Source of the DNA: Schmidtea polychroa
Lineage: Eukaryota
Direction: 5' to 3'
Assembly: GCA_044892525.1 (NCBI GenBank)
Contig: CM097886.1
Span: 125,240,001 to 125,304,000 of the forward strand
Length of the DNA stretch: 64,000 bases
The translations under genes and the position numbers were made by a program. Shown in pieces: positions 1 through 64,000 of the stretch (position 1 is the first letter of the stretch; every line of letters begins with the position of its first letter). Below the pieces are notes generated by a model. The model was not told where the DNA came from. It made no database searches and saw only the letters and a list, made by a program, of their open reading frames with translations.

Positions 1-839
1 TCGTTGGCAATACTTTCTGCAAAAATTGGCATAAAAATAGTGATTGATTGTGACTGAAACGTGTCAGTATATATACCTATTTTGTACACGTGTATGTATT
101 GATGCATTAAAACAAACTCGAATTCTTTTTATTCCAGAATTTTCTATTTCATTATTTTTATATTTTTTGTGGAAATTTTAGTGCTATAATTTTTGTTTTT
201 ATTTTTAAATTTTTATTTTTTAATTATTTTTTCATTAATTTACGTCCATGATGGATTTGGAACGGTTCCAGAACATTCTATTTTACTTTTAATTTAATTT
301 TTATTTTAACTGATGTTTTATGGATTTCTTTTTACGAATTTTCATTTTTATTACTAATTTATTGATTTTGTCTAAATTTTATTGTTTAAGATAGCTTTTA
401 TGATGGTCATCGCCATTTTTATGGAATGTTCTGGGTTTTTCTGGAATTTTTTACTGTTCTTACCAGCTTTTAAGTTATTCGAGTTTGTTTCTTGTAACTC
501 TATGTTTATTTGATCATTTTGAGTTAGATTTTGCATAACTTCTTGCTTTTGGTATGATTTTATTTAATTTCGGTGTTTATGCTTTTGTTGTTTTCTCCTT
601 TAATTAATATTGTTTATTTGATGTAATTTTAATATTTAACTACACTTTTTGTTTTTGCATGTTGTGTACCTGCACCTTTCAGTCACAATTCAAGTTTGGG
701 TCTAGAAGTCAGTTCTAGCCCAACAATTGTAATCAAGATTTAATTTATTTTTATTAGCCATTTTTAAATACTATTAAATTAGCAAGTTGCGCAGTTTGCT
801 AGTTCTAGTTTTTAAGATTTAAATTTTTTATATTTTATA

Positions 840-1069
840 GTAGTGGGTGTATGGCCTTCACGGACACGGACCCTTTACGAGTTTCCCACTTCAATCACTT
901 GGGTCTGTGAGGATTGGAGCCGTGTATTTGAGGGTTTTATGAATAAAAGATGTAAATATAGGGGGTTAAAAGATGAAAAAGTTTAGTTTTTTAGTCTGTA
1001 TGTGAAGGGGCTTGGCACTAGGGGCTTGGGGGGGGGGTTGGGTCCGTGAAGGCCATACACCCACTACTC
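840..1069. mobile_element. MITE (~230 bp) with ~26-bp terminal inverted repeats
   Basis: GTAGTGGGTGTATGGCCTTCACGGAC at 840-865 is the reverse complement of 1042-1067. ATTTTATA flanks both sides (832-839, 1070-1077) as a candidate 8-bp TSD; the left end appears 2 nt shorter than the right. Confidence 0.85.
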
Positions 1070-1267
1070 ATTTTATAAGTCAATAAAAAATATACTTTTT
1101 TCTTATCAAATTTTTTATATCTATAATATATTAATAATAAATAATGAATTTTGTGAATTTAATATGATTTCTTTTTCTTTTATTCTAAATACAAAAAACT
1201 TTTATAATTATATTTTGTACAATGTTTTCAGTTTTCCCAAATAAATAATAACAAAATTCTACTAGGT

Positions 1268-1320
1268 TAATCCCGGCGAGATCCCGGGATTGAAAAAAGG
1301 CTCCGGGATTGCGATCCTTA
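1268..1320 (-). mobile_element. Isolated DNA-transposon terminus (hAT-like)
   Basis: Reverse complement reads TAAGGATCGCAATCCCGGAGCC followed by repeated ATCCCGG/CCGGGAT subterminal motifs; no partner end found in the window. Confidence 0.35.
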
Positions 1321-2170
1321 ATCTCGAGTTATACCAACCGAATATTTTACGGATATTGTGTATTTCTCAGTTTCCAGATGACAGGATTACTGTCAGAAAT
1401 CCCGATTCAACGAATAGAACGGAAAATAATGGAAATTGCTAATACCATGGTGTAGTGGTCTTTCATAGGTGGTTCTGCACCAAATAAAGTTTTTTTCAGG
1501 ATTTAAAAAATTTAAATAAACTTTATTAAAACGTATTAATATTGTTTATTTATTTGTATTGTATGTTTAATAGTTTAAAAATAATCCTTTGTAAGCTTAT
1601 TGCAATTTCGTTCAACTGAATTGGATTTATTTGCAGAAATTTATTTGCGTTACAATATAATTTTCTAACTGAAACAATAAATCGGTTGTTGGAAGAATAA
1701 AGTTTTCAATATCTTTATTTGGATTTTGGATTTAATTTTTCATCGTTATTTACAATTGCTTAATTTATACAGTGAACGTTTCTCAAGGAAATTCTTTGAA
1801 TGATGCAAGTATTAATACCCTCAAACGAACAGAAATAAATACAGTATGTGATTTACAATTAAGTAACATTGGTAGTAGAAACAATAAGGACCTTATTCTT
1901 GTTCATGATATTTTTGGATTTAATTTCAGCTTGCAGAATATTTAGGTAAACATTCTTTTAATGAACTTATGCCCAATTTAACTTTTCCATTGTACAGCGC
2001 CACAACACTAAGGAAGATTCTTTATGATTTAATTTTTGATTTTCGTTGTTATTGTTTATTATAAATTAAATATTATTTAATAAAATTGTCGTTTTGTCAA
2101 GAACATTTTCAGGTTTTACATTGATGTATGAGAATAAATGCTTGCAAAGAATTTAGTGAAAGATTGTAAA

Positions 2171-2199
<29 letters not shown>

Positions 2200-2214
<15 letters not shown>

Positions 2215-3217
2215 TAATAAAACTAATAATAATTAAATTAATAATAAGTAATCATCATTATCATTTGCAAATAAAATTTCAAATAACAATTCAAATCTAG
2301 ACTTGGTTCATCCAGGGACCTGAGTGCAAGTCATTTCAATTTGTAATGCTCTGGCCTTTGAAATTTGACCCGTCCTGTGCAGCATCCGCTTTTATATATT
2401 AGGATAAACAAGCTGAATAATTCATTCTAAACGAAAATGAAAACGCTTGTTATTATTTGTACTTTAATTATTTTAACATGAAATATAAATTGATGATATT
2501 TTAGGCATAATTCTACAACTGGCACTTACAGAAACTCAAGTAATTTTGTCTGTCACATCCAGTTCAACATTTCCGCATTTCATTGGAAATTCCTTTTCTA
2601 TCCAAATCCAACCTCTGATTAATGACAGCAATTTGAGTGCTGATCCGTCAGATACGATAGTGATCCGTATTGTTGATTTGAATTTTACTGAAATTCAAAA
2701 AGAATTGCTTATTTACGGAGTACAAGATTCACTAGATGAAGAAATACAAGGAACCCTCATGAACATCAAAATATGGGAAAAAAATCCTTCATCAACAGAA
2801 ATGAATATATCCATAATGTTCAAGCAAGGAGCTCACAACAAATATCTGGAAATCTTTTACTTTTCTGTTCCAAATAAACTTCAACGAAGAAAATATTTGA
2901 AGAATCTCTCCCTTGCCAAACGGTTATATCATGAACTGATTGACTTGTTTATCCCATCCGCATTGGCAATCTCGGTGCTCCCAATCAATGGTGACAGGGA
3001 GGAAATTATAGTTAATGATATGGTGATGACATCCTGCAGAGCCTTTGGTGGAATTCCACCGAATAAACCGAGATTCAAGGATCACACTCACTTAAATGTG
3101 ACTATGAGAAATTATAGTGAAAAGGCCAATGAAATCTGAATCAATTTTTGCGCATCCCTGAGTGACCATCTGACTAATTTCAGCTGCACCACTGGCAATG
3201 TTACGGAGACGTTCACA
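2200..3217 (+). repeat. ~1-kb near-identical duplication of ~14195-15175
   Basis: Near letter-for-letter match including upstream non-coding DNA (e.g. ATGCTCTGGCCTTTGAAATTTGACCCG in both); scattered substitutions only. Confidence 0.95.
2505..3217 (+). pseudogene. Ig-like module exon A, copy 1 (premature stop; 3' end runs into a gap)
   Basis: TTTTAG acceptor at 2503-2504, phase 1. Frame gives ...SCRAFGGIPPNKPRFKDH...NFSCTTGNVTETF (Cys-x3-GG-x-P ... F-x-Cys, C2-set-like). In-frame TGA at 3137-3139 where copy 2 has AGA. Confidence 0.6.
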
Positions 3218-3940
3218 NNNNNNNNNNNNNNNNNNNNNNNNNNNNNNNNNNNNNNNNNNNNNNNNNNNNNNNNNNNNNNNNNNNNNNNNNNNNNNNNNNN
3301 NNNNNNNNNNNNNNNNNNNNNNNNNNNNNNNNNNNNNNNNNNNNNNNNNNNNNNNNNNNNNNNNNNNNNNNNNNNNNNNNNNNNNNNNNNNNNNNNNNNN
3401 NNNNNNNNNNNNNNNNNNNNNNNNNNNNNNNNNNNNNNNNNNNNNNNNNNNATATGGTGGATAATGGACAAATGGTAAATATCCATTAGATTACTGACAA
3501 ATATTAAATGGCCTAATCTTACAAAAAACCTCACTTACCAGTTATAGCGAAACCTTATAGCTTGAGTTATAAAATTTGGTATTATCTTTGATGCATTTAA
3601 AATTTTTATAGTCATTGGATTGAAAATTTAAACTTTACTTTGAGATTTTTAGAAATTATTGAAAAATAATTATCAAATATATGAATCTTTTTGAGGCTTT
3701 ATTTTGCTGACATTTTCTTATTTTTCAATGGAATTTGTCAAAAATAACAAAAACCGATTTTTTTTGAGTTCGATATTCGTTGCACTGTTGCAGAAGGGTC
3801 GTTAAGGTTCTTTAATAAGTTCCTTTGATAAAAACTATTGACTGCCAAGTTTCACATTGGCGCAAGATCCAATCATTTTGTACTACTTTTAAAAGGCGGC
3901 TAAGATTACATTCTAAAGTATATAAAGTTTCTAATTCATC

Positions 3941-4379
3941 CAGGGCCGTAACAAGGGTGGTGCGAACGGTGCAGTCCACATGGCGCACATCTAAAAGGGG
4001 TGCAAAATTGGAATGTTACATTTTTTAATGTTTCCAAAAAATAACAAAATATAATTAAAAGAAATTATCAAATGGCCTGCACGAAAAAAACGACACACTA
4101 ACTAGCCTATCTTTAACATAGCTGATTGGACTGGTACATTAGCGTGCCTTCGTAGGTGTGTATTTTGAAAAATGTTAGTCCATAAAATGGGCTCTTGTCA
4201 TTATTTCAATTAACAAAAAAAATTTAAGAGCATTTCTACCTATTATAATAGCTGGAGATGAATGCATAGTTAACAACATGAATATTATAATTATTATAGT
4301 AGGCTGATTTGAATTAGGGTTTTAGGGGCGCCAGATATATGAACCGCACAGGGCGCAATAATACCTTGTTCCGGCCCTG
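3941..4379. mobile_element. hAT-family MITE (439 bp)
   Basis: TIRs CAGGGCCGTAACAAGG / CCTTGTTCCGGCCCTG (1 mismatch in 16); 8-bp TSD AATTCATC / AATTCGTC. Confidence 0.85.
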
Positions 4380-4909
4380 AATTCGTCAAACAAAAATAAA
4401 GTGCAAAATATAAAATCAATACTTTATAATTTATAATTTGTTTAATGTTTAAATAAATGTATTAAAATTGTGCTTTTATTTTATTACTTAATATATACAA
4501 TAAATAAATAAATCTAAACAACAGATATTTAAACATGAAATAATTACAATAATAATCAATCGGGAGCCCCAATAGCTTTAGTTAATTTCCTAGTAGGAGA
4601 AATGTTATTATTTGCAACATATTTGATTCCTTGAAACATGATGCCAGATCAACACGGCCGCCCTCTTGATGATTGTAAAATTGACTTTTAGAAATGATAT
4701 TGGATGAAATAGATTAAACAAAGTAATTTTTTGTATATTTTTTCGATAATGATTTCTAAATTTTAATTTAATTAATTAAAAAAACTTAATAAAATGTATA
4801 TGATTCAGGCACTACAGTTTGAATTTTATAATTTAATGCGTTAATCATAGTCAAAATATTCTGTTTTTATTTGGTATATAATTCGATCTGATCCATTCTT
4901 TCCTTCCAG

Positions 4910-5201
4910 ATCACCCGACCGCATTATATATTCAACCAATCATCAAAAAGAGAATCCGATCAAACTCAACCATAAAATGTTACACAAAAGATGGATATCC
5001 AGATCCAGATATAAACTGGCAATTGATTAAAGGTCCCCCAAATGCGGTTCGGTCTCACAAGTATTCCTGGAAATGGTGATCAAATCCACATCAATAGCAA
5101 CAGTCCGATCGGTTCAAAATGGACATTCAAATGCACAATGAAAAGCATTTTAGTAAATACCAAGAAAATCTTGAATAAAACGATTTCATTTGCCATTGCT
5201 A
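4910..5201 (+). pseudogene. Ig-like module exon B, copy 1 (one +1 frameshift)
   Basis: TTCCAG acceptor and GTAAGC donor, both phase 1; 292 nt = 97 codons + 1. HPTALYIQPIIKKRIRSNSTIKCYTKDGYPDPDINWQLIKGPPNAV, frameshift near 5050, then GLTSIPGNGDQIHINSNSPIGSKWTFKCTMKSILVNTKKILNKTISFAIA: the Cys...Trp...Cys Ig pattern. Confidence 0.65.
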
Positions 5202-6788
5202 GTAAGCTTTTGATTGGATAATATTGATAAAATCGAAATAAAGTTGATTGGTAATTTGTGGATTCTAGCATAATTATTCTGGCTCCATTAAAAATATATA
5301 AATATATAATATGCATGTCAAATTATTTATGAAAATAACAAATATCTGTTAAACCGCTTAATTAACCAATCAAATTGCAATTGTAGCTGAGGGATAAATT
5401 TATACAAAGAGCAAGGCCGTAATTAAATTGATCAATTTTGAGAAGCCTAAAAGAGCTAATTGACCTCTAATTGGACGCAGCGGGTTACTCATTTTACGAG
5501 AAATAAAGGAAAGATGAGCCAGGTTCACGAAATCTCTAAATCTGTTTTGGCACGATTGATTATGAAACTATTATTTAATTTCCCAAATATGAATGTATCC
5601 TATTACCCTTGTAAACTTTGTATTACTTAAATAGTTCGTGATTTTATGAATCGCCTTATCAAAGAAATTAATAAATCTAATTAACAAATAATACTGCTGA
5701 CACCTCGATAAAATGTTCCAATAACCTTTCAAATCTGCAAATCGAATGCTCATTTCTTCACAATAATATCTTCTCTTCCTTCTGATTACTACTTCGACTT
5801 TCCGACTATCAAGAAATCCAATTGCTTTGTGCAAGAACAAAATTGCATAAAATTGCCCAATACACCAAAGGACATAAATTACAGCATGTTTAGGCATAAA
5901 TGAAAATATAGTATAAGGCAATAATTAATTTATAGATAGAAAAAAGAAACATTTATGTGAAATAAGGACAGCATTTAAGGGGCGCTGGCATCAGTTACGG
6001 GATCCATTATAATGAGGCAGTGAAATAATTCCGGCCATAAAATTACACAGACACGGACAAATAATAAGTGAAGCAATCATTTATTACGGGATTTCTAATT
6101 ATATAAATGTGCAATTGCTTGAGTTTATCACACTGCAAATGTCCATGAATAATAGAGATGGAAAGGGGAGCAATGGAAATGAGAATTTCTTTTAATAATT
6201 TCAATTCCAAACTAGAAATAATGAAATTGATAATAGCTTACCCCAATTTGAATGATGAAGAGATGTGAATGACATATAAATATTGCAATAACCTTCCCTA
6301 TCCATTCCATAAGGGTTCCTCATGTACACAAACCGATAATTTAGTAAAACTAGCAAAATTCCACCTTCTGAAATCATTCAATTTGAAGGATTTTGTAATT
6401 ATGGTGATCTGTTATTTTATGTTATTGGTGACTTTTATGGCAAATGCGATTGGTTGATTGTATAGAATTTGCGGTCGGGAATTACTATGGGAATTTATGG
6501 GAATGCCATTTCCAGATTTGGGGATTCTTTACAATTTATCTAACTGTTGATGATGATATGATTGATGGGCAATTGGTATGATTGTCCCTAGGGACCCTTC
6601 AATGGTGAATAGCTGGCCAGTGACGATTCTCGATATTGTAAAATGCAAGCTGTAAATATTATATTTTCCTCACGTTCTTTCGATATTAATTTTCTCATGT
6701 TTCACTGACGATATTTTGTATTTATAAATTGTCAAACTATAATTGGATAACTCGCTTGATTTGTTTTAATATTACTTTTTATATTAGA

Positions 6789-9700
6789 CAGTGCTCGAAG
6801 TGGAACAAAATATGTGCCGGGATAGGCATGCTGTGGCACCCGGGATTCCAGGCTTTTATGCAGAAATTTTCAGTTGGGGGTGTTGCAAAACTTTGGGGGG
6901 TGTCCAACAAATTTTTTTTGGGGGGGGTGTCCACCCATTTAATCATAAGTTTCAGGGGGTGTACCTGTTTTAATGTGGGGGGGGTGTCAAACAATTTTGG
7001 GGGGTGGGTAAATCCCTGCGGGATTCTCATTTTTAACCAAGCAAAATGACAGAGATTTTTTGCATGTGTAAATTTGTCTGATAAATAATCGGAAATTTTG
7101 TTTCAAATATAAAGCGTCAACGTCTTACTCTGATAGTCCTTTTGGTAATAGCCCATTTTCTCACATTACCTCAAAAAAACTGCAAATTCACTTAACTTTC
7201 TACGTGCTTTTATTCAACATTTAATTACAGTAAAATATATTAAAGAACTGGTAGAACTAAATGCTGTCAAACATGTTGAGAACATATCGTCAACAGAGTG
7301 GGAATAACACTAACAAACCCTCATAACTTGCAGAGAGAGTACATTGATGTTTCGCTAACGGGATCATCACGGACAATTCGCGATAGGCAGTTCTTTTCGT
7401 CTGCATGTCTGTGGCCACTGGTTAGCCAACTTTGCACATAAGCAGAGGGCTTCCATAATCTTAATGGGGGACCCACAAGGCGAATCATCATTAGTGCAGA
7501 AGCACGCGATATGGATAAGCTTGAGCGGCAGTCAGTAACAATTAGATTCATGGCACTGAACCCACGTTCACACTCGGCAGTTGATACAGGAATGCATTCT
7601 ATTGTACGGAGAAGTGGCAGCAGTTGTTGTGAAATGCGCTTGCCACCATTTTCAATAAATTCCCGCATCCCCTGGAGAGAGCTAGCAGTGTCGATTTTGA
7701 ATCGGGTGCAAAGCGCCCGGATACTGTCATCACCGTATAAAATATCCATTGAATCCGGCCAGAAGGATGGGTATAACACTTTAAGGTGATTGTAAAGCAG
7801 CGTGTTCGTAGAATGTGCGGATGTTACGTTGCTGGAATGATGTGTTGGGAGAAGTCGCGATTCCAGATTGTCTCGTAAGGCTTGGAAAAACCGATTAGCA
7901 TTAATGAGCACATCGCATTTGCTGCCCTCGTGCAGGGTAATTCCTTTGAACGCTGGTTTTTCAGAGATTTCACACAAATGCTCTCCTCTTCCTTTTTGTA
8001 GGGACTCTAGGACAAGCAGCTCACGGTTGATGAGTTTGTGTGCCTCTGGAATGCTCATGTCCCGGCTCTGTAGAGAAAGTGAAAGGTCTGCTAGCTCTTG
8101 TAAGCCATCGTACATCACAGCTAAATTGTGCACAAAAGTGAAAGTAGATAACCGTAGAGAAAGGCCAATGTAGGTAGCCTGCTCTCGTTTATCTCTGGAT
8201 GGATCTATGGCAGCCTGTTGAAAGTGATAATAGAGAGCTGGATAATTTTCCCATACTGCTTTTATTGTCCGCACGCTTGATGCCACCCAAAGTGTACTTA
8301 ATATTCGTCCAATCGAAAGCAGTTGCTGTCCAAGTGAATTTGCTACATCGTGCAATTCCCGTTGATTTTTAGGTGAGGCATGATACAAACTGTACAGTTT
8401 ATCCATAAAACAACGGAAATTGTTTACTCCACAAACCTCTTCTACAGTATCTCCGACTCCCAATTCTAAACGGTGTGCCGCACGTGCCAGATAACAACGT
8501 GGGGGAATTTCCTCACAATAAGTGCACCAACTCCAGCGCGACGTCCCAACATAACTGAAGCGCCATCACAGCAAAAGCCAATCCAATTTTCAGTGAGATA
8601 AGCTTCACCAATACCGTGCTTCTCCAAAGAAACTAGAAGATCTTGAAATATAACTTGGGATGTCGTTCCATTCAATTCAATTAAATCCAGGAAGACAGTA
8701 TTGACCTCATGGTGCAAGACGCAGCGAATGTAAATTATCAACGTAGCTTTTTGGCTAAGTGAGGTCGATTCATCAATGAGGATAGATATCTTGGCATTCT
8801 GACTAATGATTTCCTCCAACATCCTTTTACGCATCTCTTTTGCAATGTGGTCAATTATATTGGCGCATGCATGATCGCTGTGGAGAATCCTTCCCATGTC
8901 TATTCCATTGAGCCGTTGCAAGTCGATTTCCATCTCCATGTCCGAAAAAGGCCTGTTTAACTTGGCCTGTTTATATGCCGTTCGGAAAACTATTTCAGTA
9001 GATGCCTCATAAGCTTTACAATGAATATTTGCCAGATTTTCCATAATCGCAGATTTCTGAGTATTCAATATCATACATGCTGTCTTATGTGCTGAGCTAT
9101 TCAAGTGATCAAGCATCTTTTTGCGGAGAGACTGTTGCTGCTTTGCAAGAGTGTCACCATAGTGTGTAACATTTGCCGACATCCATTCCTCTGACATTTT
9201 GACGCCACGACTTTTATGCGGACCAAGCAATTTCACCTTGTGACACGTGGAACATCCTAAATTCTTAGCAGAAACAATCAGCCAATCATATTTGCTTTTG
9301 TATTTCAGCCAGGTTTCCACTGTCCAACAATCAGGTATAGATGGAGAATCACGTTGCACTGTCTCAGAGTCATTGGGGATAATGGTGATTGACGATGACA
9401 CACTAGAAGTAGATGGAGAATCACTTCGTTGCATTTTCAGAGCCTTCGGCTTAAAAAAATCATCAATCCGTTTCACTCGTTTAAGAGACATGAGTAACTC
9501 AGACAAAAAGCTCACAAGCAATAGTGTCAATAGAGAATGTGAGTGGACAGTCCAAATGTGTGAGATAAGAATAGAGGGATAGAAAGAGCTAGACTATGTG
9601 GTCGTGATTATGAGTTGCTATTAATTTAATTGGTCCATTTCATAGACACAAAATACGTAATAACACAACCTTTGTGTAAGCTACGCAGTGCCCGTGAAAA

Positions 9701-10246
9701 GAAACTCATGCCTACACTTTCACACACACACCTTTAATACATCAAAACTCATACTATATACAGTGGATAAGAAGTACGATAAAGGCATTGAAGCGGTCCT
9801 ATCTCTTACATATTGTGATTGTCAATATGTGCATGTGTATGTATATCTGCGTAGCACATATATGTTTTCTTATCACGTTAATTATAACAGCTCTCTGCAT
9901 GTGAAATCATGCACACATTATATATAGAGGGGGTAGCAGTATAAATAACTCAACAAACAACTTGCTGGTTTAACTAAAATAAATAAGAGAATATACCTAC
10001 CTATCCATTACTGCTGCTTGGGAAATTCTTAATTGAATAGAGAATAGAGAATAAAGAATATATATATACATACATATATGGATGTATTATGTGTGACCTT
10101 AATTGCAGTATTTGTGTGCCTATAAAATGAAATAAGTACCGGGATAAACCTATAGATTATATGAAATGAAGTGCCGGGATGCAATTCCGCCTACATAATC
10201 AATGCCGGGATAATATCCCGGCTATCCCGCCTCACTTCGAGCACTG
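6789..10246 (-). mobile_element. Near-intact hAT DNA transposon (3458 bp)
   Basis: Perfect 14-bp TIR CAGTGCTCGAAGTG (6789-6802, 10233-10246); perfect 8-bp TSD ATATTAGA (6781-6788, 10247-10254); GCCGGGAT-type subterminal repeats at both ends; internal transposase. Confidence 0.97.
7321..9530 (-). pseudogene. hAT transposase (ZNF862/KIAA1586-like) split by a 1-nt deletion
   Basis: Motifs ILIDEST, CCDGASVM and IPVSTAECERGFSAMN (dimerization domain). Adding one base between 8483 and 8484 restores WHCAAHRLELGVGD and fuses the two ORFs. Confidence 0.92.
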
Positions 10247-12699
10247 ATATTAGAGAATCCGATGGGAAATTGCGGAGAGAAATGCTTGACTTCTAAGATT
10301 TCTGATATTGGGGAATCGGTGGAGGAGAACGGGAGACTGAACGAGGATATCAGATGGGTATTAGATCAGGTGATGGATCAAATGAAGCTAATGAAAGAAG
10401 CAACAAGAAACATCCAGAAGATTGAATAGCAGCATTGAACAGGTGAACATTGCTTTGAAACATGATTCAGTCACATATGCAAATTATCACCATATACCAA
10501 TTATCAAAGTCCTCTATTTCCGTCAATATCTTCTTTATCTGTAATTTTGGATTCAAATGCAATTGGTTATCGGGAGTTCTGACATAAGCTAAGGTTTATA
10601 AATCCCGAAATAATCCAAGCTAAAATTGACATGAAATACAAATACAAAATAATTACACTGGAACATTTGATACTAATTACAGGGGGACATCTGACATGGA
10701 TTCGTATCTGTTCACTGAGTATTATGGATATCCCCAACGGATCAGTTTCAAAATCACTTGCAATCTCCTCTCCTACAAATATCTGCCTTAATTGCCAACT
10801 GATTATATCATTTATTTGTGTCATTAAAACAAAATATTAGACATTCAAACTTGTTGCGGGAATCCTAACAGAAATGTGATTGGTCGCACGCTCAATTTGT
10901 CCGTATTTGTGAATAGAAAAGCCTTTATTTCATAATATTATATCCTTGATGTAATAAATACAATATTTACCATTCCCCAGTGACACTCGCTCCCCCAGTT
11001 ATCCTCCTGAGGAAATCCTCATCAAAATTCATGATAATAAATTGAGAATCCTAATTGATATAGGGATAGATTTGAATCAAACTAATTGAGTTATTGAGTT
11101 AATTGAGTTATTGCAAAGCATAATGGAAGGGGCGTCGGTAAAAGGAAGTTTGATCTGCATTCTATTGAAATGACAAAATGCCTGCGATAATAGGGGAAAT
11201 CCGCTATTTTGGAGTCTAAAGTTCTACCTAGTTGCATCCTAATTTTTGTTGTATGAAAATCAATACGAAATATTACAGAAACTCTTGATAGAGACGAAGC
11301 TGAAAATTTGTGTTGAGTATAATTATATTTTTGATCATTTGTCAAAATGAAAATAAATCAAATATTAGCAGTTAAAGTAAAAATTAAAAATTCATCTTAA
11401 AATATGAAAAATAGATATCTAAATAAACAAGGTATGTAATATTTGAAACTTAGAGAAAAGCGATTTTTTGTTAAGAACTTCACGGGGAGGCTGAATTGTT
11501 TAAATGGAGTATTGGTTACCCAGCATTATTGCTAATCTCCCCCTGTTGTAATATTCCCATCCAATTCTTCTCGTCACAACCTCCTACCTCCGATGTGGTT
11601 ATCAGATTTCTCTTTGTCCTTAGTGTCATTATGGCTATAGCTAAAGTTCAGAAATCTCCATAGAGTCACAACTAATATTGACAGAAAATACAAATGCTGA
11701 ATATGTACAATGCCTAATTGGTCGTATAAAGGGCCACCCCAGTAACCACCCCAGTAGTCACTTTACCACTATTTCGCAATCTAAAATATTTTCTATCTGA
11801 ATTTTTGAATCTCAACAACCACCTTTTCAAACCTAAAAAATCTTTTGTTGTAACTCTCAATTAATTTTAGCAAGCCAAATTTCTGAAATATTTCTTACAA
11901 TTTCTCATACGGTTAAAAGTTTTATGATTTCCTCAGATTTTTATTTCGCTGCAGAATTATCAGTTTACTCACAATTTTCGTTTGCTACATTTAGAATTTA
12001 ATTACCGGAATATTTTTTCGTGTAACCTTTCGCAACAGCTATTGGAGATTTTTATACATTCGTTTATCATTAATTCGGAACCTTTGGAAACGATTGAATT
12101 TGATTGGTAATTGTTATTTGTTAAGTTTATTTCTTGGTGTATGTCACAACATTTATAATAATTAAAATCTTGATATTAAATTTTCGTTCTTCCTCATTCA
12201 AATTTAGAATTATAAAATTTTACGATTTTGTATTTTTATGCAGGTCTCAGTTGCTTTCTCACAGGCCATTTCACGATGCATCCTTACTAACAGCAAGACG
12301 ATTTCAGCTATGGCTCGATAGAGGGATCTTGTAGCGGTCATTACTTGTTGTTTTATTGTAGGATTTGTAAAAATGTACATTACACCGTCAAAGATAAGTG
12401 CAAATTTTCTGCAAAGATCGAAGTAAATCTCCACAGAAGCTAGGCATATTGCATATGTAGTTTTCATTTGTAAAATCGAACTACTAATAAAATGATAATG
12501 TCTGAAAATTTCAAGCCAAAGAGCGTAAAACGCCCAATTGTAAAGTAATCTCTACATAATTACTTGTAATTTGTAACAGGATACGACCACCTTAAGATTA
12601 ACATGATTACCGTAATCATCATTATTAGCATTGAAAAATTTGTTATATTATTACGTAATGTTAATATATTCATAGTAGGGTTCGCAAAAGACCGAGTTT

Positions 12700-13630
12700 A
12701 ACCGATGCTTATTAATCAAAACCGGTTTTACAATTTATGAGGAGCGAGAATGTTCTTCCAGGCTGAACACTGATCAGCTTGATCGTAAGCAATAAATTAT
12801 AAAGTTTTCAAATTTTTCGCTCCTCTTCAGAGTTGATTCAAAATAGTTGAATTATTTATAAATATCACATGCATTGGTATCAGTCTTAGGCTCCTCATTA
12901 AGTTCATTCATTAAACGAATATAATCAGTCATGAGTTGATCATCACCATCGAAGACTCAATTAGTTGAGGCAACATTAGTTTGTAGAACAACTTCTTCAT
13001 TTGTTTCTTTAATCTCGTGGTGTTCTGGAAATAATCTCTTGTCTGTTCGTTTACCATACTTCTTCAATATTTGTTTTGTTGGAAAAGGAAAAGCTCTTGA
13101 GTTTGACTCTTCAGTAAACATTACTGGATAGTGAAAATAACTTATCATAGCCACAGTTTACACATTTCTTTTTAAATAAAACCTATTAGAACGGCTTTGA
13201 TAAAGATTTGAAACCAACGAGTTGGTTGCTTCTGTAAGTATGCTGATTCGGTTGAAATCACCGCTCTTAGAACATTTGGAATGCTGCTTTTCAATTTTAG
13301 AAATCTTTCAATCATATAAATATGTTATTTCATTTAGTTATGCAGTTCAAGCTTATATTTTGTCCCTTTGAATTTTGCTCTTACAAAATCCTGTAATATT
13401 TCATTTTTGGTTGGTGGTTTTCTAAAAAGTTTGTAAATTTTTCTAACCATATTTAGACTTTTTGCAATTTTATATTTAGGCTTTGGAAAATCAGCAGTCC
13501 TGTGTTCCAAATCAGTTTGAAAAATCGTGTTTTACTGTTTTTCTTCAGGTTCATAATCTTCATCGTCTTGTGTATCACTCTCAGCATTTTCTGTGTTTGT
13601 CTCTTTGACTTTGGAACCTTTTAACATACA
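12700..13630 (-). pseudogene. Decayed hAT transposase fragment (C-terminal half)
   Basis: Minus-strand pieces VRKIYKLFRKPPTKNEILQDFV, IYMIERFLKLKSSIPNVL and LYNLLLTIKLISVQPGRTFS resemble hAT core and dimerization motifs; many stops. Confidence 0.6.
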
Positions 13631-14459
13631 AATGAACTATGACAAAAAGTGCAAATTTTAAGAAAAATAATATGGAAAAATTATAAAAAATAATTATCAA
13701 AAAATTTATATACATTTGTATTTTTATATTAATAATTTTTGACATTGAGATGACGTCTCGTGGTTTATGAGGTGAAGTCTTGCAAGCTCACATGCCTGAT
13801 GTATGAGAATAAATAATTGAAAAGAATATAGTGAAAGATTTTGGGCCTGATGAGGAAAACTGATCCAACGGAGAATTTTAGGATTTACAAACAGTNNNNN
13901 NNNNNNNNNNNNNNNNNNNNNNNNNNNNNNNNNNNNNNNNNNNNNNNNNNNNNNNNNNNNNNNNNNNNNNNNNNNNNNNNNNNNNNNNNNNNNNNNNNNN
14001 NNNNNNNNNNNNNNNNNNNNNNNNNNNNNNNNNNNNNNNNNNNNNNNNNNNNNNNNNNNNNNNNNNNNNNNNNNNNNNNNNNNNNNNNNNNNNNNNNNNN
14101 NNNNNNNNNNNNNNNNNNNNNNNNNNNNNNNNNNNNNNNNNNNNNNNNNNNNNNNNNNNNNNNNNNNNNNNNNNNNNNNNNNNNNNNNNNNNNATAATAA
14201 TAAGTCATCATCATTATCATTTTCTAAATGAAATTTCAAATAAAAATTTATGTCTAGACTTTGTTCATCCAGGGAGCTGAGTAAATCATTTCAATTTGTG
14301 ATGCTCTGGCCTTTGAAATTTGACCCGTTCTGCGCAGCATCCGCTTTTATATATTAGGATAAACAATCTGAATAATTCATTCTAAACGAAAATGAAAACG
14401 CTTGTTATTATTTGTACTTTAATTATTTTAACCTGAAATATAAATTGATAATATTTTAG

Positions 14460-15185
14460 GCATAATTCTACAACTGGCACTTACAGAAACTCAAGTAATT
14501 TTGTCTGTCACATCCAGTTCAACATTTCCGCATTTCATTGGAAATTCCTTTTCTATCCAAATCCAACCTCTGATTAATGACAGCAATTTGAGTGCTGATC
14601 CGTCAGATACGATGGTGATCCGTATTGTTGATTTGAATTTTACTGAAATTCAAAAAGAATTGCTTATTTATGGAGTACAAGATTCACTAGATGAAGAAAT
14701 ACAAGGAACCCTCATGAACATCAAAATATGGTGAAAAAATCCTTCATCAACAGAAATGAATATATCCATAATGTTCAAGCGAGGAGCTCACAACAAATAT
14801 TTGGAAATCTTTTATTTTTCTGCTCCCAATAAATTTCAACGAAGAAAATATTTGAAGAATCTCTCCCTTGCCAAACGGTTATATCATGAACTGATTGACT
14901 TGTTTGTCCCATCCGCATTGGCAATCTCGGTGCTCCCAATTAATGTTGACAGAAAGGAAATTATAATTAATGATATGGTGATGACATCCTGCAGAGCCTT
15001 TGGTGGAATTCCACCGAATAAACCGAGATTCAAGGATCACACTCACTTAAATGTGACGACGAGAAATTATAGTGAAAAGGCCAATGAAATCAGAATCAAT
15101 TTTTGCGCATCCCTGAGTGACCATCTGACTAATTTCAGCTGCACCACTGGCAATGTTACGGAGACGTTCACAATTCACATTCATC
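14460..15185 (+). pseudogene. Ig-like module exon A, copy 2 (726 nt, phase 1-1, premature stop)
   Basis: TTTTAG acceptor at 14458-14459, GTAAAT donor at 15186; 242 codons. TGA at 14732-14734 where copy 1 has GAA. Confidence 0.65.
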
Positions 15186-15222
15186 GTAAATTATTTTTAT
15201 TATTATTTATTATTATTATTAA

Positions 15223-15259
<37 letters not shown>

Positions 15260-15357
15260 TAATTTGTAATATAATAATAGAAATAACACAAATAATTATA
15301 TTTCTTCAGTAATAAGATCAATAAATGAAAAATAAAAATTGATATATTTCGGTTCAG

Positions 15358-15490
15358 ATCACCCGCCCCAAGTGATACCATCAAGCCAATGCCAAATAGA
15401 ATAATGAAACCGAATTCCACAATTACTTGTGCCTCCGCTGATGGATATGCCGGTCCCACATTACGTTGGGAAATCTCATTGCTATATTAT
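15358..15490 (+). pseudogene. Ig-like module exon B, copy 2 (early frameshift; 3' extent unclear)
   Basis: TTCAG|ATCACCCG start as in copy 1; after a frameshift near 15378 reads IKPMPNRIMKPNSTITCASADGYAGPTLRWEISL (Cys-x-x-x-DG...W). Confidence 0.6.
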
Positions 15491-17091
15491 AATATATGTA
15501 CGCAAAGAAACGCAAATACAACTAAACTTAAATTGCCCGACAAAATCTAAATGAAAGATCAAATACGTCATTAAAAGTTACATGGAAAATCCTCAATCNN
15601 NNNNNNNNNNNNNNNNNNNNNNNNNNNNNNNNNNNNNNNNNNNNNNNNNNNNNNNNNNNNNNNNNNNNNNNNNNNNNNNNNNNNNNNNNNNNNNNNNNNN
15701 NNNNNNNNNNNNNNNNNNNNNNNNNNNNNNNNNNNNNNNNNNNNNNNNNNNNNNNNNNNNNNNNNNNNNNNNNNNNNNNNNNNNNNNNNNNNNNNNNNNN
15801 NNNNTAATTAAAGAACGAAGGAAAAGTTTTTATTATAGAAAATCCCCAACTAAGTATATTAAAATATAACATCGACCGTTTAACAGTATTCCTTTGGCTA
15901 GGAATCGTATTAATCACAATTAAATAAAAATAATAATAATTAAACAAATTTAATAAATAATAATAGTATTAATACTGTATCATAAAGTAATTTTTAAAAA
16001 AAACATTTTGTTTAATCATGCAATAATCAATTTAATTAAAAAAATTTTTTATAAAATTAATATATAAAATTAATCTAAATTTAACAAACAACATCATCCC
16101 AAATATTCAATATACAAGTTCAATTATTTAAATACATTCAAAATCCCTGTAGACTGGAAACTTTGAATATTAATTACAATATTTAAAGATCTAATTAACA
16201 ACGCCTTGCACATTAGTCGTTCCAGTAATTGCTCAAACTCTTCGACAAGATTTTAAAATCAGCAATACTTATATTTTTACTGGTACACTTCATAAAATGA
16301 TCACTAATATGGGTCAATCTATTCCGTCAGCAATGTTCAAGAACTCGACTGTAGAGATGCCGTGGGATTACACCCATTTCATGAAAATTGATACATGAGT
16401 TCTGAACACAGACCAATTGGAGTTGGAGACTTATTAGTGAACATGCTACCAACCTTGCAAGACGTTGAAACAATCCTAAATATAGTCCTATCTATATATT
16501 TAAGGATCTGATGCTTGAATTCTCTGAAACGTTCAGAATAAGGTAATACCAACACATTTTTGATCAGTGTGGATTTCTTTCACCTTCCGAACTTGATAAC
16601 ACAGATGATCATTGGTGTACGAAATTGAACAAAATACGAAGGAGGGCAGCAGAAATTATGGGCAATAATGGAATAATTGTGCTAACGTATAAAGGTTTTG
16701 AGTTAGATTATGATGAATATTTATTTGATTGTGGCTGTGTAACACGGAAGCTTGATGAGGATGGAATCTTGACGAATCAAGAACCGTTGCAAAATTATAA
16801 TAATGAGATAATTGCAATAAAACAATTGGAATCAGAGAGAGTAGAAAAAAGTTTTAAAATTGAATTACCAGATTTGGAAGGTGAGATAATGAATAATTAT
16901 GACGAGGTGTGTGATGAGCAAAAAATAGGAAAAAGATGAAATAAAACATGAAGCTGAGAAAATTCCTGATGAAAACGAGATAAAGGCTGAAGTAAAAAAT
17001 GAGGCGATTAATAGAGCATTAGAAGAAAAACAACGCAAAAGTTTGTACGAAATGAGGTGTGAAATGATACAATGGGGAAATTAAACAGTAG

Positions 17092-17838
17092 AAATATTTT
17101 GTCACATACGGAAATTTACAAGTAAAGCTCACATACAGTCTTTCAATATATTATTACGAGAAACTCCTTCATGATGATGGAACATATACGAATAATCAGT
17201 GGTCAAAAGTAAAAGAGCAGGATGAGATGATATATCTTAACAATGAAACCAATCGAGTCCAAATAGAAATCAACGATAACAAAATAACTGTTTCATGCAA
17301 AATCAGAAATCAAAAAAGAGTAAATATTTTTGTAAATAATAAGATTCAGGTGATACTGGATGAATTATCAAACAAGAGCAGAACTCAGTTCTCAATACTC
17401 AAGAAACGAACGCACATCAGGAGAATTCGCAATAAAAATCCAATATTACAAGCTAAAAGTGAACCCAGAATCACCTTCATTGGAAATAAACTGATCCATC
17501 TGTTTAATAATAACTTCTCAAAAAATGTAAATAATGATCACAACATAAAATTATCACTTAATTCTTCATTGTTAAAAAACGAAAGTCAATTTGCAAATTA
17601 TGCTAAAAACTCATCTTTTCATAATCCTATTGATACGATTTTCATCTGCATAATCATAGCAATCCCAAGTGGTATCTTATTCATCTACATTGTCGTCAGT
17701 TCAAAAACAAAAAGAAATAACAATAATCTTCATCCTTCACGGTATTCAAGACCACAGACAATATTGGGGTTGGAAACATTGGTACTGTTTTATTGCATGT
17801 TAGTGGGAGTAGAGTATTATTTCTTTAATATCTTTTAG
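17092..17838 (+). CDS. Candidate terminal exon of a type I membrane protein (Ig-like segment + TM + short tail)
   Basis: Open frame from 17092 with ...NNQWSKV...KITVSCKIRN..., then hydrophobic TIFICIIIAIPSGILFIYIVVSS followed by basic KTKR. Lies downstream of the A/B exons on the same strand. Intactness uncertain. Confidence 0.4.
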   Translation, partial: KYFVTYGNLQVKLTYSLSIYYYEKLLHDDGTYTNNQWSKVKEQDEMIYLNNETNRVQIEINDNKITVSCKIRNQKRVNIFVNNKIQVILDELSNKSRTQFSILKKRTHIRRIRNKNPILQAKSEPRITFIGNKLIHLFNNNFSKNVNNDHNIKLSLNSSLLKNESQFANYAKNSSFHNPIDTIFICIIIAIPSGILFIYIVVSSKTKRNNNNLHPSRYSRPQTILGLETLVLFYCMLVGVEYYFFNIF

Positions 17839-18524
17839 TGAGTGTGTTCTGAGAAACAATTGATAATCCTTCATTATAAAATTTATTGTTAGAAATTTTG
17901 AAATTATTTTTACTGTAATTTGATTGGTCGAATAATCATACGGCTGAGGGGGAAATTTTGGGTATAAAAATGGTGGTTGTTTTCAAAATTTTGACTTGGA
18001 AAAACATTCAAAACCACAAAAGAAAACATTCAATCCAATGCAACAAATCAACGAACCCACAAAATTGTATGCTCATTATTATAGAGAAAAAGGAGTCGTA
18101 CCGGAAAAATCAATATAATTGAAGAAATTCTAAAAATCCCATTTTGGGCCAGGAGTGGAAAAGAAGAAATGTGAATATGTCTTATAGAAATGGAGTATAG
18201 ATTAAACATGAAGCTTTAAAAGCTGTTGTTGAGGAAAAAGGAAGAAGATTGGGAAGCCCATGTTTATAAGAGAACTGTGGAAATCTTTGAAAACGATGGA
18301 ACAATTTATAATATAATGGCAAATAACGTCCTGGATGAAAAAACTGAGAGCGGCTAACGGTGTCACTTGGATAATTTTAGAATGTCGAGTGCAAGCTTCA
18401 ACAATACCAATGATGATGAAAATTCTATCAAATGAGGAAGAAAAGAATCTGATGCCAATTACTGAGGATATGCTTAAGCACAGAAAATAATTTTTGCGAA
18501 AGAAAATTACTTCAGAAGAAATTA

Positions 18525-18750
18525 GAAGAAATAATGTATTTATGGACGCGGAATACGGAATGAACAAGGAAAGCAAAATGGTTCTGTTATCCATTTGTTT
18601 GATTGAGTACAACGGGAAAATAATTTAAAACTTCTTAATAAACTCAAGAGAAAAGCTGAAATATTATGTCACGCTGATCCATGGAGTAGATCCGTGGAGA
18701 CTTTTGCACTTTTTGCTACCCACTAAATTGCTGTACCAACGTCAGTTGTG
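18525..18750 (+). pseudogene. DEDDh 3'-5' exonuclease-like relic (REX/ISG20-like N-terminal half)
   Basis: VFMDAEYG...LLSICLIEYNGKII*NFLINSREKLKYYVTLIHGVDP matches the Exo I D-x-E motif and downstream pattern of RNA exonucleases; one in-frame stop. Confidence 0.45.
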
Positions 18751-21339
18751 AACGTCATTCAGCTGTCAAAATACAATTATGGACCGTTACCGAGGAAAGA
18801 GTAAAATTGAACGAATTGACAGGAGAGTACAAGCACATATATGAAATATTTCCCTTCTCGTAACACCAAAAGAAATTATTCAGTTTCAAGCTAAAATTAT
18901 GAAATAAATAAATAATTATCTGAAATATAATTTTATATAAAATTACAAGTTTCCATAGATTCTATAAAGAAAATATTTACTCCAAGGTTTACTTAAATTA
19001 AAAGTCGTTCTGAATCGATCTGATATTTATTAAAAATATACGAGAAAAGGTTTAATTATTCTCAACTCAAAAAAAAGTGTTGCTAAGATCACAAAATAAA
19101 ACTTGTGATGTAAAATAAACTGTAAAAATTATAACCTTTGTTAAAATTTGTTAATAACATAATAAATTAAATATAAGAAAGTTGTTTAAATATTCAGACT
19201 ATTTTTCCTACACTTCATTTTCTAATAATTTCATGAAATATAGACGGCTTTTAAAGATTTGTGATATATGCCTTTTAGATTTTTACCGAGTATTATCAGA
19301 AGCTGGAATTTATTCACATTAATTTTAGTAATAGGCCATATTTATCATTGGAAATGACGTAATCAAACGTGTATATCCATCGCAAATTTCATATTTATGG
19401 AAGCGTTATGATGCTAATTCTAACACCAAATTCTTCATTATTATTTCAAGAACCTATACGTGATAATTCGAAGCTTATTAGCGGTTATTGACTGATAAAT
19501 CAACAAATCATTTATACCAAATATTTAGAAAAATATTATAATGATCCATTACCAAATTCAAATATTTTACTAAAGTTAAAATATTTGATGGAACTATAAA
19601 ATAGATTCTAGCAATATCAAATAGCTCCAAAAAATAACATGCAAACCCAATCAAGTTATAATGTGAGAAAATGACAATATATAATGTAAAATAGATGTGA
19701 TAATCATTTTGTTTATCCGGAATAATTTCAACAGAAATTTCGAGTGGATATTAACATTGGTCCATGAGATTCATGTGAATGTGAAAATGGAAGCTGATTG
19801 GTTAATTTATTTTATTCATTTTCTAAGTCCCATGCCTATTTTAATAACTTGCATTAGACGATTGCATGACCGTCTGAAATGCGATAATAATAATAAATAA
19901 ATAATTTAAAGTTCAAATATTAATCAAGTCACAAAATAAACCGAATAATCTTTGCTAGCTGACTGAATAAGATTTCAAAATACAAAGTCCATATCACCCA
20001 GTAATCTCGGACATCAGGTGATAATTTAAACACGATTCCAGTCAGACTGATGTTGTCAGGCGTATTATTGTTATTATTGTCGATTTAACTGTGCACTGCA
20101 TTGAATCGTTCCAGTCACCACTAAGATAAGCATTTGTGTCAATATAGTTGAAACTTGTAATCAGAGATGGAATGACCGTTGAACTTTGACCAATTGACAT
20201 TGTAGCATCTGTATTTATGTATCTCAGTAAATTTGATGCATAATTCATTCAAATATGAAAATGAAAATGCTGGCAATAATTTGCAGATTTATTCTATTGT
20301 GTTAAACAAATTTCTAAATGAATATTTTAGGTCTCATTCTACAGGTAGCTTTAGAGGAAAGTCAAGTGATTTTTTATTTAAATTCGTTTCGAGATTTCCA
20401 CATCTCATTGAGAATTAATCTGCAATCTAAATCCAATTAACAATAGCAAATTAAGTATGAATTTGAATTTTATCGAAATAAGAAAAGTTGTAATATTTAA
20501 TGGTATCCATGATTTCATTTATGAAGAGATACAAGGGGGAAATGAATGAATGAACATCAATAATATTCAAGCGGGAAACACAACAAATATCTAGAATTAT
20601 TTTACTTTTCTGCTCACTATACATTTCCAAATCATCTCTTTTTCGATTGCTTTTCATTGGCTGTTGCACAATTGAATTATTGTGAAATATGATTCATTCA
20701 TATCGATAAATTCAATTGAATATATCTTTGGCTGTTGGAGAATTCACAGTAATTCTTGGGTTGAAAATGCAGTTGCTATTAATTTACAATACGTAAAATA
20801 TCTATTGAAATAGACTAATTTAAAGGTTCCCGGCTAGTTAACGTGTTCTAGTTAAGTGGCTAGAGTTAGGGCATGTGTCGATGTTAGGTGTTATTCACAA
20901 CATATGCATACATATATCATGGATATAAATGCTATTTTATCTTTATTATTGCAAGTCTTTCAATTATTATCTATAAATATTTCTTATCTATGATTCAAAT
21001 GCTCGCTCTCTAGTTGTCCATTTATCACAAATTCAATAAATGTCAATTTGTTTTAAAAGTGAAAACAATTATTATATTAGGAAATAGACAGGCCTGAACT
21101 TGCAATTGAGGTGAAAATAAATTGTTTATCATTTACTAAATGGCAAGTTGCAAAATCGAGGTTGACTGACCTTTGATTGGTTTATGCTGGTTTATCAACG
21201 ATCATTTATTGTCACCGTCTTGATAAGCATTACATTTGAATCTGCAAATGAAATGATAACGGTTTTCAGTAAGTTCAGTTTATACTTTCCAAAATTAATT
21301 TATTTTAGGTTTTCTTTCGAACCTTCGAATTTTATTATT

Positions 21340-21655
21340 TCTCAAATCCGTTGCGAAATTTCCAAACTTCATTGGATATGCAATCAAGATCCGATAGTAG
21401 CAAGTTGACTATGATCCGTCATAGAGGAGGGACATACGAATTGTTGATCGCAATTTTACGGAGATTTTGGCGGAATTTCAAAGTATAATCCAGGATTTGA
21501 GGATCACGCTCAGTTAAATTTGACGAAGAGAGAATATAATGAAACGGTCAATGAAATCAGAATGATTTTGCGCGCATTTCTTAGTAACTATATGAGTAAT
21601 TTCAACTTCACCGCGGGAAATTTGACAGAAATGTTTATCGCTAGGTATGACATTT
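21340..21655 (+). pseudogene. Ig-like module exon A, copy 3 (diverged, internally deleted)
   Basis: YDPS*RRDIRIVDRNFTE is joined almost directly to DFGGISKYNPGFEDHAQLNLTKREYNETVNEIRMILRAFLSNYMSNFNFTAGNLTEMF; both parts align to copies 1 and 2. Confidence 0.6.
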
Positions 21656-21665
21656 TACGGTTTAT

Positions 21666-21710
<45 letters not shown>

Positions 21711-22329
21711 CATAAAAATATAAAAAAAATAGATATAAATATAATTATAATAATTAATTAATGATCNNNNNNNNNNNNNNNNNNNNNNNNNNNNNNNNNN
21801 NNNNNNNNNNNNNNNNNNNNNNNNNNNNNNNNNNNNNNNNNNNNNNNNNNNNNNNNNNNNNNNNNNNNNNNNNNNNNNNNNNNNNNNNNNNNNNNNNNNN
21901 NNNNNNNNNNNNNNNNNNNNNNNNNNNNNNNNNNNNNNNNNNNNNNNNNNNNNNNNNNNNNNNNNNNNNNNNNNNNNNNNNNNNNNNNNNNNNNNNNNNN
22001 NNNNNNNNNNNNNNNNNNNNNNNNNNNNNNNNNNNNNNNNNNNNNNNNNNNNNNNNNNNNNNNNNNNNNNNNNNNNNNNNNNNNNNNNNNNNNNNNNNNN
22101 NNNNNNNNNNNNNNNNNNNNNNNNNNNNNNNNNNNNNNNNNNNNNNNNNNNNNNNNNNNNNNNNNNNTAATAATAATCTAAATCAAGGTTCCGCTTTTTA
22201 TAAGACTTAATGGCCACATTCCGCTTTTAGTTTAATAATTAGGCCGCAATTCTTCGATTTTAGAAAAAGGGAAGATATTTTACAACAAAAAGGCACTCTT
22301 TAATGTTTATTATGTTGCAGTGCGTTTGG

Positions 22330-23690
22330 TATGTTATTGATGTCGACTTTGAAAGGGTTCAAAAACATTCGTATTTCGCTGCTATTTTTAAAATCCACAA
22401 AGCTTGTTGAAAATCCAGTTTGTAGATCTTCAATAACACTAACGATTTGCCATCGCTACTTTTTGATACATATATACAACATATAAAATGGTTTAGATTT
22501 TCTTCAATCATATGTTTCTTCAACAGAAATAGTTTGGCTTCAAAACGGTTTATGTCAAAAAACAATCTGCGAGTAATTTACCTTTGAACTTCAGGTTCAA
22601 ATTAAGTTCATTAAGGTACGCTCTAATATCTATCATAAATGCAAAATTTTTGATCCGATAGTTGTAAGATATTATTTTCTTGTTCCGTCATGAAAATATC
22701 TATTTCTTAAATTAAATTAAAAGACCTTAGAACAGTCGCTCTACTTAGCCATCTAAAAGTAGCGTTATTGAATTCCGAATCAATTTCTTTCAAGAATTCT
22801 TGAAATTTATTGTGTTTCAGACTGTGGTGGCGAATGCAATTTACAGTTGATATCACGGTGTTCATAACGTCTTTCATTGATGATAAAATTTTACAGCAAA
22901 ATAATTCCTGATGAATTATACAATGAAACACCATTGGATTATCACAACCTATATTCTGTAATTTCGCGTAAATTCGGCCTACAAATCGGTTTTAGTGCCT
23001 CACATATTTCTGCCACCATCAATTGTCACACATCTTAAGTTTTCCTATTCCAATTCCTTTACCTTTATGAACAAATCATTGTCGGTTGTAGTGCCTTTTA
23101 ATCTACATAAACTAGCCAATTCTTCATGAACATCAATGCATCGAATAAATATTATTAACTGTGCTGTGTCAGTTATGTCAATACTTTCATCCATTGTTGG
23201 AGAGTAACAGTCAAATGATTTTGCTTTAAATTTCAGATGTTCGAATAAATTGGTTCGCACAGATAGGCTAATATCTTAAAATAACTTCTTGGTTTCTGGT
23301 CATAATTTTTCAGCTACAGCTAGTAAACATAGTTTAACAAATTCTGAATCTGTAAAGGCCTTTCTTCCACAACAAGTTCCGCTACAATATAACTAGAACG
23401 AACAACCAATTCATTATGAATAGTTTGTTTTTTAAATATGTTTTGTTGAGCAGTAAAAGAAGGTTTCAATTTATTTTTTCTAATTTCACCGTTCAAATTC
23501 TTATATTGTCTTTCATGTTCATTCTCGTAATGACGTTTGACATTATATTCTTTTACTACAGCAACACTTATGACAAATAAGACAAAGGGCTTACAACCAT
23601 TTTCAGTAAAGAAGTACTCGCTACTCCAATCCTTATTAAAAATTTTCCTTCATCTGTAATTTTATGTTTTCTTGAACCCGTTTTTGGAAA
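22330..23690 (-). pseudogene. Decayed hAT transposase (GTF2IRD2/SPIN-like)
   Basis: Fragments VVKEYNVKRHYE, MDESIDITDTAQLIIFIR, VFHCIIHQE and RWLSRATVLRSF; multiple frameshifts and stops. Confidence 0.85.
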
Positions 23691-23719
23691 TTATTTGAAA
23701 TATTTTTTATTATGTGTTA

Positions 23720-23895
23720 TATAAACGTAATAAAAGTTTACAAAAATAATTTAATTTTATTGTTAACATTTTATTCTAGGGTTTATCTTAATTGTATTAA
23801 ATTCACTTCACACGTTATACACACAAACACTCCAGCAGTCCCAAAACAGATTTTAAAGGAGACTCTGCTAGGTTCTCACAAATTTCTTACAACAT
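23720..23895 (-). repeat. Hairpin-bearing dispersed repeat, copy a (LTR/pLTR-like)
   Basis: Reverse complement AGAAATTTGTGAGAACCTAGCAGAGTCTCCTTTAAAA...GGGACTGCT matches 30376-30434; related copies at 33310, 33956 and 41993. Confidence 0.7.
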
Positions 23896-24029
23896 ATCAG
23901 TAAACAGTTTAAACATACATATACGATTATACAAACCATCATAGGAACGTAGCTATAAATATAACCATAATAGATGGTATGAAAAACAGTTCATTCCAGA
24001 AGTTAAAAAATATCAAAACTTTATAGATA

Positions 24030-24907
24030 AAAGGTGAAAAACATTATTATTACTAGAAAATGCACCGTCCCACCCATCTATAGAATGTTTGAATCAGATC
24101 GATGAAATGTTTAAGGTAAAATTTCTTCCACCAAATGCCACGCCTGTAATACAACCGATGGATCAGGGTGTAATAGAAACATTCAAACGCTTGTATAGAA
24201 AACAGATGCTTCGACGATTATTGCTATCAGGCGAAAATAATGAAGAAACAGTTATCCGTTTTAATAAGAAAATAAATTTGAAAGACTGTTGCTACATGGC
24301 AGCAGAAAGTTGTAATTCCTTAGAAGTGTCAACGTAGAAAAAATCATGGAACAAAATTTTGAAAAGACCATTAGTATGTTCCAATAACGCAGTAACAAGT
24401 GATTTTCAAGACATTACGGGAGCAATAGCACAACTTTCAATATGTGGTGAATGTGACGAAGGTGTCACCGAGTGGTTAAATTGCGATGCGAACGATCCTT
24501 GATTCCAAATTTTGTATGATGAAGAAATAATTAAAGAATTATCAGTCTCAGTGGAACCAGATGAAGAAGATGATAAGGAAATTTGCAAGGGGATATCGGT
24601 CCTACACATTCTGAAGCTTTTCAGTGCTTAGATGTGGTTTGAGAGCCAAAAACAATATAAATCAAGTGAACTTGTGTCTTAAAAGTATTCGCGATTTGGC
24701 AGCTTCAAATAGAACCGCTAACTTTAAGCAAAAATCCATATTTGAATTTCTAAATAAAGAATAATTTATTATTGAAGATATATGTAAATGTAGACAAATG
24801 AAAATTATTCATATTGAATATATTCGTATTTCCCTGTCAATTATGATTTTTTCGATTATCCGGACTACCTTCATCCCCAATTAGTCCGGATAATCAAGGT
24901 TCTACTG
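24030..24907 (+). mobile_element. Tigger/pogo-type DNA transposon relic (3' half with TIR)
   Basis: DDE_1 motifs ENAPSHP and FLPPNATPVIQPMDQGVIETFKRLYRK; terminus ...GATAATCAAGGTTCTACTG followed by TA at 24908-24909. Confidence 0.85.
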
Positions 24908-26685
24908 TATATATATAATGACAATAATAGTTGACATTAATAATAATCACAAAGCTGCGACAATAAAGAAACCCTTGTATGTTGTATGCAAGACACACGA
25001 TTGATGCTGTTTCCAAAACGCACCAAAACGGTTAATTTCAATGAATTCAGCCTCCCAATGACTCATTATCATACAATTGGCTTGTGCCAAGTTACAAAAA
25101 TTAGATGACAGATCATCTGAAAAAAAGAACTATGCAGTAGAATAAATTTTTGCGGCAATCGATCATTATAGCTTAGGCCAAACTTATTCATGAAGCTCCA
25201 CCTTTAATTTACTACTAAAATACAGAAGCTCCTTCTATAAGTTTTTCAAAACACGCATCGAATTCTTGTTTAATATATATTCTATATATTAGAATTAATT
25301 GGATTATGATTGGAAGAATATATTATAGAATATATAGAATATATCAATGCACACACACAAAAATTAGGGTATATAAGCAGACGCATTTCGGTCATAATTT
25401 AATAATTTTGGTAATTTTTTGATGGTAATTTTTTTTAGACAACATTTTTCAAATTTTGTAATCGAAATTATGTCATTGGAAGTAAGGAATTTTGTTCTAC
25501 AGTCGAGCCCGCTTTATTCAGATCGGGATATCTTAGATTTTGACGTATATCGTAGTGTTTTTTACTTTTACAATTCATATAAATTTTACAACTTAAGTCG
25601 TATAAATAAGTCGTATTTTTGATTATCTCGTAGCTAGTTCGTGTGTACCCAGTTCGTCTACGAGGAAGTGCGATAGATTAGTGAGCACACACTGAAATAC
25701 GTCGCCACCAAACACCCCAGTATGCCACAACCACCAGTAAAAAATTGGCATAACCAATCACATTTGCCATATATAAAAGTCTCTTAATATAATTGATTAT
25801 AATAATTAGTATAGTGTTGTAGTTCAGTTTCTCAAGATTTTGAGCTCTGACACTAGATATTATCAGGAATTTTAGGAATCTATTAAAAATAAGAGTATTA
25901 ACAAAAAGTAAAGACACTTTCAGTAAATTTAAACTTTTATATTTAAACGGATTTTGATAGAAAGTTTTGATATTAAATTTTCGATATTCGAATTTTGGAT
26001 TCAAATAATTTTTATCACTTTGTACAACAGTGTTTCAAAAATTATCAAAATTTGCTGTGAAAGTCAATGTCATGTCGCTCATTCAAACTAAAAAACTAAA
26101 ATATATTATATTTTAAATTCTAATTTTTGACCTTTTTAACTGTTGGGGGTCCACCGAAAAAATCATCCACCAATAAAAAAGTTTGGGAATCACTGGTGTA
26201 GTTGTTTATAAAACTTGTACCAGTCAAATAGAAAAGTTTAATCGTAATCTTTTTTATAATACGCAAGAAAATAAGCCATAAATTTTTCGGTTTTGAAATT
26301 ACGATCACTTCTTAAATTAGATTTTAGCATTGTAAAACTTCTCTACTGCAATAAGACGTGTAGGGGCATTTTTTGATATCAGAGAAAGTTTATTAGTAGC
26401 AAATTCATTGATTTTTGGATATCAGTTATTCCAACTGGATCCTCGAGGAAATCAAGGATTTTTATTAAATTCCAGTTATATTCGATGCTTGTATTTCCAT
26501 CCTTGATTGAATCCAAAAATTTAACAATATTCAAGTAATATTAGTGTATTAAAATCAAATCTGGGTATATCCCTTACTTAAAACACACTTCGTTCGCCCT
26601 TTCATATAAAATTTCATCATTTACCAGAGTAATTAAATCTCGTACACTGTTTAAATTTTCAAAGTAAAAAGCCGTGGCTTTAAGC

Positions 26686-27249
26686 TTGGATGACCAGGCA
26701 AATTTGAAAAAAATACGGGACATTTTCAAGAAAATACAGGACATTGTAAATTTTTTCATTAAAACCGATTTAAAACGAATAAGACTAAACTTTTACTTCT
26801 TGGACATAAAATAACAATTACTAATGTTAAAAGACTATTTTTAATGCTGAAAATAGAATTTTTAATTTTTATAAAAAATTTTAATGAAGCTTTTATTTTC
26901 ATAATTGACTATAAACAATTTAAAATTATTAACAACACATTCACACAGTATAAAGTATTGCAAATTGTGTAAAAAATTTCGAAAATTTGAAATAAAATTA
27001 ATAATTTTAGTTAATAATTTTAGTGTATTAACTTTTTTCAATCTCAAAAAATTACCAAAAAATTTAATTTGCTAAAATTTGAATGAAAAACTTAGTAGGT
27101 ATTTTTGATTTGCAACACCCTTGGAAAATTGGCTTATATTGGAGGAAAAAGTATAAAAATTCTAACATTTTGAAAAATTTTGCCAAAAACGGGACATTTG
27201 ATTAAAATACAGGATTGTCCTTTGAAAATACCAACAGATGGTCACCCTG
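26686..27249. mobile_element. Degenerate Blackjack-like hAT MITE
   Basis: Right end ATGGTCACCCTG; left end degenerate (TTGGATGACCA); (C/A)GGGACA subterminal repeats; 8-bp flanks CTTTAAGC / CTGTAAAC (6/8 match). Confidence 0.55.
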
Positions 27250-27339
27250 CTGTAAACGAACTACTCCACCTTGTAACTATCACACAGGGAATTCCTCCTA
27301 TTTGTTTAAAAATATTTTTGTTCGAATAGTTTTTACATG

Positions 27340-28431
27340 TAATGGCCTTAATTGATTAAATTAATTTGTCTACGTTTGGAAAGTAACATTTTATACGAGA
27401 TGCACAAATATGCCATAGATGTGCAAGGCAATTTAAGTAAAACAAATTTTCGAATATTTTTTTCAAACAACAGGCCGCTTTTCGTATATAAGTAGCATAA
27501 TGTCCTATTAACAAAATAAAATCGGAATTTGAAACACCCGATACTTCAATTTTATTCATTACAATATTTGAAACTGTTACAGAATCCACTTCTCCTTTGC
27601 TTTTATATTTCTCGGGAATCAATTGTACCACCTATTTCTTTCCGTTTATTTCCGTTTCGTCAATTATTAAAAATATTTTTTGAGTACGAAAATATTCATG
27701 TTTCCTTCTTTAAATTTAACATATTTTGAAAGAAAATATCCTCTTATTGAAGTTTAAAAAGGAAGTGGAAAGTTCATATATCTGAAAAAGCCACTGAATT
27801 ATTTGTTTCTTACCTTTTTTATTGGGATATCACGGATATCAATGCTTTTGTCAACATATCAACAAATTCGTTAGGAAGTGGTATTATAAACTCTTGTTTT
27901 TTAACATTGGAATTCGTCATGCTCAGCAATAAAGATGAATGTTTAGTGGAATTTTGGTAGTTTAGAATTGTTGATTTACAGGATGGGTCCACTTGGCAAT
28001 TGTACAAGTTGCAATATATTATATTGGTTGGTGAAATAATAAACTCTTCACTGAATCGCGAAACATTTTCTTGCTTTGTTCACTTGTTTTTTTAGAAATC
28101 GGATCTAAAATTAAAAAAAATTTCAATATAAACATTAAAAAACATTGATAAATATATTTGGGTGAAACGATAAATTAATTTTTATCAATTTAATCAAAAT
28201 TCATTTTATGATTATTTCGTGATATCAGTTGATTGAAAAACGATCAACTATTAATAAAACAAAAAGAAAAACATGTTTAGTTTAAAATTTTCAATTCACT
28301 AGTTAAATGTTTGACAATAAAAATAAATTTTAATAATATAAATAATATAAAATTATGCATAATTATGCAAATTTTTTATGAATTATGCATTTAGTGCATA
28401 ATTATGCAAAATTATGCATTAGGTCACCCTA
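27340..28431 (-). mobile_element. Truncated hAT-like element with CGGBP1-like transposase relic
   Basis: Terminus TAGGGTGACC at 28431 with GCATAA repeats; fragments IFLIIDETEING and YATYIRKAACCLKKIFENLFYLNCLAHLWHICASRIKCYFPNVDKLI (CxxH motif). Confidence 0.6.
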
Positions 28432-30375
28432 GTCATTATACAAGATTTAAATTTTATCTGCAATAATTTTATTGATCCGGACCTAATCTTATTTTTATGT
28501 ACGAGGACTAATATCAATATACAAACCGAAGACAAGGGGACCAAAAGCCTTATGGTAGTGATGGAACGAAATTTTTTTATTGTGTTATTAAAAAATAAAT
28601 TGATTTCAAGGAATTAAACTTTCACTTAGATGAATCAAGGAATGCCACATTTGAGGGATGCGAAACCAAAATATGATGTAGTAAACTATTTACAAATGGT
28701 TAAAATATTGACCACGAACTAACGAATGCTTGTCTGAGTATAAGGAACTAAAATAAAGCTACAATAAAAGCAAGTCAAGTGACTATGACAAGTTATTGCA
28801 TGTCCTTTCGATAAGGCTGAACTAAGATATTCTATCATCAACATGTTATGTTCGTATTGTGAGTCTACAGTTAACACAATTTATACGCGCATACAATTAG
28901 TTTTTAAAATAAATAAATAACAATGTTTTAGCTTTTATTATCAATACTAAACACTTTACAAGAAATAAAAAGAATATGTAAAAATATTAAGGTTGCTTGC
29001 CGAAAGAAAGAGATCGGCTATTTCAAACCATCCTAAGGAGTTACTTCTAAGAATCATAATTGGCCTTAATTTGCACCAACAGCCCGATTTCGGTGACAAG
29101 AGCAACACGAGTGTGTTTCCGAAAGCTTTTTCCGCAATAGTACTAACCCAGAAAATCGGTTAGTACTTTACTTAACAACTCCCTGCTGAAAGTTTATAAC
29201 GTAATAAAAGAAATTACTGAAGCTCCGATTTATGTAGGTTAATTTATTTATATTTCAAATAAAGCGTACCCTTCAATATAGTTTATATCGAAATAATTTT
29301 CAAAAATATAAATTCAGAAGTGAAGTAAATATATTACTACAGTCAGATAATTGTGAAATTCTTCTTTGATCAATAGTCTTTTGCTACAATTTTCTCCTAA
29401 TGAATTTTTATTGATTGATTCTACAACAGCTTGCTAGTTTCTGTGTCATATAGAGTAATAATAAATAAATTACTAATATTACTTATATCTATCTATCTAT
29501 AGTAATATTAAATTACTAAAAATATTATTAAATTAATTATACTAATAAAAATGCTATAAAATTAAATAAATTACTAAAAATATTTTAATTTTATCCGAAA
29601 TCAGTAATTCAAGTGGTTCTTAGCTCATCTCGAACCTTAACAAAAATTCAAAACGAAACTACGTACAAATTGTTAAAGTCACAATAATAATTTAAGGAAT
29701 GCAGGTTGAGAAAGTATAATCCAACTAACGTAAAATAAACATGTCTAAATCGAAATTTCCTATACAAGTGTTAAAGATTAATATAACAATACATGTCATA
29801 AGGAGCGATGCGATGGCCCTAATTAGATAATATATTGCTTTAGGGTCATGAATTTTGCCGACAGTTTTGTGTCACGAACTGACACCATGAAAGTATGGCT
29901 GGTAAGCGAGTCATGGTGCAAAGTATGATGAGAAAGGAGGCATGTTGAAGATGTGAATTATCGTACACGTGTGTCGTTGAAGATAGGACGATAGAGAGTG
30001 GATATAACGTATGTATTTGTCTTTAGAGGAGAGTTTTGGCCAACCTTTTTAGCAGCCGGGCCAGATTTTAGAAATGAGATTTTCTACCGGGCCTTATAAC
30101 AAAATTTCTTTTATTAATCTAAGCAAACAAGAAATATATTTTTTTAAAAGATATAACAAAAATGAAAATCAAACATATTTATTAGATTAGAGTTAGGTAG
30201 TACACGAAATAATAATAAAGAATAAATAAAATATAATAAATTTTAGTGAGACGTCTGAATTTGTTTGTCAGAACTAAGTGCGGCAATATTGATAACTATT
30301 AAGAAGTTTATAATTATGTACTTGTATATAGTTAAAACTATATATATTTGTATACTTGTATATTGGTGTGTTAAA

Positions 30376-30570
30376 AGAAATTTGTGAGAACCCAGCAGCG
30401 TCTCCTTTAAAACTTGTTTTGGGACTGCTAGGGTGCTTGTATGTAGAGTGCTTGTGGATGATTTAGTGACAATTAAAATAAATATTTACTATAATGCAAA
30501 ATATAAAAAAAGTAAGTTAAATTAATTTAACAAACTTTTATTCAATAACTATTAAAAAACCTGAACTCGC
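30376..30570 (+). repeat. Hairpin-bearing dispersed repeat, copy b
   Basis: Core ACCCAGCAGCGTCTCC...GGGACTGCTAGGGT (30390-30434), with downstream CAAACTTTTATT shared with copy e. Confidence 0.7.
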
Positions 30571-30899
30571 CAAGGGAGCCCTTCAATAATCGTGTGATCG
30601 AATTATAATTAGTATAGTAATATCCCGACTTGAATAATCTACGATTTTATTATTCCGATCTTCGTGAGTTTATTTTCTTTAATTTGATTATCGTTTTCTT
30701 TTTTTTAAACTTATTTTGTTTCCGGTAGCTTCTTTTATTCTTTTTGTATTGGTTAGTTATTTCATTCTATAGTAATTTTTACTTTCAATTTTTCTATTGA
30801 TTGATTGTTGATTTAGTTTTTAAAATTTTAGTTTTGTAATTTATAATTTTAATTATAATTATAAAAAAACAACGATCAATTCACAATAAAAATAAAAAC

Positions 30900-31350
30900 T
30901 CACCACAAAAGCCCGCATCAATAACGATTGATGTTGTTGCTATACGAAAACAGTTTTCCAAATGCTCATCGATGATTCGTGTTCTCAATTGAGATTTAAT
31001 ATGCTTTATTCGACTAAAAAGCTATTCACACGTATTCACGGTGTTTCGAAAAACAAAATCACCGATAAAGCATGCTTGTAAAATGCAGAATATTTCTCCT
31101 TGTTCAAATATGTTTTATAAAAAACTCTTCCAAACCAACCTGATTGCATTTCTCCTTTAACTGTGCATCACAGCACATTTCACAATCTTTCATTCATAAA
31201 ATTCCTGTCTATAAATTCGCGTCTACGGAGTATGGCGTTGCAAATGCAGCAAAGATCAAACGATGCTTTTCAAAATCTTGAAATTGGTTTTAAAGTTCCA
31301 GGTTGAAGTAGGATATCTACGAAGCAGTGTATTTATTCGCCGCCATTTGT
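30900..31350 (-). pseudogene. hAT (GTF2IRD2-like) transposase C-terminal relic
   Basis: LFSRIKHIKSQLRTRIIDEHLENCFRIATTSI resembles the hAT dimerization tail. Confidence 0.65.
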
Positions 31351-32699
31351 GTAACGTCTGGCTGCTATACCAGCGTAGGAAAGTGAGTAAAGATTTTTGT
31401 CCTTAACTATTGTTCCCAAAGTCTAAGTTTCATTTGGAATGCGGAAATAAGATCATACATGTTATTAATTAGTTGAACTTTCCCTTGTAGATAAGTATTA
31501 ACAACATTTAGACACGGATGGACACTTAAGATGGATACTAAAATTGATACACATGGAATCTTCCAGACACTTCACGAGTCGGTTGTGAAAGGAAGATCTC
31601 ATTACTTACTTGAATCTGGAGTTCTTAATCCAAAATCTGGACAATGTTAAATAGATTTTCATTAGAGTTTTCGTAAATTATTAATAATATTAGTTTTTCT
31701 TCTAAATTATCATTTGGCCTAATGTGTTACGAATCCCTGAGTTCAATGATTGGAGTAAGGCGATTATTTGAGATCGAGTGATATGGCGGTTGCAGAGAGC
31801 CTTGAAGGTTTTGACTGTGCAAAATATTCAAACAAAAGAGTATTGTCAATTTGATTTAAGTAGAATCATATATTTGATCTAAACATTCAACGAGAAGTGA
31901 AAAGGGGAGTTGCGAATGGGGAAATTCTACGCCTGTACTCGTTGATGTCTTTGCTACGTTGCCGTTGTTCACATATCACCGTCTTTCCCTAAGTAACTTC
32001 GAATATTTATTGATTACCGCAAGCGACGCTGGTACTGTACTTTATGGCCCTCAACAAAAGATAAGTTCTCTCACAGAGACTGCTAATGCTCTGACGTGTC
32101 TCTGGGTTCACTGGATTACCATAGAAAGTGTAGTTACCTACTTCATATAGTTCAAATCGTAATTAAGCATATTTTTCCTAAAATTTTCTTGTTAATCGGC
32201 ACCTTGAATTTCTAAATTAAGATTTTAATTAAGATTTTAACGAAGATTTAAATCGAAATATGCCAGATTAAATTGATTAGTGTTTTGTCGGCCCATCCTA
32301 CGATGAAGGTCAAAAAAAACGCGAATAAGTCAAATAAAACTATGAAATTTTAAATTAAGCAAGCAAAAATCAGAAAATTCAGTGCCAGACAGCCTAATTG
32401 GTCCACGCACATTTTTGTCTTTTCTTCATTATTCCACATCCGATTAAGTTGAAATTTTAAGCTGACATTTGTCTAATCTTTATTGACTAATGTGAGATGA
32501 AATTTGTCGCTTTTGTTAATATATATTTAAGTCTTAAAATCGAAAATGTAAATTTTTTCATTTTTGATTTTCCCATTTTTTACACAATGCTAAAAATGTA
32601 CAAAATAACAATCTAAATTTTGTATTATGACAAAAAGGATTTTTGACAGTTTATTTTACGTTAAAATAAAAGAAAGTCACTGAGGTTCAACGCGTCCAT

Positions 32700-33150
32700 T
32701 TAATATTTCGTGGCACCTTCACGAAGTGCAATACATGTTTGAATGGCATTGAATCGAACAGCTTAACACAGTGAGAGTTTAGTGTAAGTTTATGATTCCA
32801 CAGTCGCTAGTCTTTTTCAAGTATCTATTCAGTAAAATTGTATGTTTTCTGATACAAACGCTACTTCAAAATGCACCACAAGTTCTCAATTTGGTTCAAG
32901 TCAAGAGAAAAATTGGGCCGATTCATGATTACGAATTCTTTCTCTAAAAGGAAATCATTTTTCATCGCAGATTTGTGACAACGTGTGTTGAAAAATACTA
33001 TCTTTTGGTCCATCGAACCACAGGTAAACGCTTGTTGTCAGCTCGATTTCAACAACGCTCGGTGTTCATGCTTCCACTTACGGCCCGAATCTTTGTCTAT
33101 TAAAGCATCTTCATATTAAGACGCAACGTCATAAGACTTGACGAGTTTTT
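32700..33150 (-). pseudogene. Tc1-like transposase relic (C-terminal)
   Basis: NRPNFSLDLNQIENLWCILK resembles the Tc1 SPDLNPIENLW motif. Confidence 0.55.
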
Positions 33151-33294
33151 TATGTATATCACTGATGAATAGTCAAACGAATTGCGATTTCCTTGTAGAA
33201 TAATCAATGTTAAGGTTATGTATTGTTGTAAAGTTCGGTGGTGTATTCTTAGCTATTTGTATTATAGTATTTGTGTAATGTATGATTGTGCGTG

Positions 33295-33480
33295 TAAAGA
33301 GATCTGAAGACCCGATAGAGTCACCGATAAAAAAAAAGTGTGGCGGGACAATCGGGGTGCGTGTATGTATTGTTTTTCACAATAAAAATGGACTATTAAA
33401 ATATAACCAATTAACAATATGTTACAAATTTATTAACGAAAAAGAATAACGATAATTAATAAAGACCTTATTAATCAAAT
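33295..33480 (+). repeat. Hairpin-bearing dispersed repeat, copy d
   Basis: Core ACCCGATAGAGTCACCGATAAA...GGCGGGACAATCGGGGTGCGTGTATGTA, nearly identical to 41993-42048. Confidence 0.75.
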
Positions 33481-33939
33481 TCCTAGTTATTATGATTGCC
33501 AATCGATGTTAAAACTCGAGTTTGATTCAGGTTTGGTTTTCAAAATTCTTCGTCTTACGTGGTGAAACTTTGATAAATCTTCGGAAAATTGGGGAGAGTT
33601 TTCAGACAATAAAATCGCCAAATAGAGAATCTTTAGATAATGTTAGATTGAATGAAATTTTATTATTCTTTTTCTTTGATTTTGAAATTTTTTTTTCTTA
33701 TGGCAAATTGATTATTTTCTAATTTTTTCTATATTTGTATAGCGATACCATAGTAAATTATCGCTATATAGTTTCTTTATTCAATTTTCAAACGCGACAT
33801 ACGCCAAACGAAATGACAAGGCGTCACGTAACCTTGTTTAAAAAAATTAGAATATAATTATACATTACATGTATCTTATATTCAGTAAGTTATTAAGTTA
33901 TATTTATGTAATACTTATCAATGTGGTGGAATGCTATGA

Positions 33940-34010
33940 TAAGGAAATCTGTTGAACCCAGCAGTCTCCTTTAAAAACTGTAGCGGGACAATTGATGTGA
34001 GTGTATATTA
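33940..34010 (+). repeat. Hairpin-bearing dispersed repeat, copy c (degenerate 3' arm)
   Basis: GAACCCAGCAGTCTCCTTTAAAA...GCGGGACAAT combines features of both subtypes. Confidence 0.6.
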
Positions 34011-34340
34011 AATGAGTGTGTGTAAAATATTATAAAATATCACACAATAATATAACTTGTAACAATATAACTAACTATTTTGTTTGGCAGTAAAAATAAA
34101 AATAAATAACTCTACTATTAATTTCAATATCTCAAAATGTTTATTTTCAAAATAAAATTATATAAACCTTCTAATTCATACAGCGTACGACCTTCTCATT
34201 CTGGGATTTAATAATTACTTCAAATATTCGATCTTCATTATTCTTTTAATTTTATTTCCAATCGTTAAATTTAAATATATTTTTTTATTTTGCTTGGCAA
34301 ATTCTTGGCCATTGATTTTATTTATTTAAAATTTGTAATT

Positions 34341-34386
<46 letters not shown>

Positions 34387-34619
34387 TTAAATAATGATAA
34401 TAAAAATAAACAATAAAAATAACGTACAGAACATAACTTCCCCCTTTAAAACTAACACTTTTAAAACTTAACACTTTTAACACTGAAAACGAAATTTCTT
34501 TTGTGATTTTTACAATAATACCAATAATAAAAAAACAATAAAATAAAAATTAACGTACACTCAACATAGGTCTCGTTTGAAAAAGTTACTTATAAAATAA
34601 AGCAAAAACGTCAGTTTTG

Positions 34620-34810
34620 GTAGCTGTAATGTTTAAAATTTCTTGAAACGTACTTTAGACCAATCTTCAATTGTCTAATTCTTATAGGGTTCTACCCACT
34701 TAGGTTGGATCAGTTTATTTTTTGAAGTTAAAGCAGGAGCTGCTGCTGGATGATAAGCAATGCGCCCATGTCTTGCAAATACTGACTGTACTTTACGTAC
34801 AGACATGTTC
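34620..34810 (-). pseudogene. Tc1-like transposase relic (N-terminal/linker)
   Basis: SVRKVQSVFARHGR...PALTSKNKL...KWVEPYKN*TIEDWSKVRF resembles the Tc1 region just before the first catalytic Asp. Confidence 0.45.
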
Positions 34811-35374
34811 AATAGACCTTGTTAGTTGCTTATTTATCAAGCTGTTAAGCGATAATCAGCAACACTCCGTCTTACCAAAGATCGCTCTGTCCTTTGAATA
34901 AGCCTGTAATTCGTTGTAAGTCTTCCAAATCATCCAGAGGTAACACTACCAGTTTCTTGTCAAAGTGCAACAACAAGAACCACAGTTCTCCGGAGGATTC
35001 TCGTAATAACATAAATGGCACGATTTGGATATACGTTTGTTTCAAAAACGTCAACAATCTTACGACGCTTTACTTCACAAATATATATTGTCAAATAAGA
35101 AGAGCAGAAAATAGACACCAATGCACTAATGAAATAACGAATTCAGTGGTGAGTTACGTGTGGGGAAGATCTTTCTCTTCCATCCTCTTATTAGACCAAC
35201 GCTTTTCTTATTTCCGTATTCCCCTCCGCAACCGCGCATATTTTAACCGGCCACTAAATGCCCGTCGCAAGCTACGTTGGAACTGCGATTTAGCTTTAGC
35301 TCTACAACAAGAACTGCCAATGACCCGACAAGTCGCTGGGTTCATAGAGTACCATAGAAGGTGTCATGCCTCGT

Positions 35375-37769
35375 TTTTCTCTTGCCCCCTTCTTGCCCCC
35401 TCCAATATTTGTTTGAAAAAAGTAGATATTAAAAATAAAACTTTATTTAAAAATTCCAAAATATATTTCTAATAAACGTGTACATAAAACATACATATTT
35501 TTTCAACAAATTGAAAGAAATTGATCGTTCACTTTATTTAGTGTGATCCTTGTGCTTGATGCAATTTAGCGAGTTTATTAATTTCGGGCTTCAATGTTGT
35601 TAGCGACATACGCAGATCGCCTCTTTGCACAACATCAAGACGGTTATGTGCTTTTGAGAGGAGATGCATAACTCGACTAAATCCAGATGCAACCAAATAA
35701 GATAGATTCTCCCATAACTGTGGAAATATACTGGCTATTTCATTGCTTATCCAGAAATTATCTTTATTTAATTTAAATCTAACACTTTGCAAGTCCACAA
35801 GACTTGCTTACAGTTCGATATTGATATCAGCTGCATTCACACTAAATGGATCAATTGCCCAATCTGAAATATTTAAATTAATAATATCAATAAATCGAAC
35901 TCGCATATCCTCACGAAGCTGTTTCAAATGATTAATATATATTTCCAAATCATCATCTTGTATTTCATTTAAAATTGTAGCCAATGATGAAAATTGCGCT
36001 AACTCACGATGACCAATATTCGTTATGAAAAGATTCAGCTTTCCCAAAAAAGCATTCATTACTTTTTTACACGTTATGAGATTACAATTTTTCCCTTGTA
36101 ACTGTTTGTTTAATAAATTAAGTTTTTCAAAGATATCTGATAAATAAAATATGTCACATTTTACACTAACCAACTCCACTCCGAATTCTGCATCTTTCAT
36201 AAAAGATATAATACTATTCCAAAGCACAACAAACCGTTTTAAACTATTACCCTTCGATAGCCACCGAACTTCTGTGTGCAATAGGAGGCGCTCAAAGCCT
36301 TCCTCATTTTCTTCACATAGTTGTCGGAAGAGGCGATCCCGAAGTGGACTTGATTTAATGAAATTTATTGTTTTTATTGCAATATTAAGAGACTCATGTA
36401 AACGCCCTCTTAACTTTTTTGTAACCAAATGTTGACTATGAATTACGCAATGTATACAAAAAATATTTGGCACATCATTCTTCAGATATGTGATAAATCC
36501 TCGATATTTACCAGCCATTGAAACAGCCCCATCGGTTGCGCATGCTAGTATATTTTCAAGCGGGATATTTTTCTCCATAAAAATTTTTTTAACTTCTTGA
36601 TATATCTTTTCACCTTTTGTATCAGTTTTAAGTTTTCTGGCAAAGAGCATTTCTTCAATAAACTTGTCATTATCTTGAAATCTAACATACGCCATTAATA
36701 GAGCTTCACTTTCACGTATAGAAGATTCATCTAATTGCAGGGCAAACTTCTTTACTTGCAAATGAGCAATTAGTTGTTTTTCCACATCATCTGCCATTTC
36801 ATCGATACCCCTCGATACTGAAGAATTGCTCAAAGGAATGACTTGAGTAATTGCATTTGGGTTCTGATTCATGACCCTTGAAATAACAATAGATACTGAT
36901 GGCAAAATCAAAGATTCAGCAATAGTATATTCTCTTTCAACTTTTGCAATTAACTGCGAAATCTCATAAGTAATTAATCCATTGTCAATCATCGATGACT
37001 TTTCATTAAATACTTGTAAAATTGTTTTTCTTGGTCGAAAACCATCTCGAAGTTTTTTAAAAAATTGAACTGGCTTGCCTTTTTTGTCTTCATGTGTAGT
37101 TTCTAAATGTTTTCGTAATTTGCATGGTCGCATACTCTCGTTTGATAATACAGCCATACACAATAAACACATACGCGAGATAATCGATGGAATATTGTCG
37201 ACATTTTTTCTTAGTCTCACTATATCATGGTTATCTAAAAAGATATTTTTATTTTAATAAAATTTGCTATTAAAGTGATTTAAAAAATCTCATTGGTCTT
37301 GAATTACATATACATACATATGTAATAAGAACATTACAATAAAGATAAAATCGCAAATTTATAAAAACTTAAAATTTGTAGAAAATTACAATTCACTGTC
37401 GAAAGATCGAATTGTTCCACGTCTCCACTCAATACGTGTCAAAACCCGACTAACAATAACAAGAATGCGCTTTGCGAACACATGCAAGATTCAGCATGTC
37501 TTTGTTTACGCAATGCAAACGCACAGTCAAAAGAAACAAATATATTTAATATTATATTACCTGTATGTATTAGAATTATTATATTTAATTATATGCAATG
37601 GTGTGATAACTAAATCTTTCTGGCTCAATTTTTCAATATAATTTAAATATAATATTTTATTAATTTGTTTTAGCTGTGGGCCCCCTAGAGTTTGCTATGG
37701 CTCCCCAAAAGTTTATTTTTGCCCCGTGGCCCCCAAGGGGGCCATATGGCTCCAGGTTGAGAATCGCTA
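35375..37769 (-). mobile_element. Buster/Charlie-type hAT transposon (one TIR lost)
   Basis: Terminus TAGCGATTCTCAACC at 37769 flanked by CTCTAAGC (Buster-type NNNTANNN site); GGGGCCA/GGGGCAA subterminal repeats; transposase inside. Confidence 0.85.
35538..37220 (-). pseudogene. hAT Buster transposase (ZBED5/ZBED8/SCAND3-like) with premature stop
   Basis: FALQLDES, CATDGAVSM, HCVIHSQHL, LLLHTEVRWLSKG. TAA at 35808-35810 continues in frame to ...HQAQGSH*. The dimerization motif is shortened (LWENLSYLVASGFS). Confidence 0.92.
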
Positions 37770-37899
37770 CTCTAAGCGATATCCAAAACAACTAACAAAT
37801 CAAAATAAAACTAAAACAAAGAAAAATAGATAAAACTAAAAGAAAATTTATTTTTTGAAATAAAAATAAATAATTAAGTTAAATATATTTTCGGATTTC

Positions 37900-39250
37900 T
37901 GCCTTCACCTTTGGAAGTCAATCATCGTCGAGCATTCGGTTTGGTATTGATTTCACCCTTGCGGTTCAAACCTGAAACCTCATATCTGATATTATTGTTC
38001 ATAGGATAATACGATAGGCTTTCTAAGGGGTTAATGCTGTAATGTTTATTAACAAATTACGATAAATTATTATTCCTAAATTCAGTTTATTTAAATCATA
38101 TACTAAATAATTATAAAATGCATACGAGTGTTCCCTTTCCAACATACAGCTTCTTCATCTGCGATTGATATCTGATGATATGCTTAAGCCATATCAAGTT
38201 TTGTAGAATATTTGCTTCCTGTTAAGTTATCTAGAATGTTTTGAATTCTATGGAGTTGGTACTTGTCTGGTATTGTGATACTGTTGAGTAGCCGGAAATT
38301 ACCAAACAGTCCATGGGTCATCATATTTATTTACAACCACTAGTGGTGATGCCCAATTGCTGTTGCTTGCTTGAATAATGTTCTCTTTCAGTAATCTGTC
38401 AAACTCCATCTTGCCTGCCTGTATTCGTTCTCCGAATAGTTTGCGGTATTTTTGAGAGATTGCTTGTTCATCTGAAATTATTCTAAGTTGAACACTAACA
38501 AATTTTTCTTTTAATCAAGTTTGGATAACGGGTCCAATTTTTCTGCAGGAATATTATTAATTTCGAAGTTTTTGCCATAGTCTTGAGCAAATTTCAATGT
38601 CGAGGAATTTGAAATAAGCTTGTTTTTGCAATTGACTAATAGATTGTAGTGAGATAAGAAATCCTCACCGATAATCGGTTTGCTAATATTTACAACGGCA
38701 AATATCCATTTGAAAGGCAGTTGGAAACCTTCAATTTCAAATGTGATTTCTTTGTTTCCATAATAATTTATAACTGAATTATTGGCGCTGACGAGTGTCC
38801 GGTTTCTTCCCAAGGGTCTATTAGCTTCGAACATTGTTGCAGGTAAAACACTCGCGTCAACACCTGAACCGATTAAAAAATTATAGATGGTGTTTGATAC
38901 CATTTCTGGTATGGTGGATGTCTAGTTGTTGTTCGTATTATAGACTGATGTAATTTCGAAGGTTCCAGTCTCCGAACATACTGGAACCTTTACTCGTTTC
39001 CCTGTGACGTCAGATCTTTTTTCAAACTACAAAGGGGCTGATATTTTCTTGCCAAAGTTCCTGTGATAAAAACAAAGGGATTTCAGTGACTGATTTTCTA
39101 TCATTGATGCTTCTCAGAGTTGTGATTTCCTCGTGACTGCAGATTCCTAGAGTTCTCAATAACCTGAATGTTGTTTTTCTTTGGTCTATTAATTTTTGCT
39201 TCAAAAATGATTTTGATTTTTGTAAATTATCGCTTCTCAATAATTTCATA
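37900..39250 (-). mobile_element. Decayed Ty3/gypsy LTR retrotransposon (gag end, protease, RT fragment)
   Basis: Gag-like YHRNFGKK...APCS; retropepsin FLIGSGVDASVLP...IIGEDFLSHYNLLV; RT fragments SNSNWASPLVVV and YSTKLDMA*AYHQI. Confidence 0.85.
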
Positions 39251-39605
39251 TTTTTTTGAGATTTTTCTTGCTTTTAGTGCTTTTGCTTAGTTTATTGGTT
39301 TTACCATGGGTATTTATTCCATTTTAATCTCAAGTAGGTATCCACTGTGTACCTTACCCTACCGAGTTTTTTGCTGTTTTTTTTGTTAGGGCTCACTTAG
39401 TCAATATGAGCACCAAATTAGTACTTGAGTAAATTGAGGTAGGTGCTGTTGATTCATTTTGAATTGCAGTGAAATATATAATTGTTTTTTGTTCAAGATC
39501 TCCTTTGTCTTTCCCCTTTGGTGAATGCTGACCATCCTCTTTGTCTTTTTTTCTTTCCGTGATTCGTTTTCCAGCTTTTTTTAATTACTTTTTAAAATTT
39601 TCTTT

Positions 39606-39745
39606 TTCCCTGCAGTGCAGCTGAAATTTTTCAGATGGTCAGTGAGAGATGAGCTCAAATTCATTCTGATCTCATTGGCGGTTTCATTATATTTTCTTTC
39701 CGTCACATTTAAGTGAACGTGATTGTCGAATCTCGGTTTATCAAT
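39606..39745 (-). pseudogene. Ig-like module exon A, copy 5 (3' fragment)
   Basis: Minus strand DKPRFDNHVHLNVTERKYNETANEIRMNLSSSLTDHLKNFSCTAGK aligns with copies 1 and 2. Confidence 0.7.
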
Positions 39746-39789
39746 TTAACGAACAATGGATTATTTGTTATCAGAAGGTAAATTATTTT

Positions 39790-40012
39790 CTTTGCTACCT
39801 ATACTATCGTGGTTTTCATTGAGTATTTGAATTTCCATTTTGATTCGATTGGATCTTTTGAATCGTTGTAAATTTGAGATTCGTTTCTACCACTATGCGT
39901 TTGATGGAGCTTCAATGAGTTGGAAACTTACTGAAGACTGAGGATATATATCTTGGCCATAGCATTCGATCGTTCATTTGTATCTGGCTTATGGGAATCT
40001 TGGAGTGGTGAT
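39790..40012 (-). pseudogene. Ig-like module exon B, copy 3 (frameshifted)
   Basis: TTTTAG|ATCAC start as in other B exons; IECYGQDIYPQSSVSFQLIEAPSNA and PIESKWKFKYSMKTT match KCYTKDGYPDPDINWQLIKGPPNA and PIGSKWTFKCTMKS. Confidence 0.6.
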
Positions 40013-40235
40013 CTAAAATGAAGTATAACACTACTTTTACTAACCTTTGATATTATTATTATATTTAAAAAANNNNNNNNNNNNNNNNNNNNNNNNNNNN
40101 NNNNNNNNNNNNNNNNNNNNNNNNNNNNNNNNNNNNNNNNNNNNNNNNNNNNNNNNNNNNNNNNNNNNNNNNNNNNNNNNNNNNNNNNNNNNNNNNNNNN
40201 NNNNNNNNNNNNNNNNNNNNNNNNNNNNNNNNNNN

Positions 40236-40760
40236 CGTATGAATATAAATTGTGTTTTTGCGTGAAATTTCCGCTGATGCATCTGAAATTAGTTAGATGG
40301 CTACTTAAAGATGCTAACAAATTCATTCTGATCTCGTTGGCAGTTTCATTATAAATTCTCCGTCACATTTAACTGAACATGAACCTCGAATCTTAGTTTA
40401 TACTTTGGAATTCCAACAAAGGCCCGGCCGGATATCATCACTATATCATTTCTTATTATTTTGTTTCTGTCAACAATAATTGGGAACACGGAGCAATAAG
40501 TTCATGAAATAATTGTTTGGTAAAGGAGAGATCCTATAAATATTTTCTCTATTAAAATTTATTGAGAGCAGAAAAGTAAAATAATTCTAAATCTTTGTTA
40601 TGAACCCCTCACTTTAATATCATGGATATATCGATTTTCGTAGACATTCTCCTTCCATTTGTTTTTGTCCATTTTTAAATCTATTGTAAATGCATGTATT
40701 TTGTTGTAAAATCCACCTAACGTTTCTAAGTCTGTCTGAATCCTGTGTTCTTAGAACAAA
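40236..40760 (-). pseudogene. Ig-like module exon A, copy 4 (frameshifted)
   Basis: DNA homology to 14700-15185; reads AFVGIPKYKLRFEVHVQLNVT and YNETANEIRMNLLASLSSHLTNFRCISGNF; ends at the gap edge where the donor is expected. Confidence 0.7.
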
Positions 40761-41511
40761 TTAACTGGTTGAAAGCTTCAAATTAGGTTATTTCAAAGTA
40801 AAGGGGTGCAAAAGCAGTATATATTTATATAAATTATCCTATTGCACTTAATTTTATATTAAAAACTGAAAAACTTATTATTCTTCGGGAGAATCAGATA
40901 TTACCGCATTGCTAATGATGAGACGAGCATGGATAGAGTTGAGCGATCGGTCTTAGTGTTACTGGTGTATGATTACGGGCACCCTTGGCAAGCGGGTGGG
41001 ATGAGAGATTCGGATCCGAAATGGTGAGCTGGGATGATTGTATTATTACAGAGACTTGAACTCTTTGATCCGGGAGGCTAACTCTTTGTTTGTAAAGATT
41101 GAGCGGAGCGCTCAGGACTGCTCTTGTACCAGGGTTTGGTAGGTGCGGTTTTCCGCGATCAGGCTATCTCTGCAGTGTTCCAAGCTTCTGCTCATTCATC
41201 TGTGGAGGGAAGAACAAGGTCCCCTCCAATCGGTCTATTTTCTCTCACAGTAGCCGGATTTTCTCTGCCTGCTTCTTGTTGACTGCGTTTTTATCAGCGC
41301 AGGAATAACATGGCTTAATCGGGATAGTCATGAGGCTAAGTGATAATAAAAAAAACGTAAAAACGGTTTATGACAAATCAGGCTAAGATTTCCATATGAG
41401 TAATATAAAAAATATAAAAGCAAAACAATGTGGGAAATAAGTGGTTATTTTGTAGGGAATGTCCTGGGTCACTGCCAGTTGATATTATGATTACAAAAAA
41501 AATTATTATTA

Positions 41512-41559
<48 letters not shown>

Positions 41560-41955
41560 AAATTTCTTATTATTAATACTACAATTATCACTATTTTTCT
41601 CCCCAAATTCGTCATTATTATTNNNNNNNNNNNNNNNNNNNNNNNNNNNNNNNNNNNNNNNNNNNNNNNNNNNNNNNNNNNNNNNNNNNNNNNNNNNNNN
41701 NNNNNNNNNNNNNNNNNNNNNNNNNNNNNNNNNNNNNNNNNNNNNNNNNNNNNNNNNNNNNNNNNNNNNNNNNNNNNNNNNNNNNNNNNNNNNNNNNNNN
41801 NNNNNNNNNNNNNNNNNAGTAGTATTATCCTTATTATTGTTACCTTACTACCAAAATCATTGAATTTATTATTATTATTATCCCTACTATTATTACTAAA
41901 ATATTTATTTTATCGTTACTGTTATAGGGTTCCAACGTATTTCTTTAGATATGTA

Positions 41956-42195
41956 TGTAACGTGTGATGATATGTAAGAAGAGACTTCATGAACCCGATA
42001 GAGCCACCGATAAAAATTGTGGTGGGACAATCGGGGTGCGTGTATGTAGTTAACAAATGTCCTCGCACGAATGCCTACTAAATCGTATGATAATAAAAAT
42101 AATAATAATAGGAATGAAATATTAAATTAACCAAATAAAACTAACAAACTACAATTCAAACTTTTATTAAACAAACTAAAAGACCTTATTTAATT
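41956..42195 (+). repeat. Hairpin-bearing dispersed repeat, copy e (begins TGTAACG; LTR-like)
   Basis: Core ACCC GAT AGAG CCACC loop GGTGG GACA ATC GGGGT (41993-42037); CAAACTTTTATT...AAAGACCTTATT downstream. Confidence 0.75.
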
Positions 42196-43819
42196 GGGAT
42201 ATCACGAACCGGTGTCGTCGTCTTTTGAGATTGTTAATTATTTAATCGGGAAATTTAGCAAGTTGTGATTGAAATCAAAAGAGTTTTAAGTTATTATTGT
42301 TGGCTTAATTGAACTAAACTTTGATATCTTAGAGTAGTTCTTTAATCGGGAAATTTAGTAAATTGAGATTGAATTGGTTGATTCTGTCTTCTTGGTTTTT
42401 AATTATTCCTTCGATTGTTCAAAAATAGATTTCCGTAGTTATATCTTTCTTACTTTCTTTTATTGAATTTTTTAAAACTAATCAATTTTCTATAGTGATA
42501 ATTTACCAAGGTAAATAGAGAAAATATAGAGAAAAAAAATAAAAATAAATTCTTCTCCACGTGCAACGTGCGAGATTGTAATTTACATATAACAATACAT
42601 AACAATACATAACAGTTACCAAAAAGGGAATTATTATTAGTACCAAAATTACTTTATTGTTGTTAATTTTAATTTAAGGTCACCATCTTATTCCACTCTT
42701 ACTTATTGCTACTAGTGCTGGGGTGCTACTCGGTTGACTTAAGCGATTACGACGTTTCGTCTAAGGGATGATTGCCCATTCCATCTACTTCACCTACCAT
42801 TTCGTCAACTCGGAGCAGAACCCTGCATAATCTGTACTCCAACATAATACCCGTGAATCACTTCACGTTGGTAATGTATTATGCCGGCGAGACGCCAGAA
42901 CGCAGGTGAGCCACTACCTTAGGACTACTCCTTTCTGAGGCCTCGACTTCCTTTTCTCGACTGCCGATAGAAGGTCTTACGTCTACTTGTGTCATCGCTG
43001 TCAATCACTACATTGCATCTAAGCTGATTATAAGGCCTAATACGTCACCTAGTCTCAGAGAGCTTCATCAACCATTCGTAGAAAATTCATACCAAAACAC
43101 CGCGCAGAGAATTTACTCAAGAACAAAATGATTTATTACACGATAAATTTACAAAATAGGATACAGACAATATAGATACAGACATCTAAAATCAATTGTG
43201 GTTCCAGAACATTCGTGAAAAAGGAGTTATGACTTAGTGATTCATCCTCACTTTTCCCACTCAGTATCGGCCAAAAGTTCTTCCAAATCAAAAAACTCCG
43301 AAGAGTTTTCCTCCCAGGTAACGCCAGCGGCTGAGATGATGCGCCCTGGGGTTCCCGTTGTCAGATCGATTATCGGAACAGTGCTACTCGCGGTATTAGG
43401 ACTGATCACTGCTATTTTCTTCTCCTCGGCTATTCGTTCGCGCTGCTTCTTCTTTCTTTCGGCTCTAGATAATTGCCGTCGTTTAGGCTTCGAAGAATAA
43501 TAATTTTAAAATACACTGTATATGAAATAAACAAAGTTTGCACGATTATTAATTATCTGGAAGCAATATGATATATGCACCGTAAATTGACGATCAACAA
43601 AAGTAACACAGTTATTAAATTATGCAATTTACCTTTTTAATTTATTGGTTAGGTTTCGTTTTTTTGATAAAAATTTTTATAGTTTGTATTGTAATTATTA
43701 ACTGTATATTCTTTGTGTTGCATTTATTACATTTTTTGTATTATATCGTATTTTAAAAAGTTTTTATTATATTTTCAAAATATTAAAGCATGCGGGCCGC
43801 CGGTTGGCCACTCCTGGGT

Positions 43820-45555
43820 TACTGAATTGTCATATCAACACTAGTTGTCCTACACGCATACGTTCATTATGGTTCCATTGGTGTTTGAATGGGTTTAGGT
43901 ATAAACACGCACTGGACAAGCATGAAGTATTATGTAAACGAAATCAATTAGAAACAACTCTTTACACCTTCCCTCAAAATAAATTATTACAGTTTACTGA
44001 CTGGTCGAAAACAGTAACTCCTCCTTTTGTAGTTTATGCCGATTTTGAGGCTATTTTACCTTCCGATAATGTTCCAACGACACATGCCAATATCTGCTGG
44101 TCTTTTACTTGTAAATAACTTTGACGGATCTAAATCTTATCAACAGTTCATAGGTTTAGATTGCGTCGAGAGTTTTTTAAGTGCTATAGAGGATATAGCA
44201 TTAAATAAGGTTCTTCCTTTTTATTATAAAATGGGTAGGAAACCTATGATGAAATTAACAAAAATTGAACAACGTCAATTTGTTAGTGCATCTGTTTGTT
44301 ATCTTTGTATGAAATCTATCGTCGATCCTGTTAGAGATCACGATCATTTTACGGTGAAATACTTGGGTGCAGCTTGTAGCACATGTAACATAAATAGGAA
44401 AATAAATAAAATTTTGCCTATCGTATTTCACAACTTGAAAGGATACGATATGCACCATATACTTAAATATGGTTTAAATAAATTTAAAAATTGGACTTTA
44501 GGTTGCATCCCAATAACGACTGAAAAATTCATTTCTTTGATTGCGCATTTAGGAAAAATTAGCTTAAGATTCATTGATTCTTATCAATTTGTTAATGATT
44601 CTTTAGCTAAAGCAGTCAAAACTTTGAATACTTTACCTTTAACTAATCCTGTTTTTACTGGCACTATAGTTTCTGAAAAAGGAATCTTTCCTTATAATTT
44701 CGCTACATCTTTAGATATTCTCCAAACTACTTATGAATTACCACCAATCTGGGAAGGTGTCACTGAACTCGAGTATGAAAAAGCTCAGGAGATTTGGGTT
44801 GAAACTAATTGCGTAACTTTATTAAACTACATGATGATATACTTAAAACTCGATTGTTTTCTTTTGGCCGATTTCTTTCAACAATTTCGTTTGAAATCTA
44901 TTGCTCACAATAGATTAGAACCATTGAATTATTTCGGAATTCCTGGTATGTCTTGGTCTTCTGCATTAATGTCTTTAGATGAACCGATTGAACTGATAAC
45001 TGAAAACGAAATGTTTAGCTTCATGAGGGTGGAATAAGAGGAGGTCTTACTTTTGTAAATAAACATTATGTAAAAACCGATGAAAACACCGAGTTACTTT
45101 ATATAGATATTAATAATCTTTACGGTTGGGCTTTAAGTCAACCATTACCTTGTGGTGAATTTAGTTGGGTTCTTGATGGATTTGATTTAATAATGGATGA
45201 ATGTAGGAATTTAAATCTTGAATCTTTGTCTTATAGATACACTCTTGAAGTTGATCTTGTAATTCCTTCTGAGCTTCATGATAAGTTGGATGATTTCCCT
45301 GTAGCTGCTGAAAAAATGAAACCTGCTGGGTCTAAGGTTGAAAAATTATTATTAACTCATCTTCCAAAATCTAATTATGTGATTCATTGGAGATTATTAA
45401 AATTATATTTGGAACTTGGTGTTAAAGTTACACGCATAAATAGGGGTGTAAGATTTAAACAATCTCCAATTTTTAAAACATATATAGATACCAATACAGA
45501 ATTAAGGTCAAAAAGCGTAAATAATTTAGAGAAAAATTTAAAAATCTTACTTTAA
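43820..45555 (+). pseudogene. Protein-primed family B DNA polymerase fragment (Polinton/Maverick/adintovirus type)
   Basis: Exo I VVYADFEAIL; endonuclease-VII-like CYLC...VRDHDHFT...AACSTCN; Exo II FHNLKGYDMHHI; Exo III YLKLDCFLLAD; GGIRGGL and motif A YIDINNLYGWALSQPLP. Frameshifts near 44080 and 45025; truncated before the K-x3-N-x2-(Y/F)G motif. Confidence 0.9.
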
Positions 45556-46058
45556 TTTACTTATTTAAAAATTATTACTTTAATTTACTTATTTAACTTT
45601 AATTTAAAAATTTTTACCATTGATTACTTAATTTTAAAATTTGGACCTTAATTAACTTTAATTCAAAAATTTACCATGATTTTTTAGTGTAAACCCTTTT
45701 TTTATTGAAAATCATAGGACTAAGGTGACCCCTCATTCATTATAGTCTAAATAATTCCATGCTTTTTAGTGTAGACCACTTTTTTTATTGAAATTCTCAG
45801 GACCAAGGAGACCCCCTCACTATAGTCTAAAAAAAATTTGGACTAAAAATCCCTGAAAGCAAAAAAAATGAGTTGGGAACAATTGCGTAATCAAAAAATG
45901 TCTACGGAAAAAATTATGCAATCAAAAGTTGCAACATTTTTACCCCCCCCCCCCCCTATTGCGACGGGAAGCCCCTAACTACCTACTCCCCCACTTTGGA
46001 GAATAACCAGGTCAACTCGATTTTATAAAGATCACGAAAATATATAGTCCTTATATAG

Positions 46059-46851
46059 CAAGGTTGGGCACGCATGGGTTCAATAAGAGCCATTTTCCGA
46101 AAATTTATTTTTTACAGAGCCACAATAGTAAAGTACATATTTTTTTTTATTTCATTAATTTGATTAAAGAGACTTAAACGCTATTAAAAAAAACAAAATA
46201 ATTGACTTACTTCATAGTGTCGACGTAAATTGGTTACTTTGTAGTTGGAAATTGTACCTTTACAAATAAGACACAACGATTTACCATTATTGTCAATAAA
46301 AAAAAACTTTTCTGTCCATTCTTCTAGAAAAGTTCTATTTTCTTGTCTGTATTTTCGTTTTTTGATGTTTTCTGATGTCATTATAATAATAAATTTAAAT
46401 AACTATATGGCTGAAATTTAAACAAAATAATAAAAAGACATTAATTTAATTTTAATTAGTTTAAAATTTTAAAATGCTTCATAAAAAAATCTTCTTACCA
46501 AATTTTTCAAAAAACACGAATAGAAAACTATACTAAAATATACAAACGACCGCAATCTTGTACAAACAAAATAATAACCAATCAAAATTCACTAAATTTA
46601 TTTTTGATGCTTCTCTCTCGTTGTTATAACAAAGCGCCGCCTACTACAAAATAATTTTAAAAAGCAGTAAAATGTGAAAAACAATGTTTCGTTAATTTTT
46701 GACATTTATGAAAATACAATTGTTACAAAAAATTTTTTCTCAAAACATTTAGTGAAAAATTTCAAAATAAAAAATCGAATTCGATTATCAAGAATTCAAT
46801 TATCAATGAGCCGCAGTTTACTCAACGAAGAGCCGCATTTGCCCACCGTTG
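46059..46851 (-). mobile_element. Non-autonomous hAT element (793 bp) with 5' transposase stub
   Basis: TIRs CAAGGTTGGGCA / TGCCCACCGTTG; exact 8-bp TSD TTATATAG (46051-46058, 46852-46859); ORF MTSENIKKRKYRQENRTFLEEWTEKFFF...CLICK...NLRRHYE (zinc-finger start of GTF2IRD2-like hATs). Confidence 0.9.
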
Positions 46852-48360
46852 TTATATAGAAACAATGTATAGTTTCCATGGAAATGAGCTCCAAAGTCTC
46901 TAAATTTACGCCATAATTTAACAACTATATATTATGATAACCACACCAGTCTTATATTATACAAATAAAATCATATTCTTCCACACATGATAGGAATATA
47001 ATATTTTGCAAATATTTTTTAAAAATATGAAAGTACTTTAAAGTGAAGGTCACACCACTTGAATTAGAAAAAAATTTGGAAAAAAATGCCTGGATAAATT
47101 TTGAAAAGTTTAAGGTCACATCACTTAGAATTTTGTATATAAAAATACTTGGTAAAAATCAACAAATTACTAGAAAAAATCACAAGTATAGGATATTTAC
47201 AAAATATTTCCAACTCAAAATTTTCCCCAAATTTTAAAAAGGTCCAAAGTCCAAATTTTAAATCAAATTTTTTAAATTAAACACAAAACATGCATATCCA
47301 AGTTATTTAAATATAAAGATTAAAATCATCAAAATCAAATCTGGTTTTAAATTTATTCTTATGAAATTACCCACAAGTAGTAATACGGCAATCTCCTCAG
47401 TTCGACACCCTCAAAAAACAAAATCGGCTTTTCCCGTCCTGGCCAAAATTTCCACCAAATTTAATTGAAAAAATTTCAAAAGCTAGTTAAATGAAATAGA
47501 TTACCCTCCAATACGAGAAATGGTGATTACACCTTTCATGGCGAATACAACCGAGGAAGAAGTAAGCAACACGAGCATAAGGCTCGGCACTAATATTTGT
47601 CACCCAAGTGTACCCGAATTTAGTGGTAAATTACGGTACTGTTTAAATTCTGAAAATCAAAAAGGAAAATTTAAATTTCTAATTACCATCAAGTGGTAAA
47701 CAAGATATTTTAAATTAAAATGATTAATTTAAACAAAGTTAATTTAACCTATGTAATTTGAAAAAAAAGAGAAATCAGACAGAAGTTACGTCAAATATTA
47801 TGACGAGATAATTAAGTAAATCGAGATATTTGGACAAATAGCTAGAATCTATTTTAAAATAAACCACAAGATTTTTCAGTTAGTTGTTAAGGTAGTTAGT
47901 CAAGCAACGCAAAGGGTTTGTAAGTTATAAATTAATCACCACGCCGAGCTTTATAAATTTTTTTTTGTGTTGCCTAAATTTAGAGTGGAAATTTGTAATT
48001 GCTATATTCCAAGTTAGTATTCAGGTTACTTGGAGGGGTTTCGAAACGGGAATTCACAAGGCAACATTATTTTCTTTTGTTGAGCTATAACTTCATGGCG
48101 AATGAGGATCTTGTTGGTTTGTAGCAATACTACGACTTGTATTTCAAGTTCGAACCAGGGATGTTTAGTAGCTGAGAATCAACCCGGATAGCAGGTAGGG
48201 ATTGCTGAAACGATAGTCTAATGTGGCTTGTCTCTTAGGGTTGTTGGTCTGTGATCTAGAATTAGTTTGGGTGGAACGGTGAGGTTAAATTTTTTTTTAA
48301 TTATAAACTATTGTCGTTAACCATTTGATAAAAATGTTATCAGATTGATACGATTTCGCT

Positions 48361-48789
48361 ATGTCTAACCGAACAAAACGGGATATAGCTCGCAAGGCCA
48401 GCACTTCGTCGGCCGATCTGCCTCATGAGCCGACTCCGAACTATAATAAAAGCCCAACTTCCCCTCCTATGGACGCAGAAGCCAAATCCCTTATCAGGCT
48501 CCGATTCAGATGGATCTGGTACCGGATCCACGAATGGATGTACGGAGACACCGTACCTGTAGAACCTAAGGTCGAGCCGTACATCAACTATGCAAAGCAG
48601 GCTCAGATGTGGGCCCTTGAGGATGTCGGAGGAGCAGTGTGCTGGGTCGAACAAGCGATTTTGTCGGGTGAACTCGAGGACTTCGATCGGATAGCCGCCA
48701 TCCAGCGCGGACTGGACCTTCCATGGAACAGGTCTGGTAAAGCTCAGAGACCAACTCGAAGCACGCCCAGGAGGCGAGGACGACCTTGA
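48361..48789 (+). CDS. Orphan 142-aa ORF in a GC-richer island
   Basis: ATG-started, uninterrupted, visibly more GC-rich than background; no recognisable domain. Confidence 0.3.
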   Translation: MSNRTKRDIARKASTSSADLPHEPTPNYNKSPTSPPMDAEAKSLIRLRFRWIWYRIHEWMYGDTVPVEPKVEPYINYAKQAQMWALEDVGGAVCWVEQAILSGELEDFDRIAAIQRGLDLPWNRSGKAQRPTRSTPRRRGRP

Positions 48790-50384
48790 AAAATACTACC
48801 AGGTCGTTGAAACCCGTCAACTTATAACACATCCTCTTGTGACAGAAACCTGCCATCTCATATGGGGCAATATCGTGCATGTTTGTATAACACCACATTT
48901 AGTTTATTTTGTGATTTGAAATTCTATAAACTATAATATAATGTGATCTCGTCTTGGTGATATACTTTAAACGGGGGTGATTGCCCAAAACAAAAGTTTC
49001 GGGTTTAGCAATTCATATACTAGCTAGCGTTACCTAATATAGCCTCTAATGTAATGTACATTGTTAGGATTCGTCTTAATTTTAGACATTAATAAATTCA
49101 AAGTCGTGAATAATTATATATTATTTAAACAACATATTTTCTTAATTCATTTCTGGGGAATTAATTCAAATTCAAATAATATTTCGAACAATATCAACAT
49201 TCGATTTCAACATACCACAACATTCAAATAATCAAATATAAATACTATAAATATGAATAGTTTATATAAATACATCTTACATACATCAATCAGATAATGG
49301 TAGTATAGCGTGACCCTTGATTCGTAGTAACTATATAAATTAAGGAATGCTCCAGGTTTAATGTCCTTTCCGAAACATTGTGATTAATGCACTAATATGA
49401 TTATCAATCCATCAGAGAAACCACAACTTTATTTAATCTCTTCGTTTAATGTTCAAATTGCTCTAAATTATGCGCCAGGATTGGAAACAGGCGCAACAAC
49501 AAGCCGGAAAATTGCAATCAGGGCTCACCAAATTTAAGGGGCGGCGCCGGGAACTGGAAGTCACATGGTTCAGTCCCATCGAAATGCAGAAGCGCCTAAA
49601 GCTGATTCAACAGCTACAGCTCCAGAGCGCCCCGGACCATACGGAGATCCGAGCTCTCTGCCTTCAAAGTCGCTAGCTGGAAACACAACTACATTAGAAA
49701 GCCATCGACCAAGATGTAGCCGTCCAAATCCGACCTATGGCGGAGGTAACAGCAACCAACGGTGGATCTGAGTCACTCGCCAGGTCAAAGAAGAGGGTCC
49801 GACCTTGGAAGACAGCTAGGGCGAAATTCAGACGGGCGCAGGTGACAAACTGAACTGTTTGAGTTACACTAAAAAAATCAAATGTTATTTAAATAAACAT
49901 ACGTGTCGGTTAAGGCTGAAGGGGAGAAAATCTCACCATTTAAATTCTAAAACTTTTATTTCTTCAATCTATGAATGATAAGCCGAGTCTCAATCGTTAG
50001 AACGTGGGTCTGTCTGAGTGGTGACATCCTCTAGGTAGTTAAAGAATAGACATGGAAAACCATGGCCGTTTGGATTCATTTAGTCTTTCAGGATCAAGAC
50101 ATTTTTAAGGCTTTAGGACTTTGATTTTTGGAATAGCTTGGTATAGGATATGTATAGGACATCCATAGTTGATTGATTAGGAGAGCTAAATAGCATCTGT
50201 CTGATAATTGTCTTTATCTGATCAATGTCTGTTTATGGTATTATATAGTACAAAGATATATAAGACATAATAATAAAGGACTACCAGGACGGGCAAAATC
50301 CGTACATAAATTCTTACAAAAACCCGAAAGATAGATGACAATTTATGATTGTACAAATAAGGATAATAACCAGTTTGTATATAG

Positions 50385-50590
50385 ATAAGGGCAGTGATAG
50401 GTAGTAGTACTAATATATAGATAATAGTAGTAATATAGTAGTGATAGATAATAGGAGTGATAGTTCTGAATAGTGATAAATAAGAGTAGTGACAGATAGG
50501 GATAGATAACAGTAGTGACAGATAGGGATATATAAGAGTAATGATAGATAATAGGAGTGATAGATAAGAGTAGCAATAATATAATACATA
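50385..50590. repeat. Degenerate purine-rich minisatellite
   Basis: Reiterated GATAGATAATAGGAGTGATAG and AGTAGTGACAGATAGGGATA units. Confidence 0.75.
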
Positions 50591-51148
50591 GAATAGGATA
50601 CAAGAAAAATTATTTGAGACCATGTACTATTATGTCATAACTGTTGTTGATGTGTACCATTACTTTTTCAATTTACCATTTATTTTCAAGAGACTCAAAT
50701 TGAGATATAAAGGTAAGACGGATTCGGTAACACGATCAAAAATAAAGGGACCGGTAGAAATCGGACATAGGCCTTCTATCGGCAGTCCGTGAACCCAAGT
50801 GAGTACAGGACAATTATATTATGCCGAGCATGCTCACTTTTTGCCGGTACCCAATCCCTTGATACAGTACCAACGTTGATCATTCAACGGGTATCAAGTG
50901 GTCAAACTTCAAATGTATTCTGGGTTACGCTGGAAACAGCACGACAAGGTAAAAGGTTCGATTACCTGTAACTCATCATTTTCAACAGATAGAAGATGCG
51001 AGTAGATTTTTGATCCAAATTCACCTGTTTGACTTTACACTGTTGCTTGAAATTCTATAAGACTTTAAAAGTTATTAAATGTCTTGTAATTTTCTTGCAA
51101 TAGAGTTGAATCAGCAATATTTTATAGTTAAATCTTCGCGTCTCCTGC

Positions 51149-51190
51149 ATAATACTGATGAGAGCCAAAAGTTCGAAACTAGTCTACTAT
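51149..51190 (+). ncRNA. Minimal type I hammerhead ribozyme
   Basis: CUGAUGA (51155-51161); stem II GAGC/GUUC with CAAAA loop; GAAA (51175-51178); palindromic mini stem III ACUAGU; GUC cleavage triplet (51182-51184); stem I AUAAUA/UACUAU with one A-C mismatch. Confidence 0.75.
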
Positions 51191-51890
51191 TGGGATTTGC
51201 ACTGGGTATCACAAAGCTTGTAATGTTTATATTATTTTAATGTTAGACATCCGTAAAAAATTATTTTACACAATAATTATAATAATAAAAGTTTTCAATT
51301 ATAAAAAGGTGAATGCAATTTTTAAGTTTATTTGACGCTATTGCAATAAAATATTTTTCATGCTAGCTTTATAAAGTTTCATTTGTAAATTAATGTTTAA
51401 AACTAAGATTGCGAAACCCATTTATAATTGAGAAAATATAGATAATAGAACAAGTACAATATTGATATCTAGGCAATGTCTGGTGTTTCCCATCTTTATT
51501 TATATTTATATTCATTTTGTTTGAGAAGATGTATAGAAAGCAGTGAAACAAATAGTGTCAGGACCTATTTAACGTCGAAATATTTCATTTTATGAATAAA
51601 TNNNNNNNNNNNNNNNNNNNNNNNNNNNNNNNNNNNNNNNNNNNNNNNNNNNNNNNNNNNNNNNNNNNNNNNNNNNNNNNNNNNNNNNNNNNNNNNNNNN
51701 NNNNNNNNNNNNNNNNNNNNNNNNNNNNNNNNNNNNNNNNNNNNNNNNNNNNNNNNTGAGGAAATTAGAACAACCATGACATTGGACAAGTATAAAATAA
51801 ATGTAAAAATTATTATTTTTATTTATTTATATTTATTCAAATTTCCAATATAAAAAAGAAACAATAATGTATGATAAAGATACGAGGACG

Positions 51891-54800
51891 TTAAGGATTA
51901 ACAAAAGTAACAAAAATGTATCTTGTTCCATTTGTAGTTGGTAGGCCTTCATGAATATGAGTTACCCTACCTGGATGCATGAGCACCCACCCTTTTCGGC
52001 TTTGAATTATTGCACAATTATAACGAGCGAATCTTGCACCTCCTCCCTAAATATTAATGTAATTGTCAATAATATAGTTTACAAAATTATAACTTCATAA
52101 TCGATCCCAGGTCGGTTTAGCGCCAAGTTTAAGGTATATGACGCCGAATCATGATGTGGTCGCAGTCGATCTTGTTCTGTTGGTTTATAACGAACCACAA
52201 AATTCATCCGAGCTTTTGGCTAGAAAATCATCAAAGTTCATAAATATTTTTATTTAACTGATAAAATAACTTCGTCATAATAACCGCTGAACAACTTTAT
52301 CTGCATTGGGTATACATACGTCTTAAGAACTTGCATCCAATGTTCCTCCCAATTAATTTGTCTCATGTGTATGTCTCGTGTCGGGACATTTTCATAGCCG
52401 CCTTCTAATCTCGGATCTGTGTTTTTCCCTTCTGACCATTTTCCAAAAAATTCCATTTCCTCAATCAAATGGTTTGCGAACTTATCACTGACAAATGGCC
52501 ACCAAAATACATCTGGACATGGCTGTTCAATGTCTTCCACTTTCACATTTTTATTCACTACCAAACTGTAATTTACATGAATATACTTATCATACCAGTC
52601 CTGAATTTGTCACATGGATGATGAAGTTACAAACGTATCAAAAACAATTGACTCACCAATGGGTTTGAAAAGATTTCCCACAAATCATTGTGAAGGTGCT
52701 CAGTGGTTGTATTTTCTGCATCAATCATGTAGCCAAAATAGTCCTCATTCACGACAAACATAAAAAGATCTTTTTTCCTTAAGTTTCCACTGAAAATCAT
52801 GTCATACTCTAAAGTTTGATATGGTTTGACAGGTGAATATATGTCGTATAGTAGAGGTAGAATTTCGCTTTTTATAGCATACATGCTGGTAATATGTGGG
52901 ACGTTCCAGATTCCTTTTTTCACCCCATTTACTATATCTAAATAATCGAATGATCTCGAATAATAGCCATCTGCTCCTAGAGACCCCCAAAAATTAGACC
53001 ACAACTGTTCTCGGCGGGATAACAAAGGGGCCAAAATTGGTCTGTTGTAGGAAATCAACGTTTGTATTGCGTCCTTTTTAGTAATTTGAACAACAGCATC
53101 TACAAATACAATGAAATCGCATTGAGGTTGTAGACAACTCTTTCTATCGTGATAAATAAAATTTAATTTATATACATCCTGGGACAAATAAATTACATTG
53201 CATCCAATTTACGATCCAATAAGGATTTTTTATCCAAGGAATCGAGATAGATTAAATCTTTATAGAGTGGTTTCGATTTGACTATAAATTCTTTAACCTT
53301 TTTTTCGTGAGTAGGGACCTGTTTNNNNNNNNNNNNNNNNNNNNNNNNNNNNNNNNNNNNNNNNNNNNNNNNNNNNNNNNNNNNNNNNNNNNNNNNNNNN
53401 NNNNNNNNNNNNNNNNNNNNNNNNNNNNNNNNNNNNNNNNNNNNNNNNNNNNNNNNNNNNNNNNNNNNNNNNNNNNNNNNNNNNNNNNNNNNNNNNNNNN
53501 NNNNNNNNNNNNNNNNNNNNNNNNNNNNNNNNNNNNNNNNNNNNNNNNNNNNNNNNNNNNNNNNNNNNNNNNNNNNNNNNNNNNNNNNNNNNNNNNNNNN
53601 NNNNNNNNNNNNNNNNNNNNNNNNNNNNNNNNNNNNNNNNNNNNNNNNNNNNNNNNNNNNNNNNNNNNNNNNNNNNNNNNNNNNNNNNNNNNNNNNNNNN
53701 NNNNNNNNNNNNNNNNNNNNNNNNNNNNNNNNNNNNNNNNNNNNNNNNNNNNNNNNNNNNNNNNNNNNNNNNNNNNNNNNNNNNNNNNNNNNNNNNNNNN
53801 NNNNNNNNNNNNNNNNNNNNNNNNNNNNNNNNNNNNNNNNNNNNNNNNNNNNNNNNNNNNNNNNNNNNTAATAATCAAAAATAAATAACCATACTATGTT
53901 GGAAATCCTCATAATGATCTTTGATTTGGGAAAATCTAGTTCGGTGATTCTCGTGAAAAATTCTGATAGAAAAGGCGTCGGATATTCTATGTAAATAACT
54001 ATCATTACATTCGGTACTTCGTTTGTTTTCGATACGTCGACCGTCATTCTATTTATCAAACATTGCTGGCATCCTCGTTTTGGGTCCCATGTCTTACCAA
54101 GGTAATTTGAAATGGAATTGAAAAATTCCTAAATCCGAAAACATTAATATTTTTTTGAAATATTTTTGAAATCTGCAATTACGATTATGGCTTACTTTAT
54201 GGCCATTAGGTTGCAGAATCATTGGATAAGTATCGGTCTCTAAATTCTGTAGAAACCCTTCTCCTGATTCTGAATTCTCTATTCGTATCTCATCTGAAAT
54301 ATATATTGGTTACGTGACTAATACAAATCAAAGGGTATCTTTGTACTTAATAGCCCGTCAATATTTTGGAAGATCTCAGATCTTGAATCTATTTTCACCT
54401 TAAACCTCTCCTAGAATGCTTGTAATTTGCATTGAAATTTAGATTTATAATTTACTCTTAAGGTTTGATTGATAAAAATTTGTGTGAAAAAATATTGCAA
54501 ATCAGTTATGCTTTTTAGGCTGTCCTCGGTCAGCACTTTGTGCAGTGTATCTGCGTATCCGATTAATCCGACAGCGTTGACGAATCGCTTTTCATTTTCA
54601 TTCACTTCTGGATAAGAATCCTAAATGATAACTTTAATATCGAATAAAATAAAACTTTTAATCCCACGCGTAATTTTTCGTCTGGAAAACAATTCTTGCT
54701 TGCAGAAATAAGAACTCGAGATTCTTTGGAATGAAATTTTGATATTATCTTCAAGCTCGAGTTTAGAAAAAGACTCCCACTATTAATAATGACATTCATA

Positions 54801-55097
54801 ACAATGTAAATATGGTGAAACCTTTTACCTCTCTACAAACAAGACGATTTTGTTACTTTCGTCTTTTAAATTTTCTATGTAATCTTTCATTGCTGATAGC
54901 TTGTTGATTTCTGATAGACTTCCATATTGTTCGATGACCTTCAGGTTGACATCTTGGGATTTCGCCGATGCCTGTTGTCTTTCGATCAGGTTTCCGGGGC
55001 TTTTTTCATAAGTGAATGCGACTAACTCGCCATAACATTCGCCTGTCAAATACAGGCAAAGCGACCAGACAGTTAGCAGATACAAAAAGATTCTCAT
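51891..55097 (-). CDS. PLOD: Procollagen-lysine,2-oxoglutarate 5-dioxygenase (lysyl hydroxylase), 11 exons, 720 aa
   Basis: Exons 55097-54829, 54779-54668, 54620-54456, 54410-54347, 54293-54196, 54128-53895, 53318-53197, 53143-52657, 52600-52271, 52219-52094, 52046-51891 (2163 nt, all GT-AG, phases consistent). Signal peptide; [42 protein letters not shown]...[11 protein letters not shown]. Confidence 0.95.
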
Positions 55098-57366
55098 TAG
55101 ATTTAAACGATGTGGTATTTTTCCCAAATTTATAATGGAGATTTTGTATATATCTAACATACATGCCTACCTGATGCTTTACTTTTACACAAGTGAATGA
55201 CGTCACTAGTATCGGAATATATAGATCATTTCACTTGAACTGGGTCGAATAACATTGTGCACACTTTATAAAAGTTTCCCATAATGAAATAAGAAAAGTC
55301 GATAATAATAATATTTTATTTAATTATATTATTAATTTATTATTTAATTATAATAATTTTCGGCCACGTATTCGATGATTCAAGTGTTGCACAGCTATCA
55401 ATATTGAGGGCACAGAAAAAAATGTGAAACTTTGTTTGTAATGATTGCTGAGATTTGATTGGTTAATTTTTATAAATCAATCGATTTTGCTTAATTATTT
55501 TTAATTAAATTTATTAAGTAAAATTTAGAAATTAAAAAATGATGAATTGAAAAAACGATGTTCAAAATATGATCTATATGGATATTTCACAAATGGTAGA
55601 TGCAAGTAATTCACTTAACCATTCTTCAGGTTAAGCAAAGGGTTGCAAAAGTTGGGAGAAAATCAAAAATTAATTGATAGGTGCTAAAGAGTGAAATCAA
55701 TGGTTGAATTTCGGTTCGCTGTTTTATTAGGCACAAAATGGAAAATATTAATAAAATGCGACAGAAAAATGTCTTATTATTAATGATTACAAACAGCATT
55801 TAGAATTCAAATAATTACAAAGAATAGTTGATTTAATTTTAATTTTAAATATTTCTCACTCTGCAGATTCTTTAGTAAGACAATAAAATCCAAATTAGTA
55901 AGATTTATTGTCAAACAGAAATAACAAGTATTCAATTTTCAAATAACATATGATACTATCAATCCTTTTTTGTTTGAACTAGTCCTGTCAAAGAAATGCA
56001 AATCTGACTCGACACTGATGAATAAAAATCTATCAGAGGACATAAAATATATAAAGGTCAAGTCTATTTAAACTATAGTTACTGCTAGGGCAGTATATAA
56101 AATAACTAGTTTACACACACACACACACACATTCTATATAGTTTTATTAATAAATAAGTACGTCAAATACTACAGATGTAAACTAGCAGAAACCGAATTA
56201 AGAATAGAAAATACCTAAAAATACAACTTCCGATCACAACATGGATTAATAATGTTTGCGACTTGTTTAACAATCGAAGGGTTAGTTCATTTAATGAATA
56301 CATCAGGATATGAAGGTATATTAATATAAACATTGTGTTCATAAAATGAAATTGTTGTGCTGAATTTAGTTAATCTATCAATAAAAGACGTGTCTTCACG
56401 AGCCATCGACATCTCGAATTCAAGATACATCAAAAAAATAAAGGGATTGGAAAACTAATAGAGCTAAGAGAAAGGACAAGGCTAAATTTAAAATTTTGAA
56501 ACCTGATACACCGTATAATTTATGTTTACGGGGGACGTAGAAAAACCAACACTGAAGTGGATATGTAAAATATTAAAAACGCAGCCAATTCCTAAGACAC
56601 TTAAATAAACTTCGACAACTTCCCTAATATGTTCTACGTCAACAAAAAATAGCATAACAACTGCAACTATGTGAAGGAAATATAGCAACACATAAAACAG
56701 AAATGCAAAATCACAAAAAATACACAAGCCTAAACATGTACGTAAAAAATTAATAAAATTATCACCAGGAAAAGTGTTTCAAAAAAAACAATTTAACCAC
56801 GTTGGCCCTTTAATATAATATCATCAAGTATTAGCAATTTTACCCATAGTTACCAGTGTACAAATCTATAAGTAATGGCAACGGCATTTGCACCGAATGG
56901 TCAGAAATGTACCAGGGCATTTTTATTTGGATAAATATGTACACTTGTCTAAGAAAACAATTCAAAATTTTCAAGTATTGTAGTCAAATATGTTAACTAA
57001 AATAAAACGACGTATATCCCATTAATGAAATAATAAATTGCGCAATAATTCATGATTAACCAATAAAATCAAGCCAAAAGGTATTCTGTCCAGAAATTAT
57101 TTTAAATTTAAAATATAAAAAATATGTTTTTTAAATGAAAGCAAAGAGTGTCGGACGACAGAAATAAATTTAATCTTTTATTTTAATAGACACTTCAAAC
57201 TATTTTTGTTTTAATTTTTCACTTTTGTTTTAATTTTTCACTTATTTTAAGATTTGATAAACTTTAGAAATAATTAATAATTTCTCTCAAAACCCTTGTG
57301 AATGCTTGTAAATGTAAGATAAGAGTTTCTGTAAAAGAATGAGAGGTCTTCGTCTTCTTGCTCCTT

Positions 57367-58725
57367 TTATTTATTTTTTATAGTTGAAATCAAGCCTTCA
57401 AGCCGGTTCAGAACATTTGAGATTTCTTCAAACTCTCTCATTGCTCTAATATTTTTTTCCATATTGGTATGAAAAAATTCATTGGAATAATTTCGTAGAT
57501 TATTTTTATAGTTGGGATTCGAGTATTTGATAATCATTCTTAAATTATTTAACAAAGTTTTTACTTTCCAGATACTTTCTTCACGAAAAGAATTCAATTC
57601 TTCGAGATAATATCTAGATTTATTCGAATACAAAATAACCTCAAAACTACCCGCCCAAAATTCTAATATTTCTAGTATTAAATGTGAACTATAGACATAA
57701 ATATAATCTGTTAATATTTCATGACCAACGATAGAAAGATTAGGTATTTGAGATTGATCGAGAAAGAATTCAACTGAGTTCACCAATTTTGTGACAATTT
57801 TAACGATAATTTGGGATTTCTTGTTACGCAATACTTCGAACTCTTCATTTTCACTAGATTCTGATTGGCCAATTTTTATAACTTTCCTATTTTCGGCCGC
57901 CATCCGTGATACGATTCGATTGATTTGACCAATAAATAAATTAGGGTAAAGATATTTTGTGACACTAAAGCAATATGAAATCTTGTCTAAGATCTTTTCA
58001 ATTAATTTGATGCAGGCATTGTTTTCATTATCAAAGTCTGACAGTCTAGGAAAAGAATTTAATAATTGCTCATAATCTGTCTGATCTTTTGGCTCCGCCT
58101 TATCAATAACATTTAATATATATCTAATGTAATTAAATAGTTTTCTTTTAGTATTAATTTGCAATATAACGTGTCTGAGTAGAATATAAATAAAATTAAA
58201 TATTGTCGATCTTTTTAAAGATTCTGTTACCCAGATTATATCACTAAAAATCTCGATACTGGAATAATATTTTAAAATATTTTCCTCCCTTTCAAGATAA
58301 TCTTTAGTTTTTTTATTTAACTCACCCACTGAGATTAATTGTTTGATATCTACCAAAACGTTATTAGAAAAATTGAACAAAAAATCTCCATTATTCCGTA
58401 AGTGCTCGCAATAATTTGTCAAGTTATAAAACAAATTATATAAAATATCAGTGACATGATTATCATTTCCCAGCACTATCAGGCCAATAATATCTTCAAT
58501 CTTTAGAGAAAACTCTTCAGCTCCTGTAATGATGCTAACAGAGGGAATATGTATTCTATCTAATGGGCAAAATGAATTGTCAACCAACCACCCTTTGCAA
58601 CAATCCATGCAAAATGAATGCCCGCAATTTGCCAATTTTGTCCGCATTTTATTGGACATCGATGAATAGCATAATAAACATTCTTGATCGATTTTCATTG
58701 TAAAATATTTCTTTAAAAATTTCAT
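57367..58725 (-). CDS. Intronless RING-finger (C3HC4) protein, putative E3 ubiquitin ligase
   Basis: CLLC...CGHSFCMDCCKGW...CPLDR near the N-terminus of an uninterrupted 452-codon ORF in very AT-rich DNA; the rest looks helical with no recognised motif. Confidence 0.75.
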   Translation of the reverse strand: MKFLKKYFTMKIDQECLLCYSSMSNKMRTKLANCGHSFCMDCCKGWLVDNSFCPLDRIHIPSVSIITGAEEFSLKIEDIIGLIVLGNDNHVTDILYNLFYNLTNYCEHLRNNGDFLFNFSNNVLVDIKQLISVGELNKKTKDYLEREENILKYYSSIEIFSDIIWVTESLKRSTIFNFIYILLRHVILQINTKRKLFNYIRYILNVIDKAEPKDQTDYEQLLNSFPRLSDFDNENNACIKLIEKILDKISYCFSVTKYLYPNLFIGQINRIVSRMAAENRKVIKIGQSESSENEEFEVLRNKKSQIIVKIVTKLVNSVEFFLDQSQIPNLSIVGHEILTDYIYVYSSHLILEILEFWAGSFEVILYSNKSRYYLEELNSFREESIWKVKTLLNNLRMIIKYSNPNYKNNLRNYSNEFFHTNMEKNIRAMREFEEISNVLNRLEGLISTIKNK

Positions 58726-60315
58726 TTGAAATCGATTATCATTTTAATATTTAGTTAACTTCTTTCCAAATCTATTGGGTAAAAATAATAATATATAATT
58801 TAACATAATTTTCTATATAAAAATGAAATAATTCATGAAAATTACAACAGCAAATTTGTTATTTTATTTATTTTTGCTAGTTTATGAAATATTTAAAATT
58901 AATTTTTAAATCAGTTCTCTAATTTTAAATTATTTTATAAATTTTAAAAAATTTGAATCCAATATTTTATCAAAACTTTATAATTAATTTAAAATTTAAA
59001 ATATGATTTCATTTTTAGTATAGCGCTAAATATTTAATTTGATGTGAGTTATTTTTATTTAGCATAACCAATAATATTTGCACACAGATCAATATATCCC
59101 CCACTCAGTCAATGTCAATGCCCTCACAAGTAACTCGGCAGGCTGTCTGACATTCTAAGGCCCTATAAAGAGTGGGTGCGAAATTTAGTTTTAGAAAGCC
59201 TAAATATATTAAATCATATGACAAACATGCCTGGTAATATAAAAATGTTTCGAAGCTACGTAGCTAAACGGGCTGCCCCCCCCCCCCGACATGATCAATA
59301 CATCATACAATTTAATTACAAGTAGAATTGATTTCTCACAGGTAAATTACGATTCTCGTTGTCACTTTTTTAAAATTCAATTTGATAATTAATTTATTTC
59401 ACAATAAAAAAAATATAAATTTTTAAAAGTATTTGAAAATATAAAAATAAAATTTATTTTATATATTCAAAGTTCTAAAATTTTAGGAAAAATGGTCAAT
59501 TTTTTACATGAAATTTAGATTTTGCATTCTGATTTTTATTCACATTTTTATTTTAAATATTTTGGAAAAATATTTGTTTTTAAGGCTTTTTATATGTAAG
59601 TTAGATTATATTTCATCTATTTTCATCCTGACAAAAGATCAATTATTATTTAACATTTAATAACTCTTGGCCAATATTTTTTGTTTCATAGAATTAATTT
59701 CTGAAATTTTTTTCCAAATAAAAATAAATTTTAAAAAGAAAACAAATCAAAAGTGACCAAAAAAATAATAGATTAACTAATTTAAAATTTAATAAAATTA
59801 AATGCTTACAAATATTTATTTTACTTATTATATTTAGTTGATGATTGATTAAAATATGTACGTTATTAATAATTTAAATTAAATAGTTTTAAAATAAAAT
59901 TTAAAAATTTTATTTTACACGTTGATTGCTAAATTGATATGGATAATATAATTTATAGCTTTCGGCGACACCATTGGTAGAACGTAATTTAAACATATTT
60001 TTTCTCTATGAAAACGTGTCCTAGTTTAATTTCATTGAATTCTTCAACGTCTAAACTGGTAAACGATTGTAATAATTCTTCATTGAGCTCCATGATTAAT
60101 GTGATCAAATTCGCATGATTGCTAGAACCATTAATCCAAATATTAGGCGGATTCTTTTTTAATTGGCTAATCACATAAATAATGGTTGACAATTTTTGTT
60201 TGAATTTTTTCTCTAATTCTAAAATTTTAAGCCTTTTCGTTTACTGTATCAATAGTATTTTGTACTTCATCGTTGATTTTGATTAAGGAATTCCATACTT
60301 CGTCTTTATTAGTTA

Positions 60316-60548
60316 CTCCTTCTGTCCAAAAATGATAGTCCAGTTTATATAACAATGTAATTTCTTTTATACGTAACAGTGATACTTAAAATGCAGTTTT
60401 GTTATTTGTTCAATCAATAAAAATTATTTATTGTGTTCTTACTGTAAAAGGTTTTACAAAACCGTTCAATTTTTTATATTCTCTATTGACAATCATTTTT
60501 GGAAAAAGACGAAAATACAAATGGACTACCATTTTTGGACAGAGGGAG
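60316..60548. mobile_element. Tc1/mariner-type (Stowaway-like) MITE, 233 bp
   Basis: TIRs CTCCTTCTGTCCAAAAATGATAGTCCA / TGGACTACCATTTTTGGACAGAGGGAG (2 mismatches in 27), flanked by TA on both sides. Confidence 0.9.
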
Positions 60549-63500
60549 TATTTTTTAGGCACAAACTTCATGCCTTTTTTAAAGTAGTTACATTCTGAAG
60601 CAACCAAATAAAATTCCATTGACAGTTTCATTCCTTGATTATGAAATTTATTCCGAAAAATCCAAATTCTCACTTTCAAATCAAGAACTAAGAATTTTGT
60701 TGAATTGAAGCAGTAAAACATTAGAAAGAAACAAACGAAATTAAAAAATATATATTTGTAAAATAAATATTTGAAGTGACCAACGTGTGAAAATAAATTT
60801 TAAAATAAACCACAAAAATAATTAATTATTTTTTAAAATCTATTAATCAAAATTTAAATTATGTGAAACTTCAAAAAAATTGAAAAAATTAATATTATTT
60901 TGTGTCCATTTTTATGTAAAAAAAGAAGTAAATTAAATTAAATTATATAATTAATTTTATGTTAAATTATTATAACTAACTACACATGAATATTTATTGT
61001 TAACATTACCTTATATTATTTAAATTATATTATATTATTTAAATCTCTAAAATAAATATTAAAAACCTAGCAATCCATATTTTAATTCATTAAAAATTAA
61101 AAAATATTTAAATTTTAAATTGAACTATGCTCCTGTTTTCAGCTTGTTGATGAATTTAAATTTTTTATAAAATAATATTGGTATCCATCAATAAAGACGC
61201 AGCTAAAACAGCAGACAAAAAATGCCGATAGAAAACGGCTTGTACAATTGAGGCTTGAACAATAAATGCTCAGATAAATCTATATCGAATCGTGAATTAG
61301 GTATCTATAACTAGATTCTAAAAAAAGGCATATTGTTTCTAGAAATTTACATAAAGCACTCTCAGAGAGTAAAGTGCTGCCGAAAAATAACTTGTGACAT
61401 TCACATTTATGGACTCAGATTTATCCTCAATATTAATTGATATCCCTAACATGTCTACAGCAAATTGTTTGCATTGTTATTTGAACTTTGCAGCAATTTT
61501 CTGACATCCACCTAACAATATATATAATTAAATTGGTCAACAAACACTTGAAAATGACTGATTCAGGGAGTTGAAGCTCCTTATTCAAGAATTCACTGTT
61601 TTAAAACGATTTTTACCATCATATTGTTGGGCTAGAACCGAGAATTGAGAGTTTGTTTTAATGAAGCGAATATATATAAAATTTATGATCATACACCGGA
61701 TAGTACAAAATAAAGTACATACACATTGAGAATAGATGAAGCACATATAATAAAATCAAGAGACGCAGGAGATTACACTCACAAACACATTTAAGAGAAA
61801 TATCGCATTCGAAAAACCTGCCAACTAGAAAATAACATAATAATAAATGAAATAATTGATAATAAATTAATTAATAATATGAAAAGAAATTTTAAGAAAG
61901 ATTATTTGGTCATATTTACATACAAAAGACTATAATCGAATTTATTAGGAATGTTATTGCTCGTATTTACATACGAAGGAGCTATGACAATGAGTGCATA
62001 CTTTAAGAAAGGAACAGGAAAATTTATTTAAAAATTAAAGGAAACAAAATAAAGAGATAAATACATTTAAAAAATTGAAACTCAAGAATTTCCAGTAGAA
62101 CTGATAAGATAAAAAAATTGAGATAAAATTAGTTGAAATTATGTAAATTATAAAATTTATTAAATCGTTAAAAATAATAAAAATTAAAATAAAATTAATT
62201 AACATTATGTAAATTATAAAGTTTATTGAATTAAATGGTTAAAATTAATGAAAATTAAAATAAAATTAGCTAAAATTATTTAAATTATAAAATTTACAAA
62301 ATTAAATTGTTGAAATTAATAAAAATTAAGTAAATTGATTAATTAAATTAATTTAATTAAATTAAAAATTTTACACACACTCATATATGTGTGTGCCACA
62401 TAATTCAACTGTACTGTATTCTGATTGGATCTAGTAGCAGAGAATACATGGATGCACAGTCAAAATCAGTATAAATACTAATTACAAATTCAGTTGAACA
62501 ACTTGTTTCAGATAGTGAAAACACTTTTTAGACACTCAGTTTTCGGTTTATGTCATCGTGGTATGTTTGAATTGGATTTGGTAATTTTATGCAACGTATA
62601 ATTTTTATGTAATGTTTTAAGTTAATAAACATTTATATTCCATTTAGTTCTAGTTATTTTGTTATTGTTCTTTTTAATTGTTTATTTCTAGTTTAAAGTT
62701 TTATGTTTTGAATTATAGTTACAATGTAGTTGAGATCCAGTATGCCATGGTTTGAGGGACCTTTATGGTTGCTCTTATTTGTAGGTCAGTTGATTTTTCA
62801 GATTCACACGGATTGATCAGGCCAGAATGTGTGGGCTTCTCCACGGGTCCGTCGCCGTAAGTATTTCTAGTGGAACATAGGTTAGAAATAGAAATACAGG
62901 CAGATCCCTGCTCAAAGGTTTTGAAGAATAAGTCTAACATCATCAAGCATTACAGAAAGTATAAAACAACATTTATTAAACTGGAAAATATGGGCGGATC
63001 CCTGGGCAAAGTTTTTGAAGATAACATTAGGAAACATCCAGAAATGAGGACCACAATTGAAGGAATACATGAAAATAATCAAACCACAGTATAGATAATG
63101 AACAATGACGTAAGACATTCTATCAGCAGTCCAGAACCCGAAAATTAAAATATCACGAGTAGTTTTAGCAATAAAGTTCACTTGCTCATGGATCCATTGT
63201 GTACAGCATCAACTTGGTCGTCACCATGGGTACACAGATGGTATAAGCACAATAGTCATGAAGGCATTTAATGAAGGAGTCAGCATCTATAAGTACCCCT
63301 AACACCTTTAAAATTAAATGACACACTCCTAAGCACCAACAATATTCTCATTTTGTTTTGACACGTTTTACAAGAATTATTTACTAAATTGATTTATAAT
63401 TGCCATAATGAACCGTTTCCCATTCACAACTTTGTATTTCTTCTCAAATTATTTGTATTTTGTTATTCATATTAACATTTCTAGAAATGTACTCAAGAAC

Positions 63501-64000
63501 CATTTAGCATTCGGCGTGATATAAAACTTTATATTTGCATTTTATAAAATAGACTCTTTTATTACTTGAGTAGTATGAATTGAGTCCGTTAAAAAAGCTC
63601 TCAACCCTCATTGACGACAACCCCCATATGAGGTGGTGTATACCGAAAATATTTATTTTGTGCTTTTCTCCATTACCCAAACAAATCTTTGAAATCCGTC
63701 GAGATTTCAGAGAAATCAAAATAGAAAACAGCGTGGATTAACATTTAATTTCGGTATACTTCTCCTCGAAAACAGGATTAGGTAGTTCTTTGGTGGTACG
63801 GGCTCACGCCATACTGCGGGTATGGGTTCTAAATAAATTGAAAGTATAGCGAGAAAGAGAAATTGCAATCGATATAGTGCTATGTAAATTCGAAACAGCT
63901 AAATTCAACATTACTTTTGTTGATAGACCAGTCAAGATGGTGAATTTGAAGCTGATATTTTAACAAATGATTATTGGAATAGTGAAAATAATCTCTAATC

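Follow-up and report, generated by a model that had tools for sequence, protein, structure and literature searches.

MATH/TRAF domains, including those with a coiled coil in front of them, are usually cytoplasmic signalling modules. In meprin α and β, the MATH domain belongs to an extracellular MAM-MATH-AM region and acts outside the cell in oligomerisation. The planarian Schmidtea mediterranea has an expanded set of MATH/TRAF genes as well as Burro-type retroelements with MATH_TRAF_C modules, and its MATH proteins have been interpreted as cytoplasmic TRAFs or as modules of retroelement polyproteins (PMC6109357, PMC6431247). Among invertebrate families built on immunoglobulin (Ig) domains, the FREPs of Biomphalaria form a secreted multigene family that joins one or two IgSF domains to fibrinogen (PMC7588048), and the Alr proteins of Hydractinia are transmembrane, several of them with ITAM or ITIM tails (PMC9546547). 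No published description of a protein in which a signal peptide and five Ig domains are followed by a coiled coil and a MATH domain was found in the literature.

The stretch of Schmidtea polychroa DNA analysed here (64,000 nucleotides, hereafter the window) very probably holds four decayed copies of a lineage-specific, tandemly clustered family with this combination, called here the Ig-MATH family, whose intact genes lie 2.0–2.3 Mb downstream. The apparently intact paralogues, at 127.3–127.6 Mb of the same contig, consist of a 22-nt ATG exon, an intron of about 46 nt, exon A, exons B1 to B3 and one terminal exon. Exon A (726 nt) completes a cleavable signal peptide and encodes two Ig domains, the first V-like and the second of C2/I type; each of the B exons (291 nt) encodes one C2-set Ig domain; and the terminal exon encodes a CxxxC motif, a coiled coil of one to six repeats of about 20 residues, the number of which varies between copies, and then about 125 residues predicted to form a β-sandwich of the MATH/TRAF-C fold. 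In two of these genes (L047 and L049) all exons are open and collinear, and an independent database gene model, P0001, which is 72% identical, joins A-B1-B2-B3 directly to the coiled-coil exon.

Genome-wide there are at least 44 matches of the A type, at least 51 of the B type and 25 to the terminal exon, almost all of them on a single contig (C2). An earlier note, written from the letters of the window alone, had taken the modules for a lineage-specific birth-and-death family, and the tandem clusters on one contig, in which intact and decayed copies are mixed, bear this out: on sequence grounds the family is lineage-specific, apparently flatworm, with a birth-and-death pattern. Planarian giant gypsy-like elements carry MATH_TRAF_C modules (PMC6431247) and the window is rich in transposons, so one might suppose that the unit is mobile-element cargo whose copies were spread by transposition. 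This is scarcely credible, however, given that the copies contain introns bounded by canonical splice sites, are almost confined to a few clusters on one contig rather than dispersed, show dN/dS well below 1 in exon A and the coiled coil, and end in an exon whose 25 matches in the genome are all family members. The unit is not a transposon ORF.

Within the window, the four copies occupy 2.4–40.8 kb and are numbered 1, 2, 3 (in two parts, 3a and 3b) and 4. Self-BLAST of the window aligns 2239–3217 with 14195–15172 at 96.1% identity over 980 nt and finds weaker A copies at 20173–20662, 21314–21636, 40671–40239 (−) and 39742–39606 (−); there is 96% identity between the A exons of copies 1 and 2, and far more divergence in the remaining A copies. 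B-type exons lie at 4910–5201, 15358–15598 and 39990–39802 (−). The repeated A and B modules described earlier are therefore real. Exon A (726 nt, at 14460–15185) and the intact exon B (291 nt) are each flanked by AG and GT and are in phase 1-1, and A precedes B in three places, namely copies 1, 2 and 4. The near identity of two copies against the strong divergence of the others had been read correctly, and the motifs GGIPPNKPRF and GGISKYNPGF are both present.

Copy 1, on the forward strand, begins with a first exon at 2437–2458 (the ATG and first seven signal-peptide codons, MKTLVII, read directly), followed by a 46-nt GT-AG intron at 2459–2504; exon and intron are also found in the intact paralogue L004. 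Its exon A (2505–3217), with two Ig-like domains, is 95.5% identical to that of the intact gene L049 and contains an in-frame TGA at 3137–3139. A run of N at 3218–3451 swallows the last 13 nt or so of this exon and its donor site, and to the right of the run homology to the intact gene resumes only at 4815; exons B1 and B2 were not found in copy 1 in the collinearity map against L049, which this same run interrupts. In the genome, window positions 1301–4747 correspond to locus L002, whose letters at the place of the run were left out of account. A B3-type exon at 4910–5201, placed by pairwise alignment with B3 of L049 and by the collinearity map, measures 292 rather than 291 nt, a one-nucleotide insertion near 5061 having shifted its frame. 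The decayed terminal exon, with coiled coil and MATH-like domain, lies at 10254–10791, where tblastn with the terminal exons of L049 and L047 located it, a further search giving 60% identity; it carries three TGA, one TAG and one frameshift. At its splice acceptor sits a hAT DNA transposon (6789–10246, −). It shows an 8-bp target-site duplication, ATATTAGA, has 14-bp terminal inverted repeats and encodes transposase in ORFs at 7321–8463 and 8466–9530, with a Dimer_Tnp_hAT match of 24.8 bits.

Copy 2, also on the forward strand, has its ATG/signal-peptide exon at 14392–14413, read directly and followed by a 46-nt intron, and a full-length exon A at 14460–15185 with an in-frame TGA at 14732–14734. 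Its B exon (15358–15598) is a chimera in which the acceptor and first bases of B1 give way to B2-like sequence at 78% identity, with frameshifts and stops, and a run of N at 15599–15804 truncates it at about nucleotide 241 of 291; a terminal exon for this copy was looked for in the window and not found. Copy 3 is more broken, 3a (20173–20662, +) being a heavily decayed upstream region, first exon and 5′ part of exon A that matches in pieces at 68–84% identity, and 3b (21314–21636, +) consisting of exon A pieces with stops, among them the C-terminal Ig portion that carries GGISKYNPGF. Copy 4, on the reverse strand, has an exon A remnant (L021) at 40239–40671 that has 12 stops in the matched stretch and 70% DNA identity to an intact copy, a B1-type remnant at 39802–39990 with stops and deletions and, downstream of the latter, an extra exon A fragment at 39606–39742 that comprises the second Ig domain only.

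Compared with the intact paralogues, the window copies thus show stops and frameshifts, exons that are lacking or chimeric, and fragments in scrambled order, and as they stand in the assembly all four are pseudogenes that no longer encode proteins of the family; introns are kept in these copies, and they are therefore unprocessed duplicates. It could be objected that copies 1 and 2 are functional and that their stops and frameshifts are assembly or sequencing errors, since there are many N runs in the region, the stop calls rest on the assembly, A1 and A2 are each interrupted by only one stop, and A2 compared with the intact copies has a dN/dS of 0.23–0.48. We consider this very unlikely. The lesions of copy 1 are independent of one another (the TGA in A, no B1 or B2, the extra nucleotide in B3, and four stops and a frameshift in the terminal exon), its terminal exon is only 80.6% identical to that of L049, and dN/dS of A1 reaches 0.47–0.98 against the 127-Mb paralogues (0.34 against L009), while copy 2 combines its TGA with a chimeric, frameshifted B exon and no terminal exon. 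The window itself, then, holds relics only.

The earlier note had also considered the modules as a source of alternative exons, and symmetric phase 1-1 exons in tandem on one strand at 2.5–21.6 kb are what a single large, Dscam-like gene with alternatively spliced or mutually exclusive cassettes might look like. The 22-nt ATG/signal-peptide exon and its 46-nt intron are found upstream of each A exon, however, and the copies are therefore separate genes rather than alternative exons. Each A has an upstream region of its own as well, copy 1 possesses a terminal exon and stop of its own, copy 4 is on the opposite strand, the copies contain stops, and the intact paralogues are complete stand-alone genes, so that the cassette explanation keeps almost no probability and that suggestion falls away.

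The earlier proposal that the A and B exons code for true immunoglobulin domains is borne out by predicted structure for exon A and by Pfam profiles on family members for the B exons. The AlphaFold model of exon A (pLDDT 90.7, pTM 0.78) has two β domains and aligns with D1-D2 of nectin-4 (Z 10.0, rmsd 4.7 over 188 residues) and with MAG (Z 10.5, rmsd 11.9 over 184 residues); taken separately, residues 12–149 match TCR V domains (Z 8.3) and residues 148–241 match an Ig domain of RPTPsigma (Z 10.3, rmsd 2.0 over 85), and Foldseek returns Fab chains and PD-L1 at E of about 1e-6. In the B-exon region, P0001 scores 32.1 bits against C2-set_2 (cut-off 21) and P0003 scores 36.6 bits against Ig_3 (cut-off 30), and the broken B fragment of the window reaches 19.7 bits, below cut-off. 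The cysteine pair C177/C227 is invariant in the second domain of A, where the core tryptophan is replaced by phenylalanine in this subfamily, and the B exons also have a cysteine pair. The V-like first domain is without the canonical disulfide pair. In superposing on V-set plus C2/I-set pairs (Z 9–10.5), exon A resembles the D1-D2 ectodomains of nectin, SYG-1, IRRE and PD-L1 type, but identity is 9–13% with no detectable sequence homology, the first domain has no disulfide, and the remaining architecture differs.

The terminal exon was absent from the earlier note. Its predicted structure, a model of moderate confidence only that is built on 11 sequences (pLDDT 69.7), has a helix at residues 9–74 and a β-sandwich at 79–201. 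Compared by VIA-align with 48,161 chains, it gives as ranks 1–4 the TRAF-like domain of USP7 twice (Z 9.5, rmsd 3.8 over 121 residues; Z 9.1, 3.1 over 115), TRAF6 (Z 8.1, 3.6 over 114) and TRAF1 (Z 7.7, 3.6 over 117), and Foldseek finds the MATH domains of SPOP, USP7 and TRAF1 at E values of 5e-5 to 3e-4. Pfam MATH profiles do not match the terminal exons of this subfamily. A distant paralogue, P0002, spans Pfam MATH_2 from end to end (E 1.5e-4; 22.4 bits, under the cut-off of 32), and a profile comparison by hhalign between the terminal exon and the MATH region of P0002 found no link.

A three-copy model of the terminal-exon protein, a candidate stoichiometry, scores 0.47, as against 0.01 for the best control. 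In the calibration of this score, 21 of 30 proteins solved as one-chain pairs and 0 of 23 single chains reached the mark, counts that hold only roughly for a three-copy model because two copies were used. The three-copy runs have at least 92% of contacts in common, with partner pLDDT of at least 63, and the contacts follow a heptad pattern along residues 7–76. The coiled coil placed directly before a MATH-fold β-sandwich is the arrangement of TRAF proteins, with TRAF3 also among the best matches, and parallel self-association through the coiled coil, a property of TRAFs, is predicted for the Ig-MATH family. The family differs from TRAFs in having neither RING nor TRAF zinc fingers (no zinc-finger region was found in the conceptual proteins), in having a signal peptide, five Ig domains and a predicted extracellular location, and in the lack of a significant match to Pfam MATH models in this subfamily.

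The earlier note had assigned to the family an exon encoding Ig, transmembrane (TM) and basic-tail sequence at 17092–17838. The ORF with its hydrophobic stretch and basic tail does exist, at 17227–17838 (+), and was rejected as a family member; it is the C-terminal part of an env-like ORF (TM anchor and basic tail) of a dispersed retroelement, and a search for an Ig signal in it found none. The repeat has at least 151 matches genome-wide, on all large contigs, often adjoining open frames of up to 2327 aa, and complete versions of the env-like ORF, of 450–564 aa, are found in L038–L042.

In the conceptual proteins of the intact genes, hydrophobicity peaks only at the signal peptide and in a β-strand region inside the protein; no TM segment was found beyond the signal peptide, and it is on this absence that we infer secretion. 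The description of the family as surface receptors accordingly loses its basis, no TM segment or exon having been found and the proposed one belonging to a retroelement. The conceptual proteins have 17–18 N-x-S/T sequons, among them LNSS, which recurs in the repeats of the coiled coil, and NIT, which lies in the MATH part; the latter also has nearly invariant cysteines. The usual cytoplasmic place of MATH/TRAF domains sits awkwardly with a signal peptide, and it is conceivable that the products are type I membrane receptors with an Ig ectodomain, a small TM exon that escaped detection and a cytoplasmic TRAF-like coiled coil and MATH domain, much as in the IgV-IgC-TM-coiled coil-B30.2 topology of butyrophilins. 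Coiled coil plus MATH/TRAF-C is typically cytoplasmic, the gene models of the intact loci are conceptual and derived from DNA, and butyrophilin and B30.2-containing proteins do appear among the V+C Ig pairs that exon A matches in fold searches. Such receptors nevertheless seem improbable: there is no hydrophobic stretch past the signal peptide; B3 ends and the terminal exon begins in the same phase (1), and P0001 joins the two directly; the two subfamilies compared share no conserved exon or island in the last 1.3–1.5 kb of intron before the terminal exon; and the sequons and conserved cysteines of the coiled coil and MATH part fit the secretory pathway.

Secretion would give the MATH domain an extracellular place for which meprins may offer a precedent, although the Ig-MATH family has neither astacin protease nor MAM, their place being taken by Ig domains and a coiled coil. 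The MATH fold is greatly multiplied in one lineage here, as in S. mediterranea, the difference being that here the MATH-like domain is encoded by the final exon of Ig genes that contain introns and have a signal peptide. The reported planarian "TRAF expansion" may thereby be refined, in that some MATH-fold domains may not be TRAF adaptors.

It was the Ig modules that had been described as diversifying, but exon A has ω 0.37 with an M2a–M1a likelihood-ratio (LRT) of 0 and no positive class, and the coiled coil has ω 0.25 (LRT 0.1). The diversifying part is the C-terminal MATH-like domain, with ω 1.3 and LRT 58 (P 2e-13), falling to 24 under stricter column filtering and 27 without two doubtful copies, a signal that could be inflated by gene conversion, recombination or residual misalignment near indels. 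As estimated from 7–9 paralogues with our own implementation, on a fixed topology with fixed relative branch lengths, purifying selection acts on Ig exon A and the coiled coil, and site-specific positive selection on the MATH-like domain. The contrast between conserved Ig and coiled-coil parts and a few selected MATH sites marks out the MATH head as the likely surface for binding, whether in an arms race or as part of a recognition code.

The product would be secreted and N-glycosylated, and a parallel coiled coil would bring its copies together, probably in threes as in TRAF domains; the oligomer would present several Ig arms and a cluster of MATH heads. Differences between paralogues would lie mainly in the MATH head, at a few positively selected sites and in loops rich in indels, and this head would then determine specificity. 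Taken further, and with considerable doubt, the family might constitute an undescribed humoral recognition system of flatworms, in which secreted, disulfide-stabilised trimers with 15 Ig domains and a three-MATH cap would owe the ligand specificity of each paralogue to a few positively selected residues in the loops of the cap and to loops of variable length there; an outward-facing TRAF domain would be used like the fibrinogen head of FREPs and ficolins, and the pseudogenes of the window would record rapid gene turnover. A role in immunity or self/non-self recognition is speculation.

As a functional analogy only, FREPs resemble this family in being a secreted (here by inference) multigene family of many paralogues with N-terminal IgSF domains and another, recognition-type C-terminal domain. 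They differ in that the C-terminus is here MATH-like, not fibrinogen, the Ig domains number five, and an immune response and somatic diversification are without evidence in the Ig-MATH family. With the Hydractinia Alr proteins, the family shares the character of a large, clustered IgSF family with pseudogenes and a membrane-distal V-like domain that lacks canonical motifs and is recognisable by predicted structure (PMC9546547), but it has no TM segment and ends in a coiled coil and MATH. Should the intact genes be expressed, the signal peptide, five Ig domains, coiled coil and MATH would make a domain combination for which no earlier description was found, and a module best known from intracellular TRAF signalling would have moved outside the cell. 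No sequencing run on record as RNA contains exon A2. Planarians are model animals for regeneration and immunity, in which the idea of the MATH head as a binding surface is testable by RNAi.

The window is rich in transposons and has many N runs, three of which (13896–14193, 21767–22167 and 40073–40235) fall in non-coding positions, upstream of a gene or in the A-B intron, where the other copies have AT-rich microsatellites.

Repeated units of the two exon types A and B are indeed present in the window, as the earlier note had described: self-BLAST aligns 2239-3217 with 14195-15172 at 96.1% identity over 980 nt, with less similar copies around 20.2-21.6 kb (+) and 39.6-40.7 kb (-). By direct reading, exon A of copy 2 occupies 14460-15185 on the + strand (726 nt, phase 1-1) between an AG at 14458-14459 and a GT at 15186-15187, and the B exon in intact copies is a 291-nt exon, also phase 1-1. 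A 22-nt exon that begins with ATG and encodes MKTLVII lies 46 nt upstream of the A exons of both copy 1 and copy 2, and its phase-1 splicing to the start of A yields a complete, typical signal peptide. Because its own ATG/signal-peptide exon precedes every A, each A is the start of a separate gene, which argues against a cassette array and thus against the suggestion that the modules are a source of alternative exons.

The assembly that holds the window (781 Mb, four very large contigs) contains at least 44 matches to A, at least 51 to B and 25 to the terminal exon, almost all of them on the same contig, C2 (where the window spans 125,240,001-125,304,000), in clusters at 109, 116.8, 123-127.6 and 181-187 Mb. 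In two paralogues at 127.31-127.50 Mb, L049 and L047, every exon is open, in the order ATG exon, A, B1, B2, B3 and terminal exon with a final stop. Some of the sequence searches excluded L047 5082-5118, and some of the local comparisons excluded the homologous part of L049. P0001, an uncharacterised database gene model, is 72% identical and has A-B1-B2-B3 joined straight to the coiled-coil exon. Another such model, P0002 (648 aa), is a complete and distantly related member; it encodes a signal peptide, A and a single B, and then a long coiled coil ahead of a C-terminal domain. Beyond the family, the matches are generic Ig proteins only, for example FCRL5, as are the neighbours in the protein atlas, and a homologous-protein search limited in length and word, with own-genome records excluded, returned nothing for exon A and only P0001 itself for P0001. 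The best AlphaFold-DB cluster match to exon A is A0A068XZH1 (676 aa; E 1.4e-9). None of the sequencing runs on record as RNA holds exon A of copy 2, a result that gives no firm guide to expression; the best share of its words was 0.47 among runs of unknown kind and 0.29 among runs guessed to be RNA. A divergent member, P0005 (263 aa), whose reading frame continues from exon A across a short intron into a B exon, was found on contigs of about 1 kb (L075 and L076, from ERZ27257134 and SRR5195110) of a public metagenome-type assembly, so that the sample must contain DNA from a related animal.

The Ig nature of the repeats was also read correctly. An AlphaFold2 model of exon A built on 19 family sequences (pLDDT 90.7) consists of two β domains. 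The first (residues 12-149) fits V domains (TCR V, Z 8.3), and the second (residues 148-241) fits I/C2 Ig domains (Z 10.3, rmsd 2.0 over 85); the whole pair superposes on the D1-D2 domains of nectin, SYG-1, Neph1, PD-L1 and MAG (Z 9-10.5), and C177 and C227 are invariant. The B exons of family members score above the cut-off for Pfam C2-set_2 and Ig_3; a Pfam scan of the window's A ORFs gave nothing significant.

The terminal exon was modelled as a 65-residue helix followed by a β-sandwich (pLDDT 69.7). Among 48,161 chains, the best four matches to the sandwich are the USP7 TRAF-like domains, TRAF6 and TRAF1 (Z 9.5-7.7), and Foldseek returned the MATH domains of SPOP, USP7 and TRAF1 with E values of 5e-5 to 3e-4. 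At the level of sequence, a Pfam scan of the terminal exons found nothing significant, the C-terminus of P0002 matched the full MATH_2 profile at an E value of 1.5e-4, below the cut-off, and hhalign found no match between the terminal-exon profile and that C-terminus. Judged from these models, the window's subfamily resembles MATH at the level of the fold; its membership of MATH at the sequence level is not established.

As read from the assembled sequence, the window holds dead copies of the family only. Copy 1 (2437-10791) aligns collinearly with an intact paralogue and is multiply damaged: exon A carries a TGA at 3137-3139, B1 and B2 are missing, B3 has one additional base near 5061, and four stops plus a frameshift interrupt the terminal exon. 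Exactly at its last splice acceptor lies a complete-looking hAT transposon of 3458 bp (3.46 kb; 6789-10246, -). It is flanked by an 8-bp target-site duplication (ATATTAGA) and bounded by 14-bp terminal inverted repeats (CAGTGCTCGAAGTG), and a single stop splits its transposase into ORFs at 8466-9530 and 7321-8463 (-). Copy 2 is interrupted by a TGA at 14732-14734, its B exon is a frameshifted B1/B2 chimera, and no terminal exon was found for it; copies 3 and 4 are scrambled fragments full of stops. The window (GC 31%, CpG not depleted) contains eight N runs, which were left unfilled in all comparisons. The run at 3218-3451 starts 13 nt short of the expected end of exon A in copy 1, and since the first match to the intact gene on its right comes only at 4815, continuity across it cannot be assumed. 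Locus L002 of the same genome spans this run, and its sequence there was left out of the analysis. Another, at 15599-15804, cuts short the B exon of copy 2, and the remaining three of the copy region fall at non-coding positions where other copies have AT-rich microsatellites.

The candidate exon for an Ig domain, transmembrane segment and basic tail proposed in the earlier note does not belong to this family. Its ORF (17227-17838, +) has at least 151 matches spread over all large contigs, many of them adjoining open frames of up to 2327 aa, and in better-preserved copies it forms the C-terminal end of an env-like ORF of 450-564 aa, which has an N-terminal hydrophobic stretch and a C-terminal transmembrane anchor with a basic tail and is followed by a second conserved ORF of exonuclease-like appearance. 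The "TM exon" is part of a dispersed multi-ORF retroelement family (16000-18700 in the window; elsewhere loci L036-L046) with at least 151 copies. A second candidate, a hydrophobic conserved ORF in the last intron (6269-6454 in the window; 3882-3697 in L049), has no usable in-frame splice sites and is not conserved between subfamilies, and its reading as a transmembrane exon was dropped.

The conceptual proteins have one hydrophobic peak above β-strand level, the signal peptide, and carry 17-18 N-x-S/T sequons; one of these, LNSS, returns in the repeats of the coiled coil, and another, NIT, lies in the MATH part. A CxxxC motif stands ahead of the coiled coil, the MATH part has nearly invariant cysteines, and a comparison of the last intron in two subfamilies found no conserved island in common. 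From the lone signal-peptide peak, the sequons, the cysteines and the lack of a shared last-intron island, we infer that the product is secreted. A complex prediction with three copies of the terminal exon scored 0.47 (best control, 0.01), a mark which, in a calibration on two copies, was reached by 21 of 30 proteins whose solved structures are pairs of one chain and by none of 23 whose solved structures hold a single chain. At least 92% of contacts agree between runs, partner pLDDT is at least 63, and the contacts, spaced in heptads, stay in register over residues 7-76. The prediction supports self-association through a parallel coiled coil and is not proof of a trimer. The coiled coil holds one to six copies of a repeat of about 20 residues, the number differing between paralogues, so that the predicted stalk is longer in some genes than in others. 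The tandem unit (…EQGKEQMRLMGEKQQETSRRLNSSI…) is seen in locus L059 at 988-1950 and in other terminal exons (L050-L065).

The earlier note had placed diversification in the Ig modules, and the positive class lies instead in the MATH-like part. For exon A, intact copies compared in pairs show dN/dS of 0.22-0.68, and the codon site-class test puts ω at 0.37 and finds no positive class (LRT 0), so that diversifying selection over the whole of exon A is rejected; the coiled coil is similar (ω 0.25, LRT 0.1). For the MATH-like part, pairwise dN/dS is 0.9-2.0 (median 1.25), and changes are clustered at a few codons amid invariant blocks. Its whole-domain ω of 1.19 (parsimony counting) is not significantly greater than 1 (P 0.26), and the site-class test alone is significant: M2a against M1a gives an LRT of 58 (P 2e-13), which falls to 24 if columns no more than four away from a gap are removed and to 27 if two doubtful copies are, in our own implementation on a fixed tree with few sequences and with gene conversion possible. 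The recurrent selected sites are residues 88, 89, 147, 156, 183, 186 and 187 of the L050 terminal exon.

Among IgSF multigene families the present one is an undescribed variant, and a full-text literature search found no paper on proteins with Ig plus MATH. The planarian Schmidtea mediterranea is reported to have a large MATH/"TRAF" expansion (PMC6109357), and MATH_TRAF_C modules occur in its giant Burro retroelements (PMC6431247); the present genes, in contrast, contain introns, lie in clusters and not dispersed, and begin with a signal peptide and Ig domains. Their architecture recalls that of the snail FREPs (PMC7588048), as analogy and not homology. The Hydractinia Alr complex (PMC9546547), to which the relation is again one of analogy and not homology, is likewise a clustered, pseudogene-rich V-like Ig family, but Alr has a transmembrane region, and none was found in the present family.

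Several other elements lie in the window. A second hAT-like ORF at 35538-37220 (-), of 470 aa plus an 86-aa piece, has no match in Pfam; ORFs like it occur within introns of intact paralogues (e.g., L048 4586-3365). A pogo/Tigger-type DDE_1 transposase fragment (46.5 bits) lies at 24089-24337 (+), and beside copy 4 a 130-aa ORF (38511-38903, -) that faintly resembles a retroviral aspartyl protease (E 0.05-0.2) is probably another retroelement remnant. Two ORFs at 44036-45555 (+) match the organellar/viral type B DNA polymerase family (DNA_pol_B_2, 49 bits), which suggests a Polinton/Maverick-like or similar element. Open frames at 52627-54059 (-), broken by an N run and resembling an Anp1-type glycosyltransferase only weakly, at 17.6 bits, below the cut-off, are possibly exons of a host glycosyltransferase gene, and a 452-aa open frame at 57367-58725 (-) with an N-terminal RING finger (zf-RING_2, 32 bits) may be an ordinary host gene.
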